The notes under the pieces: model-generated
What the model saw: the letters and a program-made list of their open reading frames with translations, nothing else
What the model was told of the DNA's origin: nothing
Database searches by the model: none
Part shown: piece after piece, positions 1-64,000 of the stretch
Layout of the letters: each line of letters starts with the position of its first letter
How positions within the stretch are numbered: the first letter of the stretch is position 1
Assembly: GCA_900763885.1 (NCBI GenBank)
Contig: CAAFLY010000247.1
Coordinates: 383-64,382 of the forward strand
Reading direction: 5' to 3'
DNA length: 64,000 bases
DNA from: Clostridia bacterium
GTDB taxonomy: Bacteria; Bacillota; Clostridia; Oscillospirales; CAG-272
Program-made: the position numbers and the translations under genes

Positions 1-1170
1 TGCGTCTGCGGCAACGAACAGAAGGAAGCCCACAAGTGGGATGAGGGTGTCATCACCGTCGTGCCCACCGTGTTCAAGGACGGCACGCGCACCTTCACCT
101 GCACGGTCTGCGGCGCAAAGAAGGATGTCGCGGAACCGTACCACGTACACGACTACGACAAGAATTTCAACAGCGTGAAGTGGTCCACCAACGCTTCCTA
201 TCACTGGAAGAGGTGCGCTTGCGGCGAGATCGCGTACAAGGGCGCGCATGTCTCCAGCGACTGGATCGTGGACGGCTATCCGAATCCTGTCAGCATCGGT
301 ATGATGCACAAGGAATGTGTGATCTGCGGCTACATCCTCGCGCGTGAGATCCTGCCCGCGACCGGCAGCATCATCCGTCCCACACAGACCCGTCAGTACA
401 CCGTTACCGCCACCGCCGGCAATCATGGCTCCATCTCCCACGCGGGAAAGACCGTGGTCAAGAGCGGCGACAACATCACCTATGTGATCACCCCGGACGA
501 GGGCTATGAGATCGCCTCCGTTCTCGTGAATGGCGCGGACATCGGCGCGGTACGGGAATACACGTTCTGGAACGTCAGATCCGACTGCACCATCTCCGTC
601 TCCTTCCGCGAAATCCCCGCCGCCCACTACAATCCCTTCATCGACGTGAGCCCCGCCGACGCGTACTACGACGCTGTGCTGTACGTCTATGAAAACGGAC
701 TGTTCAAGGGCGTATCCGAAATCCAATTCGCACCGAACACCACCATGACCCGCGCCATGTTCGTCACCGTTCTCGGACGGATGGCAGGCGTAAACCCGCT
801 TCTCTACCAGAAGTCGAGCTTCACCGATGTGGAAATGGGACAGTGGTACTCCCCGTATGTCGAATGGGCGGCAAAGAGCGGTATCGTCCTCGGCTATGGC
901 GACGGCACGTTCGGTCTGAACGATGACATCACCGTGGAACAGGCGGCCGTCATTCTGACGAGATACGCCGCGTTCACCGGCAGAAACACCTACACCCTCC
1001 GCACTCTCCACGATTTCGCCGACGCCGCCGACGTATCCGACTGGGCTGTATACAGCATGAAGTGGATCGTGAGCTCCGGCATTTACACCGGCGAAAACGG
1101 GATGCTCTCCCCGAAATCTCTTGCCAAGCGTTCCCTGGTCGCTGCGATGCTCTACAACTACGCAGACTAA
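1..1170 (+). CDS. Cell-surface protein with C-terminal SLH domains (5' end outside window)
   Basis: Frame 1 is open from nt 1; the track ORF 61..1170 is its internal part. Cys-rich HxxxW/CxxC modules, an InlB-B-repeat-like segment (GNHGSISHAGKTVVKSGDNITYVITPDEGYE), then SLH-like repeats (FIDVSPADAYYDAV.., FTDVEMGQWYSPYVEWA.., FADAADVSDWAV..). Confidence 0.7.
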   Translation, partial: CVCGNEQKEAHKWDEGVITVVPTVFKDGTRTFTCTVCGAKKDVAEPYHVHDYDKNFNSVKWSTNASYHWKRCACGEIAYKGAHVSSDWIVDGYPNPVSIGMMHKECVICGYILAREILPATGSIIRPTQTRQYTVTATAGNHGSISHAGKTVVKSGDNITYVITPDEGYEIASVLVNGADIGAVREYTFWNVRSDCTISVSFREIPAAHYNPFIDVSPADAYYDAVLYVYENGLFKGVSEIQFAPNTTMTRAMFVTVLGRMAGVNPLLYQKSSFTDVEMGQWYSPYVEWAAKSGIVLGYGDGTFGLNDDITVEQAAVILTRYAAFTGRNTYTLRTLHDFADAADVSDWAVYSMKWIVSSGIYTGENGMLSPKSLAKRSLVAAMLYNYAD

Positions 1171-1205
1171 GCAGCAGAACCGAATAGCGGCATAGATTCC
1201 TTAAG

Positions 1206-1769
1206 GTGCAGATTTCCTCGCGCACCGGGGATCCTGTGGCAGATCTGCGCACGGATTACGCCGCTGTGACCGTTGCCAAACCGCTCCCCAGCGCGCATAC
1301 CCTCTCCTTTACCGCCGCCCGTGAAGCCACCTGCACCACGGAAGGCAATCCCGCCTATTGGTACTGCGCGGTGTGCCGGAAATATTTCGCCGACGCGGAT
1401 GAGAAGACAGAACTGAAATCCATCACCATCCCGATCGACCCGAACCACCACGGCAAGACGGAAATCCGCAACGCCGCGCGTGCCACCGCGGACAAGGACG
1501 GCTATACCGGGGACAGCTACTGTGTGGATTGCGGCAGGCTTGTCACCAAGGGCAGGACGATCCCGAAAACCGCCTCGGACACCTACGATCCCGCGTACGA
1601 TCCGGCGGCGGAGGACGATCGCAGCAGCACCGGCAGTCGGGACAATAGCCGCAGATACGACCGCACGGACGACACCGGAGAAGGCGGCGCGCTCCACCCG
1701 CAGGACAAGGCCTCCCGCGCGCTTGTAGCACAGATGCTGTATGGATTTGCGGAGGTGCTCCGGGGGTAA
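1206..1769 (+). CDS. Hypothetical Cys-motif protein, possibly a decayed paralog of the upstream SLH protein
   Basis: Same CxxxxGNxxYWxCxxC-type modules as the upstream gene. No signal peptide, a low-complexity D/R/S stretch, and only the last helix of an SLH domain (KASRALVAQMLYGFAE). Start codon uncertain. Confidence 0.35.
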   Translation: MQISSRTGDPVADLRTDYAAVTVAKPLPSAHTLSFTAAREATCTTEGNPAYWYCAVCRKYFADADEKTELKSITIPIDPNHHGKTEIRNAARATADKDGYTGDSYCVDCGRLVTKGRTIPKTASDTYDPAYDPAAEDDRSSTGSRDNSRRYDRTDDTGEGGALHPQDKASRALVAQMLYGFAEVLRG

Positions 1770-1960
1770 AAAGAGGATATGGCGCAAAAGCACCCACAAG
1801 GACAATCTCTGAGGATGCGCTGAACCAATCAGCCCTAAGGAACCTCTGAATGCATCAACGTTTTCCAATCCTTTCTATGGGCCATTGGCGTATACAAAAG
1901 GGATCTACCCTGCCGGAAGGTCCCTTTTTCCCATTTCATAAAACTTTTCCGAAATAGCGG

Positions 1961-4142
<2,182 letters not shown>

Positions 4143-4193
4143 CTCTCCTCCCCATCCATCCGACACGCATATCCACATCTGCGGAGGTACACT

Positions 4194-5162
4194 ATGGTAT
4201 ACGGGATCATCGCTGCGGTATTTCTCCTGTTTCTCGCCGTCTCTGCGGCAGGCGGGTATTATATGTACCGCTATGCCGTCGTGCGCCGGAAAAACGCGGC
4301 GGATTGCTGGGCACATCCGGAACAGCTCGAGCCGCCGCAGCATCTGTCGCCGGAGAAGGCAGCCCTCGTCCAGCGCGATCGGGAATACGTCCTCACCCAC
4401 GCGGGAAAGCCGTATTACAGAGTCAGCCGCGACGGCGTAACGCTGGCCTGCCGCATGCTCCATCCGACCGACGCACACACATCGCGCGGGATCTTTCTCT
4501 GCTGCCACGGCTACCGCTCCCACGCCGTTTACGATTTTGCGGGCGCGGCGCGGTATCTCCTCGCCATGGGCTTCTCGCTCTGTCTCATCGATGAGAGAGC
4601 GTGCGGCTCGTCCGGCGGCCGATATATCACATTCGGTCTGCGCGAAAAGGACGACGTCGTGGACTGGGCATGCTGGCTGCAGGAACGTTTTCCCGATCTG
4701 CCCGTGCTCCTCTACGGCGTATCGATGGGCGCGTCCTCGGTGCTTGCCGCGTCCGGTGAGCCTCTGCCGCCGTCTGTGCGCGGTATCATTGCGGACTGCG
4801 GATACACAAGTGCCTGCGCAATCTGCAAACGGGTACTGCGGCAGACGTTTCATCTCCCGCCCTTCCCCGTCTATTACGCCGCGCTGGTCCTGATCTGGCT
4901 GCGCACCGGGGTCTGGTTTCCGGATCTGGACTGCACACGCGCGGTCACGGAAAACCGGCTGCCGCTGCTGATCGTACACGGGAGTGCGGATGATTTTGTG
5001 CCGTTTTCCATGGGTGAGGCGATCTATGACGCGGCAAGGACACACTGCGACGCGGAATTTTTCGTCGCCGCCGACGCATCGCACGCCCGCTCGTGGCTCT
5101 GTGACGAGGACGGCTACAGGGCGGCGATCAAGCGGCTCCTCCATAAGGCGGGCATCGATTGA
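4194..5162 (+). CDS. Membrane-anchored alpha/beta hydrolase
   Basis: N-terminal TM helix, nucleophile elbow GVSMG, downstream HGSADDFVP and ASHARSW (Asp/His); RBS GGAGGT. Confidence 0.7.
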   Translation: MVYGIIAAVFLLFLAVSAAGGYYMYRYAVVRRKNAADCWAHPEQLEPPQHLSPEKAALVQRDREYVLTHAGKPYYRVSRDGVTLACRMLHPTDAHTSRGIFLCCHGYRSHAVYDFAGAARYLLAMGFSLCLIDERACGSSGGRYITFGLREKDDVVDWACWLQERFPDLPVLLYGVSMGASSVLAASGEPLPPSVRGIIADCGYTSACAICKRVLRQTFHLPPFPVYYAALVLIWLRTGVWFPDLDCTRAVTENRLPLLIVHGSADDFVPFSMGEAIYDAARTHCDAEFFVAADASHARSWLCDEDGYRAAIKRLLHKAGID

Positions 5163-5238
5163 GCCTGCGCGGCGCCGCGGACATATCATCCAACAATCCA
5201 TATATATCTATTTTCATCCACATCATTCGGAGGTAACC

Positions 5239-7425
5239 ATGTCTATTCAGTTCATCGAATCCGAACGCATCTTTCAGCTCAACGCCGGGACCGCTTCGCT
5301 TGTCCTGCAGGTCGCGGACGAAAATTACCTGCTCACCCTCTATTACGGCAAGGCTCTCCCGTTTGGCTCCCCCTTCCGTGGCGCCTTTGACGGGTACGAT
5401 TTCCGCGATTATTCCGCATCGTTCTCCCCGCGCAATGCCCATGTGAAGGACGGCTCGTTCTCCCCGGACGTAGCGCCGCTCGCGTATTCCGGCTTCGGTA
5501 CGGGCGATTTCCGCAAGTCCGCCGTCGCGATCCGGAATCACTGGGGCAACGACGCGACCGATTTCCGCTATGTTTCCCACAAAATCTATGCAGGCAAACC
5601 GCGGCTCACGGGCCTTCCGGCGACCTATGCGGACGAAAACGAAGCGGACACGCTTGAGATTCTCCTGCGTGACAGCACCACGGCGGCAGAGCTGACCCTT
5701 GTCTGCACGGCGTTCCGGGATGTGCCAGTGCTTACACAGTCTGTGCGCCTGTGCAATGCGTCCGATGTGCCGATGGATATAGAAAAGCTCTATTCCGCGT
5801 CCGTTTCCCTGAACGATATGGACTACGACCTCTGCCACCTCTACGGCAGATGGGGCGCGGAACGGAATCTGGAACGCACGACGCTGCGCCACGGTCAGCA
5901 GAGCATCTCCTCGAGCCGCGGCTCCTCAAGTCATTACCACAACCCGTTCGTTTCCCTCGTGCGTCACGGCGCGACGGAGGATTACGGCGAGGTATACGGC
6001 TTCAATCTCGTGTACAGCGGCAGCTTTGACATGACCGTGGACTGCGATTACTACGAAACGACACGTCTTTTGGCCGGAATCAATCCGGACGGCTTTACGT
6101 GGCGTCTTGAGGCGGGCGAAACGTTCCAGACGCCGGAGCTTGTGATGGTATATACGGACGCGGGCGTGGGCGAGATGTCGCGCATCTTCCATAGGCTGTA
6201 CCGGGAGCACCTGATCCGCGGCAGATGGAAGACGGAAAAGCGGCCTCTGCTCATCAACAGCTGGGAAGCGGCGTTCTTCCATTTCGACACGGACAAGCTG
6301 GTGAATTTCGCGGAGCACGCGCGGGATATTGGCATCGAAATGCTCGTCATGGACGACGGCTGGTTCGGCGTGCGCAACGATGACACGAATTCCCTCGGCG
6401 ACTGGTACGTGAACGAGGAAAAGCTGCCCGGCGGTCTGGGCGTCCTCATCGACAAAGTGAAGGCGCTCGGGCTGAAATTCGGGATCTGGTACGAGCCGGA
6501 GATGATCTCTCCGGATTCCGAGCTGTACCGCGCCCATCCGGACTGGTGCCTCCATGTGCCGAACCGCGAAAACTCCATCGCACGCAGCCAATATGTGATC
6601 GATATGTCGCGCAAAGACGTGCAGGACAACATCTACGGCCAGATGGCGGCGGTGCTCGGCAAATACGATATCGACTATGTGAAGTGGGACTTCAACCGGA
6701 ACCTCACCGAGGCCGGAAGCGCGCTGCTGTCCGTCGAACGCGGCGAGGAGATCTACCATCGGTTTGTGCTCGGCACGTACGCCGTCATGGATCGGCTGAC
6801 ACGCGAATTCCCCGATCTGCTCATCGAAAACTGCTCCGGCGGCGGCGGACGCTTTGACGCAGGGATGCTCTATTATTCCCCGCAGATCTGGGCGTCGGAC
6901 AACACGGACCCCATCGAACGGCTGGCGATCCAGTTCGGCACGTCGATGTGCTATCCGGCGGCGACAATGGGTGCGCACGTCTCGATGAGCCACCGCGCCG
7001 GCTTTGAAACCAAGGGCAATGTGGCGATGTGGGGTACGTTCGGCTACGAGCTGGACCCGAACCGTCTCTCCGAGGAGGACCGTGCGCTGTTCCGTCGGCA
7101 GGTCGCCGAATATCACTTCACCTATGACCTCATCCACGAGGGCGATCTGTACCGCCTGATCTCTCCGTTCGACAACGCGTACCACTGCGCGTGGTCCTTC
7201 GTCTCGCCGGACAAGAGCAAGGTGCTCATTACCCACGTCACCATGCGCTATTACCACAACATGAAGGCCTATATCCGGCTCAAGGGGCTCGATCCCACAA
7301 AAACCTACCGCTGCCGCGAGAACGGACTGTCCTATTCCGGCGCCTTCCTCATGAATGCCGGCATCAATATCTCCAAGCTCCCCCACGGCGACGGCAGCAG
7401 CTTCACCCTCTACTTCGAAGCCTGA
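5239..7425 (+). CDS. Alpha-galactosidase, GH36
   Basis: Track ORF 4984..7425 trimmed to the ATG at 5239 behind RBS GGAGGT (MSIQFIESERIFQLNAG). GH36 signatures KWDFNRN, ENCSGGGGRFD, WASDNTD. Confidence 0.9.
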   Translation: MSIQFIESERIFQLNAGTASLVLQVADENYLLTLYYGKALPFGSPFRGAFDGYDFRDYSASFSPRNAHVKDGSFSPDVAPLAYSGFGTGDFRKSAVAIRNHWGNDATDFRYVSHKIYAGKPRLTGLPATYADENEADTLEILLRDSTTAAELTLVCTAFRDVPVLTQSVRLCNASDVPMDIEKLYSASVSLNDMDYDLCHLYGRWGAERNLERTTLRHGQQSISSSRGSSSHYHNPFVSLVRHGATEDYGEVYGFNLVYSGSFDMTVDCDYYETTRLLAGINPDGFTWRLEAGETFQTPELVMVYTDAGVGEMSRIFHRLYREHLIRGRWKTEKRPLLINSWEAAFFHFDTDKLVNFAEHARDIGIEMLVMDDGWFGVRNDDTNSLGDWYVNEEKLPGGLGVLIDKVKALGLKFGIWYEPEMISPDSELYRAHPDWCLHVPNRENSIARSQYVIDMSRKDVQDNIYGQMAAVLGKYDIDYVKWDFNRNLTEAGSALLSVERGEEIYHRFVLGTYAVMDRLTREFPDLLIENCSGGGGRFDAGMLYYSPQIWASDNTDPIERLAIQFGTSMCYPAATMGAHVSMSHRAGFETKGNVAMWGTFGYELDPNRLSEEDRALFRRQVAEYHFTYDLIHEGDLYRLISPFDNAYHCAWSFVSPDKSKVLITHVTMRYYHNMKAYIRLKGLDPTKTYRCRENGLSYSGAFLMNAGINISKLPHGDGSSFTLYFEA

Positions 7426-7555
7426 GGGAACGGAGAGACGGGGAGAAAACGGGCTTGAACGGGTCTGTCCCTGCACAATCGCACCCGGATCCCTTTTCCT
7501 ATAGCTCTTGCCAAGCGGGCAGAAGCATCCCGTTCCCCCGTCTCCCCCGAGCCCC
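7426..7555. repeat. Miniature (130 bp) copy of the G-tract-capped intergenic element
   Basis: Begins on the nt after the aga stop (TGA 7423-7425) with GGGAACGGAGAGACGGGGAG; ends with CCCGTTCCCCCGTCTCCCCCGAGCCCC (7529-7555). Interior has CTGCACAA like the GTGCAAGTC box of larger copies. Confidence 0.55.
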
Positions 7556-7578
7556 TGTGGCAATCCATATAAAAAATC

Positions 7579-9114
7579 ATGCAGAATAAAAAAAATCTCA
7601 CCGGGACTGCGGTGATGATGGGTGTGATGATCCTTGCGGCGAAGGTCTGCGGACTGCTGCGGGACGCGCTCATCACAGCGTCCTACGGCACCGGGACATC
7701 GGCGGCAATCGCGTACGAAACGGCGTCGAAGCTGCCGGTAACGCTGTTCGACCTTGTCATAGGCGGGGTGGTGACGGCGGCGTTTGTGCCGGTATACAAC
7801 GAGCTATTGGTCCGTGACGGCAAAGAAAAAGCGCTGTCCTTCGCGCAGTCCTACACACGCTTCATCCTGATCGTGACCTCGGTGCTTGCCGGGATCGGGA
7901 TCGCGTTCGCCTCGCCGCTTGTCCGACTGATGGCGCCGGGTCTGGACGCGTCCACGCACGCGCTTGCCACCGGTCTCACGCGCATCCTGTTTCCCATGAT
8001 CGTCTTCACGGGACTGGCGTTCACCTTCGTCGGCTATCTCCAGTCGATGGGGGAATTCCGCGTCCCGGCGGTCATATCGCTGGTGGCGAACGGGATCATG
8101 GTCGCGTACCTACTCACGCTGAACCGCTTTTTCGGCATTGTCGGACTGGCGATCGCCATGCTGCTCGGATGGACGGCGCAGGCACTTGTGCAGCTCCCAT
8201 CGCTGTGCCGTCTCGGATACCGATACCGGCCGTTCGCGCCGCTTCGTACTCCGGAACTGAAAAAGGCGATCGTCACCACGGTCCCGATCCTCATCGGCAC
8301 ATGGGTCTCGCCGGTGTGCAATCTCATCAACACGCGCCTTGCGTCCTCCATCGACGGCGGCAGAGGGCTGACCGTGCTGGGATACGCGAACCGCCTGTAC
8401 GTGATCCTCGTCGGGCTGTTCTCCTTTGTCGCGACGAATCTGCTCTTTCCGATTCTGTCCCGTGCGGCGGCAAGCGGCGATCGTGCGGAATCCGCCAGAC
8501 TCACAAGGCAGTCCGCAAAGATTCTATGCTTCCTCATCGTGCCGCTCACCGCAGGCGTCTTTCTCCTCGCCGAACCGTTTGTCGCCCTGCTGTACGAGCG
8601 CGGCGCGTTCACCCACGAGGATACGCTCCTGACCGCGGAGGCACTGCGCTTCTACACGCTTGCCATGACGGCGTCGGCGATCAATGAGGTGCTCACGAAG
8701 TCCTTTTTCGCCGCGCAGAAGCCGAAGCTGCCGATGCTCTCCGCGTTGTGTGCCATGCTGGTCAACGGCGGCGCGATCCTCTTCTGCGGCAGCGCGATTC
8801 TCGCAAGTGCGCATCCCGTCGCGTGGATCGCGTCGATCTCCGGCATTGCCGTGGTCGTGAATATGGCGATCAACCTCGCGTTCACGAAAAAAATCGGGGG
8901 ACTTTCCGTCACGCGCGCGGATCTACTGGATCTTGCCAAGACCGCAGTGTCCGCGGCGGTGATGTCCGTGGCCGTATATTTTGTATCCGGACGCTTCTCC
9001 GGCAATCTTGCGCGGTTTGCGGCCGGTGGGCTTTCCGGGATCGTCGTATACGCGCTCTGTGCGGTGCTGCTCCGTTCGGAAACGGTCGGCGCGGTGCTGC
9101 ACAAGCGGAAATGA
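7579..9114 (+). CDS. murJ: Lipid II flippase MurJ (MviN family)
   Basis: 511 aa, about 14 TM segments, MOP-superfamily N-terminus (GTAVMMGVMILAAKVCGLLRDALITASYGTG). Confidence 0.85.
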   Translation: MQNKKNLTGTAVMMGVMILAAKVCGLLRDALITASYGTGTSAAIAYETASKLPVTLFDLVIGGVVTAAFVPVYNELLVRDGKEKALSFAQSYTRFILIVTSVLAGIGIAFASPLVRLMAPGLDASTHALATGLTRILFPMIVFTGLAFTFVGYLQSMGEFRVPAVISLVANGIMVAYLLTLNRFFGIVGLAIAMLLGWTAQALVQLPSLCRLGYRYRPFAPLRTPELKKAIVTTVPILIGTWVSPVCNLINTRLASSIDGGRGLTVLGYANRLYVILVGLFSFVATNLLFPILSRAAASGDRAESARLTRQSAKILCFLIVPLTAGVFLLAEPFVALLYERGAFTHEDTLLTAEALRFYTLAMTASAINEVLTKSFFAAQKPKLPMLSALCAMLVNGGAILFCGSAILASAHPVAWIASISGIAVVVNMAINLAFTKKIGGLSVTRADLLDLAKTAVSAAVMSVAVYFVSGRFSGNLARFAAGGLSGIVVYALCAVLLRSETVGAVLHKRK

Positions 9115-9147
9115 GCGTCCCCAAATGTTCCGAAAGGAGAGACAACC

Positions 9148-10263
9148 ATGCAAAAAGTCATGCACATACTGACCGACTCCAACATCGGCGGCGCGGGCAG
9201 GCTGCTCATCAACTATCTCCACAACTTCGACCGCACGAAATTCGATATCGTGGTCGTGCTGCCGGAGAATGCCGCGCTGAAGCCGCTCGTCGAGGCGGAG
9301 GGATACCCGGTCTGGGAAATGAAAAACGGACGCGACCGCAGCTTTGACCGCAAGGCTGTGGCGGAGCTCCGCGCGATGATCCGCAAATTTCAGCCGGACA
9401 TCGTCCACACGCATTCGTCCTTCTCCGGCAGGCTGGCGGCGTACCAGTGCCATGTCAAAAAGCGGTTCTACACGCGTCACTGTGCCTTCGATCCGCCACG
9501 CTGGCTGACAACGTTCCCCGGCCGACAGATCAACGGCTGGATCAACAACAAGCTCTCGACGGATATTGTGGCGGTCGCTGAGGCGGCGAAGAAAAATCTG
9601 ACGGACACCGGTGTGGACGCGAAAAAGATCAGCGTGATCATCAACGGCGTCGAACCGATGCGCGTCGCTTCCGCCGAGGAGGTCAAAGCGCTTCGCGGTC
9701 GGCTCGGGATCGCGCCAGATGACTTTGTGTGCGGGCTCTCCGCGCGGCTTGAGCCGTACAAGGGCCATCGCTATCTCCTCGAAACGGCGGCGATCGTGCT
9801 GCGGGACCATCCGAACGTGCGCTTCCTACTCGTCGGGGACGGATCGTGCCGGGCGGATCTGGAAGCGCAGGCGGTCTCCCTCGGCGTGGCGGATCACGTG
9901 ATCTTTACCGGGTTCGTGGACGATGTGGCGCCCTATTACGCGCTTATGGACGTGAACCTCAACTGCTCCATCGGTACGGAGACCTCCTCACTCGCGCTCT
10001 CTGAGGGCATGAGCCTCGGTATCCCCTGCATCGCGACCACCTTCGGCGGCAATCCCTACATGGTCACCGACGGCAAAAACGGGTTCCTCGTCCCCGAACG
10101 AGATCCCGCCGCTATGGCAGAAAAAATCATCGAGCTCATCGAGGACCCCGCACTCCGCAAAAAACTCTCCGCCGGCGCCCTCGAAGCCTACAAAACCAAA
10201 TTCACCGCCTCGACTATGACACGCCAATTGGAATCCATGTACGAGGGGGATTTGAAAACTTAA
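9148..10263 (+). CDS. Glycosyltransferase family 4 (GT-B)
   Basis: 371 aa; N-terminal IGGAG loop and C-terminal E-x7-E region (SEGMSLGIPCIATTFGGNPYMVTDGKNGFLV); RBS AAAGGAGAG. Confidence 0.85.
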   Translation: MQKVMHILTDSNIGGAGRLLINYLHNFDRTKFDIVVVLPENAALKPLVEAEGYPVWEMKNGRDRSFDRKAVAELRAMIRKFQPDIVHTHSSFSGRLAAYQCHVKKRFYTRHCAFDPPRWLTTFPGRQINGWINNKLSTDIVAVAEAAKKNLTDTGVDAKKISVIINGVEPMRVASAEEVKALRGRLGIAPDDFVCGLSARLEPYKGHRYLLETAAIVLRDHPNVRFLLVGDGSCRADLEAQAVSLGVADHVIFTGFVDDVAPYYALMDVNLNCSIGTETSSLALSEGMSLGIPCIATTFGGNPYMVTDGKNGFLVPERDPAAMAEKIIELIEDPALRKKLSAGALEAYKTKFTASTMTRQLESMYEGDLKT

Positions 10264-10966
10264 CGGGGGGAGACGGGGAACGGGGAACGGGGGAACGGTC
10301 GCTTTTGAAAAAGCTCCGCAAAACTTTTATGAGGGGGATGGAGTTGGATATAGTTTGTGCAAGTCCGATTGCTCACCAATTTGGTGCTGTCCAATACATG
10401 AGAAGATCGTTCGCGAGCGGCTGACGCAGTCATCCGCCTTCTACGGGGAGAGATTGCGGGATTTCGTGTATTGGGTAGTGGTAGGATACCGGTTTTCTGC
10501 TGCTATACTGGTTCGGATGGTTGGAGGATTGCGGATGCGCGTTGTCTGTTCCCCATACCCGCGTCTTTCAAATTGAATAACAAAAGCCGTCGGAAGTGCT
10601 TCAAAACACAACCGACGGCTTTTTGTCACGGTTAGATAAAGCAATGCGCGGAGTGAATCGGGATACAGGCAAAAATCAACGTTTTCCCCAACACACCGAA
10701 CCAGTGTATCAACAGAAACCCGGTAACCTGCCACTACCAATACACTATATCCCGCACTCTCTTCCCGTAGAAGGCGGATCCCATCGGGAGCCGCTCGCGA
10801 ACGATCTTCTCATGTATTGGACAGCACCAAATTGGTGAGCAATCGGACTTGCACAAACTAAATCCATCACCAATCCCATGTATAAAAGTTTTGCGGAGCT
10901 TTTTCAAAAGCGACCGTCTCCCCTCGTCTCCCCTCGTCTCCCCTCGTTCCCCCGTCTCCCCGTCCC
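10264..10966. repeat. Full-length palindromic G-tract-capped intergenic element (archetype, about 700 bp)
   Basis: Imperfect inverted arms of about 240 nt (10264-~10505 and ~10725-10966). G-tract cap 10265-10293 and C-tract cap 10917-10966; palindromes 10301-10314 and 10898-10911; boxes GCAAAACTTTTAT 10318-10330 and ATAAAAGTTTTGC 10882-10894. Confidence 0.85.
10582..10624. terminator. Bidirectional intrinsic-terminator-like hairpin at the centre of the element
   Basis: AAAA-GCCGTCGG-18 nt loop-CCGACGGC-TTTTT, lying between the convergent GT4 (+) and acyltransferase (-) genes. Confidence 0.6.
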
Positions 10967-10973
10967 AAGTATG

Positions 10974-11912
10974 TCAGTCCACATCCGGGATCACTTCCGG
11001 GCGTTCGTCGAGCTGCCAGGGGTTGCGGAAGATGCTGTGGAGGTATTTGAGGGCGGAGGCGTAGTAATAGCCGTCACAGATGCGCTCATCGGTCACGAAG
11101 GTGTAGTCCATGTACTGTTTTTTCTTGACCACGCCGGAGGAATCCGTTTCGTATACGCGCCGTTTCGCGCCGAACGCGAAGAATACGGGGCACGTGCCGA
11201 AGTCGTAGAGGTGGTGATAGATCGGCGGGATCCCGAGGGAGCCCATCGACGTAATGAAGTACGAGCAGTGGAACGGACTGACCTCGGCGAGGGCTTTGGG
11301 GAGCAGTCCGAAATAATCGAGGAAGCGGAGGAAGGCAATCGTGAATTTGAGAAGGAGCGAAGGAATGGACGAGAGCCAGCGCGCCGTATCGTCAAAGCTG
11401 CTTTCCGGATTGTCGCGATAGGACACAATCTTGTCGTTGAGGGCGTTGTACACATCCTCCAGCGTCGCGTCCGGCAAAAGCGAGATCTTCACCGCGCTGT
11501 CCGGTGCGTCGAGCCGCATCTCCTTCTTGATGACGAGCGACACCTCCACGTGCCGCCGCGTCCATATCCGCTGTCCGCGTATGAATCGGTTGAGCGCGGG
11601 CCGTGCCGCCACAAGCCGGATGTATGCCGCGATCATCACGTGCATCATGCTCAGATTCACCATGCCCGCCTGCTGCTTTTCCTTGATGTACCGCTCCAGC
11701 TTCTCCACATCGGTCGTGTCGTGGATGAAATTCTGCGCGCCCACCCGATTCACCATGATAAACGGGATCATCGCCGTCATCGGCGGTACGCTCTTCACGC
11801 GGCGGAATTCCCGCTCCTTCTTCCGTTTGCGCGGCCGCGGCGCATGGTTCTCCGCGTTCGTCTGCACCTCCCGCGTTTCCTGCGCTTCTGTTTTCATCTG
11901 TTCTTCAGCCAT
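10974..11912 (-). CDS. 2-oxoacid dehydrogenase acyltransferase catalytic-domain protein
   Basis: Track ORF trimmed to ATG 11912 (RBS GAGGGGG). Basic N-terminus, then an E2-like catalytic core with DERICDG (compare DHRxxDG). Confidence 0.55.
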   Translation of the reverse strand: MAEEQMKTEAQETREVQTNAENHAPRPRKRKKEREFRRVKSVPPMTAMIPFIMVNRVGAQNFIHDTTDVEKLERYIKEKQQAGMVNLSMMHVMIAAYIRLVAARPALNRFIRGQRIWTRRHVEVSLVIKKEMRLDAPDSAVKISLLPDATLEDVYNALNDKIVSYRDNPESSFDDTARWLSSIPSLLLKFTIAFLRFLDYFGLLPKALAEVSPFHCSYFITSMGSLGIPPIYHHLYDFGTCPVFFAFGAKRRVYETDSSGVVKKKQYMDYTFVTDERICDGYYYASALKYLHSIFRNPWQLDERPEVIPDVD

Positions 11913-12084
11913 TGTCAGCCACCCCCTCACAAGAATTGGTTCAATTATTTGTATTATATCACATCGCGCACCGAATTGCAACGGCTGTTTTCGATTTCGG
12001 CAGATTTTTATACAACTTTAAGATTTCGTGCCAAATTCAGCCGGAATTCTTGTAACCGCTATCACAGATTTTTGGGAATCCCGC

Positions 12085-12113
12085 TTGCGAAAATCGTGAA
12101 TTTGTGTTATACT
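12085..12113 (+). promoter_or_regulatory. Sigma-A-type promoter (TTGCGA-17-TATACT)
   Basis: TTGCGA 12085-12090, 17-nt spacer, TATACT 12108-12113; about 135-nt leader to the SBP gene. Confidence 0.5.
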
Positions 12114-12250
12114 GTATACAGGGATTTTTGGGGGGACGCTGCTCACGGCTCGCTTTGCGCCAAAGTCATATCCGCGAGCCGCCCATGCAAAAACGAAACC
12201 CCTGCGGCGCGTCCTGAAATAGCCAAAATACAATATTGGAGGGCACCACT

Positions 12251-13747
12251 ATGCGTAAGCACATTCTTTCTCTGCTGCTTGCCGCGATTCTTTCAGCCTC
12301 CTCTCTCGCAGGCTGCGGAAACGGCGATTCGACCAAGACAAACGACAATTCCGGCACGAATACGGACACCACCGCCACGGTGGACACCACGCCTGCCGAA
12401 ACAGAGACGACCCGGGAACAGATCGAGGACAATCTCCCGGACAAGAACTACGGCGGACAGACCTTCACCCTCTTCACACGTGTGAAATACGAGGATTCCT
12501 TCATGCCGGAGGAGCTGACCGGTGAGGGCGTAAACGACGCGCTGTATCAGCGCAACGCCACCGTCTCCGATCGGTTCAACGTGAAGATGCAGTACGTATC
12601 GCAGGTGTGCGAGTGGGGCTCGGAATCCACGAAATGGAACGAGACGCTTGTGAACGGCGTGATGGCGGGCGATAAGGCGTACGATCTGGTGGCAGGCTAC
12701 GCGTCGACGATCCCGGAGGTGGTGACAAAGGGCATTCTCCTCGACTGGAACACGGTGCCGTACATCGACATGAGCCGTCCGTGGTGGAGCGAGCAGGTCA
12801 AGGACGTGTTCACCATCAACGGCAAGATGTTTTTAACGACCGGCGACTACTCCCTCGCGCTGTGGGACAATATGTACGGCTTCTTCTTCAACAAGCAGGT
12901 GGCGGAGGACCACGACGTCGGCGACCTGTACGCCATGGTGCGCGAGGGCAAGTGGACGATGGACAAGCTGCAGGAGTTTTGCAACCTCTGCGTGGTGGAT
13001 CTGAACGGCGACGGCAAGTACGACGCCTCGGACAAGTACGGTCTGGTATCGAGCTGGTCCACGGCGATCGACACGTACCAGATCGCGTGCGATATGCGGA
13101 TCGTGTCCAAGACGGATTCCGGCTCTCTCGCGCTGACGATCAACTCGGAGCGGGCGATGACGATCCTCGAAAAGGTCGTGAAGCTGTACAACGAATCGCA
13201 CGGCGCGTATTCCTACAATGAAAACGGCGATATGTCCACCTATAACACGATGTTCTCGGAAAACCGCGCGCTGTTCTATCCGCAGTATTTCGAGGCAACG
13301 ACGGCGCTGCGCGATATGGAGACGGATTTCGGCGTGCTCCCCTATCCGAAGCTGGACGAGGCGCAGAAAACGTACATCAGCACGTCCCGCGACAACTTTG
13401 ACCTGTTCGTGCTGCCGGTGGATGTGCCGGATATCGAATTCTCCGGTCTCATTACGGAGGCTCTGTCCGCCGAATCGTACCGCCGCGTGATCCCGCAGTA
13501 CTACGATGTGGTGCTGAAGGTGAAGAATTCCCGCGACGAGGAGTCCGCCGAGATGATCGACCTGATCCGCGACACGCTCTCCTTCGACCTCGGCTACCTC
13601 TGCTCGACCTCCCTGAACGGCGTGGGCCACATCTTCGTGGGTCTTGTCCGTGACGGCAAAACGGATCTCGTCTCCAAGTACACCTCCATCGAACCGAAGG
13701 CGCAGACCAAGCTCGACGATATGCTTGCGGCGTATGGGATAGAGTGA
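12251..13747 (+). CDS. ABC-transporter extracellular solute-binding lipoprotein (sugar type, family 1)
   Basis: Start at ATG 12251 behind GGAGGG. Lipobox LAGC, low-complexity T/D linker, SBP fold motifs; paralog of the four SBPs at 29197-37027. Confidence 0.8.
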   Translation: MRKHILSLLLAAILSASSLAGCGNGDSTKTNDNSGTNTDTTATVDTTPAETETTREQIEDNLPDKNYGGQTFTLFTRVKYEDSFMPEELTGEGVNDALYQRNATVSDRFNVKMQYVSQVCEWGSESTKWNETLVNGVMAGDKAYDLVAGYASTIPEVVTKGILLDWNTVPYIDMSRPWWSEQVKDVFTINGKMFLTTGDYSLALWDNMYGFFFNKQVAEDHDVGDLYAMVREGKWTMDKLQEFCNLCVVDLNGDGKYDASDKYGLVSSWSTAIDTYQIACDMRIVSKTDSGSLALTINSERAMTILEKVVKLYNESHGAYSYNENGDMSTYNTMFSENRALFYPQYFEATTALRDMETDFGVLPYPKLDEAQKTYISTSRDNFDLFVLPVDVPDIEFSGLITEALSAESYRRVIPQYYDVVLKVKNSRDEESAEMIDLIRDTLSFDLGYLCSTSLNGVGHIFVGLVRDGKTDLVSKYTSIEPKAQTKLDDMLAAYGIE

Positions 13748-13802
13748 GAACGCGGGGAAATGCGGTTATTGGCGCGGTACCCCTACAAAAAATTATAACT
13801 GC

Positions 13803-13832
13803 AAAAAAGGGCGCGGTAGACGCGTCCTTTTT
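13803..13832. terminator. Bidirectional intrinsic terminator
   Basis: AAAAAA-GGGCGCG-gtaga-CGCGTCC-TTTTT between convergent genes. Confidence 0.7.
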
Positions 13833-13854
13833 CTATGGGATGAAGCGCGGGCCC

Positions 13855-14577
13855 TCACCGGAACATGGTTTTCACCAGCTCATCGGCGAAGAGCCAGTGC
13901 AGCTCTCTTGTGGGGTGATTGAGGGAGTTTGCCAGCAGCTCCGTGGTATCCACACCCGCTTTTTCCATGGTCTGCCACATCCGGTACACGTCGCAGAGGG
14001 GGGTATCGGTTTCGCGGGCGACGGCTCTGGCGGCATCCATATAGGCGTCAAGCGTGCCGTTTTCCATGATTTCCGCGAACTGCTCTGCCAGATGGACGAA
14101 GAAGGGATCGCGGCAATGGGGGCTGGTATGGTAGCACATGGTGTTGGGGGTCATGAGGATGATTTCGCTGTCTGCCGAGCGCAGCTTTTCGATAATAGCG
14201 GTCAGGCTGTCGTGATAGCGGGTCAAGCCGTCCATTCCGCCGCAGGAATCGTTGAGTCCGAAGCAGACGACGGTGAGATCGGGGTGATACGGCAGCACAT
14301 CGCGCTCGAGGCGGGACAGGCCGCCTGTGGCGTTATCCCCGCTGATGCCTGCGCCGATCACATTGATCTGGGTGCGCGGGAAGAGGGTATGGAGGATCGT
14401 TTTGACCTTATGGGAGTAGCTGTTTTCGGCTTCAAAGACGGTATCAAGGCCGTTTTCGCCGACGCGGTAGACCTCGAAGCAGCCGTGTGTGACGCTGTCG
14501 CCGAGGAACGCGATGGTCACGGGTGGTTTGCCGTACATATCGTGTTCCTTTGCCGCCAATTTTTCGATGATTTTCAT
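13855..14577 (-). CDS. SGNH/GDSL-family hydrolase
   Basis: 240 aa; block I FLGDSVTHG, block III GLND, block V LNHPT. Confidence 0.8.
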   Translation of the reverse strand: MKIIEKLAAKEHDMYGKPPVTIAFLGDSVTHGCFEVYRVGENGLDTVFEAENSYSHKVKTILHTLFPRTQINVIGAGISGDNATGGLSRLERDVLPYHPDLTVVCFGLNDSCGGMDGLTRYHDSLTAIIEKLRSADSEIILMTPNTMCYHTSPHCRDPFFVHLAEQFAEIMENGTLDAYMDAARAVARETDTPLCDVYRMWQTMEKAGVDTTELLANSLNHPTRELHWLFADELVKTMFR

Positions 14578-14614
14578 ATGCGTATACCTCGCAGTCGGAT
14601 TTTGTTCTGTTTTG

Positions 14615-15238
14615 TTATGTGTTTTTATTGCCGTCGCTTCCGATGAGGATCTGCAGGATGGTGGCGGCGAGGAAGAGCATCCACGTCAGGTGCCAATGGC
14701 CGAACGTGAAGCTGACGAGGAAATAGAGGATGACGGTTGCCAGCCAGAGCAGGGCGCTCCAGCTGTCCTTTTGCTTTCCGAGCGGCACACCGTGGTTGTA
14801 TTTCAAGAGCATATTGAGCAAAATCGAGCCCATGGAGCTGCCGATGAAGAGGAGCCACGTGAGGTGCCAATGGCCGAACCGGAAGCTGATGAGGAAGTAG
14901 AGCATGGTGGTGAGGAGCCACTGGATCGACTCGACATTCCCGCGCAGCTTTTTCATCCATTTATAGAATTTTCCCCGTTCGCGACGATCGGCTTCCTCGG
15001 CTTTTTCCCGTCCGGTAAGCGGCAGCTTTTCGAGGACGACGCGCATCCGTTCGACGTCCTTGAGCAGAGTCTGATACGCCTCCAGCTCCGTCATACCGGA
15101 TTCGATCATATTGTCAAAGTCCTCGCTCATCTCCTCGACGGTATCGACCTTAGGCGCGTATGCCGCGGAGACGTTATCGAACTCCTCATACAGCTTGCCG
15201 ATCTCTTTTTTGAGCTGTTTTTTCATACTATCTGCCAT
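14615..15238 (-). CDS. Membrane protein with an N-terminal helical domain and two duplicated FGHWHLTW transmembrane modules
   Basis: 207 aa; soluble coiled N-terminus, then two similar TM hairpins (MLYFLISFRFGHWHLTWLLF and ILYFLVSFTFGHWHLTWMLF). Confidence 0.6.
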   Translation of the reverse strand: MADSMKKQLKKEIGKLYEEFDNVSAAYAPKVDTVEEMSEDFDNMIESGMTELEAYQTLLKDVERMRVVLEKLPLTGREKAEEADRRERGKFYKWMKKLRGNVESIQWLLTTMLYFLISFRFGHWHLTWLLFIGSSMGSILLNMLLKYNHGVPLGKQKDSWSALLWLATVILYFLVSFTFGHWHLTWMLFLAATILQILIGSDGNKNT

Positions 15239-15330
15239 ACACGAACCGTCCCCTCAGAGCACTGATCTATATGGATATTATACACGATTCCGGCGGAAAA
15301 TGCAAGTTAAAAAACGCTATAGGGCACCGG

Positions 15331-15367
15331 AAAAGCAAAACGCCCGCGGAATTTCTCCCGCAGGCGC
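15331..15367 (-). terminator. Intrinsic terminator after the MBL hydrolase gene
   Basis: Minus strand: CGCCTGCGG-gagaaatt-CCGCGGGCG followed by TTTTGCTTTT. Confidence 0.65.
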
Positions 15368-15383
15368 GTATGGCATTGGAGGT

Positions 15384-16121
15384 TTACAGCGCGGTGGTCC
15401 AGTCGTCCGTTGCGGCGTCGACCGGGGTAGGTGCTATGGCTTCGGCAAGGGCGCAGATGGTGGGGTACAGGCGGGGCTGATAGTGGTTGATGACGACGTG
15501 CCGCGGCGGATTTTCGGCAAAGAGCGGCGCGTATTCCGTGGCGGGAAAATGTGCGCTTTCGCAGATGGCGAGGTCCAGACCGTCGGCGAGCGTCTGGAGC
15601 GGGAAGTCGTCCGCCGGTCCCTTATGGGACAGATCGCCGGTGAACAGGACGCGCTTGCCCTCTGCTTCGACGAGATACGCGTAGGATGTGCGGCAATGCT
15701 TGGTCCGGAACGCGGTCACGGTGAGCCGTCCGTCGTCATAGATCACGCCGTCGTGGGTGATTTCGCAGCGGATCTCCTCGCGCAGGCTGGTGCCGTTTGC
15801 CGCGAGCCATCCGGACAGGGCGGGGATTGCCTCCTCCTCGGGCAGAAACACGGTGGGATTGGCGTTCTTGAAGTACCAGCTGCACAGATCGACGAAGTGG
15901 GGCAGACCGTTCGTATGGTCGCCGTGCATATGGGTGATGAAGATGGCGCGCGCGGACTCCACGGGGATTCCCGCGGTGCGCATCCAATCGATCGCCATTA
16001 CGCCCATATCGACAAAGTACCGCACGGCGTCCTGACCTGCGCCCAGGGTGATCATGGCACACGAGCACTTCCGATGTGCTTCCGGCACGCCATGGCTTGC
16101 TCCTAAAAATGTGATTCTCAT
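15384..16121 (-). CDS. MBL-fold metallo-hydrolase
   Basis: Start trimmed to ATG 16121 (MRITFLGASHG). HMHGDH motif. The longer track ORF N-terminus is translation of the repeat element. Confidence 0.8.
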   Translation of the reverse strand: MRITFLGASHGVPEAHRKCSCAMITLGAGQDAVRYFVDMGVMAIDWMRTAGIPVESARAIFITHMHGDHTNGLPHFVDLCSWYFKNANPTVFLPEEEAIPALSGWLAANGTSLREEIRCEITHDGVIYDDGRLTVTAFRTKHCRTSYAYLVEAEGKRVLFTGDLSHKGPADDFPLQTLADGLDLAICESAHFPATEYAPLFAENPPRHVVINHYQPRLYPTICALAEAIAPTPVDAATDDWTTAL

Positions 16122-16148
16122 AATTCTCGCCTTTCTTATATATAGGAT

Positions 16149-16252
16149 GGGGAACGAGGGGGAGACGGGGGGAGACGGGGGTACGCGGCTTTTGAAAAAG
16201 CCTGGCAAAACTTTTATGAAAAGGGGGATGGAATATAGTTTGTGCGAGTCTT
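16149..16252 (+). repeat. Solo arm of the G-tract-capped element
   Basis: GGGGaacgaGGGGGagacGGGGGGagacGGGGG (16149-16181), palindrome GGCTTTTGAAAAAGCC (16187-16202), GGCAAAACTTTTAT, GGGGGATGGAATATAGTTTGTGCGAGTC. Confidence 0.8.
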
Positions 16253-16272
16253 ATAGTGCAGTATTTTCCGGG

Positions 16273-17040
16273 TCACTGTGGATCCCGATCCGCTACGCTT
16301 TCGGCGATTTGCAGGATCTCTGCGTCGGTCACCGCGCCGTCCTCTACGTGAAGGCTATAGGCGTACATGCCGTCGTCCCAATACACGGAGCGGACGGAGC
16401 CCCAATCGGGGTCATAGGTGATGAAGATGCCGGGGCGGCCGCCTATGGTACAGTCCTCGATGGTGCAATGCTCGTTATTGACCGCGGTCAGCCCGTCCAA
16501 GGTCATCTGGTGATAGCCGATGATCTGTCCGGCGTCTGCGGCAGCGTCCACGTCGTCGCCCTTATAGTAGTCGACCACATACATCCCGATGCTTTCTATA
16601 CAGACGTCCGCGCCGGTATAGCCATCGGGGAGATAGGTGGGTACGCGGACCTTTTCGAGGATTTCCGGCGCGTCCTTGGGGATCTCATGGTTCAGCTCCA
16701 TATGGTTATCGAACCACGTGACCATCGACCGCCAGAGCTTCTCGCGGACGGCGGAAATGGACAAGGTCAGGCAGATGGCGACGGCAAAACAGGCGCACGC
16801 GGCGGAGAACCAGCGGATGCGGCTCCTACGGCGGCGGTTTTTCTCCCGTTTTTTCTCCTCCGCGGCGAAGAGCTCCCGGATCCGGTCGTTATGCCGTTCG
16901 GAAAACACGTGCTCATCAGGGGCAGACGCAGCCTCCGTATTCTCGTGCTGTATGGCGGCGCGGCGGATGGCGTCGTCCAGGGAGAGCTTTGATGTGTCCC
17001 CCTGCCCATGGGGTTTTGGCAAGATGGTATGACAGATCAT
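16273..17040 (-). CDS. Putative anti-sigma factor (single TM, DUF4367-like C-terminal domain)
   Basis: 255 aa; start overlaps the sigma-factor stop (ATGA); one TM (WFSAACACFAVAICLTLSI); extracytoplasmic beta-rich domain. Confidence 0.55.
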   Translation of the reverse strand: MICHTILPKPHGQGDTSKLSLDDAIRRAAIQHENTEAASAPDEHVFSERHNDRIRELFAAEEKKREKNRRRRSRIRWFSAACACFAVAICLTLSISAVREKLWRSMVTWFDNHMELNHEIPKDAPEILEKVRVPTYLPDGYTGADVCIESIGMYVVDYYKGDDVDAAADAGQIIGYHQMTLDGLTAVNNEHCTIEDCTIGGRPGIFITYDPDWGSVRSVYWDDGMYAYSLHVEDGAVTDAEILQIAESVADRDPQ

Positions 17041-17588
17041 TGTATGGTCTCCTTTCGCGTCGTGAGGCAGGTATACAGTGCCTTTTTCCCGCGCAGCAGC
17101 CGGGTACGGACCGTCACCTCGTGGATATCAAGTGCCTGTGCGATTGCGGCGACGGACATATCGTGTGCGTACCGGAGAAGAATGACCTCGCGAAAATCGG
17201 GCTTGATCCGATCGATGGCGCGGCGCAGCTCCTCCACGTTCTCCGCGGCGACGACGGCATCCTCCGGCAGCGGTGTGGGATCCGGCACATCGGGCGCGTC
17301 CTCCAACGGGGTATCGGGCTTCCGGCGGCGCAGAATGTCGATGGCGGCATGGCGGGTATAGATGCACAGGAGGGCTTCATTCCGATCGCGATGGGGCAAA
17401 TCGGCGGTATCCTCCTCCAGCGGTTCGGTGAACTGCCCGATATGGCGGAGCATACGGACCACGGCATCGGCTACGGCGTCCTCGGCATCGGCTTCGCGGT
17501 GCAGGATCCCGAACGCCACGGCATACATTTTCTGGCGGTACCGCGTATAGAGCAGCGCGGCAAGGTCTGTAGAATGTAGAGTAGGCAC
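17037..17588 (-). CDS. RNA polymerase sigma-70 family (ECF-like) sigma factor
   Basis: Last 183 codons of track ORF 17037..18671. GTG start at 17588 behind AAAGGAG. Region 2 (YTRYRQKMYAVAFGIL) and region 4 HTH (MSVAAIAQALDIHEVTVRTRLLRGKK). Confidence 0.8.
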   Translation of the reverse strand: MPTLHSTDLAALLYTRYRQKMYAVAFGILHREADAEDAVADAVVRMLRHIGQFTEPLEEDTADLPHRDRNEALLCIYTRHAAIDILRRRKPDTPLEDAPDVPDPTPLPEDAVVAAENVEELRRAIDRIKPDFREVILLRYAHDMSVAAIAQALDIHEVTVRTRLLRGKKALYTCLTTRKETIQ

Positions 17589-17849
17589 AGTTGCTCCTTT
17601 CGGGATCCTCCATAAGCTATACGTCCGGCGAACAGAAATGTTCCCATACAAACAGAAAAATGAGGATTCTTTTTGAAATTTCGGCGTGTATCGTCCCGTC
17701 GCGCCTTGCGTTTCCGGCGGATCCGTGTTATAATAGGGGCAGAGGCTCCCACACCGGAAAAACGCGGGGGAGCGGACACGGCAGACCGGGCAGTGCGGAC
17801 ACAACGGAGCGCGGGACGGTCGGTTTTTATCACAAAGGGGAGAGTTAGA

Positions 17850-18605
17850 ATGAAAATTGCCATCATCACAGGCGCATCGGCGGGACTCGGGAAGGAATTT
17901 CTCCGGCAGGCACCCGCGATGTTCCCGGAAATTGACGAATACTGGCTGATCGCGCGTCGGAAGGAAAAGCTGCTCGAGGCGGCGACGCTTGTGAAGAAGC
18001 AGTGCCGGATCTTCCCGCTCGATCTGACGGAGGACGCGAGCTACAGGCGGCTGGAGGAGGAGCTGGCGTCGGTTCGGCCGGAGGTCGCGCTGCTTGTGAA
18101 CAATTCCGGCTGCGGCTATCTCGGCAACGTCGGCGAGGGAGAGCTTGTCCATCAAACGACGATGGTGGAGCTGAACATCAAGGGGCTGACGGCGGTGACG
18201 CATATCGTGCTGCCGTACATGGGCAAGGGGGACCGGATCATCAACGTATCGTCGATCGCGTCGTTCTGCCCGAATCCGCGCATGACGGTCTACAGCGCGA
18301 GCAAGGCATACGTATCGGCGTTCACCTACGGCATCGGCTATGAGCTGCAGTCGCGCGGGATCACGGCAACGGCGGTCTGCCCGGGACCAATGGACACGGA
18401 TTTCATCTATCTCGGCGAGATCAAGGGCAACTCGAAAACCTTCGACACACTGCCCTACTGCGACCCGGCGGAGGTAGTACGCGGCGCATACAGGGCGGCA
18501 AAGGCAGGCAAAGCAAGCTACACCCCCAAGGCCTTCTACCGCTTCTATCGCTTCCTCGCCAAGCTCCTGCCCGTCCGTCTGGTGATGAAGATGGCGAAAA
18601 CCTGA
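17850..18605 (+). CDS. Short-chain dehydrogenase/reductase (SDR)
   Basis: Start ATG 17850 (MKIAIITGASAGLGKEF = TGxxxGxG); NNSG; catalytic YSASKAY. Confidence 0.85.
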   Translation: MKIAIITGASAGLGKEFLRQAPAMFPEIDEYWLIARRKEKLLEAATLVKKQCRIFPLDLTEDASYRRLEEELASVRPEVALLVNNSGCGYLGNVGEGELVHQTTMVELNIKGLTAVTHIVLPYMGKGDRIINVSSIASFCPNPRMTVYSASKAYVSAFTYGIGYELQSRGITATAVCPGPMDTDFIYLGEIKGNSKTFDTLPYCDPAEVVRGAYRAAKAGKASYTPKAFYRFYRFLAKLLPVRLVMKMAKT

Positions 18606-18697
18606 GAGAAGGGCTGCTTTACAGTCGATTCCCGCGCCAAAAAGCCATCCGTTCATGCTTTTTCCGCACAAAATCCGCTCGATTCTCCATAAACCCT

Positions 18698-18739
18698 GCG
18701 AGGGAGCCTTTTTCCGAGAAAGGTTTCCCTCGCGTTTTT
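18698..18739 (+). terminator. Intrinsic terminator after the SDR gene
   Basis: GCGAGGGAGCC-loop-GGTTTCCCTCGC followed by GTTTTT. Confidence 0.65.
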
Positions 18740-18923
18740 ATCGGGAAAAGCTGACTTAGGGTTGATTTTTGGGAAAAAACATATAGGCAGGCTTTTCCGC
18801 GCAAAATCTCGATTTTTGCAGCACATCCTCGCAAAAATCCGATTGATTCAGAGGTTCCTTAGGGTTGCTGCATGCAGCGCATCCATAGAGAATCGCCGTC
18901 GTCCGTGCGCTGCAGGCGTTTTT

Positions 18924-20210
18924 TTATATCTTCAGCAGGAAATTCTTTTTCTCCCTGTCCTTTTCGCTTTCCTCCTCCGGGTCGGGATCGGGAAGCTTTT
19001 GGACGGTGATCTTTGTCGCACGGTGGTTGACCGTTTCGGATACGGTGAATGCCCAGTTCTCGTAGGTGAACCGATCGCCGTCGTCCGGGATCTTCCCAAG
19101 CCGCTCCGCCACAAAGCCCGACATGGTGACCGCCTCGGAGTCCTCCGGCTTCGGACAGCCCGTTTCGTCCAGGAAATCCGCCACCGCGCTGTCGCCGTCC
19201 ACCTGCCACGTATCGTCGGAGAGCCTGCGGATCGGCTCGATCACCTCGTCGTGCTCGTCCCAGATGTCGCCCACCAGCTCCTCCAGTATGTCCTCCATCG
19301 ATACGATCCCCACTGTGCCGCCCAGCTCGTCAAGCACCACGGCAAAGTGCGATTTTTCCTTCTGCATCGTCTGCAAAAGGGATCCGATCTGCTCCGTTTC
19401 CAGTACAAAGACCGGGCGCGTCATGATCTCGCGGATCGGCTTGTCCGTGATCCCCTCCGGCGTGTAGAAATCCTTCTGGTGGAGCACGCCGACGATGTGG
19501 TCGATGTCCTCCTCATACACCGGCAGACGGGAGAAGCGCGATTCGGCAAACGCTTTGGCGATCTCCGTCTTCGGCTCGTCCACCTCCACCGCGGTCAGAT
19601 CCACCCGGTGCGTCAGGATGTCCTTCGCCTCCCGGTCCGAGAACGCCAGGGCGTTGTGCAAGAGATCCCCCTCGCTCTCGTCGATCCCGCCGTCCTTGCG
19701 CGCCTCCTCCACAAGGATCTTCAGCTCCTCCTGCGACATACCGCCGTTGTCCGCGGGCTTGAACAGCCGGTTGATCAGCCGCTTCCACAGAGAGAAGATC
19801 GCGTTGAGCGGGGCAAGCAGGAGCATGAGAAAGCGGATGAGCGGTGCGGAAAACATCGCAAAGCTCTCCGGACGGTCCTTCGCTATGCTCTTCGGCGTGA
19901 TCTCCCCAAAGATGAGCACCACCACCGTGATGACCGCCGTAGACACCGTCGCGCCCTTGTCCCCAAGCATATGGACAAACAAAACCGTCGCTATGGAGCT
20001 GGCGGAAATGTTGACAATGTTGTTCCCGATGAGGATCGTCGAGAGCAGCCGGTCGTATTTCTCGGCAAGCGTCAGGGCAAGCGCGGCTTTTTTGTTGCCG
20101 TCGTCCGCCATCGATTTGAGTCGGGTCTTGGAGCACGTCGAGAACGCCGTCTCCGTCGCGGAAAAGTACGCCGACATAGCAATTAAGAATACAAGAATGA
20201 ATATGGACAT
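18924..20210 (-). CDS. CNNM/DUF21-CBS-CorC family (hemolysin-type) divalent-cation transport protein
   Basis: 428 aa; N-terminal DUF21 TM domain (YFSATETAF), CBS pair, C-terminal CorC_HlyC domain. Confidence 0.85.
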   Translation of the reverse strand: MSIFILVFLIAMSAYFSATETAFSTCSKTRLKSMADDGNKKAALALTLAEKYDRLLSTILIGNNIVNISASSIATVLFVHMLGDKGATVSTAVITVVVLIFGEITPKSIAKDRPESFAMFSAPLIRFLMLLLAPLNAIFSLWKRLINRLFKPADNGGMSQEELKILVEEARKDGGIDESEGDLLHNALAFSDREAKDILTHRVDLTAVEVDEPKTEIAKAFAESRFSRLPVYEEDIDHIVGVLHQKDFYTPEGITDKPIREIMTRPVFVLETEQIGSLLQTMQKEKSHFAVVLDELGGTVGIVSMEDILEELVGDIWDEHDEVIEPIRRLSDDTWQVDGDSAVADFLDETGCPKPEDSEAVTMSGFVAERLGKIPDDGDRFTYENWAFTVSETVNHRATKITVQKLPDPDPEEESEKDREKKNFLLKI

Positions 20211-20433
20211 ATCGTTTTGGCTCCGTGATACGGTGACTTACACGCAAAAAGGCACACCTGTCCCTGTCCGGTTACAGATGTACCTCTATTGTATGTATCC
20301 TATTCCAGTATCGGGGAATACTGTCCCCGGTATTGTCACCGTCCATGATCGGAAATGTGTCTCCTTGTCGTTGTGGACCGCAGCAATCGGTCCGGTTGTC
20401 CTATAGTATAGCACAGCCGCGGCGAAAAGTCAA
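20211..20433 (-). promoter_or_regulatory. Promoter (TTGACT-17-TATACT) plus about 188-nt leader containing an intrinsic terminator: candidate attenuator or riboswitch
   Basis: -35 at 20433-20428 and -10 at 20410-20405 (minus strand). Leader hairpin GGTACATCTGT-12 nt-ACAGGTGTGCC followed by TTTTT (about 20246-20284), upstream of the CNNM start. Confidence 0.5.
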
Positions 20434-20482
20434 GCGGTTTCGACAAATTGTACAAAAATACTCCGTCACCCTGTCCTCCGCG

Positions 20483-21823
20483 TCATTGCCGCATAACGAC
20501 CTGCTTCTCTATCACAAAGTGGACGTACAGGACGGCGGCGGTGATCACGAGGAAGGACAGGAGGGAGAGGAGCTGCTGTCCGTACAGGGGGACGCCGAGG
20601 ACCATGTTGCCGTTTTCCTGCACCGCGGACAGGATGCGCGCGCCGAGGAGGGAGGCAAGGAATCCGCATACGCCGCCAATGCTGTTCTTGATCGCGCACG
20701 CCGGAACGAAATACTCCATCGGCACATAGCTATAGACGATGTTCAGCGAATTCTGATTCGTCCCCGCCGCGCTGACCGCATAGAGCACCGTGAACAGCAC
20801 CACAAAAAGCTTCGCGGACGGCTGGGAGAACATATTCAGGAAAAAGCCCACAGCCGCTATGCACAGTGCCAGCTCCATCCCACGCGCATAGGACGTCCTG
20901 TCCGAGAAGCGGCCGAACGGCTTCGAGAGGAAAAACCGCGCCAGATTCCCCGCGATGTTGATCAGCTGCACCGTCCCGACCGTCAGCATCAGCTCCTTCA
21001 CCTTGTAGATCCCCATGAACCCGATCGTCAGATACCGCCCCACGTCAAAGAGCACCGTGAGCAGTACCACGTGCCGGAACGCCGCGCTGCCCAGTGTGTT
21101 TGCCAGAATCTCCCGCATGGATCGTCTGTGCTGCGCCTCCGCGGACTGCACCCGCCGGATGAGGGAAAGACTGATGAAATTGCACACCGATATGAGCAGT
21201 CCCGCGATTGCGACGAAGAGGAAGCTGCCGTAGAGATTGCCCGCCGCCTCGTACCGGTCCATCACAAAGCCCACCACAAACGTGAACACCATCCCGGACA
21301 GAAGCGAGATCATCTCCTTCTCCGCCGAGTATACCCCGCGCTTCCCCGGATCCACAAACGAATTGCCCCACTTGTAGATCATCGAGGTCATGAAATAATT
21401 GCAGAAGTACGCCGCCAGGATGCACACCACCACCAGTGCCGTCTTGACCGAGTGCGCAAACGGCAGAAACGGGATCAGGTACAGTCCCGTGAACAAAAGA
21501 CTGCTCAGCGTGTTGCACAGCATCCCCGCCGCCTTGACGTTTCGGATGTGCCCGACCACGAAGATCGACGCGAGCTGAAAGAGAAACGCCAGCGTGATGA
21601 ACGACGAGATCACCCCGATCTGCATATCGCTCAACCCAATCGTCGCGAGCAGCTTCGACAGGTACGCGTCCCCCGCCAGGATCGCGATGAAGTACTCAAA
21701 CGTACACTGCGCCTTGTACGCACCGCGCGAGATTCTGTACTCCCGCGACGCAAACCGTGCCGCATCCGCGCTCTCCGCCGTATCCACAGGGGTCCTCGCG
21801 CCGCGCGCCTTTGTCTTTTCCAT
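20483..21823 (-). CDS. MFS transporter
   Basis: 446 aa, about 12 TM segments, typical MFS loop organisation. Confidence 0.75.
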   Translation of the reverse strand: MEKTKARGARTPVDTAESADAARFASREYRISRGAYKAQCTFEYFIAILAGDAYLSKLLATIGLSDMQIGVISSFITLAFLFQLASIFVVGHIRNVKAAGMLCNTLSSLLFTGLYLIPFLPFAHSVKTALVVVCILAAYFCNYFMTSMIYKWGNSFVDPGKRGVYSAEKEMISLLSGMVFTFVVGFVMDRYEAAGNLYGSFLFVAIAGLLISVCNFISLSLIRRVQSAEAQHRRSMREILANTLGSAAFRHVVLLTVLFDVGRYLTIGFMGIYKVKELMLTVGTVQLINIAGNLARFFLSKPFGRFSDRTSYARGMELALCIAAVGFFLNMFSQPSAKLFVVLFTVLYAVSAAGTNQNSLNIVYSYVPMEYFVPACAIKNSIGGVCGFLASLLGARILSAVQENGNMVLGVPLYGQQLLSLLSFLVITAAVLYVHFVIEKQVVMRQ

Positions 21824-21860
21824 ATCCGCCTATCTCCCTCCCGGTTTTGACCATCGTGCC

Positions 21861-21889
21861 ATTATACCACGTCCGGCGGCAGGAATCAA
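21861..21889 (-). promoter_or_regulatory. Sigma-A-type promoter for the MFS gene (TTGATT-17-TATAAT)
   Basis: Minus strand: TTGATT (21889-21884), 17-nt spacer, TATAAT (21866-21861). Confidence 0.5.
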
Positions 21890-21920
21890 GCCCTTTGGCT
21901 GCGAAACATTTTCGTAAACG

Positions 21921-23996
21921 TCATTCCTCCCACTTCCCGGCACCGCGGCAGTACAGGATCCATCGCGCCCGATCCAGGGGATTGACGCCGCGTCTGGGCG
22001 TTTCATGCATCTCTCCCGCGGGGCATTCGCTGTAGCCATAGAAATCCGACGCGCACGACGCCTTGCCGGAGGTGGTGGACGCGATCCAGACCGAGAAATA
22101 CATCGTGGTCGCAAGCGGGAGGATCGCCTCGATGGACGCGGTATCGCCCGTCACGACCGGTGTATCGTAGGTCCCGCGCCGACTCGTGATCTGCGAGAGA
22201 ATCTTGCCGGATAGCTCCATGGGGCAGGTGATCCGCCAGCGCATGAGCGGCTCAAGCAGCGTGGTCCCGCATGCGACAAGTCCGTTCATGAACGCCATCG
22301 GGGTGCAGACGAAGAAGTCGAGCGGGTGCGTATGGATCGTGTGATGCTCGCCGCCGATGAGATCGCACCGGAAATCCGTGACCTCCCATCCGTGCAGGCC
22401 CTGCGCGAGACATTCCCCGAACGAACGGCGGATGTGGCTCTGGTACCGATAGAAAAGCCGATTGGACGGCAGTCTGCCATGATAGGACACGCCGTATCCG
22501 CGCGGCATGGGGGTGAATTTGAACTGCACGACCGCCCAGCACGGCTTCGGCATGGTATAATCGGCGTAGGCGATCCCCTCGCGCGTCGGCGTTTCCTTAT
22601 AGATAACGGTCGGATCGGAGAAGACCGCGCGCTTGCCGTACCGTTCCCACAGAAGGTTCTCAAGGATCTCCTGCTGCACGCCGCCGGTCAGTCGCACGAC
22701 GATCTCGGACTGGCCGTTTTCCCATTTCGCGTCGAGGTACGGCTCCTCCTCGGACAGCTCCCGCATCGCGTTTGCCAGCGACGGCAGGGCTTCTCCGGGC
22801 ATTTTCGCTTCGTCCTGCGCGGATGGCTTAACCTGCACGGACAGCAGCGGATGGGCAAGGCGGGCGGCATGGCCTCCGGTGACCTCTCCGACAAAATTGC
22901 CGCATTTCGCCCCGGTCAGACCGCACAGCACGCCAATATCCCCGGCGGTGACCGAACCCGCGTCCACGAATCTGCCCCCGTTTTGCACATCGGCGCGGCG
23001 GATCTGGGTGATCTTCCACGGTGCGGCAGGCGTATCGTCCTCCACGGGAACAGCGTCGTCCGGCTCGGGATCGGCGGTGGCGGGATCGGTTTGTGCGGCG
23101 GGATCGATGAGGGTGACGGAATCGCGGCTTTTGAGACTTCCCCCGAACAGGCGGATATACGCCATCTTGCCCATGGCGCGGTCGTGCTCGATCTTGAAAA
23201 TCACGCCGGAGAGGGCGTCCGACGCGCGACAGGCGGCGTCCGGCATGAGATCGGTGCAGAAATCGAGCAGCTCCGCGACGCCCGTGCCGTTTTTCGCGCA
23301 TCCCCAGAGAATCGGCGTGATCCTGCAGTCGCGGATGGCGGATCGCAGCTTTTCGCGCGCCACGGCGTCCGGCAGGGTGGTATCGGTGAGGAAGGCTTCC
23401 TCCGCGTCGGGATCGATCTCCGCGAGTGCCTCCGTAGCGGCCTGCGCCAGCGTGCGCGGGTGGATCATCGCGGCGGCGGTGCCAATACCGGAGACGGATT
23501 GCGCGTGCATATACGCCATGTGCGGTCCGGTGATACGGCGTAACGCGGCGGGCAGCGTGGCGGAATCGGGGGCGGAACGCTCGGCTCCCGCGCGGTCGAT
23601 CTTATTGACGAACAGGACACGCGGGGTGTGGCAGGCGTCGAGGGCGCGGAGGATATTTTCGGTATGCGCGCGCACGCCGTCCGGGGCGGATACGACGACA
23701 ATGGCAATATCCAGCGCGCCAAGACACCGCTCGACCTCCCCCGCGAAATCGACATGGCCGGGGGTATCGATGATGTTGACCGTCTTGCCGTGCCAGAAGA
23801 GCGACGCGGTGGCCGCCCGGACCGAGATCCCGCGCTCCCTCTCGACGGACAGCGAATCGGTGCGCGTGCTGCCGTTGTCCACGCTCCCCGCCTCCCGGAT
23901 GCTCCCCGCCGCGTACAGCATCCGCTCCGTCAGCGTGGTCTTTCCGGCGTCTACGTGCGCAAGGATCCCCAAATTCAAAAATGCACTCGCTGGCAT
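21921..23996 (-). CDS. TetM/TetO-family ribosomal-protection-type translational GTPase (divergent)
   Basis: 691 aa. N-terminus LGILAHVDAGKTTLTERMLYAAGSIREAGSVDNGSTRTDSLSVERERGISV..NIIDTPGHVDF..NKIDR aligns to the Tet(M)/(O)/(W) G domain. C-terminus PRRGVNPLDRARW parallels PRRPNSRIDKVRY. Confidence 0.65.
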   Translation of the reverse strand: MPASAFLNLGILAHVDAGKTTLTERMLYAAGSIREAGSVDNGSTRTDSLSVERERGISVRAATASLFWHGKTVNIIDTPGHVDFAGEVERCLGALDIAIVVVSAPDGVRAHTENILRALDACHTPRVLFVNKIDRAGAERSAPDSATLPAALRRITGPHMAYMHAQSVSGIGTAAAMIHPRTLAQAATEALAEIDPDAEEAFLTDTTLPDAVAREKLRSAIRDCRITPILWGCAKNGTGVAELLDFCTDLMPDAACRASDALSGVIFKIEHDRAMGKMAYIRLFGGSLKSRDSVTLIDPAAQTDPATADPEPDDAVPVEDDTPAAPWKITQIRRADVQNGGRFVDAGSVTAGDIGVLCGLTGAKCGNFVGEVTGGHAARLAHPLLSVQVKPSAQDEAKMPGEALPSLANAMRELSEEEPYLDAKWENGQSEIVVRLTGGVQQEILENLLWERYGKRAVFSDPTVIYKETPTREGIAYADYTMPKPCWAVVQFKFTPMPRGYGVSYHGRLPSNRLFYRYQSHIRRSFGECLAQGLHGWEVTDFRCDLIGGEHHTIHTHPLDFFVCTPMAFMNGLVACGTTLLEPLMRWRITCPMELSGKILSQITSRRGTYDTPVVTGDTASIEAILPLATTMYFSVWIASTTSGKASCASDFYGYSECPAGEMHETPRRGVNPLDRARWILYCRGAGKWEE

Positions 23997-24142
23997 GGTA
24001 TACCTCTCTATCGCTTATGATTTGGTACAGGGGACGCGCTGGCAGAACCCTTCCCGAAAAGGGCCACACCCCCTCCAAAAGCGTTTCTATCGGGGAGCTG
24101 GTGCCGTCCGCGTCCGTTATTTCTGTTTTCGGCCTTATTCTC

Positions 24143-24171
24143 ATTATACCAAAATTGTTGACAATATGCAA
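24143..24171 (-). promoter_or_regulatory. Sigma-A-type promoter (TTGCAT-17-TATAAT) for the TetM-like gene
   Basis: Minus strand: TTGCAT (24171-24166), 17-nt spacer, TATAAT (24148-24143); about 140-nt leader to ATG 23996. Confidence 0.55.
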
Positions 24172-24219
24172 GCGCAAAAAAGATGCTCGACCGGCAGCGG
24201 ATCGGGCATCCTTTATGGT

Positions 24220-25815
24220 TTACAGGGCTTCGTAGATCCTTGCCCCGCGTTTGTAGAGCCAGATCCACAGTGCTGCTGCAGCGGCGATGGTGACGGCGGT
24301 GACAGGGAGGAGATACAGCACGGCGTTGACCGGCCCCGGGAAGAGGAAATACACGATCACGGCAGCCGCACCATAGATCCAGCCGCCAAAGAGGCAGAGG
24401 AACACGGGCAGGCTTTGCTTGATCGGGATATTTTCATTCGACCAGGTGAGGTTCGGGTGCTTGAGATTGAGGGCCAGACCGAGCGCGGCGGAGAAAAACA
24501 CGTAGGCGGTCGCGGCGGCAAGGAGGAGCACGGTCTGGAGGATGGTCAATCGCAGTCCGATGGCGGCGCAGATACAATAAAGCGTCATCGGCACCGCGGT
24601 CAAGGCGACGTGCAGCCAGAGCTTGGCGCGCAAAATCTGCCACGCGGTGACGGGGAGGGACCTCGCGATCCAGAGATTTTTCCCTTCCAGAGAGACGGAG
24701 GGCGCGGAGATGTCGTTCATGGCGGCGAGGGCAAACGCACCCCCGACGGCAAAAACAACGGCTGCCTCCGCGGTACCGAGAAGCTCCGGGATCATCTCCG
24801 CGAGCATACCGCCCTTCCAGAGGAGCAGCACGGCGCAGATCGGGATGAGGAGGATCGCCATTCCGCAGTTGAGCATATAGTTCGCGCTGCTTGTAAAGCG
24901 GAACGCTTCGCGCCGGAGGAGAGCCATATCGGGAGAGTGGACCTTTTCCCTGCCGGCGACATACGCCTTTTTCCCGATGTTCTGCGGTGTGGTGGCAAGC
25001 CGGATGAAGCTATGGGCGATGAGGTACGCGGTGAGGACGACGAGCAGGACGGTGACGGCGGTGACGGACACGATGGCAAGGGGATCGCCGGTGCCCATTT
25101 TGCCGATGGCGTAGAGGGGATACGCCGCGCCCCGGATCTTCGCGCCCACGACAGCGGCATTGGCGACCAGCTCCGTGATCATGGACTGCGCGCGGAAGTA
25201 GACGAGGTAGTACAGACCGATGAACACCAGGGAGGCAAGCACGGTGATCACGCTCTTATGGCGCAGCTTGACGGAGATCTTCGCGACGACCCAGCCGAGC
25301 AGGCACGACAGCACCAGCACGAACAGCGTCACGCACACGACAAGCAAAATCGACCCGACGACGGCAAGCGGGGTCACGGGGACGGTCACGAAATAGACGA
25401 TCACGGCGGGGATGATGACAATCCCGGAGTACATCAGACCCATGAGGTACACGCCGAGGAGTCGGGACACCATGATCGCGCGCACGGGGATCGGCATGGA
25501 CAAGAGCAGGTCGTTGTCCCTGGCAAGGTACAGGCTCGCGAACGTATTGAACACGCTGCCGAATACACCGAGCGCTATGGAGATCATGGCGATGAGCAAA
25601 AAGTACAGCCACGGTACGCCGGCGTCCGACAGCGGTCGGCACAGGCTTATGGCAAAATACGTGAAGATCCCGCCGAGCACGCCGACGATCAAAAACGCGT
25701 ACAGGACAAACAGCCCGATCACAGCCCCCTTCGAGCGTGCCTTGTTCTTTTTCGCGTCATAGAAATACATCCGAAACATTTCGGCCATCTGTTTTTTCAA
25801 TAGAATCTTTATCAT
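24220..25815 (-). CDS. ABC exporter permease (large ABC-2 / 'putative ABC exporter' type)
   Basis: 531 aa from ATG 25815 (RBS AAAGGA, 9-nt spacing); at least 12 TM segments. Presumed partner of the ATPase at 28244-28948. Confidence 0.7.
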   Translation of the reverse strand: MIKILLKKQMAEMFRMYFYDAKKNKARSKGAVIGLFVLYAFLIVGVLGGIFTYFAISLCRPLSDAGVPWLYFLLIAMISIALGVFGSVFNTFASLYLARDNDLLLSMPIPVRAIMVSRLLGVYLMGLMYSGIVIIPAVIVYFVTVPVTPLAVVGSILLVVCVTLFVLVLSCLLGWVVAKISVKLRHKSVITVLASLVFIGLYYLVYFRAQSMITELVANAAVVGAKIRGAAYPLYAIGKMGTGDPLAIVSVTAVTVLLVVLTAYLIAHSFIRLATTPQNIGKKAYVAGREKVHSPDMALLRREAFRFTSSANYMLNCGMAILLIPICAVLLLWKGGMLAEMIPELLGTAEAAVVFAVGGAFALAAMNDISAPSVSLEGKNLWIARSLPVTAWQILRAKLWLHVALTAVPMTLYCICAAIGLRLTILQTVLLLAAATAYVFFSAALGLALNLKHPNLTWSNENIPIKQSLPVFLCLFGGWIYGAAAVIVYFLFPGPVNAVLYLLPVTAVTIAAAAALWIWLYKRGARIYEAL

Positions 25816-25837
25816 AATCAAAAATCCTTTATATGGA

Positions 25838-25938
25838 AGAGGGGAACGCGGCTTCTTGAGAACGAACTTGTTCGTTCCAGCCTTGGCAAGAACTTTTATA
25901 AATGGATGGGATTGACTTTTGTTTGTGCAGGTCCGGGG
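25838..25938 (+). repeat. Left arm of the element pair bracketing a 2.4 kb insert
   Basis: GGGGAACG, GCGGCTTCTTGAG-[GAACGAACTTGTTCGTTC hairpin]-CCAGCC, TTGGCAAGAACTTTTATA, ATGGATGGG, TTTGTTTGTGCAGGTCCGGGG. Confidence 0.75.
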
Positions 25939-26053
25939 CAGCGTTTGGGTTGGCTTGTTTGGCGATCACGCTTGATATGGGAGCGAACCGGCTATCGCAG
26001 GCGTTATTGGGGTGGGAACTTTATGTTTCTATCGCCGATTGCAATGTGCGGCC

Positions 26054-26629
26054 TCACTCGAAATTCGCCTTACACCACGGACAGCGGCGGCGGCCGGGGT
26101 TGATGAAGTTGCCGCAGACGGGGCAGAGATACTCCGCGTCGTCGGGGATGGGGCATTTCATGGGATATTTCAGACCGCGGAGGACGAGAACTCTGTCGCC
26201 CGGCTTATAATAAATCTCATTGGCGAGGACGCTTCTCTCCTTATAGGTGACACACAGCCGCTCGCCGTGGTCGCCGTCAAACACCACATCCGCCGTGGAG
26301 ACCTCCATTTCCCGCATCTGCTTCCACGTCATCGGCCCGGTCAGAGCTTTGAAGGTGGAGGAATATTTCGCGGAGACGACGGAGGCGTAAAAGGTTTTGC
26401 CGCACAGCGTGTTCTGCACCCGGAGCGGATAGAACGGCAGCACCCACAACAGCGGAAAGACAAAATTGGAGGGGGAGGTGAAGCCGCGCGCGAAATGGAC
26501 GGCGGTATACAGCCACGCGGCAAGCACCAATAGGATCCAGCCGATGGTCAGGGCAAGCACCCGGAGGTATCTGCGGTTTCCAAGGGCAAGCAGCTTGCGT
26601 TCGGTCTCAGGCGGGAATCGTTCTTTCAT
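26054..26629 (-). CDS. Hypothetical membrane protein with a C-terminal zinc ribbon
   Basis: 191 aa; two N-terminal TM helices, beta-rich middle, CPVCGNFINPGRRRCPWCKANF at the C-terminus. Confidence 0.6.
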   Translation of the reverse strand: MKERFPPETERKLLALGNRRYLRVLALTIGWILLVLAAWLYTAVHFARGFTSPSNFVFPLLWVLPFYPLRVQNTLCGKTFYASVVSAKYSSTFKALTGPMTWKQMREMEVSTADVVFDGDHGERLCVTYKERSVLANEIYYKPGDRVLVLRGLKYPMKCPIPDDAEYLCPVCGNFINPGRRRCPWCKANFE

Positions 26630-26654
26630 GGGAGGAACTCCTTTCTGTGGTCTG

Positions 26655-27917
26655 TTATCCTTTGTAGTAATAGCTGTCTGACTTTTCTTTTTCCCGGAGA
26701 CACCCGGTCAGATAGACATGCTGTCGTCTGACCTCATGGCGGCACCTGCGATAGAGGAAGAAATTGTACAGGCTGAAATAGAGGACATATATGATAAGGA
26801 AGACAGCGGTATCGACCGGGGATAGGCTGTGGTGGACGAAGATCGCCTCATACTTCCCGGCTGGATTGACATAGGCAATCGTGTAGAGGAGATACGTCAC
26901 GGGAGAGGTGAGTACGCCATACGCCGTGAACGGCAGCGGAATAAGCCCGACAAGGAACCGGAAAATCTCCCCGCCAAGCATCAGCCGCACCGCTTTTTTG
27001 TACCACCATTTTTCTTCATCCCGCAGAGAATACAGCTTCGGAACCACGGACGTCAGATAGCGATGAATAAGAAAGCTGGGGAGCAGCGCCGCCACCGGGA
27101 GTGTGCATAGGGCTTGCAGAACCGCATGGGTCGCACTCCCCTGCCACATGGACAAAAGCGAGGTAAAGCACAGGATGTAGTAATAGGCGGCAAGCTGCGC
27201 GCCGAGAGAAACCGCGGCGAATTTGCAGCGATCAACGGCGGTAACGTCTCTTTGGTAGTAGAAATCCCGCTTTATGATCTGTTCGTTCTGTGTCATTCCA
27301 TCTGCTCCGGATATATCCGCAGTCAGATTTTTCTTCTTGCATTCGCCCTCATACCCCCGCCATACTCTCTCAAACAACAGATAGAGCACGGCAAGCGTTA
27401 TGAGAAAATATACAAAATATACCGCGTGAAACGCGAGATGATCTGCCGCTATATATCCGGATTCCCGAATGGCGGAAAGACGGTTACGCGGTGACATGTA
27501 CACTATGTCGTAAAGGAAATTCGGCAAGAACGCGAATACGCCTTCAAAAAAACGATACCCAAATTCTAAGATATGTCCCGGTTCTGTCGGCAGGGACACA
27601 AGGATCCACCGCATGATCTCCGCAGGCAGCACCACACGGAGAAAGGTATCAAAAATCATCCGCCGTGAAGATACGCCATCGCCGCACTTCGGGACAATAT
27701 CGGGAATCTTATACCGGAAATATAACCACGTCAGGATTGGTGTACCGGCTATCAGAACTGCAAGGAAAAGCACAAGAACAAGCAAGCGATTGCTCGTGAC
27801 CGTTCGCAGCAGGGAAAGCACTACCAACGCCGCAATCGTCCCGCCAAGATTCGCAAGCATCATGACGACCCCATACTTCACCGTATCCCGAGCCGTAACA
27901 TTCCTCTTTGGATTCAT
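26655..27917 (-). CDS. Hypothetical polytopic membrane protein made of two homologous approximately 200-aa halves
   Basis: 420 aa from ATG 27917 (RBS GAGGAG). The halves share the order RD(T/V)..hydrophobic, (R/W)..(FLRVVLPAEI/VRLMLGGEIF), Y-rich TM pair and basic tail. Visibly AT-richer than its neighbours. Confidence 0.6.
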   Translation of the reverse strand: MNPKRNVTARDTVKYGVVMMLANLGGTIAALVVLSLLRTVTSNRLLVLVLFLAVLIAGTPILTWLYFRYKIPDIVPKCGDGVSSRRMIFDTFLRVVLPAEIMRWILVSLPTEPGHILEFGYRFFEGVFAFLPNFLYDIVYMSPRNRLSAIRESGYIAADHLAFHAVYFVYFLITLAVLYLLFERVWRGYEGECKKKNLTADISGADGMTQNEQIIKRDFYYQRDVTAVDRCKFAAVSLGAQLAAYYYILCFTSLLSMWQGSATHAVLQALCTLPVAALLPSFLIHRYLTSVVPKLYSLRDEEKWWYKKAVRLMLGGEIFRFLVGLIPLPFTAYGVLTSPVTYLLYTIAYVNPAGKYEAIFVHHSLSPVDTAVFLIIYVLYFSLYNFFLYRRCRHEVRRQHVYLTGCLREKEKSDSYYYKG

Positions 27918-28128
27918 ACTATTCTCCTCATTCGTAAGCCACATACGGAAACGCACCAAACCATATCCTGAGCGCACATCCCTACGTCGTCAAACGATCC
28001 AGCCGAACCGCCACCTTACGATAGCGCTGTCACAAACGACAAAAACCTCCTCACAATACAACCCGAACACACCACAGCCAACCAAGGTCGCAGCCCATCC
28101 GTCCGACTCAGTCAAAGCCAAAACTCCA

Positions 28129-28240
28129 CCCGGACCTGCACAGACTATATCCAGTCCCTTTTCATAAAAGTTTTGGGAGGTGTCGGAACCTTTTTGAAAA
28201 AAGGTTCTGACGTCGTTCTCCCCGTATCCCCCGTTCCCCC
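28129..28240 (-). repeat. Right arm of the element pair bracketing the 2.4 kb insert
   Basis: CCCGGACCTGCACAGACTATATCC, TTCATAAAAGTTTTGGG, palindrome GAACCTTTTT-G-AAAAAAGGTTC (28186-28207), C-tract cap CTCCCCGTATCCCCCGTTCCCCC ending 3 nt before the ATPase stop. Confidence 0.8.
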
Positions 28241-28243
28241 AAG

Positions 28244-28948
28244 TTATTCCTCCAGCTCCAGGAATACGTCCTCGAGCGTGTCGTCGCCTTTGACCTCCGC
28301 CATCGTGCCGGAGCGGATCAGTCGACCGCCTTTGATGATCGCCACCTTGTCGCAGAGCTTTTCGGCGACCTCCAGAACGTGCGTCGAGAAGAAGATCGCG
28401 CCGCCGTCCGCGCAATGCTCGCGCATCATGCCCTTCAGGGTATGCGACGCGACCGGGTCCAGTCCCACAAACGGCTCGTCCATGAGGATCAGCCGCGGCG
28501 TATGGAGCCACGCAGAGAGAATCGCCAGCTTTTGCTTCATGCCGTGGGAGTACGCCGCGATCGGGTTCGCAAGATCGGCGGTCAGCGCGAACATCTCCGC
28601 GTATTTCGCGATCCGCGCGTCCCGCTCCGCCTTCGTCACCCCGAAAATGTCCGCGATGAAGTTCAGATACTTCTCGCCCGTCATAAAATCGTAAAGATCC
28701 GGATTGTCCGGGATGTACGCTAGCTGCTTCTTCGCCGAGAGCGGATCCGCCCGGACCGACACGCCGCAGACCGTGATCTCGCCCTCCTCAAACGGCAGAA
28801 TCCCCACCACGGCTTTCAGCGTCGTCGTCTTGCCCGCGCCGTTGTGGCCGATGAAGCCGTAGATCTCCCCGGGTGCGATGTGCAGCGACAGATCGTCCAC
28901 CGCCAGCTTCTCCCCGTACCGCTTTGTCAAATGTGTAATCGTCAGCAT
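28244..28948 (-). CDS. ABC transporter ATP-binding protein
   Basis: 234 aa from ATG 28948. Walker A GHNGAGKTT, signature YSHGMKQKL, Walker B LILMDEP. Confidence 0.9.
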   Translation of the reverse strand: MLTITHLTKRYGEKLAVDDLSLHIAPGEIYGFIGHNGAGKTTTLKAVVGILPFEEGEITVCGVSVRADPLSAKKQLAYIPDNPDLYDFMTGEKYLNFIADIFGVTKAERDARIAKYAEMFALTADLANPIAAYSHGMKQKLAILSAWLHTPRLILMDEPFVGLDPVASHTLKGMMREHCADGGAIFFSTHVLEVAEKLCDKVAIIKGGRLIRSGTMAEVKGDDTLEDVFLELEE

Positions 28949-28993
28949 ATGTTCTTCCCTTTCCGAGGATTTGCCCTCGTGTCCTATATCATA

Positions 28994-29022
28994 AGTATAC
29001 CACATCCGCTTCTCGAAGTCAA
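28994..29022 (-). promoter_or_regulatory. Sigma-A-type promoter for the ABC ATPase (TTGACT-17-TATACT)
   Basis: Minus strand: TTGACT (29022-29017), 17-nt spacer, TATACT (28999-28994). Confidence 0.55.
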
Positions 29023-29134
29023 TAGACCGCGTGTAAAATTCCCTTGATATTTTTGCGCATAAACGGCGGGATCCCGCGGCACACCGACCGGAAGGCCGAC
29101 CGCTCCGCCGCGAAACCCGTGCCATACCACTACC

Positions 29135-29172
29135 AAAAACACAGCGTATCCCGTCCGCGGAAATACGCTGTG
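29135..29172 (-). terminator. Intrinsic terminator after the SBP gene
   Basis: Minus strand: CACAGCGTAT-loop-ATACGCTGTG followed by TTTTTGG. Confidence 0.7.
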
Positions 29173-29196
29173 CTTTTCTGTGCTTATGTGTCCCGC

Positions 29197-30699
29197 TTAT
29201 TCGAGCGTCTCAAACGCCTCGAGCAGTGCGGGGAGCTTCTTTTCGGACAACTCGACCTTCTTTGCCAGCGTGGAGGCGCCCTTGGAGGTCTTCGAGTTGT
29301 TGATGTGGTTGCGCGGGATCTGGATCAGGTCGGCAAGGCTTGCGGAATATACGTAGCCGAAGTCGAAGCGCACGCCCGCGTGGATGAGATCGAGCATCTC
29401 CGCGGTGGCGGTGTCGCGCGCCAGCTTGCCCTTGATCGTCGTCTCATAGTACGCCAGCGTGCAGGTCCGGTACGATTCCGCGCACAGGGCCTCCAGGGTC
29501 GCCGCGGCGATATCCGGAGTGGCGCACGTCACCGGGATGCAGAACACGGAGAAGCCGTTGTGCGTGAAGCCGCAATAGTTCTGCTGTGCTTCGTCGTACT
29601 TCGGACACGGCAGGATCATGTAGTCCGCCTCCATGTCGCGCAGGGAGTCGGTCAGGCTCAGGCGGAAGATCGTCATCAGCGCGGTGTCGTCCATGAGCTT
29701 GTTCGCAAGATCGACGTACTCCTGCTTGATCGCGTAGTTGTTTTCGTAGAAGAGGACCTGCGCCTTTTCGATGAAGCCGATCGTCTTTTCGCTGTTGAAC
29801 ACGATCTTCAGCGTGTCTCCCTCGTTCTCGACCAGCGGAATGTCAAACGAACCGACCAGCGCGTCGTTGACGATGCCGACCGCGTCCCGGATGAAGCCGT
29901 AGATGTCGCCCACATCCGCCTTGCCGTCGCCGTTTACGTCGTGGTAGATGTCCGCAAGCCGGAGCACCTCGTCGTACGTCCAGCCGCCGGCGCGTACCGT
30001 TTCATACGGATCGTAGCCCGTGTGGTACTCGTTCAGCACGGATTTGTTCAGGATCGTCACGTATGTGCCGCGCAGCATCGTCTGGCTGATGTCGCCCGCC
30101 GCCATGTAGTTCTTGCCGTTCAGCGTGATCTGCTCGCGGAAGGACGGATTCCACCACGGCATTTCAAAATCGAGATACGGCTGCGCGTTCAGATTGAGAA
30201 AATACTGCTGCAGTACGTACGGCGTCATCTGGCTCATGTGGCTCGCGATGAGGTCGTACACGGGGTCGCCCGCGTTGATGGCAGCCGACATCAGTACCTT
30301 GATCTGGTCCATGCCGTGGATCTCATCGGTCGTTCCCACGTAGGTAAGCTTGACGTTCAGCCGATCCTCTACGGAGATGTTCCGGTTGAAGATGGAGGAA
30401 TCCACCACGTCGCCGGTGTTGTCCGCTGTGATCTCGACCTGCACGTCATGGTCCCCGCCGCGGTGGAGAATGCAGATCTCCTCGCCGCCGAAATCGAGAT
30501 CCATGGGCAGCGTGTCGGGCGTGTTTTCACGGCCCTGCACCGTCTCTTCCTCTTTTTCCGTATCCGTCGAGAGCGCCTCGGACGGCGTTGTTTCCGTGCC
30601 CTTGGTCTCGTCGCTCCCGCTCTGTCCGCAGCCGGTGAAGGTAAGGGAGGACGCGATCATCAGCGCCGCGAGAATCGTTACAAATGTAGCTTTTTTCAC
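29197..30699 (-). CDS. ABC-transporter solute-binding lipoprotein (tandem paralog A1)
   Basis: 500 aa; GTG start 30699 (RBS GGAG); lipobox FTGC; closely similar along its whole length to 30812-32311. Confidence 0.8.
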   Translation of the reverse strand: MKKATFVTILAALMIASSLTFTGCGQSGSDETKGTETTPSEALSTDTEKEEETVQGRENTPDTLPMDLDFGGEEICILHRGGDHDVQVEITADNTGDVVDSSIFNRNISVEDRLNVKLTYVGTTDEIHGMDQIKVLMSAAINAGDPVYDLIASHMSQMTPYVLQQYFLNLNAQPYLDFEMPWWNPSFREQITLNGKNYMAAGDISQTMLRGTYVTILNKSVLNEYHTGYDPYETVRAGGWTYDEVLRLADIYHDVNGDGKADVGDIYGFIRDAVGIVNDALVGSFDIPLVENEGDTLKIVFNSEKTIGFIEKAQVLFYENNYAIKQEYVDLANKLMDDTALMTIFRLSLTDSLRDMEADYMILPCPKYDEAQQNYCGFTHNGFSVFCIPVTCATPDIAAATLEALCAESYRTCTLAYYETTIKGKLARDTATAEMLDLIHAGVRFDFGYVYSASLADLIQIPRNHINNSKTSKGASTLAKKVELSEKKLPALLEAFETLE

Positions 30700-30720
30700 A
30701 ATTTTCTACTCCTTTTATTC

Positions 30721-30777
30721 AAAAAACGCCTGTGGTATTGCCAAATCAAGTATACCACAGGCGTTTGATTTTGTCAA
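30721..30777 (-). promoter_or_regulatory. Overlapping terminator hairpin and TTGACA-17-TATACT promoter
   Basis: Minus strand: TTGACA (30777-30772), TATACT (30754-30749). A 14-bp stem AACGCCTGTGGTAT/ATACCACAGGCGTT plus TTTTTT spans 30766-30721. Confidence 0.6.
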
Positions 30778-30811
30778 GGTGTCCGGAAAAATTGCGAATG
30801 TGAATCCCGCA

Positions 30812-32311
30812 TTATTTCAACTCGTCAAAGGCGGCGAGCAGCTCCGGCAGCTTTGCCTCGGACAGCGCGACCTTCGTAGCCAGAATGGACGCGCCCTTGG
30901 AGGTCTGATTGTTGTTGATGTGGCTGCGCGGGATCTGGATGATGTTCTCCAGGCTTGCGGAATATACGTAGCCGAAGTCGAAGCGGATGCCCTCGTGGAT
31001 GAGGTCGATCATCTCCGCAGTCTCCCCGTCGCGCGCCAGCTTGCCCTTGACCGTCGTTTCGTAGTACGCCATCGTGCAGTGCCGGTACGATTCCGCGCAC
31101 AGTGCCTCCAGCGTCGCCGCGGAGATGTCCGGATTGGCGGCGCTCACCGGAATGCAGAATACGGAGAAGCCGTTGTGCGTGAAGCCGCAGTATTTCTGCT
31201 GTGCCTCGTCGTACTTCGGGCAGGGCAGGATCATGTAGTCCGCTTCCATGTCGCGCAGTGCCTCGGTCAGGCTCAGACGGTAGATCACCATGAGCGCGGT
31301 GTCGTCCATGAGCTTGTTCTGCAGCTGATCGAATTCCTGCGAGATCGCGTAATTGTTCGTGTAGCACAGCGTCTGCATCCGTTCGATGAAATTGATGGTC
31401 TTTTCGCTGTTGAATACGACCTTCAGACCGCTGCCGTCGTTTGTCACAAGCGGAATGTCGAACGAGCCGATCAGCGCGTCGTTGACGATACCGATCCGGT
31501 CGCGGATGACGCCGTAAATGTCGTTCTCATCCGCCTTGCCGTCGCCGTTTACGTCGTGGTACATATCCGCCAGACGGAGGAATTCGTCAAACGTCCAGCC
31601 GCCGGAGCGCACCGTATCGTAGACGTCGTATCCGTTGTAATATTCGTCCAAAACGGCCTTGTTCATGATCGTTACATACGTGCCGCGCAGCATCGTCTGG
31701 CTGATGTCGCCCGCCGCCATGTAGTTCTTGCCGTTCAGCGTGACCTGCTCCTTGAAGGACTGGCTCCACCACGGCATATCGAAATCGAGGTACGGCTGCG
31801 CGTACAGATTGTAGAAATGCTGCGTCAGCACCAGCGGCGTGGTCTGGCTCATGTGGTTCGCGAACAGATCGTATACCGGATCGCCTGCCGCCACCGCCGC
31901 CTTGACCAGATCGTTCGTCGTGGGACCGTTGTGGATGTCGTCCGTGGTCGGCTCGTACTGCAGCTTGATGTTCAGCCGGTCCTCCACAGCGATGTTCCGG
32001 TTGAAGATGGAGGAATCCACCACGTCGCCGGTGTCCTCCGCCGTGATCTCGACCTGCACGTCATGATCGCCGCCGCGGTACAGGATCCGGATGTCCTCGC
32101 CGCCGAAATCGAGATCCGCGGGCAGGGTGTCGGGCGTGTTTTCGCGGGTGATCTCACCGTCGTCGATGCTCTCCGATTCGGATTCCGGCGCGGTCTCTGT
32201 CTTTTTCGTCTCTGTTTCTTCCTCGTTCCCACCCTGTCCGCAGGCGGTCATCCCAACCGCGGACGCGAGCATCAGCCCGGCAAGAATCGCAGAAAATACT
32301 GCCTTTTTCAT
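30812..32311 (-). CDS. ABC-transporter solute-binding lipoprotein (tandem paralog A2)
   Basis: 499 aa from ATG 32311 (RBS GGAG); lipobox MTAC. Confidence 0.8.
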   Translation of the reverse strand: MKKAVFSAILAGLMLASAVGMTACGQGGNEEETETKKTETAPESESESIDDGEITRENTPDTLPADLDFGGEDIRILYRGGDHDVQVEITAEDTGDVVDSSIFNRNIAVEDRLNIKLQYEPTTDDIHNGPTTNDLVKAAVAAGDPVYDLFANHMSQTTPLVLTQHFYNLYAQPYLDFDMPWWSQSFKEQVTLNGKNYMAAGDISQTMLRGTYVTIMNKAVLDEYYNGYDVYDTVRSGGWTFDEFLRLADMYHDVNGDGKADENDIYGVIRDRIGIVNDALIGSFDIPLVTNDGSGLKVVFNSEKTINFIERMQTLCYTNNYAISQEFDQLQNKLMDDTALMVIYRLSLTEALRDMEADYMILPCPKYDEAQQKYCGFTHNGFSVFCIPVSAANPDISAATLEALCAESYRHCTMAYYETTVKGKLARDGETAEMIDLIHEGIRFDFGYVYSASLENIIQIPRSHINNNQTSKGASILATKVALSEAKLPELLAAFDELK

Positions 32312-32422
32312 ACGTTGCTCCTTCATGGCATTCCGCGGGAATACGCTGTCATACCGTCTTCTTTGTGCAAAAATCCGACATATCCAAAGCGCATTCTCCG
32401 TTATTTTGTTGTGTGCACCTGT

Positions 32423-32451
32423 AGTATAGCACAGCGAGCGACACTTGTCAA
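32423..32451 (-). promoter_or_regulatory. Sigma-A-type promoter (TTGACA-17-TATACT)
   Basis: Minus strand: TTGACA (32451-32446), 17-nt spacer, TATACT (32428-32423). Confidence 0.55.
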
Positions 32452-32515
32452 CGTGCATTTCCCAAAAACTGCTACAAAAAACGTTTCTGTTTTTGAGATT
32501 CTGACGGCACGGGAC

Positions 32516-32560
32516 AAAAAATCCCCCGCAGGATCGCCGTAGCGGAGATTCTGCGGGAGA
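32516..32560 (-). terminator. Intrinsic terminator after the oxidoreductase gene
   Basis: Minus strand: TCCCGCAGAATC..GATCCTGCGGGGGA followed by TTTTTT. Confidence 0.65.
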
Positions 32561-32608
32561 TGGTTTTCGCGAAACAGCCCTGTGCCGGCATTATTTCGGA
32601 ACGCGTCC

Positions 32609-33700
32609 TTAGATTTCCGGGATCTCGATCTTGATCTCCTGTCTTTCGCGCGCGGAGATAAGCATGGCGTCGATGATCGCCTGGTTGTAGATGATCTGGC
32701 TCGTCGGAATCGGCGCCGCGCGATGCTCCTTCACGGCGTCCACAAAATCGCGTACCTTCATCGTGAAGATGTTGTAGTTCGTCTTCTCCAGAGACAGCGG
32801 GGTCGTGACCGGTTCGCCGCACTGGTCATGCATGAGGTACAGACCGGAGATCGTGCCGTCGATGATGGAGCCCCACAGCGGATTCGGCTGCGGTGCCGTC
32901 GCCTTCAGACCCGCGTCCGTGCCGAGGATCACAAAGTCGGAGCAGATGTCCATGTGCATCGCCCATGCCATGCGGTAGTCTAAGATGATGTCGCCCTCCA
33001 GACGGATGAACGCCGCGGAGAAATCGTCCACGGAGAAGCGGTCCGATTCTTCGTAGTACTTCGGGTTCTTTCCGAAATAGTCGCTCGTGTACGCGGATAC
33101 GGACAGCGGCTTCGGATAGCCGATCGAGTTGAGCGAAAGATCGAGGGAATAGCAGCCAAGGTCGCCGATTGCGCCGAATACCGCCTTGTCCTTCTCAATG
33201 AACGTGCTGCCCGGAATCCCGCGCCGACGGCTGCCGCCGATCTGCACATAGTATACCTTGCCCAGCTCGCCGGATTCCACGATCCGCTTGATCTTTCTGC
33301 AGTTGTTGTTGTACCGCGGCTGGAAGCCGATGGTCAGGATCTTGCCGCTCTTTTTCTCCGCGCGCATGATCGCAAGCCCTTCCTCCAGCGTTACACACAT
33401 CGGCTTCTCCAATAGTACGTGCTTGCCCGATTCCAGCGCCGCAATCGCACAGACCGCGTGCTGACTGTTGTACGTGCAGATGGATACCGCGTCAATGTCG
33501 TCCCGCCTGCACAATTCCTCGCAGGAGTCGTACGCCGTCGCGTTCGTCCAGCCAAACCGGTCGAGGAATGCCCGCGCCTTGCCCGGAATGATGTCCGCGC
33601 CCGCTACAACCTCTACGTCGTCAAACGATTGGTACGCGCTCGCGTGAGAATGCGCGATTCCGCCTGTGCCGATGATGCCTATGCGTAATTTTTCTGCCAT
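32609..33700 (-). CDS. Gfo/Idh/MocA-family NAD(P)-dependent oxidoreductase
   Basis: 363 aa; Rossmann N-terminus LRIGIIGTGGIAHSH; EKP motif (LLEKPM). Confidence 0.85.
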   Translation of the reverse strand: MAEKLRIGIIGTGGIAHSHASAYQSFDDVEVVAGADIIPGKARAFLDRFGWTNATAYDSCEELCRRDDIDAVSICTYNSQHAVCAIAALESGKHVLLEKPMCVTLEEGLAIMRAEKKSGKILTIGFQPRYNNNCRKIKRIVESGELGKVYYVQIGGSRRRGIPGSTFIEKDKAVFGAIGDLGCYSLDLSLNSIGYPKPLSVSAYTSDYFGKNPKYYEESDRFSVDDFSAAFIRLEGDIILDYRMAWAMHMDICSDFVILGTDAGLKATAPQPNPLWGSIIDGTISGLYLMHDQCGEPVTTPLSLEKTNYNIFTMKVRDFVDAVKEHRAAPIPTSQIIYNQAIIDAMLISARERQEIKIEIPEI

Positions 33701-33729
33701 TTTTGTAAACCTCCGTGATTGTAGGAAAT

Positions 33730-34007
33730 GATACGGTCGCTTTTGAGAACGAACCCTCTCGCCCCAGCGCCCGCAAAGCTTTTGTACATAAATGGGTTGT
33801 ATTGCAAGTGTGCAAGTCTGGACAAAGTAAACGAAATTTGCCCAGACAGCACGCTGTGTAACAAAGAATACCGCCTACCATAAGACGGAGCAGACGCAAA
33901 CCGAAAGAACCAAATCCCCTTATGAAAATCGCACAAATTATACCCTGTCCTTTTTCATAAAAGTTTTGCGGAGCTTTTTCAAAAGCGACCGTTCCCCTCG
34001 TTCCCCC
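33730..34007. repeat. Short (about 280 bp) paired copy of the element
   Basis: Left arm GATACGGTCGCTTTTGAGAACGAAC..CGCAAAGCTTTTGTACATAAATGGG..GTGTGCAAGTCTGG. Right arm TTCATAAAAGTTTTGCGGAGCTTTTTCAAAAGCGACCGTTCCCCTCGTTCCCCC ends on the nt before the SBP stop (34008). Confidence 0.8.
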
Positions 34008-35456
34008 TCACTGCAGCTGCGCAAATGCCTCAGCGGCGGCAGCCATCGCGGCTTCGGCTTTGGGCTTGACTTTTTCCCATCTGGAGACGAAGTCGGTGTT
34101 TTTGGACTGGAACATACTGGTAATCATTTCCGCGGAATTGCCCCAGTTGAAGATCAGACCGAGGTCGTATACGCGGGTCGCGAAGAGGATGTCGAGCATC
34201 TCGCCGGATTCCTCGTCGCGGACGTAGCGGGATTTGAGCGCGCTGTCGTAATAGGCGGCGGTCAGGGTGTCAACGGCGTAATACGCCATCGCCTCAAGGG
34301 TCGCGCCGGTCATTTCGAGGTCGGTATTGTTGTAGGGAATGCTGGCGGTCGGCACAAGCCCGGTGCTGATCAGGTTGTTGTATTCGGCCTGCGCCTCGTC
34401 GTACATCGGATAGGGGAGGATGCCAAAGCCGTATTCCGAATCGCGCAGTCCGCTGATGTCCGTCAGAGCGAATGTGACGAACAGCACGCGCCCCTCGTTG
34501 AACATTTCCGTCGCGGTCGTGTAGTCCGGACAGTGCAGCGCGTCCTCGCCGAGACAGAGCTTGAAGGTCTTTTCCATCACGTCCGCACAGCGGGATGAGC
34601 CGAAGCCGAACTGCAGATTGCCGTCCGCGTCTCTGTCCACGATCCGTTCCCCGGACGCGATGTAGAACGATACCGGCGCGTTGAACGCCGCGGTCATGCC
34701 CCACGCGTCCTTGCTTGTCATTTTGCCGTCGCCGTCCACGTCATGGGTCACAGCGGACGCCAGCTCCCCGACCTTGTCGATCGTCCACCTCTTCTCGCGC
34801 ACCAGCTCGTACGGGCTCTCGAGGGAGTAGTCCGTGATGAGGTCCTTGTTGAAAAACATGACCATCGTGCATTCGTTGTCGAGGATGGAAATATCCCCCG
34901 TCGAGAAGAACACTTTGTTCGCGATCACCATGTCCTTCGTCACACGACCGTCCCACCACGGCTTCTCCAGCGCCAGATACGGCACCGCGGACAAATCCGT
35001 CAAAAGGCCCTCGGTGGCGAGATCGATGGCGCGGTTCATGTACGGCATCACTACGTCAAACGTCGTGTCCCCGGCGACGAGATTGCTGCGCGCGACCTTT
35101 TCCGCGTCCGGCTGCTTCGATTCCGCGATCCGTACGCCGAGCGCCTTTTCCACCTGCCCGTTGCGCACGAATACCGCGTCGTTGAGCAGCTGCCCGTTCA
35201 TCTCGTCCGTGTAGATCTCGTAGCAGGAGTATTGATCCAGACCCGCGTTCTGCACCGTCAGGAACATCACGTCCGCGTCGCCGTAGTTTTTGTCCGGCAG
35301 CTCCACCGTGATCTCCGTTTCGACAGGCGCGGTATCGGCAGCCGTGTCTGCACCGGGCGCAATGCCGTCGGTTTCAGACTCCGTTTTGCCGCCCGAGCAG
35401 GCAGTCAGCAGCATGGCGGCAAGAAGAAGGGAGAGAATGCGTTTGGTCGGTTTCAT
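34008..35456 (-). CDS. ABC-transporter solute-binding lipoprotein (tandem paralog B1)
   Basis: 482 aa from ATG 35456; lipobox LTAC; closely similar to 35582-37027. Confidence 0.8.
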   Translation of the reverse strand: MKPTKRILSLLLAAMLLTACSGGKTESETDGIAPGADTAADTAPVETEITVELPDKNYGDADVMFLTVQNAGLDQYSCYEIYTDEMNGQLLNDAVFVRNGQVEKALGVRIAESKQPDAEKVARSNLVAGDTTFDVVMPYMNRAIDLATEGLLTDLSAVPYLALEKPWWDGRVTKDMVIANKVFFSTGDISILDNECTMVMFFNKDLITDYSLESPYELVREKRWTIDKVGELASAVTHDVDGDGKMTSKDAWGMTAAFNAPVSFYIASGERIVDRDADGNLQFGFGSSRCADVMEKTFKLCLGEDALHCPDYTTATEMFNEGRVLFVTFALTDISGLRDSEYGFGILPYPMYDEAQAEYNNLISTGLVPTASIPYNNTDLEMTGATLEAMAYYAVDTLTAAYYDSALKSRYVRDEESGEMLDILFATRVYDLGLIFNWGNSAEMITSMFQSKNTDFVSRWEKVKPKAEAAMAAAAEAFAQLQ

Positions 35457-35498
35457 GATAAAGCCTCGTTTTTCTATGATGATACAGATACTCCTATC

Positions 35499-35527
35499 AG
35501 GATAGCAGATTCCGCCGTGTTTGTCAA
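35499..35527 (-). promoter_or_regulatory. Sigma-A-type promoter (TTGACA-17-TATCCT)
   Basis: Minus strand: TTGACA (35527-35522), 17-nt spacer, TATCCT (35504-35499). Confidence 0.45.
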
Positions 35528-35581
35528 GAGGTTGCGCGAAATTCATTCCTTTTTACCCCACCTGCCCCCTCCCATATGGGG

Positions 35582-37027
35582 TTACCGCGGCGCATCGAAG
35601 GTTTCCATCGCGTCGGCAAGAGCCGCTTCGGATTTGGCGCGTATGCTCTCCCACTGCGACACAATGTCGGTTTGCTTCTTTTTGTACATATTGTTTATGA
35701 TGTCGCCCGATCCGCCCCAGTTGAAGATAAAGCCAAGGTCGTATACACGCGTCGCGAAGAGAATGTCGAGCATCTCGCCGGACTGCTCGTCGCGTATGTA
35801 GCGGGATTTCAGCGCGTTGTCATAGTACGCCGTCGTCAGCGTGTCTACGGAATAGTACGCCATCGCTTCCAGCGCCGCGCCGGTCATTTCCGGATCCACA
35901 CTGTTGCTCGGCACGCTCGCCGTCGGTACAAGGACGGTGCTGATCAGATTGTTGTACTCCGGCTGCGCCTCGTTGAACAGCGGATACGGCAGGATCCCGA
36001 AGCCGTATTCACAGTCGCGCAGTCCGTTCAGATTCGTCAGCGCAAAGGACGCGAGAAGCGTTCTGCCCTCCTGGAACATCAGATTCCTCGTCTGATACGA
36101 CGCGCCGTACAACGCGTCCTCCCCGAGACAGAGCGCCATCACCTTCGTGAATACGTCCACGCTCCGGTCGGTGCCGAGACAGAACCGCAGTTCCCCGTCC
36201 TCGCCCATCGTCACAATCCGCTCGCCCGCGCCGAAATAGAACGCGTTCGCCGCATTTTCCACGACCGGCATGCCCCATGCGTCCGCGTCCGTCATCTTTC
36301 CGTCGCCGTCCAGATCCTGCGTCACAGCGGACGCCATCTCTCCGAGCTTGTCCATCGTCCACTTTTTCTCACGCACCAACGTGTACGGATCGTCCAGACC
36401 ATACTTTTTTACGATGTCCTTGTTGAAAAACAGCACCATCGTGCATTCGTTGTCGAGAATGGAGATGTCCCCCGTCGAGAAATAGAGCTTGCCGGCGATG
36501 GTCATGTCCTCCGTCACACGCCTGTCCCACCACGGCTTTTCCAGCGCCAGATACGGCACCGACCGCAGCTCCATCAAAAAGCCCTCCGTCGTCAGCGATA
36601 TGGCCTTGTTCATGTACGGCATCACCACGTCGTACGCTGTGTCTCCGGCTGTCAGGCTCTTTTTCGCCACCGTCTCGACGTTTTCGAGCTTCGTTTCCGC
36701 GATTCGAATGCCGAGCGCTTGCTCCACCAGTCCGTTGCGCACAAATACCGCGTCGTTGATGAGCGTGCCGTTCATCTCGTCCGCGTAGATTTCGTAGCAT
36801 GTGTACTGATCCGCCGTGTTTTTCGACGTGAGGAACATCACCTCCGCGTCGCCGTAGTTTTTGTCCGGCAGCTCCACCGTGATCTCCGTTTCGACAGGAG
36901 CAGTCTCGATCGGCCCGGTCGGCACACCCCCGCCATTCTCACTTTCGTCAGCCGGATTCCCGCCGGAGCAGGAAGCGAGCGTCAGTGCGACAAGGAGCAG
37001 TACTGCCATGCGTTTGGAATGCTTCAT
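35582..37027 (-). CDS. ABC-transporter solute-binding lipoprotein (tandem paralog B2)
   Basis: 481 aa; lipobox LASC; RBS GGGAGGAAG. Confidence 0.8.
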   Translation of the reverse strand: MKHSKRMAVLLLVALTLASCSGGNPADESENGGGVPTGPIETAPVETEITVELPDKNYGDAEVMFLTSKNTADQYTCYEIYADEMNGTLINDAVFVRNGLVEQALGIRIAETKLENVETVAKKSLTAGDTAYDVVMPYMNKAISLTTEGFLMELRSVPYLALEKPWWDRRVTEDMTIAGKLYFSTGDISILDNECTMVLFFNKDIVKKYGLDDPYTLVREKKWTMDKLGEMASAVTQDLDGDGKMTDADAWGMPVVENAANAFYFGAGERIVTMGEDGELRFCLGTDRSVDVFTKVMALCLGEDALYGASYQTRNLMFQEGRTLLASFALTNLNGLRDCEYGFGILPYPLFNEAQPEYNNLISTVLVPTASVPSNSVDPEMTGAALEAMAYYSVDTLTTAYYDNALKSRYIRDEQSGEMLDILFATRVYDLGFIFNWGGSGDIINNMYKKKQTDIVSQWESIRAKSEAALADAMETFDAPR

Positions 37028-37065
37028 TACACTTCCTCCCTATTCCAGATATCCCCCCTGTCTTT

Positions 37066-37094
37066 ATCATACCAAACGCGCGCGGGTTTGTCAA
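37066..37094 (-). promoter_or_regulatory. Sigma-A-type promoter (TTGACA-17-TATGAT)
   Basis: Minus strand: TTGACA (37094-37089), 17-nt spacer, TATGAT (37071-37066). Confidence 0.5.
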
Positions 37095-37143
37095 CCGCTT
37101 TCGTGTATTTTGCCTTTTTTATTTCGTTTAGCTACATCTGTCA

Positions 37144-38070
37144 CTATTTCATCAGCCAGCGGTCGAGGAAGCGATAGCCCTGCTCGCGTGCGTCCCGGGG
37201 CGGGCGGTGTCCTGCCACGTGATGGAGGAACAATAGCCTGCCGTCCGTGTTCGCCGCGTATTCCGGCACCTTTTCGAGCATCGCCAGACTGTCCGCGTCG
37301 TCGTATTGCCCCGCCAGCAGACAGAGCGGTTTTGCCCCGCCTGCCGCCGCAAGCTGTGCGTGATCCATCCCCCGCGAGACAAGTGTGTCCAGACGTGCGC
37401 CCCAGTACCAGTCGTCGCGCCAGTTGGTCTGCTCCCAGCCGATGCCGAAATCCGAGCAGAGCAGCACGGAAATGCGCGCGTCGAGGCAGCCCGCGTAAAA
37501 CGCCATCTTTCCGCCGAGCGAATGGCCCGCAATCCCGATCCGGCGTGCGTCCACCCGCGGATCCTCTGCCAGCGCGTCCGTCAGCAGCACCGTATCCGCG
37601 ACGAGCTTCCCCATTCCCGTCCAATGCGGATGATCGCGGTGCAGCGCGTCGGCACTGTCCTGCCAGCGGGAAAAATCATCGCGCGCCTTGTCGGAGAGGC
37701 GGTAGGTCAGATGATACGCGTCGGCGGTGGCGGCGGCATATCCGCGTGCGGCAAGCTCGAGAAGCATGGGGATCTCCGCGAACGACGGAAGGGACTCCCC
37801 CGTCGCCGGATCGAGCGCGAGCATTGCCTCCGGATAATAAAACGGCACCACAACGGCGGGCAGCGGTCCGTCAATCCCCTCCGGAAATACCTTGCATACG
37901 CGCTGTGCGGTCCCCGGCCCGTTCGCCTGCAGCCACATCTCCACACGCACGGTCCTTGCCGGATCCCGCGTCGGTATGTGCGGATACACGCAAAGGCGCG
38001 TCATGGAGGCACAGAAGCTGTATCTCTCCGGCTGCCCGAGCGCGTCAAGCCAATCCTGTAGGGTTGTCAT
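37144..38070 (-). CDS. Alpha/beta hydrolase (putative carbohydrate esterase / dienelactone-hydrolase-like)
   Basis: 308 aa; nucleophile elbow GHSLGG; RBS AGGAGGAAA. Confidence 0.65.
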   Translation of the reverse strand: MTTLQDWLDALGQPERYSFCASMTRLCVYPHIPTRDPARTVRVEMWLQANGPGTAQRVCKVFPEGIDGPLPAVVVPFYYPEAMLALDPATGESLPSFAEIPMLLELAARGYAAATADAYHLTYRLSDKARDDFSRWQDSADALHRDHPHWTGMGKLVADTVLLTDALAEDPRVDARRIGIAGHSLGGKMAFYAGCLDARISVLLCSDFGIGWEQTNWRDDWYWGARLDTLVSRGMDHAQLAAAGGAKPLCLLAGQYDDADSLAMLEKVPEYAANTDGRLLFLHHVAGHRPPRDAREQGYRFLDRWLMK

Positions 38071-38094
38071 GTCCGTTTCCTCCTGTCATAACGA

Positions 38095-38128
38095 TAAAAA
38101 AGCCGGATCTGCACCTGTACAGACCCGG
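38095..38128 (-). terminator. Intrinsic terminator after tRNA-Ala
   Basis: Minus strand: CCGGGTCTG-loop-CAGATCCGG followed by CTTTTTT. Confidence 0.6.
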
Positions 38129-38141
38129 TTATGGTAAAAAA

Positions 38142-38214
38142 TGGAGCATAGGGGGATCGAACCCCTGACCTCAAGATTGCGAACCTTGCGCTCTCCCAGC
38201 TGAGCTAATGCCCC
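38142..38214 (-). tRNA. tRNA-Ala (anticodon CGC)
   Basis: 73-nt cloverleaf GGGGCAT-TA-GCTC..GAGC-G-CAAGG-TTCGCAA-TCTTG-AGGTC-AGGGG-TTCGATC-CCCCT-ATGCTCC-A. Has the G3:U70 identity pair; CCA is not encoded. Confidence 0.95.
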
Positions 38215-38330
38215 GTCATCGAACGGTATTATTATAGCGCATTTTCCTCCGAATTGCAATAGGTTTTTCAAAAAAAATCCGGGTTTTGTGAAATTTCCGC
38301 TGGATTTTTCGCGCGCTCCCGCTTTTGCGG

Positions 38331-38359
38331 TAGACTTTTCGCGGAATGTGTGGTATAAT
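38331..38359 (+). promoter_or_regulatory. Sigma-A-type promoter for the GH35 gene (TAGACT-17-TGG-TATAAT)
   Basis: TAGACT 38331-38336, 17-nt spacer, extended -10 TGGTATAAT 38351-38359. Confidence 0.55.
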
Positions 38360-38391
38360 ACGGGTGAAAACGCCCCACAATGGAGGAAATC

Positions 38392-40164
38392 ATGGCAATT
38401 CTGACCTACGACGAAAAACAGTTCTATCTGGACGGCAAGCCGTACCGGATCATCTCGGGCGCGATGCACTATTTCCGGATCCCGCGGGAATACTGGCGCG
38501 ACCGGCTCATGAAGCTGAAGGAATGCGGCTTCAATACACTCGAAACGTACACCTGCTGGAACCTGCATGAGCCGGAGGAGGGAAAATTCGACTTCACCGG
38601 GATGCTGGATCTCGCCGCGTACATCGATCTTGCGGCGGAGCTTGGGCTCAACGTGATCCTGCGGCCGGGTCCGTACATCTGCTCGGAATGGGATTTCGGC
38701 GGACTGCCGGCGTGGCTGCTCAAATACGACAAGATCGCGCTCCGCTGCAACGATCCCGCGTTCCTTGAGAAGGTGCGGCGGTACTACCACGCGCTCTTTC
38801 GCGAGGTGGGCGACCGCCTGTCCACGCGCGGCGGCAATGTAGTGATGGTGCAGATCGAAAACGAATACGGCAGCTACGGCAACGATCACGACTATATGCG
38901 CGCCGTGGTGGACATTTACCGCGAGTGCGGCGTGGACTGCCTGCTCTTTACCTCGGACGGCGCGTGCGATTGGATGCTGAACGGAGGGACGCTGCCGGAA
39001 TTCCTCTCCGTAGCGAATTTCGGCTCCCGCGCAAAGCAGAATTTCGACGCCCTCAACGATTTCCGCCGCAAGGGGAACCGTTCGATGGGCCCGACAATGT
39101 GCGGCGAATTCTGGAGCGGCTGGTTCGATCACTGGTATGAGGAGCATCACGTGCGCCCGACCTCCGAGATCATCGACTGCTTCCGAGAAATGCTCGATTA
39201 CGGCGCGTCGCTGAACTTCTATATGTTCCACGGCGGCACGAATTTCGGCTTTACCAACGGCGCGAACCATACGGGCGTGTATCAGCCGACGATCACAAGC
39301 TACGACTACAACGCGCCCTTGACCGAGGCCGGGGACATCACGCCGACGTATCTGGCCATGCGCGCGCTCGTGGAGGAGTACGAGGGGATCAAGCTGCCGC
39401 CGCTGACGGTCAAAAACAGCGAAAAGGCGGCATACGGCAAGGTGCAGCTCACGGAATCGGCACCGATCTGCCGCGCGGTCCGCGAAACTGCCGCCCCGAT
39501 CCCTATGCCCGCGCCGGTCTACATGGAGGAGATCGGGCAGTACCACGGGTTCGCGATGTATTCCACGGTGATCCATGGACCGATCTCCGGCGTGAAGCTC
39601 GAGTTTGATGTGCTGCACGACCGCGCGACGGTATTCATGGACGGCAGCTTCTGCGGCATCTTCGAGAGAGACCGCCGGAGTGCCGATGTGCCGCTGAGCC
39701 TTGATCACGGTCAGTCGGTGCGTCTGGACATCTTCGTCGAGGATATGGGGCGCGTCAACTACGGTCCGAAGCTGCGCGACCGCAAGGGGGCTGTCGGGAT
39801 CCGGTTCGGTCAGCAGTACCACTTCGGCTGGGAGATGATCCCCCTCAAGCTGGACAACCTCGCCCCTGTGACCTATGACAAAACCCCGGACGGCCCCGCG
39901 GAAGGCACGAATCTCCTGCGCGGCAGTCTGGAAATCGACGGCGCGCCGCGGGATACGTTCATCAAGCTCGACGGCTTCCACCACGGCATCGTCCTCGTCA
40001 ACGGCTTCAATCTGGGCCGCTATTACCTCGACGCCGGTCCGCAAAAGACCCTCTACTGCCCCGCCCCGATGCTCCGTACCGGCAAGAACGAGATCCTCGT
40101 CCTCGAAACCGACGGCTACGACCGCGCGGAAATCGAATTCACAGACGTCCCGGATCTGGGCTGA
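38392..40164 (+). CDS. Beta-galactosidase, GH35
   Basis: Start ATG 38392 behind GGAGGAAATC. GAMHYFRIPREYWRDRLMKLKECGFNTLETY and QIENEYGSYG (acid/base Glu) are GH35 hallmarks. Confidence 0.9.
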   Translation: MAILTYDEKQFYLDGKPYRIISGAMHYFRIPREYWRDRLMKLKECGFNTLETYTCWNLHEPEEGKFDFTGMLDLAAYIDLAAELGLNVILRPGPYICSEWDFGGLPAWLLKYDKIALRCNDPAFLEKVRRYYHALFREVGDRLSTRGGNVVMVQIENEYGSYGNDHDYMRAVVDIYRECGVDCLLFTSDGACDWMLNGGTLPEFLSVANFGSRAKQNFDALNDFRRKGNRSMGPTMCGEFWSGWFDHWYEEHHVRPTSEIIDCFREMLDYGASLNFYMFHGGTNFGFTNGANHTGVYQPTITSYDYNAPLTEAGDITPTYLAMRALVEEYEGIKLPPLTVKNSEKAAYGKVQLTESAPICRAVRETAAPIPMPAPVYMEEIGQYHGFAMYSTVIHGPISGVKLEFDVLHDRATVFMDGSFCGIFERDRRSADVPLSLDHGQSVRLDIFVEDMGRVNYGPKLRDRKGAVGIRFGQQYHFGWEMIPLKLDNLAPVTYDKTPDGPAEGTNLLRGSLEIDGAPRDTFIKLDGFHHGIVLVNGFNLGRYYLDAGPQKTLYCPAPMLRTGKNEILVLETDGYDRAEIEFTDVPDLG

Positions 40165-40225
40165 GGAGACACGGGGAACGGTCGCTTCTGAACCTGCGCG
40201 TTGGCACCCGAAGCACCGGATCCAA
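40165..40225 (+). repeat. Degenerate or truncated arm of the element
   Basis: Starts on the nt after the GH35 stop: GGAGACACGGGGAACGGTCGCTTCTG..GAAGC. It lacks the AACTTTTAT box. Confidence 0.45.
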
Positions 40226-40334
40226 CCGTCTGCTTGAAGCGATCGCGTCCATATGCTTCCTTTTTACGCAGCAAAACCGCCGGTCGTATGGTGCGGTCGA
40301 TTCCCCCTGTGCGATGGTTCTCCCCTGCGTAATG

Positions 40335-40380
40335 AAAAAGTGCGATCCCTGCCATTTTTTGGTACAGGACCGCACTTTTT
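40335..40380. terminator. Bidirectional intrinsic terminator
   Basis: AAAAAGTGCGATCCCTG-loop-CAGGACCGCACTTTTT between the convergent GH35 (+) and TM2 (-) genes. Confidence 0.7.
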
Positions 40381-40384
40381 CTAT

Positions 40385-40801
40385 TCAGCGAACGTAGTAG
40401 GGATTGGGTTTCATAAGCAGAGCGATGATGTCGCAGATCCATCCGATGCCGAACAGACCACCCGTGAAGAGGTAGAGGATGCCCATGCCCACTCTTCCCT
40501 CATAGAATTTGTGAGCACCAAGACCGCCTAAGAAGAAGCAGAGCAGAAAAGCAACCCATTTGTTCTTTTCGCGTCCAGCCGCACCGTTCACATTGGTGTT
40601 CGTGTTGACATTGCTGTTGTTGATGACGATCGGCTGTTGCTGCTGCGCGGATTTGACCTCTTCCACCTGACAGCCGCAAAGCGGGCAGATCACCGCTTCC
40701 TCCGCAATGGTGCCGCCGCAGTGCTTGCAGAACTTCGTCTTTCCATTCGTCGCAGGATTCTGAGCCGCCGTGTTTTCCGCTGTGTTGTTTCCGTTGTTCA
40801 T
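40385..40801 (-). CDS. Zinc-ribbon plus TM2-domain membrane protein
   Basis: 138 aa from ATG 40801 (RBS AGGAGG). CKHCGG..CPLCGC zinc ribbon, N/Q-rich linker, TM2-like FLGGLGAHKFYEGRVGMGILYLFTGGLFGIGWICD. AT-rich gene and upstream region. Confidence 0.75.
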   Translation of the reverse strand: MNNGNNTAENTAAQNPATNGKTKFCKHCGGTIAEEAVICPLCGCQVEEVKSAQQQQPIVINNSNVNTNTNVNGAAGREKNKWVAFLLCFFLGGLGAHKFYEGRVGMGILYLFTGGLFGIGWICDIIALLMKPNPYYVR

Positions 40802-41068
40802 AGATTGTACCTCCTGATAGATAAAATGTTTTTCGGGGGGTGCTATCGCCCTTATTATATCATAATAATCTATCCATTGGAAGTACTTTTTGATAATTTT
40901 TTCAAGAAAAATTGCAATTGTGCCGCTTCGACAAAAGCACGCACGGTCAGCCGGGGCAATCCTTGTCAAATGTTGACATCCGTCACTCTCACAAGAGACA
41001 TTTTTCCCTCAAAAAATCCACCCACAAAAACGCTCATATGATTTGAACAGAACCAAATTGTCAATCCA

Positions 41069-41172
41069 CCGGCCCTGCACAAACTAGACCTGAATCCATC
41101 CCCTCATAAAAGTTTTGCGGAGCTTTTTCAAAAGCGACCGTTCCCCCGTTCCCCTCGTTCCCCGCGTCCCCC
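41069..41172 (-). repeat. Arm of the element abutting the comM-like stop codon
   Basis: CCGGCCCTGCACAAACTAGACC..CTCATAAAAGTTTTGCGGAGCTTTTTCAAAAGCGACCG plus four C-tracts (41143-41172); stop codon at 41174. Confidence 0.8.
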
Positions 41173-41173
41173 A

Positions 41174-42778
41174 TCAACGCCCGCCGAAGTATTTTTTGTC
41201 GAGGGCGCGTAGCTGGACGGCTTCAAGAAGGTGCCGTTTGGCGATGGGGCCGCCCGGGACGCCCGCACACGCCGCGCCGCCCGTTTGCGCTACCGATTCG
41301 AGATCGGCAAGGGTCCGCGCCACGCGGAGAATCCGGTCATAGGCACGCGCGGATATGTGGAGCCGGTTGAATACATCCTCCATCACCGCCGTCGTTTCGC
41401 TGTCCAGGGCGCAGAATCGGCGCAGAGCCTCCCCCGACAGACGGCTGTTCGAGAAGACCGGCTCCCCCGGTATGCCCGACTCCCGGGATCGACGGATAGC
41501 AAGCTCCCGCGCCGCTTTTACTCTGGCTCGAATCTCCGCCGACGGCTCCCCCGGCTTCGCCTCCGACAGCTCCGCAAAGGACAGCGCGGGCATCTCCATC
41601 TGGATGTCGATCCGGTCCAGCATCGGCCCGCTGATCTTTTCGAGATACGCCGCAATCGCCTTTTCGGTGCATTTGCACGGGTGCGCCTCGTCTCTGCTGC
41701 CGTAATACCCGCACGGACACGGATTCATCGCGCAGACCAGCAGAAAATCCGCCGGATACGTCACCCGGCCTGCCGCACGCGTGATCGTCACCTGCCTGTC
41801 CTCGATCGGCTGCCGCAGTGCTTCCATCGCGTCCTTGCGGAACTCCGGGAACTCGTCGAGAAACAGTACCCCGTGGTGCGCCAGCGAGATCTCTCCCGGC
41901 GACGGCACCTTTCCCCCGCCAACGAGCGACGCCGTGCTCAGGCTGTGGTGCGGCGAACGGAATACCCGGCTCTGTATGTACGGCAGCTCCTCCGACAGCA
42001 TCCCCGCGCATGAGTGGATTTTCGTCGCTTCGAGCGCTTCCTCCCGGTGCATCGGCGGCAGAATCGTCGGCAGCCGCTTCGCCAGCATCGATTTGCCCGA
42101 TCCCGGCGGCCCGATCAGGAGAATGTTGTGTCCCCCCGCCGCCGCGACCTCCATCGCCCGCTTCGCACGGAACTGCCCCTTGACCTCGGCAAAATCCACA
42201 TCGAATACCGGCTCCGCCACGTGCGCAAACGGATCCGCCGCGCTCGGCGCCATCCGCTCCCGGCCGTTCAGATGCAAAAGGAGCGTCGGGATGTCCGGCA
42301 CGCCGTAGATCGCGATTCCCTCCGTTTCCGCCACCGACGCCTCGCCTATGTTCGCCTCCGGCACGAAAATCTCCGTCTTGCCCGCGTGGATCGCCGCCAG
42401 CGTCATCCCCAGCACGCCGCGCACGCTCCGCACCTCGCCGGAAAACGAGATCTCCCCGATAAAGCACTTCGTCCCCATGTCGCACGACGGGGTGATCACG
42501 CCGCACGTCTGGTAGATCGCGCACAGAATCGCCAGCTCCAGCGCTGTGCCCTCCTTCTTCCGATCCGCCGGCGCCAGATTCACGCTGATCTCCAGCTCCG
42601 GGATCGCAAAGCCGCAGTTCTTCGCGCCGGTGTAGATCCGCAGCTCCGATTCCCGTACCGCGGCGTCCGGCAGGCCGACAATCTCAAACTCCGGCAGATT
42701 CCGCTCCGCTGTGCATTCCACCGTCACCAGAAATCCGTCAATTCCGTACAGCGCGGCTCCGCTTGTGATCGCTAACAT
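41174..42778 (-). CDS. YifB/ComM-family Mg-chelatase-like AAA+ ATPase
   Basis: 534 aa; N-terminal Lon-like domain; Walker A GPPGSGKSM, Walker B VLFLDE; C-terminal ChlI-type domain. Confidence 0.9.
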   Translation of the reverse strand: MLAITSGAALYGIDGFLVTVECTAERNLPEFEIVGLPDAAVRESELRIYTGAKNCGFAIPELEISVNLAPADRKKEGTALELAILCAIYQTCGVITPSCDMGTKCFIGEISFSGEVRSVRGVLGMTLAAIHAGKTEIFVPEANIGEASVAETEGIAIYGVPDIPTLLLHLNGRERMAPSAADPFAHVAEPVFDVDFAEVKGQFRAKRAMEVAAAGGHNILLIGPPGSGKSMLAKRLPTILPPMHREEALEATKIHSCAGMLSEELPYIQSRVFRSPHHSLSTASLVGGGKVPSPGEISLAHHGVLFLDEFPEFRKDAMEALRQPIEDRQVTITRAAGRVTYPADFLLVCAMNPCPCGYYGSRDEAHPCKCTEKAIAAYLEKISGPMLDRIDIQMEMPALSFAELSEAKPGEPSAEIRARVKAARELAIRRSRESGIPGEPVFSNSRLSGEALRRFCALDSETTAVMEDVFNRLHISARAYDRILRVARTLADLESVAQTGGAACAGVPGGPIAKRHLLEAVQLRALDKKYFGGR

Positions 42779-42799
42779 TTAGAATACCTCCCGATATTA

Positions 42800-42876
42800 G
42801 GGGATACGCGGCTTCTTGAAAGAAGCCTGGCAAGAACTTTTATACAGGGGATGGGGTGGATATAGTTTGTGCTGGG
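42800..42876 (+). repeat. Arm of the element upstream of the comM-like start
   Basis: GGGGATACGC, palindrome GGCTTCTT-GA-AAGAAGCC (42810-42827), TGGCAAGAACTTTTATA, GGGGATGGGGTGGATATAGTTTGTGCTGGG. Confidence 0.8.
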
Positions 42877-42887
42877 CAGTTTTTGTT

Positions 42888-43097
42888 TTACTCTGCTGAC
42901 TCGTTTTCTTGGGGCAGCTCTACCGTACTGGTGTCCAGCTTGCCGTGGATTCGCTCGTAGTAGGCGATATTTGTGCGCAGGAGGTGCAGGAAGTGGTTGT
43001 TCGGCGACCGTCCTTCCTTCTCCGCGACCGCGATAAACTTCTTATACATATCTTCATCCATCCGCGCTACAAACGCGATTTTGTTCTTCTGCGCCAT
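42888..43097 (-). CDS. Ribbon-helix-helix (Arc/CopG-like) DNA-binding protein
   Basis: 69 aa; KIAFVARMDEDMYKKFIAVAEKEGRSPNNHFLHLLRTNIAYYE fits a beta-strand/helix/helix RHH pattern. Confidence 0.6.
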   Translation of the reverse strand: MAQKNKIAFVARMDEDMYKKFIAVAEKEGRSPNNHFLHLLRTNIAYYERIHGKLDTSTVELPQENESAE

Positions 43098-43159
43098 ACC
43101 AATACTCCTTCTTTCCTTCTTACATCGATTTATTCCTTGAAAAGGAAGACGGTATTCTC

Positions 43160-43240
43160 CCCCTACCCATCAACCCATTCATAAAGGTTTCGTTCAGAAC
43201 GCGTAGCTTTCTGCCTTTTTCCAAAAGCCCCGCTTCGCCG
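43160..43240 (-). repeat. Degenerate arm of the element abutting the flippase stop
   Basis: CCCATCAACCCATTCATAAAGGTTTCGTTCAGAACGCGTAGCTTTCTGCCTTTTTCCAAAAGCCCCGC. Shares the CAGAA(C/T)GCG(T/C)AGCTTTCTG module with 52016-52035. Confidence 0.5.
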
Positions 43241-43241
43241 A

Positions 43242-44645
43242 TCAGCCCCTGCGCAACAGCTTCAGAGCAGCTTTGATCAGGTGGCGGAAGTTGAGGATTG
43301 TCACGACGGCGGTCAGAGCGATGGAGATCGGGAGATCATAGGGGACCTCGAGAATCATGACGGCGCAGAGGACGGTCACCAGGATCGCGCTGGCGATAAA
43401 GCGGCCGTTGTCCCAGCGGATGCGGACGGAGGTGCGGCTGTGGAAGAAGCGGATCACGAACATGACGAAATAGCTCACGCAGGTCGAGATCGCGCATCCC
43501 ATGGCGCCGAGCGGGTGAACGAGAATCAGGTTGCCGATCACGTTCAGGAGCGCGCCGATGAAGATCGTCACAAAGGTCGCCATGCTCCGCTTGTCCACCA
43601 GATACGCCGAGGTCAGGAAATTTGCGAGACAGCAGAACGTCGTCGCCAATACAAGCATCGGAACCTCGCGCCACGCCGGATAAAACGCCGGTGCCGCCAG
43701 AACGATCGTGGACAGCTTCGCGGTCGCCATCAGCCACGCCGCGCCGGTGAACGCCACCGCCTGATACACCTTTGCCACATTGGAGAAGAGCTGCTCCCGC
43801 TCCTCCCGCGGCTGATTCACGAACGCCGACAGCTGCCACGCGTAGGTGAAGATGTTCGAGATGATGATGAGGATCGTCGGCACCTTGTTCGAGATGGAGT
43901 ACAGGCCGTTTTCCACCGTGCCGAGGACGGACGTGATGATGAACCGGTCGGAAATGTTGATGACCCAGCTGCAAATCGTCGTCGGGATCAGCGGGATTGC
44001 GTACCGGAGCATGTCCCAGTCGGCGGCGCGCCGTTCCTTCGGCAGAATCGCCGCGAGGGAGAACGCCCGCCACTGCCTGTCCTTGATGATGCAGAACGCC
44101 GCGCACGTGAAGTCCGCCAAAACGCTCGACAGCACGTACCCCGGCACGCCCCACCGGAACACGGCGAGGAATAGGATGTTCAGTCCGATATTGACCGCGG
44201 TGCATAGGATCCCCGCCTCCGCGTAGAGCCGCACATTTCCGCCCGACCGTGCAAACTGGCTGCACGCCGCGTAGAAATTCGACGCGATCACGTAGAAGCA
44301 CATGAGGATCGTGTACCCGTGCGTGTACGGGATCAGATTCAGGAGCGGATACAGCAGAAGGAGCGCCGCCGAGCCGAACGCGGTCACGACGATCCCGAAT
44401 GTATACACGGAACGGCGATCCGTCTCCTGGTCCATCCCGAACCGGATCACGGCGTTGGCGATCCCCACGGACGCGATCGGGATGAGCAGATTCGCCAGCT
44501 GCACCACGTTGTCCATGACGCCGTATTCCGCCTCGGACAGCACCCGCGTGTAAAACGGCGTCAGCAGGAACACCAGCAGCTTCGACCCGAACGTACTCAG
44601 TGCGATCAGCGCCGTATTCGTCATTAGCTTTTTATATACATTCAT
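43242..44645 (-). CDS. Polysaccharide/oligosaccharide flippase (MOP/Wzx family)
   Basis: 467 aa, about 12-14 TM segments; N-terminus NTALIALSTFGSKLLVFLLTPFYTRVLSEAEYGVMD is typical of this family. Confidence 0.8.
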   Translation of the reverse strand: MNVYKKLMTNTALIALSTFGSKLLVFLLTPFYTRVLSEAEYGVMDNVVQLANLLIPIASVGIANAVIRFGMDQETDRRSVYTFGIVVTAFGSAALLLLYPLLNLIPYTHGYTILMCFYVIASNFYAACSQFARSGGNVRLYAEAGILCTAVNIGLNILFLAVFRWGVPGYVLSSVLADFTCAAFCIIKDRQWRAFSLAAILPKERRAADWDMLRYAIPLIPTTICSWVINISDRFIITSVLGTVENGLYSISNKVPTILIIISNIFTYAWQLSAFVNQPREEREQLFSNVAKVYQAVAFTGAAWLMATAKLSTIVLAAPAFYPAWREVPMLVLATTFCCLANFLTSAYLVDKRSMATFVTIFIGALLNVIGNLILVHPLGAMGCAISTCVSYFVMFVIRFFHSRTSVRIRWDNGRFIASAILVTVLCAVMILEVPYDLPISIALTAVVTILNFRHLIKAALKLLRRG

Positions 44646-44672
44646 AATTTTGTATCTCCGTGGATTTAGAAA

Positions 44673-44930
44673 GGGGGAACGAGGGGATACGGTCGCTTTT
44701 GAAAAAGCTCCGCAAAACTTTTATGAAAAGGTTGTATGGATTTCGTTTGTGCAAATCCATGTGCGCACCCATACAGCTCCGTCCCCACTGACTTTAGTCA
44801 GTGACCCGACAGGTATCGTTCGCGAGCGGCTCCCATGCGTTTAGCTTGCTAAACTCCGTAATCCGCTTTCTACGGGAGCAATTGCGTCCATGGATTTATT
44901 TTTAGTGGCAGGATGCCTCAATTACAGTTT
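44673..44930 (+). repeat. Solo long arm of the element
   Basis: GGGGGAACGAGGGGATACGGTCGCTTTTGAAAAAGCTCCGCAAAACTTTTATG..TTTGTGCAAATCC..ATCGTTCGCGAGCGGCTCCC..ATCCGCTTTCTACGGGAGCAATTGCG..AGTGGCAGGATGCC. Collinear with the long arms at 10264 and 50581. Confidence 0.75.
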
Positions 44931-45035
44931 TGAGGCTTAGGTCCATGTCCCGTTTCTCACACCATCACAACATAGTATACCACAAAAGGGGGCTTTATGG
45001 AATAGGATTCTGTGAATTTTTGGTTGACGGCAAGG

Positions 45036-45070
45036 AAAAAGTCCCTTTATCCTGTGGATAAAAGGACTTT
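45036..45070 (-). terminator. Intrinsic terminator ending the ribosomal protein / rpoA / rplQ transcription unit
   Basis: Minus strand: AGTCCTTTTATCC-aca-GGATAAAGGGACT followed by TTTTT. Confidence 0.75.
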
Positions 45071-45133
45071 CTATAATCCGTCAAGCCAAGAGCACCGATG
45101 CATCGGTGTTCCTTAGAATTTGCGTCAGCGAAT

Positions 45134-45478
45134 TCAGTCTACCAGCTTGATGAGTGCCATTTCGGCTGCGTCACCGCGACGGGGCCCGAGCTTGTAGATC
45201 TGGGTGTAACCACCGTTGCGATCTGCGTACTTCGGAGCGACCTCGTCGAAGAGCTTCTTGACTACGTCTTCCTTGGTGATATAGGCGAGAGCAGCACGGC
45301 GGGAAGCTAAGGTATTCTTCTTGCCGAGCGTGATCATTTTTTCAGCGATGGCACGGACTTCCTTGGCGCGGGTCAGCGTGGTTTCGATGGAACCGTTTTC
45401 AATCAGGTAGGTTACCATGCCACGAAGCATAGCGTTTCTGTGAGCCGTGGGTCTGCCGAGTTTTCTGGTACCGGGCAT
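45134..45478 (-). CDS. rplQ: 50S ribosomal protein L17
   Basis: [21 protein letters not shown].. is the canonical L17 N-terminus. Confidence 0.95.
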
Positions 45479-45610
45479 ATTCCATGTCCTCCTTATGCAT
45501 TATGGGTTGTTCCCGTTCTCTCCGGCAGTCTGGGACCGCGCGGATACCTCCGACAATGAGGGCGGGAGTGAAAATCATATATATGGGGTAGGATCCGCGA
45601 AGGGCAGTCC

Positions 45611-46582
45611 TTATTCCTCTTCCTTTTTGAGGTCGAGTCCGAGGGAATGCAGCTTCTGGATCACTTCTTCAAGCGACTTCTTACCGAGGTTACGCACCTT
45701 CATCATGTCGTCCTCGGTTCGGTTGATCAGATCTTCAACGGTATCAATGCCGGCGCGCTTCAGACAATTGAAGCTGCGGACGGACATGTCAAGCTCCTCA
45801 ATGGTCATCTCAAGGACCTTTTCTTTGACGGTTTCTTTACTTTCCACCATGATCTCTGCATTCTTTGCTTCGTCTGAAAGATCGACGAACAAGTTGAGAT
45901 GCTCGTTGAGTATCTTGGCGCCGAGAGAAATCGCTTCTTTCGCGAGGATCACGCCGTTGGTCAGCACCTCGAGTGTGAGTCTGTCATAATCGGTGTTGCT
46001 GCCCACGCGGGTATTCTCGACGGTATAATTCACGTTATAGACCGGCGTATAGATCGAGTCGGTAAAAATGGTACCGATCGGAGCAGAGACGCCCTGGCTC
46101 TGCGCCAGATAGAGCTGCTTGTTCTTTTCCTGCGACACATAGCCTCTGCCGTGATCGAACGTAAGCTCCATGAAGAAGCGCACGTTGTCGCCGACGGTAG
46201 CGATGTGATGTTCCGGGTTGAGGATTTCGATGTCCGCGTCCTGCTTGATGTCGCCGGCAGTCACATCCGCGCCGCCCGTCACGTCGATCAGCACCGTTTT
46301 CGGGCCGTCGGTGTGGAGCTTGGCGGTAATGCCTTTGACGTTGAGGACGATTTCGGTCACGTCTTCCTTCACGCCGGGAATCGTGGAGATCTCGTGCAGC
46401 ACACTGTCGATCTTAATGCTGGTAACGGCAACTCCGGGCAGGGAGCTCAGGAGGACACGGCGCAGGGAATTTCCGAGCGTAATACCGTAGCCTCTCTCCA
46501 GGGGTTCGATTATAAACTTTCCGTTTCTGCCATCTTCACTCAGATTGATCGTCGCAATATTCGGCTTTTCAATCTCAATCAT
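45611..46582 (-). CDS. rpoA: DNA-directed RNA polymerase subunit alpha
   Basis: 323 aa; [26 protein letters not shown]; C-terminal domain [17 protein letters not shown]. Confidence 0.95.
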
Positions 46583-46861
46583 GTACTAATAACCCTCCGT
46601 TTCCAATGTTTGCAAATCCACACATTTGCTGTTGCGCTATCTCTCGCAAGGGGAAAGTCTCCAAAGCCGAACCGGACAGATGTCGGTCAGGCAACCGTCG
46701 GATGTGGCAAGGTGGGGAACCGAAAGGGGATCCTTTGCGATTCCGCCGCCATCCATACCGTGTCCATGAAACGGAGTGCCTCATGGATGATCCCATACTT
46801 CCCGGGCCACGCTGGGAGAAAACCGGGAAACGCTCTCGTGAAAGCGCGCTCTGGGGGATTA

Positions 46862-47488
46862 TTATTTGGAGTACAACTCGACGATGAGCTGTTCTTCGAA
46901 CGGGAAGTCGATGTCGTCACGCTTCGGCAGGGCAATCACCTTGGCGGTAGCGTTGGCGTGGTCGATTTCGAGCCACTTCGGGATCACAGCGGTCTCAGAG
47001 GTTTCGACGAGCATCTTGAACTTTTCGGAAGCCTTGCTCTTTTCACGGAGTGCGATCACGTCGCCGACCTTGCAGATGATGGACGGAATGTCTACCTTCT
47101 TGCCGTTTAAGGTGAAGTGTGCGTGGCGAACCATCTGGCGCGCTTCCTTACGGCTGGATGCGAGGCCCATTCTGTACACGACGTTGTCGAGACGGCACTC
47201 GAGGATGGTGAGCATATTTTCACCGGTAACGCCAGCCTTCTTGTCGGCCTTTACATAGTATTCGTGGAACTGCTTTTCCTGAACACCGTAGTAACGGCGT
47301 GCGGTCATCTTTTCTCTATGCTGGAGACCATATTCCTTGATGGTCTTGCGGCCTGCGCCGTGCTGACCCGGAACCGTGGCACGACGAGCGACGGCACACT
47401 TATCGGAGAGGCAGCGGTCGCCCTTGAGGAAAAGCTTTTTGCCTTCTCTGCGGCAGAGCTTGCAGGAAGGACCAGTATATCTTGCCAT
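46862..47488 (-). CDS. rpsD: 30S ribosomal protein S4
   Basis: [16 protein letters not shown].. Confidence 0.95.
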
Positions 47489-47507
47489 TTGTTATTTTCC
47501 TCCTAAA

Positions 47508-47906
47508 TTATACTCTTCTGCGCTTCGGCGGACGGCAACCGTTGTGCGGGATCGGGGTAACGTCCTTGATGAGGGTGATGTCAAGACCGGTGGTCTGGAG
47601 TGCGCGGATGGCAGCTTCACGACCGTTGCCGGGACCCTTTACGTATACTTCCACCGTCTTCATACCATGTTCCATAGCTCCCTTTGCGGCAGCTTCGGCA
47701 GCGGTCTGTGCAGCGAACGGCGTGTTCTTCTTGGAGCCCTTGAAGCCCATGCCGCCGGAGGATGCCCACGATACGGTATTGCCCATAACGTCGGTGATCG
47801 TCACGATGGTATTGTTGAAGGTAGAGCGGATGTGTGCGTGACCTTTTTCAATATTCTTCCGGTCGCGACGCTTCTTGATGACTTTCTTAGCAGCTACTTT
47901 AGCCAT
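47508..47906 (-). CDS. rpsK: 30S ribosomal protein S11
   Basis: [18 protein letters not shown].. Confidence 0.95.
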
Positions 47907-47926
47907 TTCGTGCTCTCACTCCTTTA

Positions 47927-48295
47927 TTACTTCTTCTTGTTGGCAATCGTCTTAGCCGGACCTTTTCTGGTTCTGGCGTTGGTCTTCGTTCTCTGACCAC
48001 GCACGGGGAGGCCCTTTCTGTGACGGATGCCGCGATAGCAGTTGATCTCCACGAGCCGCTTGATGTTCATAGCGACCTCACGACGGAGTTCACCCTCTAC
48101 GGTATATTCATTTTCGATGACGTCACGCAGCTTTGCGATGTCGTCCTCGGTCAGATCCTTCGCACGGATGTCGGGATTGATGCCGGTTTTCTTGAGAATG
48201 TCGTTCGCGCTTTTTCTGCCGATACCATAAATGTAGGTAAGAGCGATTTCCACACGCTTCGAATTCGGGATATCAACACCGGATATACGAGCCAT
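47927..48295 (-). CDS. rpsM: 30S ribosomal protein S13
   Basis: [26 protein letters not shown].. Confidence 0.95.
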
Positions 48296-48326
48296 TTGCT
48301 TCTTCCACCTTTCTCTGGTTCTTCAA

Positions 48327-48440
48327 TTAACCCTGTCTCTGCTTGTGCTTCGGGTTTTCACAGATCACCATCACACGGCCGTGACGCTTGATGATCTTGC
48401 ACTTTTCGCAGATCTTTTTTACGGAAGGCTTAACTTTCAC
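48327..48440 (-). CDS. rpmJ: 50S ribosomal protein L36
   Basis: Not in the ORF track (37 aa). GTG start; translated by hand as (M)[36 protein letters not shown]. Confidence 0.9.
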
Positions 48441-48818
48441 AGTATAATTCCACCTTTCTTCTTGTTTGCTCCGCGTCCGGGACAGAACACGGAACGGACC
48501 ACACGCAAAAACGGATCTCGCTTCTGCGGTTTTGGATCGGGCGCGGCAGACCGGATCGTCTGTCAGGCTCGTCCGGGTATGCCGGGATCGGACGCGACGG
48601 GAAATGCGAAACCGTCAGCGCCGGCGGGACAACCGGCTTCTCCGCCAAGCAACTCTTTGTCGATTCACGCGAATTTTGGATACGCCAAACCGCGCACAGC
48701 AATCCGCTGCAAAGACACTCTGGAAAATACGGATTTTGCTCCGCGCCAGGATAAGCACACAACGTCGGCGGCACAGAGTTTACGCAAGCCTCTGTCCACG
48801 GCGACCGTCATGCCGCAA

Positions 48819-49040
48819 TCAGCCTTTTGTTCTCCAGGTGATTCTGCCCTTGGTCGGGTCATAAATGGAGACTTCCACCGTGACCTTATCGCCCGGGAGA
48901 ATGCGGATATAGTTCATTCTGAGTTTACCGGAAATGTGCGCCGTCACGATCATATCGTTCGGGAGCTTTACCTTGAACGTGGTGTTCGGCAGAGCTTCCA
49001 CAACGGTGCCTTCAAACTCAATTACATCATCCTTCGGCAA
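48819..49040 (-). CDS. infA: Translation initiation factor IF-1
   Basis: 73 aa; TTG start behind GGAGG; ..[36 protein letters not shown]. Confidence 0.95.
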
Positions 49041-49459
49041 ATGCGTTTCCTCCTTGCGTTTTTTCCATAGGATTCTTCATCGCTCCGGTACATACTTTGC
49101 GGCGATAGATCGACTGCGGGGATCGCGACGCCCGAAGCAGGCACCCAGCCTCCGCTCCGATCCGCATTTCCGCAAGGGAGCCCTTTTTCTTCTGCAATTT
49201 TGGTGCGCAAAATCGCGCGGGCAGTCCATGGGGATCCCGGGTCAGGGAATCTCCGTCTGCCATAGGTCGCACAGGGCAAGTCCTGCGCCTGCCGACACCA
49301 ACCCCGCCGGATCCATAATACAGCCGCGGATCTGGTGGCATTGGAGCGGTAAATTGCCGGTGAAAAACAGCACCGCATGCCCGGATTGCTCCGAAAATGC
49401 AGATACGCGGTCCGATTTTTGGGCAAAAATCCCCCTATCGCACAGCATATCACTTATAC

Positions 49460-49488
49460 ATTATACTGAAAATGACCGCTCCTGTCAA
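49460..49488 (-). promoter_or_regulatory. Perfect-consensus sigma-A promoter (TTGACA-17-TATAAT) inside the ribosomal protein cluster
   Basis: Minus strand: TTGACA (49488-49483, overlapping the KOW gene stop), 17-nt spacer, TATAAT (49465-49460); about 415-nt leader to infA. Confidence 0.6.
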
Positions 49489-49793
49489 GCGGGATTTTCG
49501 CCTTTTGCGGATTTTTTCGCATTTTCTACGTAATGCTCATATTTCGCAAGGATTTCGGCGACTGTTTTGTCTGTATATGCCATAGCGAGCGCGGCTCTCT
49601 CGTCCTCGGACAGCGGTGCGATCCACACAAGATGGGCGATATTCTTCACCTTCGGCCTGTCCACCGGATGGAGCGCGCCGTTCACGATCGTGACTGCCGG
49701 ATACGGCGCGTCCGCCGCGCCCGTGGTGAGGTAAAGCCGCCTCCGATCCCTGCCGCATCTGGACCGCACGACGTACAGCTCCGTCGGATTCAT
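49485..49793 (-). CDS. KOW-domain RNA-binding protein (map-infA intergenic gene typical of Clostridia)
   Basis: Last 102 codons of track ORF 49485..50351. ATG 49793 overlaps the map stop (ATGA). MNPTELYVVRSRCGRDRRRLYLTTG..VTIVNGALHPVDRPKVKNIAHL. Confidence 0.75.
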   Translation of the reverse strand: MNPTELYVVRSRCGRDRRRLYLTTGAADAPYPAVTIVNGALHPVDRPKVKNIAHLVWIAPLSEDERAALAMAYTDKTVAEILAKYEHYVENAKKSAKGENPA

Positions 49794-50551
49794 ATATCCG
49801 CCACCTTGGTGAGCAGAAGCACGCCGTCCGGCGTCAGAGCGCAGCTGTGCTCGTAATGCGCGGACAGGCTGCCGTCTCTCGTGACCACCGTCCAGTGATC
49901 GGGACGCTCGACGACCTCGGGTCCGCCCAGGTTCACCATCGGCTCGATCGCGATCGTCATCCCGCGGCACAGTCTCGGTCCGCGTCCCGCGGTGCCAAAG
50001 TTCGGTACGTTCGGATCCTCGTGCAGCTCGTGGCCCACGCCGTGTCCGACGTACTTCTTCACCGTCGTCATGCCGTTTTCCACTACATAACTGTCGATGG
50101 CGTGCCCGATGTCCCCAATCCTGCCGTGCTCGATGTCGATCGCCGCTACGCCGCGGTAGAAGCTCTCCTTCGTCACGTCGATCAGGTGCTGTGCCTCCGC
50201 GGAAATCCTGCCCACCGGGAACGTGTTCGCGCTGTCCCCATGAAAGCCGCCGATGAACGCGCCTACGTCGATCTTCACAATGTCCCCCTCGTGCAGCACC
50301 CTGTCCGCCGACGGGATCCCATGGATCACCTCGCTGTTGATCGATATGCACGCGCTCCCCGGAAATCCACCGTACCCCAAAAACGACGGCTTCGCTCCGT
50401 TCTTCTCAATATGGTGCCGGATCTTCTCGTCGATCTGCTTCGTGGTGACCCCTTCCTTGATCATCTCCGCCGCCACCAGTATCGCTTCCCCGGTGATCCG
50501 CCCGGCTATCTTCATCTTCTCAATCTGCTCTTTTGTCTTTATTACTATCAT
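49790..50551 (-). CDS. map: Type I methionine aminopeptidase
   Basis: 253 aa; metal ligands in DIVKIDVGA, GDSANTF, VGHGVGHELHE, IEPM. Confidence 0.95.
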   Translation of the reverse strand: MIVIKTKEQIEKMKIAGRITGEAILVAAEMIKEGVTTKQIDEKIRHHIEKNGAKPSFLGYGGFPGSACISINSEVIHGIPSADRVLHEGDIVKIDVGAFIGGFHGDSANTFPVGRISAEAQHLIDVTKESFYRGVAAIDIEHGRIGDIGHAIDSYVVENGMTTVKKYVGHGVGHELHEDPNVPNFGTAGRGPRLCRGMTIAIEPMVNLGGPEVVERPDHWTVVTRDGSLSAHYEHSCALTPDGVLLLTKVADI

Positions 50552-50580
50552 TTTATGTAATCCTTTAATTTCTGGTGACT

Positions 50581-51100
50581 GGGGGACGCGGGGAGACGGG
50601 GAACGGGGAACGGTCGCTTTTGAAAAAGCTCCGCAAAACTTTTATATGGGGGTGGTGATGGATTTAGTTTGTGCAAGTCGGTTTGCTCACCAATTTGGTG
50701 CCGTCCTAGGCATCAGGAGATCGTTCGCGAGCGGCTCCCGATGGGATCCGCCTTCTACGGGGAGAGATTGCGGGATATAGTTTATTGGGGTAATGGTAGA
50801 ATACCGCGTTGGGGATGGGATTGCGTGTAATTTTCATTGGAGATTAGACCGCACACCTATCCACCCCCGTCGTGTCTCCCCGCATCCCCGCATCTCCACC
50901 CTGATGGACGCACCTACATCAAATAGACGGCGGATCCGTCCCCGGAGCCGCCCCAGAACGATCTCCTGCGGACTTGGACGGAGCAATATTGGTGCGCACA
51001 CGGACTTGCACAAACTATATCCATCACCAATCCCCTTATAAAAGTTTTGCGGAGCTTTTTCAAAAGCGACCGTTCCCCCCGTTCCCCGTCTCCCGTTCCC
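50581..51100. repeat. Full-length paired copy of the element between map and adk
   Basis: Left arm GGGGGacgcGGGGagacGGGGaacGGGG, CGGTCGCTTTTGAAAAAGCTCCGCAAAACTTTTATA..TTAGTTTGTGCAAGTCGGTTTGCTCACCAATTTGGTGC.. Right arm ..CGGACTTGCACAAACTATATCC..TTATAAAAGTTTTGCGGAGCTTTTTCAAAAGCGACCG plus C-tracts ending 7 nt before the adk stop. Confidence 0.85.
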
Positions 51101-51107
51101 TACAAAG

Positions 51108-51746
51108 TTACTCTTCCAATGCAGCAGCCATCAAAGCGGTGGTGTCTTCGAGTTTTTCCTGACCGTAGACGAGCTTGAGGAGGCCGCGGGACTTGTAGAA
51201 ATCCTTGAGCGGCTCGGTCTGATCGTGATAGACCAGGAGGCGTTCCTTGACGACCTCGGGCGCGTCATCGGAGCGAATCGTGAGCGGCTCGCCGCAGTGG
51301 CAATTTTCGCCGGCAGGGGACGGATTGTACTTCACGTGGTACGTCATGCCGCACTTTTTGCAGACGCGTCTGCCGCCCATGCGCTCCATGATGGAATCAT
51401 CCGTCACCTCAATGGATATCACGTCCGTGATCTCGACGCCCATCTTTTCGAGTGCTTCCGCCTGCGGAACCGTGCGCGGGAATCCGTCCAGGATAAAGCC
51501 GTTCGCGCAGTCGTCCTTTGCCATGCGTTCCTTGATGATGTGGATCACCACGTCGTCCGGCACCAGATCGCCCTTTTCCGTGTAGCTCTTGACCTTCTTG
51601 CCAAGCTCGCTGCCCGAAGCGATCGCCTCGCGGATCATCGCACCTGTGGAGATCGCCGGAATCCCGTACCGCTCCGAAATGATCTCCGCCTGCGTTCCCT
51701 TGCCGGCTCCCGGCGCGCCCAGGAGAATCAGATTCAATTTTCTCAT
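51108..51746 (-). CDS. adk: Adenylate kinase
   Basis: P-loop GAPGAGKGTQ; Cys-rich lid CKKCG..CHCG. The start could instead be the TTG three codons in. Confidence 0.9.
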   Translation of the reverse strand: MRKLNLILLGAPGAGKGTQAEIISERYGIPAISTGAMIREAIASGSELGKKVKSYTEKGDLVPDDVVIHIIKERMAKDDCANGFILDGFPRTVPQAEALEKMGVEITDVISIEVTDDSIMERMGGRRVCKKCGMTYHVKYNPSPAGENCHCGEPLTIRSDDAPEVVKERLLVYHDQTEPLKDFYKSRGLLKLVYGQEKLEDTTALMAAALEE

Positions 51747-51756
51747 TTTGTATTTC

Positions 51757-52079
51757 GCGGAGGAGCTTTTCTGAAATAGCCTTCCCCCGCACCCCTTTCA
51801 AAAAACTTTATACTGTATTCTGGTTTTCGTACCCGCAAATCGTCCGTTACGGTATATAAAGTGAGTGCGGAAACATACCGTAACCACTATATCTCTCATT
51901 CTCTCCAAAATAACCCGGGAATAAACAAGCGCACAAAGCTAACCCCTAGAAATCAACCCGGCAATCCGGCAATCCAGCAGTCCAAAATCCTGCCCCTTTT
52001 TTATAAAGTTCTTGCCCAGAATGCGCAGCTTTCTGACTTCTTGTCAAGAAGCGTCCTGTTCCCCCGTTCCCCCGTATCC
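51757..52079. repeat. Paired copy of the element with a variant left arm, between adk and secY
   Basis: Left arm GCGGAGGAGC..GCCTTCCCCCGC-ACCCCTTTCAAAAAACTTTATAC. Right arm TTTATAAAGTTCTTGCC-CAGAATGCGCAGCTTTCTG-ACTTCTTGTCAAGAAG-CGTCCTGTTCCCCCGTTCCCCCGTATCC. Confidence 0.65.
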
Positions 52080-52151
52080 AAGGCAATAACGCCAATAAGC
52101 GGCGTGCTTTCCGTTGGATTGGAGAGAACGCCGCTTGTCGGATGCGGATGA

Positions 52152-53483
52152 TTATTCCAAGAAGCCCTTGTAGTGACGCATGGTCATCTGCGCTTCGATC
52201 TCGCGGATCGTTTCGAGGACGACGCCCACCACGATGATGAGGGACGAGCCGCCGAACGCCAGACTAGCCATTGCACCGCCGGCGATGATGTTCGCAAGGA
52301 GCGGCACCACGGAGACAATACCTAAGAAGATCGCGCCGATGAAGGTCACACGGGACAGGATCTTGCTGATATAGTCCGAGGTCGGTCTGCCCGGACGGAT
52401 ACCCGGGATGAAGCCGCCGTTCGCCTTCATGTTGTTCGCCACTTCGATCGGGTTGAAGGAAATGGAGATGTAGAAGTAGGAGAACGCGACGATGAGAACG
52501 AGCGTCAGGATCGCGTACACGATGCTGTCCGCCTGGAACAGTCCGAGGAATCCGGCCCAGAAGGAGCCTTCCTTCGGCGTCGGGCAGAACATGGCAATCG
52601 TCGCCGGGATCGTGATGATGGAGTTCGCGAAGATGATCGGCATAACGCCCGTCATGTTCACCTTGATCGGAAGATTCGACGACTGGCCGCCGTACATCTT
52701 TCTGCCAACTACCTTCTTCGCGTACTGTACAGGGATTCTGCGTTCACTGTTCGTACCGAATACGATGAACGCCACCATGGCGATCGCAACCACAACCGCA
52801 AGGATTGCGATGATCGTGCCGAGCCACCACGGAATCGTGCCCACCGTGTCGTCGCGCTTCATGTACTGCGCCTTGCCCGTGACAAAACGCCACAGGGAAA
52901 GAGCCGTAGACGGAAGGCGGGAGATAATGTTCACGAAAAGGATCATGGAAATGCCGTTGCCAATGCCGTTTTCGTTGATCTTCTCAGAGAGCCACATGAC
53001 CAGCGCGGAGCCGGCACAATAGCTCGTGATGATAACGATCGCCGCGAAAACGCCCTTGTCAATGATCGCGCCGTTCGTCTTCAGAATCTGATAATAGCCG
53101 AACGCCGTCAGAAGACCCAGCGCAACCGTAACGTAACGGGTGATCTGGTTGATCTTCTTTCTGCCCTCTTCGCCTTCCTTGGAAAGGTTTTCGAGGTAGG
53201 GGATCGCGATGCAAAGAAGCTGCATTACGATGGATGCCGTAATGTACGGGTTGATACCCAGTGCAAACAGTGTCGCCTGCGAGAATGCGTTACCGGTGAT
53301 GATGTTCAGATACTGGAAGATCGAACCGTTCGTCGCCGACATATACAGGCTGAGCTGGTTGGAATCCAGGTACGGAACCGGAATCGCTGTGCCAACCCGG
53401 TACAATACGAGAATGAACAGGGTAAAGAGCAGTTTCTTCTTCAGATCCGCAATTTTCCACGCATTCTTGATGGTCTCGAACAC
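52152..53483 (-). CDS. secY: Preprotein translocase subunit SecY
   Basis: 443 aa, 10 TM segments; canonical SecY N-terminus and position after rplO. Confidence 0.95.
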   Translation of the reverse strand: MFETIKNAWKIADLKKKLLFTLFILVLYRVGTAIPVPYLDSNQLSLYMSATNGSIFQYLNIITGNAFSQATLFALGINPYITASIVMQLLCIAIPYLENLSKEGEEGRKKINQITRYVTVALGLLTAFGYYQILKTNGAIIDKGVFAAIVIITSYCAGSALVMWLSEKINENGIGNGISMILFVNIISRLPSTALSLWRFVTGKAQYMKRDDTVGTIPWWLGTIIAILAVVVAIAMVAFIVFGTNSERRIPVQYAKKVVGRKMYGGQSSNLPIKVNMTGVMPIIFANSIITIPATIAMFCPTPKEGSFWAGFLGLFQADSIVYAILTLVLIVAFSYFYISISFNPIEVANNMKANGGFIPGIRPGRPTSDYISKILSRVTFIGAIFLGIVSVVPLLANIIAGGAMASLAFGGSSLIIVVGVVLETIREIEAQMTMRHYKGFLE

Positions 53484-53924
53484 TTATACCACCTCGGTCT
53501 TTCCACCCACCGCTTCAATTTTTTCCTTTGCACTTGCGGAGAAAACAGAAGCTTCAACGGTTAATTTTTTCTTGATTTCGCCGTTGCCGAGTACCTTCAG
53601 ACCGTCCAGTGGCTTCTTAACAATACCGGCGGCCATAAGTTTGTCGAGGTTTACGGTTTCGCCGTCTTCAAAACGATTCAGAGTCTCCAGATTCACGATC
53701 GCGTAGTGTACCGCGAAGTGATTGTGGAAGCCTCTCTTCGGCAGCTTTCTGTACAGAGGAAGCTGACCGCCTTCAAATCCCGGACGAACGCCGCCGCCGG
53801 AACGCGCATTCTGACCCTTGTGGCCTTTGCCCGCGGTCTTGCCGTTGCCGGAGCCGGGACCTCTGCCAACACGGAATCCGTCTTTTACGGAGCCGGGAGC
53901 CGGTGTCAGTTCATGGAGTTTCAT
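53484..53924 (-). CDS. rplO: 50S ribosomal protein L15
   Basis: [31 protein letters not shown]. Confidence 0.95.
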
Positions 53925-53966
53925 AAGTTATATCCTCCTATCAATATATCGTGTCTTTCGGAGGGC

Positions 53967-54146
53967 TTACGCCTTCTCCACGATCACCAGGTGAGAAAGC
54001 ACCTTGATCTTACCGTCCAGTACCGGGCCAGCCTCGTGCACCACGGAGTCACCGATCTTGCGCAGACCGAGAGACGCGGCGGTTGCCTTCTGGTTGGGCT
54101 TCGCGGCTATGAGACTCTTCTTCAGAGTAACCTTTACGTTTTCCAT
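53967..54146 (-). CDS. rpmD: 50S ribosomal protein L30
   Basis: Not in the ORF track (59 aa). Hand translation MENVKVTLKKSLIAAKPNQKATAASLGLRKIGDSVVHEAGPVLDGKIKVLSHLVIVEKA. Confidence 0.9.
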   Translation of the reverse strand: MENVKVTLKKSLIAAKPNQKATAASLGLRKIGDSVVHEAGPVLDGKIKVLSHLVIVEKA

Positions 54147-54161
54147 TGCTCATAACCTCCC

Positions 54162-54668
54162 TTATTCCGTTACCTGCTCCACGCTGATGCCTCTGGTCTT
54201 GGCGACCTGTTCGGCACTGCGGAGCGTTTTCAGACCCTCAAAGGTAGCCTTCACAACGTTTACCGGGTTGTTGGAACGGAGGCACTTGGAACGTACATTC
54301 TTGATGCCCGCCAGCTCCATTACGACACGTACCGTCTTGCCTGCGATGATACCGGTACCTTTCGGAGCCGGCTTCAGCAGTACGGTGCCCGCGCCATATA
54401 CGCCCAGCACTTCGTGCGGAATCGTTACCTCATTGATGGATACTTCGATCATGTTCTTCTTTGCATCTTCGATCGCCTTGCGGACCGCTTCCGGTACCTC
54501 AGCAGCCTTGCCGATACCGTAGCCTACGTGTCCGTTGCCGTCGCCGACTACCATGACAGCCGCAAAACGAGCGATACGACCGCCCTTGACCGTCTTGGAT
54601 ACGCGGCGGATGACGACCTGCTTTTCCTGCAGATCGAGCTCATCGGGATTAAATCTCTTGTTAGCCAT
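54162..54668 (-). CDS. rpsE: 30S ribosomal protein S5
   Basis: ..[38 protein letters not shown]. Confidence 0.95.
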
Positions 54669-54943
54669 TTCGTTTCTCCAAAATTATTTTTGAAATGATG
54701 TTCTGATAACTTCCTTCTCGACGCCATCGCGTTACCCTATCACATAGGAAGCAGGCTCGGAATCTGCCCGCGATGCCGCCCCAAAAACCGGGACAAAAGC
54801 TGCCAACACAGCCCAAAAAACGAAAGTCAAAGCCCAACCACCACCCTACGATAGCGGTATTCTCCCCTATACAGCGTGCCGCACAAAGGATAAAAGCCAA
54901 ACCAAAGAAACGAGCGCCATAAGCCAACCAAACATTCATTCTG

Positions 54944-55010
54944 TTCCCCAGTATAAAAGTTTTGCCAGGCTTTTCCAAAAGCCGCGTTCCCCCGTCCCCG
55001 TTCCCCCCCC
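54944..55010 (-). repeat. Solo arm of the element between rplR and rpsE
   Basis: CCCCAGTATAAAAGTTTTGCCA, palindrome GGCTTTT-CC-AAAAGCC (54968-54983), GCGTTCCCCCGTCCCCGTTCCCCCCCC. Confidence 0.8.
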
Positions 55011-55036
55011 GAGGAAGTTATGTGTACAACCCGGAA

Positions 55037-55396
55037 TTAGAACTTAAGGCCGCCTTCGCGAGCGCCTGCCGCCAGTTCCGATACACGTCCGTGATAGATA
55101 TAACCGCCACGGTCGAAGACAACATCTTCGATGCCCTTGGCCTTTGCTCTTTCGGCGATGGTCATGCCGACCTTCTTAGCGGCTTCCTTGTTGGAGCCGA
55201 TAGCGCCGAAATCCTTCTCGGTGGTGGAAGCCGCGCAGAGCGTAACTCCTGCCACGTCGTCGATGATCTGTGCGTAAATGTGTGCGTTGGAGCGGTAAAC
55301 AGCGAGACGGGGACGTTCAGCGGTACCGGACACTTTGGCACGAACTCTCGCATGTCTCTTAAGACGCTGCGCATTCTTATCCTTCTTAGTAACCAT
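55037..55396 (-). CDS. rplR: 50S ribosomal protein L18
   Basis: ..[29 protein letters not shown]. Confidence 0.95.
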
Positions 55397-55414
55397 TTAT
55401 AACGTCTCCTTTCC

Positions 55415-55954
55415 TTATTTACCGGTCTTACCGGCTTTACGACGGATACGCTCGTCGCTGTACTTGATACCCTTGCCGTGGTACGGTTCCGGGGGTCTCT
55501 TCGCGCGGATGTTCGCTGCGACCTGACCGCAGTACTGCTTGTCGAAGCTCTTCACGATGATCGTGTTGGAGTCCGGCACGTCGAACGTTACCTTGTCGTC
55601 TTCGTTGAAGTAGATCGGGTGCGAGTGACCGACGTTCAGGACGATGCGCTTGCCTTCCTTCGCTACTCTGTAGCCGACGCCAACGATCTCCAGCTTCTTC
55701 TCGTAGCCCTTCGATACGCCCTCGACCATGTTGTGGATCAGGGTTCTCGTCAGACCGTGGAGCGCGCGGTTCTCGTTCTCGTCGTCGGGACGCGTTACGT
55801 GAATGACGGAGCCGTCCACGGTAACGGTCATGGCCGCGGGTGCCTTGTACGTCAGCTCGCCCTTTGCGCCCTTAACGGTAATCAGGTTGTTTTCGCCCAC
55901 GGTTACGGTCACGCCAGCGGGTACCGTAATGGGAGCTCTACCAATTCTAGACAT
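55415..55954 (-). CDS. rplF: 50S ribosomal protein L6
   Basis: MSRIGRAPITVPAGVTVTV.. Confidence 0.95.
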   Translation of the reverse strand: MSRIGRAPITVPAGVTVTVGENNLITVKGAKGELTYKAPAAMTVTVDGSVIHVTRPDDENENRALHGLTRTLIHNMVEGVSKGYEKKLEIVGVGYRVAKEGKRIVLNVGHSHPIYFNEDDKVTFDVPDSNTIIVKSFDKQYCGQVAANIRAKRPPEPYHGKGIKYSDERIRRKAGKTGK

Positions 55955-55973
55955 CTCTTAACCTCCCTTTCTC

Positions 55974-56372
55974 TTACCAGACAAAAGCGAGGATCTCGCC
56001 GCCTACGTTTTCCCGTCTTGCCTTCTTGTCGGTCATGATGCCCTTGGAGGTCGATACGATCGCGATGCCAAGTCCGTTCATAACCTTCGGCATGTCTTCG
56101 CAGTTGGAGTAGATCCGCAGACCCGGCTTCGATACGCGGCGCAGTCCGTGAATGACCTTCTGCTTGCCTGCCTCGTACTTCAGCGTGATGCGGATGATGC
56201 CCTGCTTGCCGTCTTCAATTACCTGCACGCCCTTGATGTACCCCTCGTTCAGCAGAATGTCGGCGATTGCCTTCTTCATGTTGGACGCGGGTACGTCTAC
56301 GGTCTCGTGCTTTGCGTTATTCGCATTTCTGATTCTGGTCAGCATATCGGCGATAACGTCAGAAATCTGCAT
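55974..56372 (-). CDS. rpsH: 30S ribosomal protein S8
   Basis: ..[24 protein letters not shown]. Confidence 0.95.
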
Positions 56373-56502
56373 AATGTTTTCCTCCTGTCATGCAAGTCGT
56401 TTTTTCTTGCTGCCCGGCAGTTCTTTCGAGGATTTTTACCTTCCTCTCTCAGCTTTGCCAAGCCGCTTGCCAGGGGTTAAAGTGAGTAGTCCTGGTCGCT
56501 CG

Positions 56503-56575
56503 GGTGGAGAGACGGTCGCTTTTGAAAAAGCTCCGCAAAACTTTTATACATGGACTTCGTGGGCACAAGACCCAC
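56503..56575 (+). repeat. Arm of the element inside the rpsN-rpsH spacer
   Basis: GGGTGGAGAGACGGTCGCTTTTGAAAAAGCTCCGCAAAACTTTTATACATGGACTTCGTGGGCACAAGACCC. Confidence 0.75.
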
Positions 56576-56988
56576 GCAGCCATGTATGACAGATTTCATG
56601 GAATTTCTCTCACAACAGTGAATCGTCCATCTATCCGGGTGATCAGAACCGACGCTTTCCTACTGGCGCGGAACGTATATTTCCCGACGCGGGATTTCTC
56701 CCGTACCGGGGTATGGATCGGGGACAGTTTTTGCGCCATCCCCGTACCAATCTGAAAATAAGTGCGCTTTCGCAATATCCGGGACATACATGTGTCCGCC
56801 GCAAGCCAGCCAAACAGCAGTCTACAGAGCCAGTCTGAACGAACAAATCCTCAACCCAACTCCATAATCCGCCAACCGTCAGCCCCAAACCCAACAAAAT
56901 GTCAAATCCAGTCTGCGGCAGCTATTTGCGGTAGCCTTCATGCCTGTCGGGGCTTCCCGACCTTCATGCCCGCGGGGGCGTCCCCGCC

Positions 56989-57174
56989 TTACCAGGATGC
57001 TTTGCGAACGCCGGGGATCTCGCCCTTGTAGGCCAGCTCACGGAAGCAGATACGGCAGATACCGTACTTGCGGAGGTAAGCATGGGGACGACCGCAGATC
57101 TTGCAGCGGTTGTACTTCCGGGTGGAGTACTTCTGCTCTTTCTGCTGCTTCAGGATCATCGATGTTTTAGCCAT
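56989..57174 (-). CDS. rpsN: 30S ribosomal protein S14, zinc-binding type Z
   Basis: 61 aa; [23 protein letters not shown]. Confidence 0.95.
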
Positions 57175-57191
57175 TTCTTCTGCCTCCTCGA

Positions 57192-57734
57192 TTATTTCGC
57201 AAAGGGTGCGCCCATAAGGGTCAGCATTTCCTTAGCTTCTGCGTCGGTCTGCGCGGTGGTAACGAAGCAAATGTCCATACCACGGATCTTTTCGACCTTG
57301 TCATACTCGATTTCGGGGAAGATGAGCTGTTCCTTCAGACCGAGGGCGTAGTTGCCTCTGCCGTCGAACGCGTCCGGGTTGATGCCCTTGAAGTCGCGCA
57401 CTCTCGGAAGAGCGAAGTTGAACAGACGATCCATGAACTCGTACATCTTTTCGCCGCGGAGGGTGACCTTCACGCCGATCTTCATGCCCTCACGGAGCTT
57501 GAAGTTCGCGACGGACTTCTTCGCGTAGGTCGGAACGGGCTTCTGACCGGTGATCAGCGCCAGGTCCGCCATGATCGCGTCGATGACCTTCGTGTTTTCC
57601 TTCGCGTCGCCCGCGCCAACGTTGATGACGATCTTGTCGATCTTCGGGATCTGCATCACGCTCTTGTACTGGAACTTCTTCATCAGAGCCGGAGCTACCT
57701 CAGAAGTGTATAATTCTTTCATTCTTGCAGCCAT
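57192..57734 (-). CDS. rplE: 50S ribosomal protein L5
   Basis: ..[37 protein letters not shown]. Confidence 0.95.
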
Positions 57735-57748
57735 CGTACACCTCCGAA

Positions 57749-58066
57749 TTACAGCTCAGCGCCGCACTTGGCGCATACGCGGGTTTTCTTGTCGCCGTCG
57801 ATCTTGTGGGCGGCTCTGGTAGCCTTCTTGCACTTGCTGCAGTACAGCTGTACCTTGGAGGCGTAGATCGCGCCTTCAACCTCGACGATTCCGCCGGCTT
57901 CCTGGGGCGGTCTCGGCTTGACGTGCTTCTTTACGAGATGCACGCCGGATACGATTACTTTGCCTTCCTTCGGCGATACCTCAACGACCTTGCCGGTCTT
58001 GCCCTTATCGTCGCCGGAAATGACGATGACCTCGTCACCCTTCTTTATATGAAGCTTCTTAATCAT
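57749..58066 (-). CDS. rplX: 50S ribosomal protein L24
   Basis: Start trimmed to ATG 58066 (GGAGG, 8-nt spacing): [25 protein letters not shown]. Confidence 0.9.
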
Positions 58067-58080
58067 CTTTTCTACCTCCA

Positions 58081-58449
58081 TTAAAGAACTTCGGGTGCCA
58101 GGGACAGGATCTTGGTGTAGTCGTGCTCACGAAGCTCACGTGCTACAGGCCCAAAAATACGGGTGCCCTTGGGGTTCTTATCGTCGTTGATGATCACGGC
58201 CGCGTTTTCGTCAAACTTGATGTAGGATCCGTCGCCGCGGCGCAGACCCTTTCTGCTTCTGACGATCACTGCCTTGACTACGTCGCCTTTCTTGACAACG
58301 CCGCCCGGAGACGCCTTCTTTACAGCGCATACGACTACGTCGCCAATGTTTGCGTAACGTCTGCCGGTGCCGCCCAGTACCCGGATGCACATAAGCTCCT
58401 TCGCACCGGTGTTGTCGGCAACCTTCATTAAGGATTGCTGTTGAATCAT
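58081..58449 (-). CDS. rplN: 50S ribosomal protein L14
   Basis: [27 protein letters not shown]. Confidence 0.95.
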
Positions 58450-58594
58450 GTCTTGTATCTCCTTGTGTGTTTTTGTGAGGAGTACACCGTCAGAGAGTTC
58501 GCACGACCATAGGGCGTCAAAGCAGGTTTCCCCGCCGTCTGACCCCTGCTCCGTGCGCTTATCTTACGGCTTTTTTCTTTGGGATTTATTGTTC

Positions 58595-58811
58595 GCGGGG
58601 GAAACTTTTTTCGAGAAAAAAGTCTCCCCCGCACCCCCTTCCAAAAAGCTTTACATATTTTTGGTTAGGGATACGGTTTTGCCTACAGGACGTACATACG
58701 GCTTAACTCGTCAGAGCCGCACCGCATGTTTGTCTCGTGAAAAGGTATAAAGTTTTTTGGAGGTGTCGGAACCTTTTCGCAAAAAGGTTCTGACATCGTT
58801 CCCCCGTATCC
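58595..58811. repeat. Paired copy of the element with a variant left arm, between rpsQ and rplN
   Basis: Left arm is a 17-bp hairpin GCGGGGGAAACTTTTTT-cgag-AAAAAAGTCTCCCCCGC (58595-58632) plus ACCCCCTTCCAAAAAGCTTTACATA. Right arm GTATAAAGTTTTTTGGAGGTGTCGGAACCTTTTCGCAAAAAGGTTCTGACATCGTTCCCCCGTATCC ends on the nt before the rpsQ stop. Confidence 0.7.
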
Positions 58812-59072
58812 TTACTTAGCCTTTTCGATGATGCGGACCAGTCTCCAGCGGATGGTTTTGGAGAGCGGGCGGGTTTCCATGACCTCGACGGTGTCGCCGA
58901 TACCCGCGGAGTTCTCCTCGTCACGCACGTGGATCTTGTTGGTACGCTTGATAATTTTGCCATAAGTGGGATGCTTTACATGGTTTTCGATGGCAATCAC
59001 GATGGTTTTGTCCATCTTATCGCTGACTACCTTACCCACTCTGGTTTTTCTGAGAGCGCGTTCTTCTGCCAT
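58812..59072 (-). CDS. rpsQ: 30S ribosomal protein S17
   Basis: ..[22 protein letters not shown]. Confidence 0.95.
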
Positions 59073-59082
59073 AATGTCCCCC

Positions 59083-59271
59083 TTATGCCTTCTTCTCGGC
59101 GATGACGGTCATCACGCGAGCGATTTCCTTTTTGGTTTCCTTGATCTTGTGGGGATTATCGAGCTGATTGATTGCGAGCTGAAAACGGAGATTAAAAAGC
59201 TCTGTTTTCAGGTCATTCAGCATGGATGCGAGCTCTTCTGCAGACTTATTTCTGAGTTCTGTTGCCTTCAC
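59083..59271 (-). CDS. rpmC: 50S ribosomal protein L29
   Basis: [31 protein letters not shown]. Confidence 0.95.
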
Positions 59272-59274
59272 AGC

Positions 59275-59706
59275 TTAACCCTCCACTTCTTTTTCCAGTT
59301 GTTCGCGGGTAGCGAAGCGGCACTTGATCGGGAGCTTATGCATAGCAAGACGCATAGCTTCACGAGCGAGCTCCTCGGAGATGCCACCCATTTCAAACAT
59401 AACTCTGCCCGGCTTTACGACTGCGACCCAGTATTCGGGCGTACCTTTACCGGAACCCATACGCGTTTCGGCAGGCTTTTCAGTGATGGGCTTGTCGGGG
59501 AAGATTTTGATCCAGACCTGACCGCCTCTCTTGACGTAACGGGTCATAGCGATACGGGCTGCTTCGATCTGGTTTGCGGTGATCCATGCGGGTTCGGTAG
59601 CTACGAGGCCGAATTCGCCGTTTGTGATCTTATTGCCGCGGAGTGCCTTACCGGTGAGGCGGCCTCTCTGTACGCGTCTGTACTTAACTCTCTTAGGCGA
59701 TAACAT
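59275..59706 (-). CDS. rplP: 50S ribosomal protein L16
   Basis: [21 protein letters not shown]. Confidence 0.95.
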
Positions 59707-60566
59707 TAGTGGGCGCCTCCTTCCTCAGTCTTTCTCGGTGCTCTGGGCGGTCTGGATTCCTGTCCAGCGGGGCGGCTGCCTCTCGGGCCCTGACCGTCGC
59801 GGCGCTGGAATCCGCCGTCTCTGCGATCACCGCGGCGATCACCGTCTCTGCGGTCGCGTCTCTGACCGTCTCTGCGGTCACCGCGGCGCTGGTTGTTGCG
59901 GCGATCCTCGGTAACGGCACCGGTGCGAGCGACCTCGGAGAGGATTTCGCCCTTGTAGATCCACACCTTTACGCCGATCTTACCGTAGGTGGTGTTGGCT
60001 TCCCAGAAGCCGTAATCGATGTCTGCGCGGATGGTCTGCAGCGGGATGGTGCCCTCGTGGTAATGCTCGGTACGTGCGATTTCAGCACCCGCGAGACGAC
60101 CGGAGAGGCAGACCTTGATACCCTTCGCGCCCATACGCATGGTACGCTGGATAGCGCCCTTCATGGCTCTGCGGAAGGAGATACGGCGCTCGAGCTGGTT
60201 TGCGATGGATTCGGCAACGAGCTGCGCGTCCATCTCGACCGGCTTGACCTCTACTACGTTTACGATAACCGGAGCGCCGACGATCTTTTCGATGTCCGCC
60301 TTCAGGTTGTCGATTTCGCTGCCGCCGCGTCCGATAACCATACCGGGCTTCGCGCAGTGGATAAAGACGCGCACCTTACCGGTGTTGTCTCTTTCGATCT
60401 CGATCTTCGGAATGCCCGCGAGGAAGAGCTTCTTCTTGAGGAATTCTCTGACCTTATAATCCTGGACCAGGGTATCGCCGAACTTTTCGTCGGAGGCAAA
60501 CCATCTGGAGTCCCAGTTCTTGATTACGCCGACACGAAGGCCGTGCGGATTCACTTTCTGTCCCAT
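59706..60566 (-). CDS. rpsC: 30S ribosomal protein S3 with an approximately 70-aa Arg/Asp/Gly-rich C-terminal extension
   Basis: [24 protein letters not shown]..; 286 aa; tail [47 protein letters not shown].. Confidence 0.95.
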
Positions 60567-60581
60567 ATTTCGACTGCCTCC

Positions 60582-60917
60582 TTACTCTTTTTCTTTCACA
60601 GCCACGGTGATATGGCTGGTTCTCTTGAGGATCCGGTCAGCGGACCCCTTGCCTCTGGGCATAATGCGCTTCATGGTCATGCCGGGGCAGACGAAGCACT
60701 CGGACACATAGAGGTTGTCCTTGTTCATGTGGAAGTTGTTTTCCGCGTCAGCAGCCACCTTTTCCAGCAGCTTGAGGACGTAGGGACTTGCGGATTTCGG
60801 GGTATTCTTTAAGATACCGCAGGCTACATCGTAGTTCTTCCCACGGATGAGGTCGAGAACGATCTTGACCTTGCGAGGGGAGATGCGGATATGCTTTTGG
60901 GTAGATTTGGATTCCAT
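60582..60917 (-). CDS. rplV: 50S ribosomal protein L22
   Basis: ..IRISPRKVKIVLDLIRGKN. Confidence 0.95.
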   Translation of the reverse strand: MESKSTQKHIRISPRKVKIVLDLIRGKNYDVACGILKNTPKSASPYVLKLLEKVAADAENNFHMNKDNLYVSECFVCPGMTMKRIMPRGKGSADRILKRTSHITVAVKEKE

Positions 60918-60940
60918 TTCCTTATTGCTCCTCCCTCTTC

Positions 60941-61222
60941 TTATTTACCGTTGTTGGAAGTCTTGGAACCGGCGTGACCCTTAAAGGTTCTGGTAGGGGC
61001 GAACTCACCGAACTTGTGGCCGACCATATCCTCGGTGATGTACACCGGGATGTGCTTCTTGCCATCGTGGACGGCAACCGTATGACCAACGAATTCCGGG
61101 AAAATGGTAGAGGCTCTGGACCAGGTCTTGAGGACCTTCTTTTCGCCTTTTTCGTTCATCTGGCAAACTCTCTGGTAGAGCTTTTCCTCGATAAACGGTG
61201 CTTTTTTCAAACTTCTGCTCAT
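60941..61222 (-). CDS. rpsS: 30S ribosomal protein S19
   Basis: [44 protein letters not shown]. Confidence 0.95.
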
Positions 61223-61240
61223 TCTAAGCTGCCTCCTTCC

Positions 61241-62071
61241 TTACTTGCTGTTTCTGCGCTTTACGATCATCTTGTCGGTGCGGGCCTTCTTGTTTCTGGT
61301 CTTGTAACCGAGAGCCGGCTTGCCCCACGGGGTAACAGGACCCGGACGACCGATCGGGGAACGGCCTTCACCACCACCATGCGGGTGATCGCACGGGTTC
61401 ATGACGGAGCCGCGGACGGTCGGGCGGATACCCATGTGACGCTTCTTACCGGCCTTACCGACCTTGACGGTGTCGTGCTCGATGTTGCCGACCTGACCGA
61501 TGGTCGCGAGGCAGTTGTCCATGACGTAGCGCATTTCACCGGAGGGGAGACGAAGCATGACCTTGCCGTCCTCCTTACCCATGACCTGTGCCTGTGCGCC
61601 GGCGGAACGGACCATCTGGCCGCCCTTGCCGGGATACAGCTCGATATTGTGTACGAAGGTACCGTCGGGGATGTTCGCGAGCGGCAGGGTGTTGCCGGGG
61701 ATGATGTCGGCGTCCTTACCGGAGTAAAGCACCTGACCGTCGGTCACGCCCACGGGAGCCACGATGTAGCTCTTCTTGCCGTCCTCATCCTTCAGCAGCG
61801 CGATATACGCGGTACGGTTCGGGTCGTATTCGATACCCACAACGGTCTGCGGCTTCTCGGACTGACGCTTGAAGTCGATGATGCGGTATTTCTGACGGTT
61901 TCCGCCGCCTCTGTGACGGACGGTGATTCTGCCGTAGCTGTTGCGGCCGGCGTTCTTCTTCTTGGAAGCGAGCAGGCTCTTTTCGGGAGTGAACTTGGTG
62001 ATCTCGTCGAAGGACGGGACAGACATATGTCTTCTTGCCGGAGTTGTCGGCTTATATTTGATAGTAGGCAT
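61241..62071 (-). CDS. rplB: 50S ribosomal protein L2
   Basis: ..[28 protein letters not shown].. Confidence 0.95.
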
Positions 62072-62089
62072 TTGTTATCGTCCTCCTTC

Positions 62090-62386
62090 TCAGTTCATGC
62101 CTTCGAAGAATTCGATGGTCGCGGAATCCTCAGCGAGGGTGACGATCGCCTTTTTCCAGCTGGCGGTCCTTCCGGGCACGAGACGAACTCTCTTCGGCTT
62201 AGACTTCATCGTAACGGTGTTCACGCTCTTTACCTTGGTGCCCTTGAACATCGCTTCAACAGCGGCGGCGATCTCCGGCTTGGTGGCGTCCTTTGCGACT
62301 TCAAAGGTGTACTTCCGATCCGAGATCATGTCCATGGAGCGCTCGGTGATGAGAGGTCTGATAATAACATCCTGAACGAATTTCAT
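62090..62386 (-). CDS. rplW: 50S ribosomal protein L23
   Basis: ..IIRPLITERSMDM.. Confidence 0.95.
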   Translation of the reverse strand: MKFVQDVIIRPLITERSMDMISDRKYTFEVAKDATKPEIAAAVEAMFKGTKVKSVNTVTMKSKPKRVRLVPGRTASWKKAIVTLAEDSATIEFFEGMN

Positions 62387-63009
62387 TATGCGTATACCTC
62401 CTCGATTTTCTGTACGGCTTCCTTAGCGATCACGAGGGAATTGCAGTTGAGGATGTCGTAAACGCAGAGGGTATTGGTCAGAACGACCTTGACGCCGGGG
62501 ATATTGGCAAGGCTGCCCATCACCATCGGATCCACGGCGGGAAGCACCACGAGGGTCTTCTTGCCCGCGCCGATTGCGGAGAGCATCTTGACCATGGTCT
62601 TGGTCTTGTATTCGCTGGCGGTGATGGCGTCGACAACGATCATCTCGTTTTCGGCTACCTTGGAAGAAAGCGCGCTGGTCATAGCGAGACGGCGGACCTT
62701 CTTGTTGACCTTGGTCTTGTACAGACGCGGCTTCGGACCGAGTGCGACACCACCGTGCGTCCACTGCGGCGCTCTGGTGGAGCCCTGTCTTGCGCGGCCG
62801 GTACCCTTCTGCTTCCACGGCTTTCTGCCGCCGCCGGAAACCTCGGTACGGGTCAGCGTGGACTGCGTGCCCTGTCTCTGGTTGCCGAGATATGCCTTTA
62901 CTGCTGCGTGAAGGACGGAAGCATGGATCTCACAGGCAAATACACTGTCGGCGAGGTTGATGGAACCCACTTCCGCGCCGGACATGTTTACAACTTTTAA
63001 TTCAGCCAT
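62386..63009 (-). CDS. rplD: 50S ribosomal protein L4
   Basis: ..GGGRKPWKQKGTGRARQGSTRAPQWTHGG. Confidence 0.95.
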   Translation of the reverse strand: MAELKVVNMSGAEVGSINLADSVFACEIHASVLHAAVKAYLGNQRQGTQSTLTRTEVSGGGRKPWKQKGTGRARQGSTRAPQWTHGGVALGPKPRLYKTKVNKKVRRLAMTSALSSKVAENEMIVVDAITASEYKTKTMVKMLSAIGAGKKTLVVLPAVDPMVMGSLANIPGVKVVLTNTLCVYDILNCNSLVIAKEAVQKIEEVYA

Positions 63010-63029
63010 TTCTGTTTCCTCCTTCCGAC

Positions 63030-63662
63030 TTATGCTTTCACGCTGTCGCGGAGGAACACGATGCCGCCCTTCGCGCCGGGAACTGCGCCCTTGACCGCGA
63101 TGAGGTTCTTTTCGGTGTCGACCTTGACAACTTCGAGATTCAGAACCGTAACCTGCTCGTTACCGTACTGACCTGCCATGTGCTTGTTCTTGTAGATTCT
63201 GGACGGCGTGGAGTTTGCGCCCATGGAACCCGGCTGACGATGGATCGGACCGGTACCGTGCGTCATACGCAGGATGTGCGCGTTCCATCTCTTGACAACG
63301 CCCGTGTAGCCGCGGCCCTTGGTGATGCCGGTAACGTCTACCTTGTCGCCGGCCGCGAACGTATCCGCGGATACGGTGTCGCCGACGTTCATGCTCTCGG
63401 TGTCCTCCAGACGGAATTCCTTGAGGTGACGGCGCGGGGATACGCCTGCCTTCTTGAAGTGACCTGCCTTCGGCTTGTTGACGAGCTTTTCGCGGATCTC
63501 TTCAAAGGCGAGCTGTACGGCATTGTAGCCGTCGGTTTCCACGGTCTTCTTCTGGGTGATGGCGCAGGGACCGGCTTCGATTACGGTAACCGGGATCACC
63601 TGACCGTTTTCCGTGAAGATCTGGGTCATGCCCAGCTTCTTTCCGATGATTCCTTTTTTCAT
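63030..63662 (-). CDS. rplC: 50S ribosomal protein L3
   Basis: Start trimmed to ATG 63662 (RBS AGGAGG): [33 protein letters not shown]. Confidence 0.95.
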
Positions 63663-64000
63663 CGTTTTTCCTCCTATAAATAGGTTATTGGTTGCGCAGC
63701 CCTTGGAGCCTTGCAACGTGACCTCGCTGTTCATCAAGCGGTGCCGCCGTTTCCACACACCCTGGCGGATGCATCGACCCGTGCGTCACTGGGCATCCGA
63801 TCGGAGAACCAGACAGCCCGCTCACTCTGCCACAGTCAGTCTCCACTTTCTTGCAAGAAAATGGTCAAAGAACTTTGTTTGGCGGATCGCTTTTCCATGA
63901 TCGGTCTTCTTTTTCCTTCCTCACAGACGGAGCGCGGACTTATCGGTCATACCGGCAGTTTCCGCAGAAGGGATCACGAGCGAACCGGAGATCCGTACCG

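What the first reader, a model, noticed from the sequence alone, without database searches (positions are those of the whole stretch)
7426..58811. About 13 loci (about 20 arms) of the same element in 64 kb, always with G-tract caps facing the flanking genes
Seen: copies lie at 7426-7555 (mini), 10264-10966, 16149-16252 (solo) and 25838-25938 with 28129-28240. Further copies lie at 33730-34007, 40165-40225 (degenerate) with 41069-41172, and 42800-42876 with 43160-43240. The rest lie at 44673-44930 (long solo arm), 50581-51100, 51757-52079, 54944-55010, 56503-56575 and 58595-58811. Together they cover roughly 3 kb, about 5% of the window. The G/C-tract cap lies 0 nt from a stop codon at 7426, 10264, 34007, 40165 and 58811. 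It lies 1-7 nt from a stop codon at 41172, 28240, 10966 and 51100. Next to gene starts it stops 17-30 nt short, leaving the Shine-Dalgarno intact (25838/25815, 16149/16121, 42800/42778, 44673/44645, 50581/50551, 33730/33700). I see no target-site duplication by eye. Inference: either insertion is targeted to gene boundaries (for example to terminator or RBS-proximal DNA), or only such insertions survive selection. Either way it is a strikingly ordered pattern for a repeat.
Basis: partly seen in the sequence, partly recalled or inferred. Interest (0 to 1): 0.75.

Follow-up and report, generated by a model that had tools for sequence, protein, structure and literature searches.

The report
Layered palindromic repeat filling intergenic DNA
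An uncultured human-gut Clostridia genome has about a third of its gene-to-gene spacers filled by one family of nested, hairpin-forming repeats with G-rich ends that sit flush against stop codons; it is a new variant of the known class of bacterial intergenic repeats, and its 33-base core is identical across many distant relatives.

Summary
All 13 loci and about 22 ends are at the stated coordinates. The 30-nt core has 9 hits against 0 expected. G-rich heptamer caps face the flanking genes at every locus.

The pattern holds in related genomes: 19 of 32 stop-side caps lie 7 nt or less from the stop codon.

The element is layered:
- an outer cap palindrome with a variable number of GGGGAAC-type units;
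- a stem-loop plus an A4CT4AT box, together a 33-nt core;
- a lineage-specific structured body of 100-290 nt;
- sometimes a central bidirectional terminator.

Copies are gained and lost between related species. In conspecific contigs the adk-map copy is reduced to its caps, with two different junctions. Its interior is inverted between relatives. Arms are mosaics, and cap length varies between orthologous copies.

I found no transposase, no target-site duplication, no Rfam family and no matching literature.

The 33-nt core is identical in hosts of 35-63% GC. It also lies in frame inside NRPS genes.

Best reading: a non-autonomous, recombining MITE/REP/BOX-like repeat, probably co-opted as gene punctuation. 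It is a new variant of a known kind. The mobilising enzyme and the reason for the invariant core remain unknown.

The parts
7426..7555 (.). Mini copy. It has a G-cap on the + strand at the left, one degenerate arm read on the - strand (cap 7529-7555), and a C-rich end. It lies 0 nt after the stop codon of gene 4984-7425 and 23 nt before the start codon at 7579.
   Evidence: G4 motif at 7529-7555 on the - strand. The copy is absent from the orthologous spacer of L070, which is 53 nt long.
10264..10966 (.). Complete copy between convergent genes. Its parts are:
- left cap, 10264-10297;
- left core, 10298-10330;
- left body, 10331-10575;
- central bidirectional terminator-like hairpin, 10583-10625;
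- right body, 10630-10881;
- right core, 10882-10914;
- right cap, 10915-10966.
   Evidence: (I2: arms of 141 nt, 89% complementary). Folding each arm gives z-scores of -3.1 and -4.7, with a terminal hairpin. The orthologous copy in L070 has the same left junction, a shorter cap, and a right arm that is almost base-for-base identical, while the whole 3.4-kb match averages 82%.
16149..16252 (+). Solo arm between two genes on the - strand. The cap lies 27 nt from the start codon at 16121. The inner end lies about 20 nt from the stop codon at 16273.
25838..25938 (+). Solo arm with an expanded stem-loop (GAACGAAC/GTTCGTTC). The cap lies 17-23 nt from the start of gene 24220-25821 on the - strand.
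28129..28240 (-). Solo arm with the type-B stem-loop GTCAGAACCTTTTT..AAAAAGGTTCCGAC. The cap lies 3 nt from the stop codon at 28244. The arm points into operon 26054-27977.
   Evidence: The enclosed genes encode membrane proteins, not transposases.
33730..34007 (.). Paired copy between tandem genes on the - strand. The right cap lies 0 nt from the stop codon at 34008. The left end lies 29 nt from the start codon at 33700.
   Evidence: The copy is present, with a 60-nt longer interior, in the conspecific contig L155.
40165..40225 (+). Degenerate arm (cap plus a partial core, GGTCGCTTCTGAA). It lies 0 nt after the stop codon of gene 38380-40164.
   Evidence: (D15).
41035..41172 (-). Arm whose cap lies 1 nt from the stop codon at 41174. 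It points towards the TM2-domain gene 40385-40969.
42800..42876 (+). Arm with stem-loop GGCTTCTTGAAAGAAGCC. The cap lies 21 nt from the start codon at 42778.
   Evidence: The orthologue in L069 carries an 18-nt extra cassette in the stem-loop.
43160..43240 (-). Weak variant arm. Its end lies 1 nt from the stop codon at 43242.
   Evidence: E = 0.035. It is absent from L069 and L084, where the spacer is 32 nt.
44673..44930 (+). Long solo arm inside the 5' untranslated region (5'UTR) of gene 43242-44645. It lies between a conserved promoter-like site (TTCACA..TGGTATACT, about 44975-45010 on the - strand) and the SD.
   Evidence: It is present in L013 and absent from L069 and L084.
50581..51100 (.). 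Complete copy between adk and map. The caps lie 7 nt from the adk stop codon and 29 nt from the map start codon. There is no central terminator, and a cap-like C-rich block lies inside at about 50840-50870.
   Evidence: Searches give the copy itself.
- Ten relatives are compared.
- The interior is inverted between relatives.
- The interior is lost, with the caps kept, in L090, L146 and L149.
51757..52079 (.). Paired copy between secY and adk with variant stem-loops: GCGGAGGAGC..CCCCCGC on the left and GCTTCTTGACAAGAAGC plus a cassette on the right.
54669..55010 (-). Arm (cap, core and box at 54936-55010) plus a body of about 270 nt that runs to the SD of rpsE. It points in the direction of transcription and contains the promoter-like site TTGGAA-17-TATACT.
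56503..56988 (+). Arm at 56503-56575 between rpsN and rpsH. The rest of the 616-nt spacer ends in a cap-like GC block at 56960-56988, 0 nt from the rpsN stop codon. How far the element extends beyond 56575 is uncertain.
   Evidence: The same spacer is 30 nt long in the outgroup half of L094.
58595..58811 (.). Paired copy between rpsQ and rplN. It has a type-C stem-loop on the left (GCGGGGGAAACTTTTTTCGAGAAAAAAGTCTCCCCCGC) and a type-B stem-loop plus cap on the right, 0 nt from the stop codon at 58812.

Best explanation
This is a family of non-coding, non-autonomous, nested-palindrome repeats. It belongs to the same general kind as REP/BIME/REPIN, pneumococcal BOX, Neisseria Correia elements and MITEs. 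It has come to make up much of the intergenic DNA of an uncultured human-gut Clostridia lineage.

Shown: the layers.
1. An outer pair of inverted caps made of a variable number of G-rich heptamers or octamers.
2. Inside that, a stem-loop plus the box AAAACTTTTAT. Together these form a 33-nt core that is invariant in many Clostridia lineages.
3. A lineage-specific structured body of 100-290 nt.
4. Optional cassettes nested in the stem-loop, and an optional central bidirectional terminator.

Shown: the dynamics.
- Units are gained and lost between related species.
- The interior is repeatedly lost, leaving a cap-cap hairpin.
- The interior is inverted between relatives.
- Arms are mosaics that exchange segments.
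- One arm is much more alike between species than the surrounding region.
- Cap length changes between orthologous copies.

Inferred: spread. Copies spread or re-seed through an unidentified trans-acting enzyme that recognises the invariant core hairpin. They leave no target-site duplication, which would fit a hairpin or single-strand DNA transposase of the HUH type, or an insertion sequence that targets palindromes. Afterwards they are homogenised by recombination between copies.

Inferred: placement. The ordered placement arises because only copies that spare the stop codon and the ribosome-binding site (SD) survive. In addition, the element itself supplies hairpin/terminator signals, and in some copies promoter signals, so the original spacer becomes dispensable and is deleted up to the stop codon.

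Inferred: effect. As RNA, the cap and stem-loop immediately 3' of the stop codon should act like REP hairpins, as a 3'-end barrier or stabiliser and a possible modulator of translation termination.
For: Reality and copy number.

Layering.
- The stem-loop differs in sequence but always folds in the same place before an unpaired box.
- A cassette sits in the stem-loop, always in the same position and orientation.
- Cap-only alleles exist at adk-map in contigs that encode the identical Adk protein, with two different junctions: cap-GCGACC-cap in L090 and L146, and cap directly joined to cap in L149.

Gain and loss between species: 7426-7555, 43160-43240 and 44673-44930 are absent from UMGS1696-type contigs. 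None is present in the outgroup half of L094.

Inversion: the adk-map interior is 96-97% identical in the same orientation in L089 and L098. It is 91-94% identical only when flipped in L092, L095 and L097. The exchange points lie inside the arms.

Concerted evolution: the right arm is almost identical between the window and L070, while the whole 3.4-kb match averages 82%.

Placement: 19 of 32 caps lie 7 nt or less from a stop codon across the window and 29 related loci. Element-free spacers are mostly 70-320 nt.

Functional signals.
- A central hairpin with T-runs on both strands lies in the copy between convergent genes and not in the copy between tandem genes.
- The promoter-like site TTGGAA-17-TATACT points at rpsE.
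- Terminator-like hairpins lie downstream of the core in 28/42 and 39/61 arms, against 14/42 and 22/61 in the control direction.

Non-coding and non-autonomous: no transposase lies between or next to arms.

Precedent: REPs within 15 nt of a stop codon stall ribosomes (PMC12306157, read).
Against: - No transposase, recombinase or RAYT was found, but only 0.87 Mb of fragments could be searched.
- No target-site duplication was seen, and no clean empty/filled pair with alignable flanks, so insertion as opposed to loss has not been seen directly.
- Cap-only hairpins are rare (only the adk-map alleles). This argues against caps being a widespread pre-existing target.
- Variable cap length is awkward for any enzyme that must cut at a fixed distance from the core.
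- A 33-nt core identical in hosts of 35-63% GC, and inside NRPS coding sequence, is not explained by selfish spread alone.
- Signs of RNA structure on the inward strand, namely compensatory changes and G-U pairs, together with a promoter-like core, would also fit small RNA genes.
- Some rearranged joins (L088, L147, L148) may be assembly errors at the repeat.
Confidence: 0.55

Rival explanations
1. Each arm is a small transcription unit, and the family is a very large set of small-RNA genes. The core would be the promoter (TTGAAA, 17 nt, TATnnn) and the 100-290-nt body the RNA. The centre of the element, or a hairpin with a T-run, would be the terminator. The conserved core and the gene-boundary position would then reflect function, not mobility.
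For: - The core reads as a -35 hexamer matching 5 of 6, an optimal 17-nt spacer, and TAT.
- In four lineages with unrelated bodies, a hairpin with a T-run follows the core, clustering about 50-65 and 100-120 nt downstream in the non-window lineages.
- The two arms of 10264-10966 converge on a bidirectional terminator-like hairpin.
- One hairpin shows GC to CG changes in 13 sequences and AU to CG in 7.
- Several pairs alternate A-U and G-U on the inward strand, which would be A-C mismatches on the other strand.
Against: - The last -10 position is not conserved: TATGAG, TATACA and TATGAA all occur. The consensus scan calls no promoter in 10200-11000.
- Type-B and type-C stem-loops put no -35 at the right distance.
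- Sixteen loci in 64 kb implies hundreds of genes per genome.
- Arms are truncated, mosaic, and gained or lost between close relatives.
- The 44673 arm lies in a 5'UTR and is transcribed antisense to the proposed RNA.
- There is no Rfam family.
- The helices tested were drawn from these same sequences, so the pair counts are partly circular.
Confidence: 0.15
2. Insertion is actively targeted. The mobile unit runs from core to core and lands in the centre of a pre-existing G/C-rich palindrome, or of a terminator-like hairpin that already sits just after stop codons. The caps would then be the split halves of the target, not part of the mobile DNA.
For: - In L149 the caps are joined directly (GGGAAC|GTTCCCC). 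In L090 and L146 they are joined with 6 leftover end bases (GCGACC), like an empty site and an excision footprint.
- Smaller cassettes sit in the loop of the core hairpin.
- The core, not the cap, is what is conserved across lineages, as expected for the end that a transposase binds.
- Insertion sequences that target REP palindromes are known (reference 26 of PMC8040213, seen).
Against: - Unoccupied cap hairpins are almost absent. Only L090 was found in the DNA held at that point, and L146 and L149 are alleles of the same adk-map site.
- Between-species empty sites (L070, L084) lack the caps as well.
- All ten other relatives carry the full copy at adk-map, so loss is the more parsimonious reading.
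- All caps in a genome share the same heptamers, so they are themselves repeats and not independent terminators.
Confidence: 0.2
3. The copies are programmed invertible switches (invertons). A site-specific recombinase would act on the invariant core and flip the interior, turning neighbouring genes such as map on or off.
For: The adk-map interior occurs in both orientations among close relatives. An invariant inverted 33-nt site at many loci resembles the shared inverted repeats of global invertase systems in gut Bacteroides (my own knowledge, not tested here).
Against: - Exchange points lie inside the arms, at different positions in the left and right arm. This indicates general recombination and conversion, not a fixed crossover site.
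- No recombinase gene lies near any copy.
- Many copies are solo arms that cannot invert.
- Orientation mixtures within one sample could not be examined.
Confidence: 0.05
4. The copies are ordinary conserved regulatory DNA (terminators and promoters) that look repeated only because of convergent or concerted evolution, and are not mobile at all.
For: The copies sit exactly where terminators and promoters are expected. The central terminator is present between convergent genes and absent between tandem genes.
Against: - Whole units are present or absent at orthologous spacers.
- They split otherwise tight ribosomal-protein operons, whose spacers are 6-30 nt in an outgroup.
- The same core occurs in hosts of 35-63% GC and inside coding sequence.
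Confidence: 0.05

Closest known systems
REP / BIME / REPIN elements of Enterobacteria and Pseudomonas
   Same: - Extragenic and palindromic, in hundreds of copies.
- Occur singly or as inverted pairs.
- Mosaic combinations of modules.
- Concentrated just downstream of genes, with many within 15 nt of the stop codon, where they affect translation and mRNA ends (PMC12306157).
- No target-site duplication.
- Serve as targets for other insertions.
   Different: - The units here are much longer (100-700 nt against 20-40 nt).
- They carry G-rich heptamer arrays of variable number at the ends.
- They lack the conserved GTAG tetranucleotide.
- No RAYT gene was found.
- The host is a Clostridia lineage.
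- There is no sequence similarity.
Pneumococcal BOX elements (boxA-(boxB)n-boxC) and RUP
   Same: Modular intergenic repeats with a variable number of an internal subunit. They are predicted to fold stably as RNA, occur in a Gram-positive host, have no coding capacity, and influence neighbouring genes.
   Different: Here the variable-number subunit is a terminal G-rich unit of 7-8 nt, not a 45-nt internal box. The element is an inverted pair with an invertible interior. There is no sequence similarity and no Rfam hit.
Neisseria Correia elements (CREE/NEMIS)
   Same: Small inverted-repeat elements in about 1-2% of the genome. They sit at gene boundaries, are co-transcribed with neighbouring genes, and carry promoter and terminator activity.
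   Different: Correia elements have 26-bp terminal repeats, a TA duplication and an IHF site. Here there is no duplication, the arms are long (140-290 nt), the ends carry cap arrays, and the density is higher (5% of the window).
MITEs in the strict sense
   Same: Short, non-coding, inverted ends, many copies, presence/absence differences between strains.
   Different: There is no target-site duplication and no cognate insertion sequence. The conserved sequence is subterminal, not terminal. The outermost ends vary in length.
Rickettsia palindromic elements (RPE)
   Same: A palindromic repeat that also occurs in frame inside protein-coding genes. Here the 33-nt core lies inside NRPS condensation domains.
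   Different: Only the 33-nt core, plus a G-rich stretch, lies in the coding sequence, not the whole element. This is seen in one protein family only.

Membership tests
MITE | Terminal inverted repeats | tested here: met
   The arms of 10264-10966 are 141 nt long and 89% complementary. Those of 50581-51100 are 104 nt and 78% complementary.
MITE | Target-site duplication flanking each copy | tested here: not met
   No direct repeat occurs at the two outer ends of any copy. Empty sites in L070, L069 and L084 are too diverged to define the junctions exactly.
MITE | Short, non-coding, many copies, presence/absence differences | tested here: met
   Searches show copy number. Searches show no transposase inside. 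Searches show polymorphism.
MITE | A cognate autonomous insertion sequence with the same ends | tested here: inconclusive
   None was found in 0.87 Mb of fetched loci. There was no hit in plasmids or viral contigs. Whole genomes could not be scanned.
REP/REPIN | Extragenic palindromic unit, often in inverted pairs, enriched just after stop codons | tested here: met
   (19 of 32 caps lie 7 nt or less from a stop codon).
REP/REPIN | A unit of 20-40 nt with a conserved 5' tetranucleotide (GTAG) | tested here: not met
   The core is 33 nt but has no GTAG. Whole units are 100-700 nt long.
REP/REPIN | A single-copy RAYT (Y1 HUH transposase) gene flanked by the repeats | tested here: inconclusive
A single-copy gene would easily be missed.
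Invertons (phase-variable invertible regions) | Both orientations exist | tested here: met
   The adk-map interior is flipped between relatives.
Invertons (phase-variable invertible regions) | A fixed crossover site and a nearby or global site-specific recombinase | tested here: not met
   Exchange points lie inside the arms and differ between the left and right arm. No recombinase was found.
Invertons (phase-variable invertible regions) | A mixture of orientations within one population | not testable with these tools
   This needs read-level data.
Any Rfam RNA family | A score above the gathering threshold of a covariance model | tested here: not met
   Only a tRNA-Ala was found in the whole window. 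E-value scans of 10200-11000, 44600-45140 and 50500-58900 gave only chance-level hits.

The most novel reading that the evidence does not exclude
The invariant 33-nt core (GTCGCTTTTGAAAAAGCTCCGCAAAACTTTTAT) would be the recognition site of a conserved, still unidentified trans-acting protein shared by many Clostridia lineages. The protein could be a hairpin-specific transposase or recombinase, or a dedicated transcription factor. The layered elements would then form a pan-Clostridia 'gene-boundary cassette' system with three properties.
- It installs terminators, promoters and polar barriers prone to G-quadruplex formation flush with stop codons.
- It can excise to leave a cap hairpin.
- It can even be written in frame into NRPS genes, where it might serve as a recombination site for module exchange.
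Probability: 0.15. Interest if true: 0.85.

Novelty: new variant of a known kind. Interest (0 to 1): 0.62.

Why it matters
If the reading holds, this lineage shows how far a selfish palindromic repeat can go towards replacing native intergenic DNA. About a third of the spacers carry it. Even the S10/spc/alpha ribosomal-protein operons are split by it. Flanking genes end flush against it.

Three practical consequences follow.
- MAG assemblies of these abundant gut Clostridia break or mis-join at the repeat.
- Gene expression at hundreds of loci may depend on the repeat.
- The caps are the only canonical G-quadruplex motifs in the window, always on the sense strand of incoming transcription. That makes polar G4 or REP-like effects on termination directly testable.

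The 33-nt core is identical across hosts of 35-63% GC and embedded in NRPS coding sequence. It is a sharp, unexplained signal that points to an unknown sequence-specific factor.

Tried and rejected
- Known RNA family: Rfam at gathering threshold on the whole window, and E-value scans on three regions, gave nothing.
- Transposase inside paired arms: the genes between 25838 and 28240 and between 40165 and 41172 encode membrane/TM2 proteins.
- A systematic scan of core pairs 0.9-5 kb apart found only housekeeping genes.
- Clustering of all ORFs within 1.2 kb of a core found no recurrent neighbour. The clusters were translations of the repeat itself.
- Phage or plasmid origin: no hits.
- Literature by exact sequence and by topic: nothing found.
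- Target-site duplication: none by eye at any copy or in the ortholog comparisons.
- Sigma-54, sporulation-sigma and Bacteroidetes promoter readings of the box were compared by eye with consensus sequences from my own knowledge and rejected.
- A conserved small ORF in the arms was rejected because indels shift the frame between copies.
- CRISPR-like arrays were rejected because the spacing is not regular.
- Free cap-cap hairpins as a common precursor: only L090 was found in the DNA held at that point, and L146 and L149 are alleles of the same adk-map site.
- My first two attempts to measure cap-to-stop distance failed because the cap was not delimited. One search is the valid one. Its start-side distances are unreliable because of start-codon choice.
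- The consensus terminator scan misses the central hairpin of 10264-10966 because its loop exceeds 8 nt. The hairpin is seen in the folds.

Full report
Observation. From the flanking gene inwards there is a G-rich cap of GGGGAAC/GGGGAGAC/GGGGATAC-type units, then a stem-loop, then the box (C)AAAACTTTTAT. In most copies GGATATAGTTTGTGCAAGTCC and a longer body follow. The 30-mer GCTTTTGAAAAAGCTCCGCAAAACTTTTAT occurs 9 times at 3 or fewer mismatches, against 0 in 100 shuffles. The two full copies have arms of 141 nt (89% complementary) and 104 nt (78%). With my gene calls, 16 of the 37 spacers of at least 40 nt carry a piece of the family.

Distances in the window. Cap to stop codon is 0, 0, 0, 0, 0, 1, 1, 3, 7 and 7 nt, with two exceptions of 26 and 72 nt. 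Cap to start codon is 10-29 nt, except where a promoter or leader intervenes (130 and 145 nt).

Host and spread. The window is 99.98-100% identical to contigs of GCA_902475975.1 and of several human-gut metagenomes. An exact 24-mer of the core hit at least 80 loci in species-representative genomes. Nearly all of them are uncultured gut Clostridia/Eubacteriales MAGs from humans, sheep, goat, yak and roe deer. The 33-mer hit 46 metagenome contigs of 35-63% GC.

- The core is base-for-base identical in all of them.
- The DNA outside it is lineage-specific: (GGGGAAC)n here, (GGACGCG)n in another lineage, and a 45-nt inverted repeat in low-GC hosts.
- The body inside it is also lineage-specific.

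Stem-loop variants. Within the window the stem-loop has several sequence variants. All fold at the same place in front of an unpaired box, with energies from -7 to -25 kcal/mol.

Placement beyond the window. In the window plus 29 loci from related genomes, 32 arms have a gene ending towards the cap. The cap-to-stop distance is 7 nt or less in 19 of them and 16 nt or less in 25. Some of the larger values come from degenerate cap units that my rule did not count. Element-free spacers in the window are mostly 70-320 nt. From these numbers I infer that uniform landing would give 7 nt or less only about 5-10% of the time. Stop-side arms outnumber start-side arms 32 to 12.

Dynamics.
- (a) Whole units are present or absent between related species. 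The mini copy at 7426-7555 is missing from L070, whose spacer is 53 nt. The arms at 43160-43240 and 44673-44930 are missing from L069 and L084, and the latter is present in L013.
- (b) Ten orthologous ribosomal-protein clusters carry the same large spacers. The outgroup half of contig L094 has spacers of 6-30 nt there.
- (c) At adk-map the full 520-570-nt copy is present in nine relatives. In contigs that encode the identical Adk protein it is reduced to its caps. L090 and L146 read cap-GCGACC-cap, and L149 reads cap directly joined to cap. The interior was therefore lost, or was never gained, at least twice with different junctions. The remaining hairpin folds at -32 kcal/mol.
- (d) The interior of that copy is 96-97% identical in the same orientation in L089 and L098. 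It is 91-94% identical only when reverse-complemented in L092, L095 and L097. The exchange points lie inside the arms and differ between the left and right arm, which indicates general recombination and conversion.
- (e) Arms are mosaics of a few alternative cassettes.
- (f) The right arm of 10264-10966 is almost identical in L070, while the whole 3.4-kb match averages 82%. Synteny ends at the element.
- (g) Cap length differs between orthologous copies.
- (h) A two-hairpin cassette sits in the core stem-loop of some arms in relatives, always in the same place and orientation.
- (i) Contigs L088, L147 and L148 join arms of different loci. These are either real rearrangements or mis-assemblies at the repeat.

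What it is not.
- No Rfam family matches.
- No transposase lies between or beside arms.
- There are no phage or plasmid matches.
- No target-site duplication is visible.
- Nothing was found in the searchable literature, by sequence or by topic.

RNA-level clues.
- The core reads as TTGAAA-17-TATnnn, but the last -10 base is not conserved, and the variant stem-loops put no -35 at the right distance.
- One copy (TTGGAA-17-TATACT at 54978-54950) points at rpsE and passes the consensus scan.
- In four lineages with unrelated bodies, a hairpin with a T-run follows the core. Terminator-like sites occur inward in 28/42 and 39/61 arms, against 14/42 and 22/61 in the control direction.
- The copy between convergent genes has a central hairpin with T-runs on both strands. 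The copy between tandem genes has none.
- On a 29-arm alignment one hairpin shows GC to CG changes in 13 sequences and AU to CG in 7. Several pairs alternate A-U and G-U on the inward strand. These helices were drawn from the same sequences, so this is only suggestive. RNAalifold on its own found one compensatory pair.
- The 44673 arm lies between a conserved promoter-like site and the SD of its gene. If that site is active, the arm is transcribed in the outward sense as a 5'UTR.
- All 8 canonical G-quadruplex motifs of the window are caps. The G strand is the sense strand for transcription entering the element.

Mechanism.
- Shown: a layered, palindromic, non-coding repeat that is gained, lost, inverted, converted and resized, and that sits flush with stop codons.
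- Inferred: spread through an unknown trans-acting enzyme that recognises the invariant core hairpin.
- Inferred: homogenisation by recombination.
- Inferred: survival only where the stop codon and SD are spared.
- Inferred: co-option as terminator, promoter or 3'-end structure, so that the native spacer is lost. Placement flush with stop codons parallels E. coli REPs, which stall ribosomes when 15 nt or less from the stop codon (PMC12306157).
- Rivals: small-RNA genes, targeted landing in palindrome centres, and invertons. They are listed with their tests, and the first two may be partly true at the same time.

Comparison. The family works like REP/BIME/REPIN, BOX, Correia and MITE elements. 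It fails defining features of each: no GTAG or RAYT found, no TA or other duplication, no cognate insertion sequence, and no sequence similarity. I therefore class it as a new variant of a known kind.

Unexplained. The 33-mer, preceded by a G-rich stretch, lies in frame in a variable loop between motifs C2 and C3 of NRPS condensation domains, where it encodes KSFAELFQKR. It occurs in five modules from three MAGs that are labelled as three phyla, all at 42-45% GC. It is the only exact stretch of 20 nt or more shared between NRPS genes from different MAGs. Why the core is invariant across such contexts is open.

Caveats.
- All comparison DNA is from MAGs or metagenome contigs.
- Gene starts come from my own simple caller.
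- Whole genomes could not be scanned.
- No expression data were available.

Noticed in passing
L007 1607-1639, L022 about 123-166, L047 3483-3515, L054 2790-2822, L073 about 1507-1539: The 33-nt core lies in frame (reverse strand, KSFAELFQKR) inside NRPS condensation domains, between motifs C2 and C3. It is found in MAGs labelled Deferrimicrobium, Acidobacteriota and Clostridia, all at 42-45% GC. It is the only exact stretch of 20 nt or more shared between NRPS genes from different MAGs. Relative to TycC the loop is about 7 residues longer.
   Followed up: partly
L090 13010-13070; L146 2146-2193; L149 1012-1055: Conspecific contigs carry only a cap-cap hairpin between adk and map instead of the 520-nt element. 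The junctions are of two kinds: GCGACC retained, or the caps joined directly. These are either excision footprints or palindrome-centred deletions.
   Followed up: yes
L148 2120-2700; L147 2120-2380; L088: Contigs join the adk-side arm to the arm next to rplQ (as expected for a 6.4-kb inversion between arms 44673 and 51100), to truB, or join 42.8 kb to 52.0 kb. These are either real rearrangements mediated by the repeat or assembly chimeras at it. L094 switches organism after rpsN.
   Followed up: partly
window 1806-1856 and 18841-18891: An unrelated 51-nt inverted repeat pair (80% complementary). Both copies lie in intergenic spacers, and there is no Rfam hit.
   Followed up: no
window 26054-27977 (- strand): A two-gene operon bracketed by arms 25838 and 28240. 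It encodes a 440-aa multi-pass membrane protein and a 191-aa protein with a Cys-rich C-terminus. Neither has a Pfam match, and the region has the lowest GC of the window (0.53).
   Followed up: partly
window 29197-32458 and 34008-37027: Two tandem pairs of paralogous genes of about 500 aa, 72-89% identical at the nucleotide level. They are probably solute-binding proteins of ABC transporters (weak PF01547 hits on the gene at 35582-37027 and on a neighbour in L162).
   Followed up: no
L011 4640-5170; L003 3500-4200; L105 250-900: In low-GC Clostridia the same core sits inside elements of about 560 nt. Their outer layer is a 45-nt inverted repeat (CAAATTTTGATTTATCGGGGAG..AAGTAAAAAAG) instead of G-heptamers. 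One end carries the type-A stem-loop and the other the type-C stem-loop. The element again stops about 15 nt before a start codon.
   Followed up: partly
window 56461-56432 (-) and 49488-49460 (-): Sigma-70-like promoters. TTGGCA-17-TAAAAT lies between cap 56503 and rpsH, which would re-start the split spc operon. A perfect TTGACA-17-TATAAT lies at 49.5 kb.
   Followed up: no
window 38142-38214 (-): A tRNA-Ala (CGC), the only Rfam or ARAGORN hit in the window.
   Followed up: no

Follow-up and report, generated by a model that had tools for sequence, protein, structure and literature searches.

A convergent doublet of a clade-wide intergenic repeat unit, best read as a new REP/BIME- or BOX-like transcribed repeat in uncultured gut Clostridia

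The locus studied here raises the question of what kind of sequence fills the entire gap between two convergent genes, and whether the long palindrome seen there is itself the repeated entity. In the stretch of 64,000 nt analysed (hereafter the window), the element begins 1 nt past the stop codon TAA (10261-10263) of a GT4 glycosyltransferase gene and ends at 10966, 7 nt short of the stop codon of the minus-strand gene (TCA on the plus strand, 10974-10976). Our results showed that 10264-10966 consists of two convergent copies of an intergenic repeat unit that is clade-wide and high in copy number. In fact, all modules listed by the original prediction are in place together with the flanking stops, for example the G-heptads at 10265-10293 and the C-tract mirror at 10917-10966 (Table 1). 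The left heptad array is microsatellite-like, has a GGA in every repeat and fits a G-quadruplex motif, and the right array consists of C-tracts (CGTCTCCCCT)n on the plus strand, being G-rich on the strand of its own unit. Aligned to its own reverse complement, the element reaches 79.5% over 702 nt (E = 1.7e-158), and a repeat search returns three arm pairs, one of 141 nt at 89% complementarity and two of 51 nt at 88% and 82%, which confirms the predicted imperfect inverted arms at 79-89% complementarity over about 260 nt per arm. As for the names proposed for the flanking genes, the glycosyltransferase is backed by Pfam, while the "acyltransferase" has a weak match to 2-oxoacid_dh (E = 4.6e-7) and nothing else.

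Table 1. Coordinates of the element, its flanking genes and the other units of the family in the window
Feature	Position	Strand	Evidence or remark
GT4/GT1 glycosyltransferase gene, upstream flank	9148..10263	+	Pfam Glyco_trans_1_4 3.3e-36, Glyco_transf_4 1.2e-19
Left G-rich heptad/octad array	10264..10294	+	GGGGGGAGAC GGGGAAC GGGGAAC GGGGGAAC; tandem-repeat family D4
Left invariant core ACGGTCGC-TTTTGAAAAAGC-TCC-GCAAAACTTTTAT	10295..10330	+	exact 28-mer match
Hairpin H1 GCTTTTGAAAAAGC	10301..10314		mirror copy 10898..10911
Box GCAAAACTTTTAT	10318..10330		mirror copy 10882..10894
Left body, candidate helices	10331..10530	+	32-unit alignment, pair counts, RNA fold
H2 in left body	10344-10351/10361-10368	+	loop AGTTTGTGC
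Long-range helix in left body	10391-10403/10462-10474	+	candidate helix
H4 in left body	10407-10416	+	UUCG loop
GCGG/CCGC helix enclosing covarying hairpin H5	10417-10420/10434-10437	+	H5 = 10422-10432
H6 in left body	10438-10451	+	UACG-type loop
Central segment (inner arms and terminator)	10504..10743		opposite orientation in UMGS1696 and L082; tile-wise alignment, blast
Central GC-stem hairpin GCCGTCGG...CCGACGGC	10582..10623	both	A-tract before, T-tract after
Right body, inverted copy of left body	10701..10881	-	nhmmer E = 6.2e-73
Right invariant core	10882..10917	-	28-mer at 10882-10909, minus strand, 0 mismatches
Right heptad/decad array	10918..10966	-	tandem-repeat family D1, 4 copies
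Convergent flanking gene, weakly acyltransferase-like	10974..11981	-	ORF; Pfam
Short unit, variant core GGCTTTTGAAAAAGCC	16149..16259	+	nhmmer, core pattern
Degenerate short unit, H1 replaced by another hairpin	25887..25937	+	nhmmer
Short unit, H1 variant GAACCTTTTT/AAAAAGGTTC	28127..28239	-	3 nt past stop of ABC-transporter ATPase gene
Short convergent doublet	33730..34008	33730-33820 +, 34008-33931 -	nhmmer
Single unit	40973..41173	-	1 nt past stop of ChlI/ComM-like gene, reaching next gene's start
Degenerate convergent doublet	42800..43228	42800-42880 +, 43228-43167 -	nhmmer
Long single unit	44668..44930	+	in window and CAKRZR01; absent from orthologous spacer of UMGS1696
Second convergent doublet, between adk and map	50579..51103	50579-50817 +, 51103-50901 -	nhmmer
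Degenerate unit, secY-adk spacer	51986..52079	-	sense to operon
Unit, L18-S5 spacer of ribosomal-protein operon	54946..55006	-	sense to operon
Core-only unit, 616-nt S14-S8 spacer	56505..56552	+	antisense to operon

The repeated entity is the single arm, a unit of about 100-260 nt, rather than the palindrome of about 700 bp that had been taken as the archetype. The arm is also found singly, as tandem copies and shortened to about 100 nt, and these forms together are commoner than doublets, which stand at 3-4 of the roughly 12 sites in the window. From the outside inwards, each unit is composed of G-rich tandem heptads containing GGA, a 34-nt core formed by H1 and the box, and a body of hairpins. 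With an arm profile, nhmmer found 17 matches in the window at E < 0.05, 13 of them below 1e-5, and all of these approximately 17 units are located in intergenic spacers, roughly a third of which they fill. Moreover, with at most 1 mismatch allowed, the window has 10 copies of the 28-nt core pattern, against 0 expected from shuffles. Far from occurring only once or twice genome-wide, arm and core are thus present in many copies here and in relatives, and the original proposal is supported in that the repeat is unrecognised, intergenic, high in copy number and inverted in the manner of a BIME. The units have also entered gene clusters: the doublet between adk and map sits within the ribosomal-protein/secY operon, and this operon, normally compact, is split by units into genes separated by spacers of 368-616 nt. 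A 240-bp inverted repeat in the adk-map spacer of such an essential operon is hard to square with a purely terminating role. The spacer of the degenerate doublet at 42800..43228 is found in three different states in three genomes.

Coding of a small protein was rejected for both directions, because every frame is interrupted among the 32 aligned units by 1- and 2-nt indels and by hairpins that vary in length. The same holds for the reverse-strand frame KSFAELFQKRP, and the reverse-strand ORFs switch frame between copies, so that no frame is shared across the alignment, just as the original prediction had held for the ORFs inside the element.

The genomes used for comparison are Clostridia MAGs, assembled from metagenomes, and in these other genomes the core is present at no fewer than 79 loci. 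In at least 15 MAG species, with 34-58% GC at their loci, it is identical base for base, and heptad type, body and ends vary by lineage while the core stays constant. For instance in the type B lineage, every unit closes with its own covarying hairpin and T-run; in type C, found in low-GC relatives, the doublets measure 370-400 nt and have the sharp ends AAATTGGGATTT...AAATCCCAATTT. A 34-nt non-coding sequence that stays identical over such a range of GC content implies a conserved partner worth finding. Scans of the window, the element and related loci revealed no Rfam family or IS end that accounts for it: the sole Rfam match in the window is a tRNA, nothing rises above noise in 10100-11100 even with permissive thresholds, and on 12 related loci nothing falls on the units, the Gut-1 motif (RF01706) matching only in locus L009, beside a unit. 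Neither the core pattern searched in viral contigs nor the whole element searched in plasmid and phage collections gave a match, and a full-text literature search with the core, box and heptad strings returned nothing relevant. To our knowledge, the core fits none of the sites of CodY, CcpA, Spo0A, Rex, sigma-54 and ECF sigma factors, nor Xer/dif sites or the inverted repeats of the Tn3 family. A reading of the core as a DNA uptake signal was also rejected, since the Clostridial copies are all intergenic and keep the hairpin by compensation rather than by sequence.

In H1, pairing is retained by compensation in degenerate copies as GGCTTTT/AAAAGCC, GAACCTTTTT/AAAAAGGTTC, ACTTTTTT/AAAAAAGT and GTGGGGC/GCCCCAC. 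In H5, one pair is G-C in 14 sequences and C-G in 13, and a second is A-U in 14 and C-G in 6. Over the drawn structure, 78% of cells pair, compared with 40-52% when the partners are slid, and the covariation score is 0.105 compared with 0.084 in shuffles, a value reached by 0 of 500 shuffles; as the structure was drawn manually from the same sequences and the copies are mutually related, the strength of these statistics is no more than moderate. For the long-range helix, just 59% of cells pair. Moreover, G·U exceeds A·C by 63 to 1 in H2 and by 32 to 1 in a candidate helix ACGGUC/GAUCGU, which would join the 5' flank of the core to the body, UUCG- and UACG-type loops are found on the forward strand, and the predicted RNA fold of the body has -145 kcal/mol (z -5.1). 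Both the compensatory changes and the surplus of G·U relative to A·C speak for folding of the strand that is read from the upstream gene, and the covarying hairpins bear out the structured DNA/RNA module that was one of the original suggestions.

How the doublet came to the junction can be traced in relatives. The GT4 gene is followed by the same convergent gene also in L080, L083 and L085, and junctions without the element, which the original prediction proposed to look for, were found: L083 and L084 (GT4 85% identical) have the same gene order with a spacer of 73 nt, and L085 and L086 (GT4 77% identical) one with 68 nt, each spacer holding a simple hairpin terminator. In these relatives the spacer of 68-73 nt carries a plain bidirectional terminator, so that the junction acquired the element later. 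The comparison of empty and filled sites is not that of a clean insertion, and the central terminator of the filled sites differs from that of the empty ones. A search for minimal members of the family, that is simple hairpins with the stem GGGAGA..AAACTT, found only the L083/L084 site itself. After the gain, the centre was inverted, modules were exchanged with other copies, and the heptads expanded and contracted. In fact, the centre and inner arms of the window and of L080, a contig of the same species that is identical and collinear, stand in the opposite orientation to those of UMGS1696 and L082 at about 94% identity, and a tile-wise alignment and a blast of the whole element give 87.7% for the inverted and 78.8% for the collinear arrangement. 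The orthologous site of UMGS1696 has 1 heptad repeat against 4 in the window, orthologous sites hold different module variants, an apparent 52-nt module swap at the end of contig L081 being possibly an assembly artefact, and the arms are mosaics of the variants of the family, in agreement with the recombination between copies that had been suggested. Compared with UMGS1696, the window is more conserved in the right arm (94.7%) and the centre (94%) than in GT4 (87.6%) and murJ (80%); this could reflect gene conversion or transfer rather than selection.

The central hairpin, at which the two units meet, resembles a bidirectional intrinsic (Rho-independent) terminator, with an 8-bp GC stem GCCGTCGG/CCGACGGC and T-runs on both strands (TTTTTGT on the plus strand, TTTTGTTATT on the minus strand), and its predicted fold has -24.1 kcal/mol (z -5.1) on the plus and -31.1 kcal/mol (z -7.0) on the minus strand. 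A simple terminator scan missed it, probably because the loop as drawn exceeds the 8-nt limit of the scan. The A-tract, GC stem and T-tract described for the element are therefore present, but they are not common to the other type-A copies in the window, and the adk-map doublet for example has no strong central terminator.

As to the position of the units relative to genes, the codon next to the heptad side is a stop in 65 cases and a start in 24, mostly at a distance of 0-25 nt, and in spacers between co-directional genes the forward orientation prevails by 24 to 9, where the gene calls behind both counts are crude longest ORFs including several clearly wrong-strand shadow ORFs. Upstream of the units, GGA occurs 3.0 times per 60 nt and TCC 0.43 times. 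Units are also located inside operons, namely in the L18-S5, secY-adk, adk-map and purH-purD (L008/L059) spacers. About a quarter of the units face away from any upstream gene, among them 44668+ and the second members of doublets between co-directional genes; such units cannot be 3'UTR elements.

From these sequence patterns, the best reading is that of a new REP/BIME- or BOX-like repeat that would be transcribed and folded, and that would form a terminator cassette at 10264-10966. Specifically, we consider it probable that the doublet was gained and later remodelled as a co-transcribed, folded unit, serving as a bidirectional terminator and insulator that replaced the native one. Transcription of a gene would extend into the unit abutting its stop, giving 3' untranslated or intercistronic RNA that would fold on the strand of this gene, while the doublet with its central hairpin would take over the place of the native terminator. 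Such a doublet may act as a bidirectional terminator and insulator in the manner of REP/BIME and BOX, and like these it is probably also a barrier to degradation from the 3' end. New copies would arise by a route leaving no target-site duplication, possibly when copies recombine or undergo gene conversion with hairpin-rich spacers, or else by an HUH-type enzyme encoded elsewhere in the genome.

The original prediction inferred a non-autonomous element of the MITE type, and the doublet could indeed be taken as a deletion derivative of an IS with a DDE transposase, its arms being long TIRs moved in trans by cut and paste. The inverted-repeat architecture, in which the doublet arms, 79-89% complementary, do form terminal inverted repeats, the small size without a conserved ORF, the presence/absence polymorphism between relatives and the sharp-ended type C doublets would all suit a MITE; however, no target-site duplication accompanies the doublets 10264/10966, 50579/51103 and 33730/34008, the single units or the type C elements, doublets are outnumbered by single, tandem and short forms, terminal inverted repeats are missing from the single units, the element is bounded by variable arrays of heptads and not by fixed termini, the orientation is biased relative to genes, and covarying hairpins extend along the entire body. 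Moreover, a search of the DNA enclosed by inverted pairs and of that up to about 4 kb from some 100 units (about 0.55 Mb) gave no transposase and no parent IS with the same ends, the ORFs between the widely spaced inverted pairs (L068, L007, L025, L065, L053, L036) being all housekeeping-like by eye, and plasmid, phage and viral collections gave no match. A classical MITE is hence quite unlikely, and this part of the original inference is not sustained. The lack of duplications and of terminal inverted repeats on single units is rather what a REP/REPIN-type element would leave, moved as single-stranded DNA by a RAYT (IS200/IS605-like HUH Y1) that recognises the hairpins as DNA, and so are the hairpin-bearing conserved core, the clusters of alternating orientation, the intergenic position after stops, the very high copy number and the compensatory changes of H1, which fit a hairpin recognised single-stranded. 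Yet a crude screen for HUH/Y motifs in 378 ORFs near units found no RAYT-like ORF, a PHROGs scan of 150 of them found no transposase, the unit is 3-8 times as long as a REP and structured throughout, its UNCG-type loops and large G·U excess favour RNA, and the core is without the conserved 5' GTAG of REPs, which makes this explanation unlikely. The inverted centre might also suggest an inverton, with the arms serving as the inverted repeats at which a site-specific recombinase would flip a phase-variable segment. The flipped segment, however, is only a near-symmetric terminator without a promoter, whose inversion changes nothing obvious, with about 240 nt the arms would suffice for ordinary homologous recombination, the neighbourhood has no invertase gene, and the same-species contig is collinear, so that an inverton is extremely improbable. 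SINE-like retroposition with 5' truncation, considered as short copies keep heptads and core, was rejected because the short copies are a discrete class ending after H2 and form no continuum.

The doublet might also be two convergent, independently transcribed small-RNA genes, in which the core would be the promoter and the central hairpin a shared terminator, as in the RNA I-RNA II pair of par/Fst. The core does stand at a promoter-like position upstream of a structured body ending in a terminator, type B units each end in a hairpin and T-run, TTGAAA-17 nt-TATnnn can be read within the core, and the units facing away from their neighbours would need a promoter of their own. A consensus scan nevertheless found no sigma-A-type promoter on either strand of the core, the candidate -10 element TATnnn rarely ends in T, the conserved final T missing in nearly all copies, and the arm RNAs are alike and not complementary, which leaves no antisense logic. 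Degenerate copies lose TTGAAA (they have TTCAAA or other loops) and keep the hairpin by compensation, that is to say the core behaves as part of the folded strand; we regard small-RNA genes as very unlikely. More tentatively, as a possibility of the minor kind, the core, the GGA heptads and the covarying hairpins may make up a new widespread structured RNA module in gut Clostridia, which would be read by a conserved protein and spread without duplications. Its location would be 3'UTR or intercistronic, and its layout would be like that of the orphan Gut-1 motif. As its reader one may think, for example, of a partner of the CsrA-like or ribosome-binding type that the heptads titrate, or of a nuclease or transposase recognising the folded core; if so, the element would be more than passive REP-like DNA.

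The family is a previously undescribed one in uncultured gut Clostridia, of the same general kind as REP/BIME and BOX. Like REP/BIME of Enterobacteria and the REPINs of Pseudomonas, it is extragenic, palindromic, hairpin-based and high-copy, has no target-site duplication, lies right after stops, between convergent genes or inside operons, forms clusters of alternating orientation, and would be co-transcribed with the upstream gene. REP/BIME sequences stabilise upstream mRNA and attenuate or terminate transcription, a role that the present repeat may share. A REP is nevertheless only about 35 nt long as against 100-260 nt here and has neither heptad array nor multi-hairpin body, REP sequences are species-specific whereas the core here is identical across genomes of 34-58% GC, and no RAYT was found here among the ORFs near units. 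BOX of Streptococcus pneumoniae, boxA-(boxB)n-boxC, is likewise a modular Firmicutes repeat with a variable number of tandem sub-repeats, intergenic, transcribed (as ours would be), with a stable predicted fold, no transposase and no known mobilisation mechanism. It differs in having no sequence similarity and sub-repeats of 45 nt (boxB) where ours are G-rich and of 7-10 nt, and here convergent doublets with a central terminator are typical and the family spans many genera. Correia elements of Neisseria and other MITEs resemble the doublet as small palindromic intergenic sequences with inverted ends, whose presence differs between relatives and which can provide terminator or processing sites, but their terminal inverted repeats are fixed and 26 nt long and a TA is duplicated, while the present element has variable ends, no duplication, and commonly single or tandem units.

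Should the units prove to be portable terminator/insulator cassettes, the Firmicutes would have an equivalent of REP/BIME for which experiments can start from a defined ancestral empty site. They also affect the annotation, operon prediction and assembly of abundant uncultured gut Clostridia, where contigs break or turn chimeric at units.

A last comparison concerns the Gut-1 RNA motif (RF01706; Weinberg et al. 2010, PMC2864571), an orphan known only from human-gut metagenomes, in which a heptad array (GUGAAAU or GUGAUAU) follows directly on a stop codon. The Gut-1 model gives no match on the window element, and short hairpins stand between the Gut-1 heptads, whereas those of the present units are G-rich and run on without interruption. 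The resemblance lies in layout only. This layout gives genomic context to Gut-1, a motif without a function since 2010: its seed sequences have a palindromic layout like that of the present element, and in L009 Gut-1 is followed by an AU-rich hairpin and TTTTCAT, resembling H1 and the box, and faces a core-bearing unit.

The element at 10264-10966 is accurately described in the original prediction. It aligns with its own reverse complement at 79.5% identity over 702 nt (E = 1.7e-158), the arm pairs of 141 nt (89%), 51 nt (88%) and 51 nt (82%) in a repeat search covering about 260 nt per side, and the coordinates given are correct for the G-heptads, for the palindrome GCTTTTGAAAAAGC and for the box GCAAAACTTTTAT, each with its mirror copy. 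Pfam confirms the upstream gene as a GT4/GT1 glycosyltransferase; the minus-strand gene stands as an ORF, its "acyltransferase" label having a weak 2-oxoacid_dh Pfam match as sole basis. The interpretation is roughly right and needs two corrections, one concerning the mechanism of a classical MITE and the other the repeated unit, since what is repeated is not the palindrome of about 700 bp but its arm, which also occurs single, in tandem and in short forms. In the 64-kb window, a profile of nhmmer type made from six arms gave 13 matches below E = 1e-5 and 17 below E = 0.05, and the 28-nt core pattern has 10 occurrences vs 0 expected. Each unit runs from G-rich heptads through the 34-nt core, which holds the hairpin H1 and the box, into a body of hairpins; long units have about 200-260 nt, and short ones, of about 100 nt, stop after the second hairpin and form a discrete class. 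Every unit in the window sits in an intergenic spacer, three pairs being convergent doublets (10264/10953, 50579/51103 and 33730/34008), 42800/43228 probably a fourth, and the remaining units single, while tandem units of the same orientation are present in related genomes.

Repeat units of the window and the features beside them
Feature	Position or size	Strand	Remark
GT4 ORF stop TAA	10261-10263	+	ORF call
Convergent ORF	10974-11981	-	stop at 10974-10976
Central hairpin	10582-10623	both	T-runs on both sides; + strand -24 kcal/mol (z -5.1), - strand -31 kcal/mol (z -7.0)
Long units	10264+, 10953-, 50579+, 51103-, 44668+, 41173-	as signed	arm profile
Short or degenerate units	34008-, 33730+, 16149+, 56505+, 28239-, 55006-, 42800+, 43228-, 25887+, 52079-	as signed	arm profile
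Unit remnant	40163-40192		one heptad and first half of core, GGGGAACGGTCGCTTCTGAA; directly after a TGA
spc/alpha ribosomal-protein/secY/adk/map operon	49790-57734	-	normally compact; four very long unit-holding spacers
Operon spacers, each holding units	S14-S8 616 nt; L18-S5 368 nt; secY-adk 405 nt; adk-map 556 nt	-	

Species-representative genomes carry the core pattern at 79 or more loci; among the matches listed, nearly all carriers are MAGs of uncultured gut Clostridia, Eubacteriales or Oscillospiraceae, both human and ruminant; no match to viral contigs, plasmids or phages was obtained. The core GGTCGCTTTTGAAAAAGCTCCGCAAAACTTTTAT does not differ by a single base among at least 15 such genomes, at a locus GC of 34-58%, and its invariance across such different genomes makes the family worth following up. 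Unlike the core, the sequence around it is lineage-specific: type A, the type of the window, has heptads (GGGGAAC/GGGGAGAC)n and a body with the hairpins H2 and H5; type B has heptads (GGACGCG/GGATGCGA)n and a ~95-nt body with its own terminal hairpin and T-run; the low-GC type C has sharp ends AAATTGGGATTT...; and the body of type D is different again. Convergent doublets are found in all four types.

The units form a genuine repeat family that is not due to chance and had not been described before; Rfam has no match on them, and no description of the core or the family was found in the searchable literature. In behaviour they are nearest to REP/BIME and BOX, and Correia-type MITEs are alike in shape, but their defining duplication is absent here. 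The sole Rfam family near any relative is Gut-1 (RF01706) on the contig L009 of another genome, a resemblance in layout rather than an established homology. Both matches there (1879-1954, 75 bits; 7021-7102, 51 bits) begin at or just after the upstream stop codon, where a GUGAAAU heptad array lies, and each match is followed by an AU-rich hairpin GCATTTTC-TGAC-GAAAATG and by TTTTCAT. Opposite the first match, on the other side of the spacer, is a unit with the core, 5' of a gene reading as GTPase der, and the Gut-1 seed sequences have a palindromic layout beside stop codons as the repeat units do. Of the motif, the original Gut-1 paper states no more than its occurrence in human-gut metagenomes (PMC2864571).

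As for the fold of the unit, the sequence of H1 varies in degenerate copies while its pairing is kept (GGCTTTT/AAAAGCC, GAACCTTTTT/AAAAAGGTTC, GCTTCTT/AAGAAGC, ACTTTTTT/AAAAAAGT, GTGGGGC/GCCCCAC), which argues that the core is part of a folded single strand and not a double-stranded protein site or a promoter. This compensation speaks against the rival reading of convergent small-RNA genes with the core as their promoter, and a consensus scan found no sigma-A promoter on either strand, the candidate being a TATnnn without conserved last T. In the CAKRZR01 orthologue of 44697-44710 (L016, about 6050-6110), within the unit at 44668, a 49-nt insertion with two further hairpins sits in the H1 loop, suggesting that hairpins nest within hairpins in this family. 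In the alignment of 32 type A units, 79% of the cells of H2 (ATGGATTT[AGTTTGTGC]AAGTCCAT) are paired, and a type B hairpin has the U/G-rich loop of H2 on other stems (CGTC/GACG, CCTA/TAGG, TCGT/ACGA). H5, between GGCT and ATCC, has G-C in 14 sequences vs C-G in 13 and A-U in 14 vs C-G in 6, and its long forms have compensations of their own (GAGTTTAGC/GCTAAACTC, GAATTTAGC/GCTAAATTC, GAGTTTGG/CCAAACTC). For the whole structure drawn manually, 78% of the cells pair vs 40-52% with partners slid, and the covariation score is 0.105 vs 0.084 in shuffles (reached by 0 of 500), the structure being derived from the same mutually related copies on which it was scored; the long-range helix is weak (59% paired). 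The excess of G·U over A·C pairs, 63 to 1 in H2 and 32 to 1 in the candidate helix ACGGUC/GAUCGU, together with UUCG- and UACG-type loops, places the fold on the strand reading heptads, core and body, with RNA a likelier folded form than DNA. A conserved reading frame is ruled out, because the 32 aligned units differ by 1- and 2-nt indels and in the length of their hairpins.

The placement of the units is not even with respect to genes. By crude ORF calls, the heptad side adjoins a stop codon in 65 cases vs a start codon in 24, mostly at a distance of 0-25 nt from the stop, and where a spacer separates co-directional genes, 24 units are forward vs 9 reverse. Units lie within operons, for example in the ribosomal-protein operon, where their density is worth following up, and a short one lies between purH and purD in two other contigs (L008/L059; genes recognised by eye from terminal residues); such units would have to be transcribed at least as part of those mRNAs. 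A sigma-A-like TTGGCA-17 nt-TAAAAT is seen by eye just 5' of the S8 gene. In this window of 57% GC at least some longest-ORF calls are wrong-strand shadow ORFs, as shown for 54004-56589, so that simple ORF maps of the genome are unreliable; many of the longest ORFs (2154-5201, 22633-25803, 30350-32542, 38086-40044 and others) have no Pfam match at E <= 1e-5, and the 544-aa ORF at 17037-18671 (minus strand) has sigma-70 regions 2 and 4 in its last ~170 residues as sole Pfam matches, its long N-terminal part having none.

The GT4 junction is identical to that of the window in a contig of the same species (L080), and the element is present in UMGS1696 (L071) and L082, where GT4 is 91% identical. 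The same gene order is found with a spacer of 73 nt in L083/L084 (GT4 85% identical) and of 68 nt in L085/L086 (77%), each spacer holding one simple bidirectional terminator, in L083 AAAAAGGGGGAGAAAAACTT-CCGA-AAGTTTTTCTCCCCC. Accordingly, the element was gained at this junction, adding about 640 nt and a different central terminator. The stem of the empty junction reads GGGGGAGAAAAACTT/AAGTTTTTCTCCCCC (L083 3620-3660; L085 3615-3655), and it has GGGGGAGA and AAAACTT in common with the outer modules of the unit; terminator hairpins may thus be a preferred target, or this is coincidence, and no further simple hairpin like the ancestral one was found beyond that site. A classical MITE as the origin of the doublet is not supported, and no target-site duplication is visible at this junction.

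A REPIN mobilised by RAYT and an inverton are further rival readings. Close relatives of the window genome are UMGS1696 and CAKRZR01 (82-96% nucleotide identity across shared segments). The unit 44668-44930 is in the window and CAKRZR01 and missing from UMGS1696, the spacer 43111-43241 has three different states across the three genomes, and heptad counts at orthologous sites differ (4 vs 1). Compared with UMGS1696, the window genome shows higher identity in the right arm (94.7%) and the centre (94%) than in GT4 (87.6%) and murJ (80%), yet the centre with the inner arms (about 10504-10743) lies the other way round with respect to the genes on either side. Aligned as a whole, the element gives 87.7% when inverted vs 78.8% when collinear, and in L082 the orientation agrees with that of UMGS1696. 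This inversion implies that the arms recombine with each other. The left arms carry different module variants, all from the family's discrete pool, a pattern that indicates gene conversion between copies. In a second assembly (L081), with GT4 identical over 1116/1116 nt and heptads and core identical as well, a 52-nt patch (4196-4245, corresponding to 10343-10394) has 13 differences in H2 and the following stretch before identity resumes; this reflects either a module swap of very recent date or chimerism at the end of the contig, which stops inside the repeat.

We prefer to regard the unit as a REP/BIME- or BOX-like repeat, which would be co-transcribed with the upstream gene and fold as RNA, and may act in termination or mRNA stabilisation. 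Two convergent units with the GC hairpin would form a terminator/insulator cassette, which probably displaced the original terminator of GT4 and the gene facing it, and recombination among many copies would maintain the homogeneity of the family. Judging from sequence, the heptads could fold into a G-quadruplex directly behind the stop codon (a canonical motif is in 25 of 101 units), could bind CsrA or 30S subunits as putative GGA or Shine-Dalgarno-like sites, or their C-rich complement could be a candidate Rho loading site for antisense read-through.

Six loci (L005, L010, L027, L049, L055, L075) have the exact 28-nt core, extended to as much as 35 nt in L010, within apparent NRPS condensation-domain frames, assigned by eye from RHExLRTxF and PFDL motifs, the reverse-complement frame reading ..IDKSFAELFQKRP... 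These contigs are binned as Deferrimicrobium, Acidobacteriota and one Clostridia MAG, with a locus GC of just 42-44%, and by our estimate about 1e-4 such matches are expected by chance across the scanned collection.

Follow-up and report, generated by a model that had tools for sequence, protein, structure and literature searches.

An inserted membrane-protein module bordered by inverted intergenic repeats separates the ATPase and permease genes of an ABC exporter in a Clostridia bacterium

Introduction

Integron mobilisation units and the mobile insertion cassettes of Bacillus cereus carry bracketed cargo comparable with the locus described here. In Acinetobacter, identical MITEs flank class 1 integrons (PMC10969869). 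Such MITE-bracketed systems resemble this locus in having inverted, non-coding copies placed around passengers that lack a transposase, and in belonging to a family that is high-copy, intergenic and polymorphic among strains. They have identical or nearly identical flanking copies, a target duplication and occurrences at several sites or in several species, whereas here the flanking copies are about 70% alike, no target duplication was seen and the unit occupies one locus.

The flanking repeats are also comparable with the mosaic intergenic repeats REP/BIME of the enterobacteria, BOX, RUP and SPRITE of the pneumococcus, and Correia/NEMIS of Neisseria (reviewed in PMC10969869). All are modular hairpin repeats that fill the narrow gap from a stop codon to the following RBS, are tolerated within operons in both orientations, and have solo and paired forms. 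Inverted Correia copies in one transcript pair for RNase III, and the two arms described here could pair likewise. Unlike these repeats, the present family is unrelated to any Rfam family and its arms are long (about 100-300 nt).

The inserted DNA between the repeats resembles horizontally acquired operon islets in being lineage-restricted, atypical in composition, mosaic in identity and without its usual regulator. It differs from a typical islet in lacking an integrase, a tRNA target and direct repeats, in having host repeats around it, and in its exact position between genes that overlap or abut in most relatives. The interrupted genes are clear orthologues of the PF16949/PF09847 exporter pairs, which have a large 12-TM permease. 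The locus lies in a 64,000-nucleotide stretch of a Clostridia contig, called the window below; relatives are labelled L followed by a number.

The exporter locus

An earlier note made from the sequence alone described a co-oriented ATPase and permease split by 2428 nt, with two genes between them and a repeat arm at each edge. This layout was confirmed, all four genes being on the minus strand (Table 1). The outer arm ends do lie near gene ends, as that note had it: the C-tract (plus strand) stops 3 nt from the ATPase stop codon, and GGGG at 25841-25844 caps the other end about 22-25 nt from the permease ATG. The top NCBIfam match of the ATPase is the DrrA-type subfamily. The permease falls just below the Pfam cut-off of 25.7 bits for PF16949, and many of its 4437 homologues have precomputed PF09847 and/or PF16949 hits. 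By domains, both parts of this exporter class, an ABC_tran ATPase and a multi-span PF16949/PF09847 permease, are present, the latter marginally sub-cut-off.

Table 1. Features of the exporter locus and of one related repeat element, with positions in the window
Feature	Position	Strand	Remarks
EF-G-like gene	21921-23996		next gene after the permease
Intrinsic-terminator-like hairpin followed by T-run	24188-24204	-	just 3' of permease stop; scan and reading
ABC-2-type exporter permease, 531 aa	24220-25815	-	PF16949, 24.1 bits
Short spacer with the permease's own putative RBS (AAAGGA, 9 nt before ATG)	25816-25835	-	outside left arm; read from sequence
Left arm, inverted relative to right arm	25836-26018	+	nhmmer match 25836-25944, E 1.6e-15
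191-aa protein with C-terminal CxxC...CxxC zinc ribbon	26054-26629	-	third module member
420-aa polytopic membrane protein, fusion of two paralogous ~215-aa proteins	26655-27917	-	BLASTP
Right-arm interior, G+T-rich, TTGGTTGGCT ... GCTATCGTAAGGTGG	27951-28124	-	5' leader of 420-aa gene
Right arm, family core	28125-28240	-	nhmmer match 28230-28125, E 2.3e-16; outer end 3 nt past ATPase stop
ABC transporter ATP-binding protein, 234 aa	28244-28948	-	PF00005, E 6.6e-26
Promoter-like site TTGACT, 17 nt, TATACT, with TG	28994-29022	-	upstream of ATPase; top consensus match in 23900-29300
Cargo-free two-armed element with unlike arms	33720-34014	-	between SBP gene stop and oxidoreductase gene RBS; outside the insert

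The premise that the ATPase and permease genes are normally adjacent held in 78/78 of the more distant species-level relatives fetched (ATPase 74-84% and permease 47-55% identical to those of the window). In each of them the ATPase match ends at most about 70 nt from the permease match, mostly 5-10 nt; where the junctions were read, the true spacer measures between 0 and about 65 nt, and several have an ATPase stop that overlaps the permease start or directly touches it. A profile search found no copy of the repeat family in any of the 78. The earlier note had looked to relatives without the repeats for the same four-gene order as a sign that the inserted genes are native to the operon; repeat-free relatives lack both genes, which favours insertion.

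The two inserted genes are confined to the closest relatives (permease 75-100% identical), at the same locus each time. Loci with a permease 83-100% identical have the arms and both cargo genes; L097 (75%) has both arms and the 191-aa gene alone, its 420-aa gene being deleted; L099 (73%) has a 200-nt ATPase-permease spacer and no cargo; and the spacer of L098 (62%) is 54 nt. The L099 spacer holds no statistically recognisable arm, and its stretch before the permease has a weak, RBS-proximal similarity to the corresponding spacer of the window (score 17; shuffles 12.3 +/- 2.2). No intermediate with a repeat element and no cargo at this junction was found among the relatives compared. What interrupts this ancestrally contiguous and widely conserved ATPase-permease pair is a derived insertion, specific to one lineage.

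The permease is unusually variable among close relatives (73-100% amino acid identity), and the ATPase is 97-98% identical in the cargo-bearing loci. The insert has 95-100% nucleotide identity between species that are 80-90% identical in their permease and EF-G-like genes, an excess that suggests horizontal exchange. Mosaicism in the region is not limited to the insert, as a 2.9 kb stretch elsewhere is 98.7% identical.

The inserted module

Residues 1-196 of the 420-aa protein resemble a 213-aa type of membrane protein and residues 208-420 a 216-aa type; by BLASTP it is 46% identical (E 1e-52) to the product of L084 8716-9357 and 66% identical (E 2e-107) to that of L084 9354-10004. Its family comprises 55 clusters among 1.84 billion representatives and includes fused and split forms. 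A word-indexed search that returned only a 98% twin had made it look like an orphan gene, a reading overturned by exhaustive HMMER searches and direct comparison. A GAGGAG RBS for this gene lies at about 27925-27930. The co-oriented 191-aa gene follows after 25 nt, and its product is predicted to have N-terminal hydrophobic helices and a mixed helix/strand middle before the zinc ribbon. Homologues of this protein (58-61% identical) are encoded directly 3' of 213/216-type genes in L084, L085, L086, L088, L091 and L092, and the four cysteines are invariant in the alignment. On these comparisons the cargo appears to be a rare accessory module, made up of two ~215-aa membrane proteins and a 191-aa zinc-ribbon protein, in a truncated and partly fused copy.

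The pair first described simply as two genes of unknown function is thus better seen as a recurrent three-gene module in fused form, although the databases indeed assign it no function: Pfam, NCBIfam, PADLOC, PHROGs and PDB sequence searches of the cargo were negative. The AF2 model of the 420-aa protein (pLDDT 82) has no fold match in the PDB (best E 0.86, TM 0.2 or less), and that of the 191-aa protein (pLDDT 65.6) was too poor to use.

The module stands by itself elsewhere in Clostridia, as a low-GC island that frequently follows a MerR-family gene. Its homologues were found in four other contexts, never within an ABC operon and never with the arms. In L084 it forms a 3.2 kb island of 37-50% GC in a genome of 60-66% GC, and no convincing inverted or direct repeats surround it there or in L088. 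The MerR-family regulator gene is missing from the window copy, and no remnant of it was found in the right-arm interior.

The 420-aa gene is indeed AT-richer than the flanking ABC genes and the 191-aa gene, as the earlier hand counts had suggested: its GC is 0.49-0.53 and its GC3 0.54-0.66 (0.54 and 0.66 for the two halves), against a GC of 0.59-0.61 and GC3 of 0.77-0.84 for the ATPase, permease and 191-aa genes. Across the cargo, GC3 runs 0.54, 0.66 and 0.77, compared with 0.82-0.84 for the genes on either side. By itself a low GC3 says little about foreignness, because the ribosomal-protein genes of the window also have values of 0.65-0.70; a candidate second cargo in the low-GC3 region at 45-49.5 kb is in fact the alpha ribosomal operon. 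Judged by restricted distribution, atypical composition and unrelated contexts together, the cargo is a compositionally and phyletically foreign, horizontally acquired islet. Our working guess is that it encodes a small membrane complex, now constitutively co-expressed with the exporter because the MerR-type regulator was left behind.

The flanking repeats

Matches to an nhmmer profile built from 13 window copies confirm that the two arms belong to one repeat family and are inverted relative to each other. The right arm consists, in order, of G-tracts (GGGGGAACGGGGGATACGGGGAGAACG), a 10-bp hairpin (GAACCTTTTT/AAAAAGGTTC), CCAAAACTTTTAT and GGATATAGTCTGTGCAGGTCCGGG, and is orthologous in L002, L004, L005 and L093-L097; arm and interior align over 295 nt (score 42.5) with a solo copy that sits between putative rplR and rpsE and has its outer end at 55011. 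From its outer end inward, the left arm has GAGGGGAACGCGG, a compound hairpin (GGCT..GAACGAAC/GTTCGTTC..AGCC), CAAGAACTTTTAT, GTTTGTGCAGGTCCGGGG and an interior with GGCTATCGCAGG, in which L002 and L004 have 18- and 75-nt deletions. Its closest non-orthologous relative is the solo copy L005:15315 (score 64). No cargo-bearing relative lacks either arm, and this extends to L097, the most divergent of them.

The arms carry different hairpin types, and the GGGGAACG-type motif at both outer termini is their sole common terminal motif. Aligned locally with each other they score 29, at about 70% likeness over some 80 nt, against 35-64 for each arm with other non-orthologous family members and 117-162 for true palindromic pairs; they are no closer than random family pairs, and no special kinship is seen. 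The shared 13-mer GTGCAGGTCCGGG, which had been taken as an argument that the arms belong together, does occur exactly twice in the window, at 25925-25937 (+; one nucleotide off the position first given for it) and 28129-28141 (-), but it lies within the family's conserved GTGCARGTC box and, with up to 2 mismatches, has 8 window matches against 1.8 expected. In 8 orthologous loci the arms differ by 1-3 nt at the 13-mer, so that the identity is specific to this window; the changes, apparently compensatory, are better explained by a short gene-conversion tract here. Specific long-range RNA pairing of the arms was also considered and rejected: although the duplex of right and left arm is strong, at -102 kcal/mol compared with -59 for shuffled sequences, other copies are better partners for the right arm (-94 to -127 kcal/mol).

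The family has about 15 copies in the 64 kb, at 12/52 gene junctions. It is non-coding, dispersed and mosaic, with modules comprising G-tracts, a hairpin, AAAACTTTTAT and the GTGCARGTC box; outside this clade a single copy was found, in the L084 genome. The G-tract end always faces the neighbouring gene, and the outer ends are (GGGGAAC)n tracts of variable unit number that look, from their sequence, able to form G-quadruplexes, a feature that is not known to occur in REP/BIME, BOX/RUP/SPRITE or Correia/NEMIS. Copies in the ribosomal-protein cluster lie between adk and map, 3' of the putative L18 gene and 5' of the S8 gene, and there is a weak match between secY and adk. A copy after the MFS gene stop in L005 is absent from the window, L004 and L002, and one between the permease and EF-G-like genes in L002 and L004 is absent from the window and L005. 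The family is or was mobile, since sister species do not all share the same copies at orthologous sites; no consistent target duplication is visible between the filled and empty sites at these two junctions. Dispersed intergenic copies, conserved modules, a terminal inverted structure and this polymorphism place the arms among MITE-like or mosaic intergenic repeats. Motifs of the family are absent from the searchable literature.

Other roles for the family were considered and set aside. Canonical copies contain a sigma-70-like TTGAAA, 17 nt, TATGAx, but the -35 element is not kept in the two arms, and copies are not consistently pointed at the downstream gene. As terminators they lack a T-run after the hairpin, and some lie within the ribosomal-protein cluster. 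No Rfam match reached a gathering score, and relaxing the threshold to E 1 brought up nothing above chance level; RNAalifold gave no consensus fold for the hairpin module, because the hairpins differ by insertions and deletions.

Three two-armed copies in the window are cargo-free: 10263-10934 (arms 89% complementary over 141 nt), 50578-51100 and 33720-34014. The last has the layout of the cargo locus minus the genes, namely stop codon, G-tract arm, inverted arm, about 20 nt with an RBS, and ATG. In its L005 orthologue (300-645, also cargo-free) the left half matches the right-arm region with a score of 49.5 and the right half matches the left-arm region with a score of 58, shuffles scoring about 13. 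That each arm matches one half of such an element supports descent of the pair from one original two-armed element; two independent solo insertions are also conceivable, since the arms are not each other's closest relatives.

Transcription and translation

No promoter-like or terminator-like site was found at the scan thresholds on the coding strand of the arm regions, and read-through from the ATPase promoter is therefore plausible. The earlier note had the permease depending either on read-through or on a promoter supplied by the insert; the former half is the plausible one, the consensus scan having found nothing promoter-like in the arms for the latter. The site upstream of the ATPase likely drives the whole four-gene unit, and the four genes probably form one transcript that starts there (29022-28994) and stops at the terminator-like site (24204-24188). 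Read-through of the arms is probable too, and is presumed for the family copies inside the ribosomal-protein cluster. The EF-G-like gene appears to have its own promoter-like TTGCAT, 17 nt, TATAAT, read by eye from the alignment; the scan upstream of it flagged only a weaker overlapping site (24164-24137). The ATPase-permease pair is interrupted and its genes are no longer adjacent, and translational coupling is therefore no longer possible; the permease would be translated from its own RBS.

Tests of mobility

The flanks of the unit read TAA-CTT|GGGGG and CCCC|TCTTCC, with at most 3 nt in common (CTT against TCTT), and no target duplication around the whole unit is discernible; this comparison is made with no close empty site, the L099 spacer being too diverged. 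All cargo homologues at >=90% identity with readable flanks lie between this ATPase and permease, in >10 independent contigs and species, and no second arms-plus-cargo copy was found among them. The single exception to this one-locus pattern is L087, a 2.2 kb JGI contig in which a junction 8 nt into the 191-aa gene joins it to AT-rich DNA of clearly lower G+C (by eye); it is most likely chimeric and was not accepted as a second context. Phage, plasmid and IMG/VR collections gave no hits to the cargo, and no transposase-like gene was found among the window proteins scanned with Pfam (a subset of the ORFs in 64 kb of the genome). A composite unit needs near-identical flanking copies, so that both ends can be worked on by one transposase, and the arms at about 70% fall short of that; it also needs the same unit at different loci or on unrelated replicons, and this one occupies a single locus. 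A search for the cargo genes flanked by the same arms elsewhere, suggested in the earlier note, found the module without arms in other genomes, including one that carries the repeat family. The structure appears to be fixed at one locus, with no sign of current mobility.

Family copies bracket 5 gene blocks in the window against 5.4 expected, in several orientation combinations, so bracketing as such is at chance frequency and not a signal. Only 1/5 of these blocks has inward-facing arms, an arrangement in favour of a single two-armed element; it is the cargo locus, the one block examined for lineage-specific insertion and shown to be one.

Origin of the insertion

The earlier note proposed a composite cassette, in which the arms would be terminal inverted repeats and an external transposase moved them with the cargo into the junction. 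What stands is a foreign insertion bracketed by inverted family members; that the arms mobilised or captured the cargo left no sign and is unproven, and we consider this origin unlikely. It would account for the inverted arms with outward G-tract ends, as in the cargo-free copies 10263-10934 and 50578-51100, and for the terminal motif common to both; the family is polymorphic between species and hence is or was mobile, and MITE-bracketed cargo is known (the class 1 integrons of Acinetobacter; PMC10969869). It is opposed by arms that resemble each other like random family pairs, a 13-mer identity limited to this window, no visible target duplication, cargo at a single locus and in none of the phage, plasmid and viral collections, and a module without arms in a genome that has the repeats. 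A native four-gene operon, with both membrane proteins as ancestral exporter partners lost elsewhere, could explain why the genes are co-oriented and tightly packed with no promoter or terminator found between them by the scan. It is effectively refuted: both genes are absent from 78/78 distant relatives, where several stop/start junctions are direct or overlapping, homologues of the module never occur in ABC operons, its composition is atypical, and the 420-aa gene is dispensable in L097.

Another explanation is that the module entered by an illegitimate or homologous insertion independent of the arms, that solo repeats later invaded each junction, and that their inversion is coincidental. 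This is possible though rather unlikely. Nearly a quarter of junctions are occupied, blocks of 1-2 genes are bracketed at chance frequency in several orientations, each arm has a close solo relative (L005:15315 for the left, 55011 for the right) and the hairpin types differ; but occupation of both junctions (about 0.23 squared) with inward orientation (about 1 in 4) has a probability of roughly 1%, each half of a cargo-free two-armed element has its counterpart in one of the arms, and both arms are retained in all cargo-bearing relatives. We lean towards a history in which the foreign module lodged inside, or arrived with, one two-armed repeat element at the exporter junction, where it is now fixed and probably read through. 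The junction would already have been opened into a spacer with its own RBS; an element of the 33720-34014 type would then have occupied that spacer, or come in with the cargo; and the module would have ended up between the element's arms. A broader extension, that G-tract-capped two-armed elements are landing pads or vehicles for foreign genes, is very doubtful. On that view their long palindromic centres would break and capture DNA, or the arms would be mobilised with whatever lies between them.

Significance

Two things newly flagged here are uncharacterised: a rare membrane-protein module and a very dense family of G-tract-capped intergenic repeats. This locus shows cleanly how a tightly packed operon of two genes can be pried open in nature and yet kept. 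Under the history towards which we lean, the order of events would be a spacer, then repeats, then a foreign module that lost its regulator and came under a host promoter. If the arms are mere bystanders, this is an ordinary small horizontal insertion. If the elements do act as landing pads, it would be the first cargo-bearing copy of an undescribed non-autonomous gene-capture system able to enter tightly coupled operons, and if the repeats had any part in capturing or carrying the module, they would constitute a new route by which small accessory genes enter the operons of gut Clostridia.

An insertion within an ABC exporter operon

In the window, the ABC ATPase gene and the permease gene downstream of it lie 2428 nt apart, and all genes across 21.9-37 kb, including these two, are on the minus strand. 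The permease has 4437 homologues, many of which carry precomputed PF09847 and/or PF16949 matches. On the right, the intervening segment ends in a C-tract that stops at 28240, 3 nt from the ATPase stop codon; on the left there is a GGGG at 25841-25844, the ATG of the permease being some 22-25 nt away. The arrangement described in an earlier note (the genes, the gap, the tract caps, the inverted arms and an AT-rich larger gene) is present in the sequence in every part, and the 420-aa gene indeed has a GC content of 0.49-0.53 and a GC3 of 0.54-0.66, compared with a GC3 of 0.77-0.84 in its neighbors.

A scan with the permease, using one genome per GTDB species, gave 80 loci. At all 78 with 47-55% permease identity, the permease directly follows an orthologous ATPase (74-84% identical), and several of these junctions have the ATPase stop codon overlapping, or right next to, the permease start (one reads CTGGAG-GGAGAGGA-ATG). 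Besides the window, extra genes are found only in L004, L005 and the Logan/ENA contigs L002 and L093-L097, invariably between the same ATPase and the same permease. Across relatives of intermediate distance the junction changes by degrees: L098 (62% permease identity) has a 54-nt spacer; L099 (73%) has a 200-nt spacer with no cargo and no recognizable arm; L097 (75%) has the 191-aa gene with both arms, but its 420-aa gene is deleted; and L002, L004, L005 and the window (83-100%) have both arms and both genes. This graded series argues that the junction was already open, with a separate permease ribosome binding site (RBS), before or apart from the insertion. Relatives without the repeats do not keep the order ATPase, 420-aa, 191-aa, permease, which the earlier note had named as the mark of native operon members, and insertion is thereby favored. 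The 2.4 kb segment is a derived insertion into an operon that in most relatives has its two genes overlapping or end to end.

At least one lineage, L097, can do without the 420-aa gene. There the whole gene is lost between the right-arm interior and the RBS of the 191-aa gene, and about 30 nt containing a promoter-like TTGTTGTATAAT stand in its place.

Among close relatives (L002, L004, L097 and L099) the permease is 73-100% identical in amino acid sequence, whereas the ATPase is 97-98% identical in the cargo-bearing loci, and around 25800, close to the beginning of the permease gene, nucleotide identity drops abruptly (0.93 to 0.81-0.84). Such variability suggests either that divergent alleles have been swapped through recombination or that diversifying selection is at work. 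The genes upstream of the ATPase vary as well: the window has two tandemly duplicated gene pairs, and L093 and L094 carry an HTH_3 gene and two ~65-aa genes instead.

Features of the locus, the repeat family and related loci (window coordinates unless a contig is named)
Feature	Position	Strand	Remarks
ABC ATPase	28244-28948	-	Clear ABC_tran domain
Right arm	28125-28240, interior to 27951		Adjoins ATPase
420-aa gene	26655-27917	-	Cargo
191-aa gene	26054-26629	-	Cargo
Left arm	25836-26018		Adjoins permease
Large ABC-2-type permease, 531 aa	24220-25815	-	PF16949 24.1 bits, slightly below cut-off
13-mer GTGCAGGTCCGGG, left	25925-25937	+	
13-mer GTGCAGGTCCGGG, right	28129-28141	-	
Promoter-like site	29022-28994	-	TTGACT, 17 nt, TATACT, with TG (consensus scan)
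Terminator-like hairpin and T-run	24204-24188	-	Consensus scan
Duplicated gene pairs	29197-32458, 34008-37027	-	72-90% nucleotide identity; repeat families D1-D3, D6, D9, D12; two members scanned gave weak solute-binding-protein matches, below Pfam cut-off
tRNA gene	38142-38214	-	RF00005, 63.6 bits; sole gathering-score Rfam match in window
Two-armed inverted pairs	10263-10934, 50578-51100, 33720-34014		
Copies in ribosomal-protein cluster	50578-51100, 51983-52078, 54720-55011, 56490-56580, 44665-44775		
Outer caps	10263-10300, 28215-28240, 41140-41162, others		Variable GGGG(A)AC(G) runs, e.g. GGGGAACGGGGAACGGGGGAACGG
420-aa gene deletion	L097 380-440		About window 26650-28073
Cargo-free element	L005 300-645		Window 33720-34014
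Permease/EF-G-like junction copies	L004 7418-7575, L002 4270-4413		Tandem GGAACGAACAAG(G/A)TCG units
MerR-213-216-191 module	L084 7400-10600		Low-GC island
Related module	L086 2346-4561, 11544-14561		

The cargo genes and their module

A word-indexed search with the 420-aa protein found one cluster, at 98% identity, and the protein might have passed for an orphan; the contexts of homologues of the 191-aa protein (58-61% identical) overturned that. In these contigs two overlapping genes come ahead of the 191-type gene; their products, of 213 and 216 aa, are paralogues of one another. The 420-aa protein shares 46% identity with the 213-aa protein over residues 1-196 (E 1e-52) and 66% with the 216-aa protein over residues 208-420, which open with an internal Met (E 2e-107); since both halves match separate small proteins, the 420-aa gene is a fusion. 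An exhaustive HMMER search of 1.84 billion representatives returned only 55 clusters, with fused (414-427 aa) and split forms among them.

Elsewhere the module is arranged as MerR-213-216-191 (L084, L085), MerR-205-191 (L088), 233-211-194 (L091, L092) or 124-213-216-195 (L086), where MerR stands for Pfam MerR/MerR_1 matches, and in none of these contexts is it within an ABC operon. In L084 it forms a sharp 3.2 kb island of 37-50% GC, with a GC3 of 0.44-0.53 against 0.83-0.87 in the other genes. The contexts outside ABC operons and the low-GC island indicate a recurrently transferred accessory cassette. The L086 contig also has primase (D5_N/DUF5906), toxin-antitoxin (PIN-MazE) and mobilization (Mob_Pre) genes, which suggests carriage by a mobilizable element. 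No plasmid or phage record was found to hold the module, and beside the window cargo there is neither a MerR-family gene nor a detectable remnant of one. Low GC3 alone is no proof of foreign origin, since ribosomal-protein genes at 45-48 kb also have a GC3 of 0.65-0.70; the argument is carried by the phyletic pattern and the L084 island.

With regard to function, the cargo had no match in Pfam, NCBIfam, PADLOC, PHROGs or a PDB sequence search. The AF2 model of the 420-aa protein is confident (pLDDT 82) and all-helical, and matched no PDB fold; that of the 191-aa protein is too weak for use.

The repeat family

The arms belong to a family with about 15 copies in the window. From the outside inward, a copy consists of a run, itself variable, of GGGG(A)AC(G) units, a hairpin of no fixed sequence (GCTTTT/AAAAGC, GGCTTCTT/AAGAAGCC or GAACCTTTTT/AAAAAGGTTC, in one variant with an additional GAACGAAC/GTTCGTTC hairpin nested within), a nearly invariant (G)CAAAACTTTTAT, then GGATATAGTTTGTGCARGTC, and an interior of at least two kinds. 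The outer runs have 3-5 G-tracts with 3-4 nt spacing, a match, as a pattern only, to the canonical G-quadruplex on the inward-facing strand, and by their sequence look able to form one. The hairpin module seems to grow and shrink through duplication of palindromic units; tandem units are found at the permease/EF-G-like junction in L004 and L002. Some copies are solo arms; others are inverted pairs of two arms whose G-tracts point outward.

A profile search found the family in the window and its close relatives (L001-L005 and L097), with one clear copy in L084 and none in 78 more distant genomes; neither Rfam nor the searchable literature contained a match. Repeat copies occupy 12 of 52 gene junctions, the G-tract end lying 0-10 nt past a stop codon or about 20-30 nt ahead of a start codon. 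Several of them are in the ribosomal-protein cluster, where the adk-map junction holds a complete two-armed copy, others follow the putative L18 gene and L17, one precedes the S8 gene, and the secY-adk junction has a weak match. Such dense colonization of a conserved ribosomal-protein cluster is unusual, and would mean that the elements tolerate read-through transcription. Sister species differ by gains or losses of copies; the family is therefore mobile, or once was. It is an undescribed, very dense, G-tract-capped repeat family.

Relationship of the arms to the cargo

The 13-mer that the earlier note used as an argument for pairing the two arms does occur exactly twice in the window, the left copy 1 base from where it had been placed, but this argument fails: the motif comes from a box that is conserved across the family. 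At this site the eight orthologous loci have GTGCAA(A/G)TCTGGG in the right arm and GTGCAGGTCTGGG (in L005, GTGCAAGTCTAAG) in the left, and only in the window are the arms identical. Compared with all relatives, the window has T to C at position 10 in both arms and an additional A to G at one or two positions in the right arm, most simply explained by a short gene-conversion tract between the inverted arms. Over their length the arms align with a score of 29 (shuffles 13 ± 2), below the 35-64 of each with other, non-orthologous copies and the 117 and 162 of true pairs. An arm-arm RNA duplex has a predicted energy of -102 kcal/mol (shuffles -59 ± 7), and the right arm pairs more strongly with other copies than with the left arm.

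How the cargo came to lie between them can be read in three ways. Blocks of 1-2 genes bracketed by occupied junctions number 5 against 5.4 expected, in several orientation combinations, and bracketing as such is not unusual. Two independent solo colonizations would account for the unlike arms, and for each arm a close relative exists as a solo copy: the right arm matches, over 295 nt, the one at 55011, which lies downstream of the putative L18 gene, and the left arm matches one at L005:15315. The cargo locus is, however, the sole inward-facing block of the five, and the only one shown to be a lineage-specific insertion (the one block to which that test was applied); by our own arithmetic the chance that both junctions of a given insert are occupied in inward-facing orientation is roughly 1%. 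Both arms are kept in every cargo-bearing relative, including the most divergent, L097, and a cargo-free element in L005, between solute-binding-protein and oxidoreductase genes, has unlike arms in the same layout: its left half matches the right-arm region (score 49.5 over 142 nt) and its right half nearly all of the left-arm region (score 58 over 183 nt). These three observations favor a link between arms and cargo. We therefore regard independent colonization as unlikely, and think it somewhat probable that the cargo lay inside, or arrived with, a single two-armed element.

The composite mobile cassette proposed in the earlier note, taken as true transposition by the arms, appears distinctly improbable. 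The copies on either side fall short of near-identity, the insert ends show no visible target duplication (flanks TAA-CTT/GGGGG and CCCC/TCTTCC, the slash marking the boundary), and no collection searched held the insert at a second locus. The L084 module has no arms around it, though that genome carries the repeat family. In L087 (OGUO01017538.1), a 2.2 kb JGI contig, AT-rich DNA encoding ABC-2-like permeases adjoins the 3′ end of a 99% identical 420-aa gene; the junction (nt 470-480) comes 8 nt inside the 191-aa gene, which makes a chimeric contig probable, and if real it would be a second context for the 420-aa gene. Nothing indicates current mobility of the insert. Between species at 80-90% identity in the permease and EF-G-like genes, the insert reaches 95-100%, which points to homologous recombination as the route of a recent exchange, although mosaicism is general in the region and the permease for its part varies to an unusual degree.

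Expression of the four genes

With a good promoter-like site upstream of the ATPase gene, a terminator-like hairpin beyond the permease gene, and no site of either kind at scan thresholds on the coding strand of either arm region, the four genes probably form one transcription unit in which the arms are read through. The 420-aa gene has its own RBS (GAGGAG), the 191-aa gene starts 25 nt later, and the permease, no longer directly after the ATPase, has a separate RBS (AAAGGA). A foreign module without its MerR-type regulator would thus be co-expressed with the exporter.

Comparison with other intergenic repeats

In Acinetobacter, class 1 integrons have identical MITEs on both sides (PMC10969869). 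The present locus resembles such MITE-bracketed cargo in kind, but its arms are not near-identical; a second likeness is to the mosaic intergenic repeats known as REP/BIME, BOX and Correia. The locus is an islet gained by horizontal transfer, set within an operon and with intergenic repeats of the host on both sides. The insertion itself is ordinary; what deserves to be followed is the repeat family, and with it the possibility that its two-armed copies trap genes.
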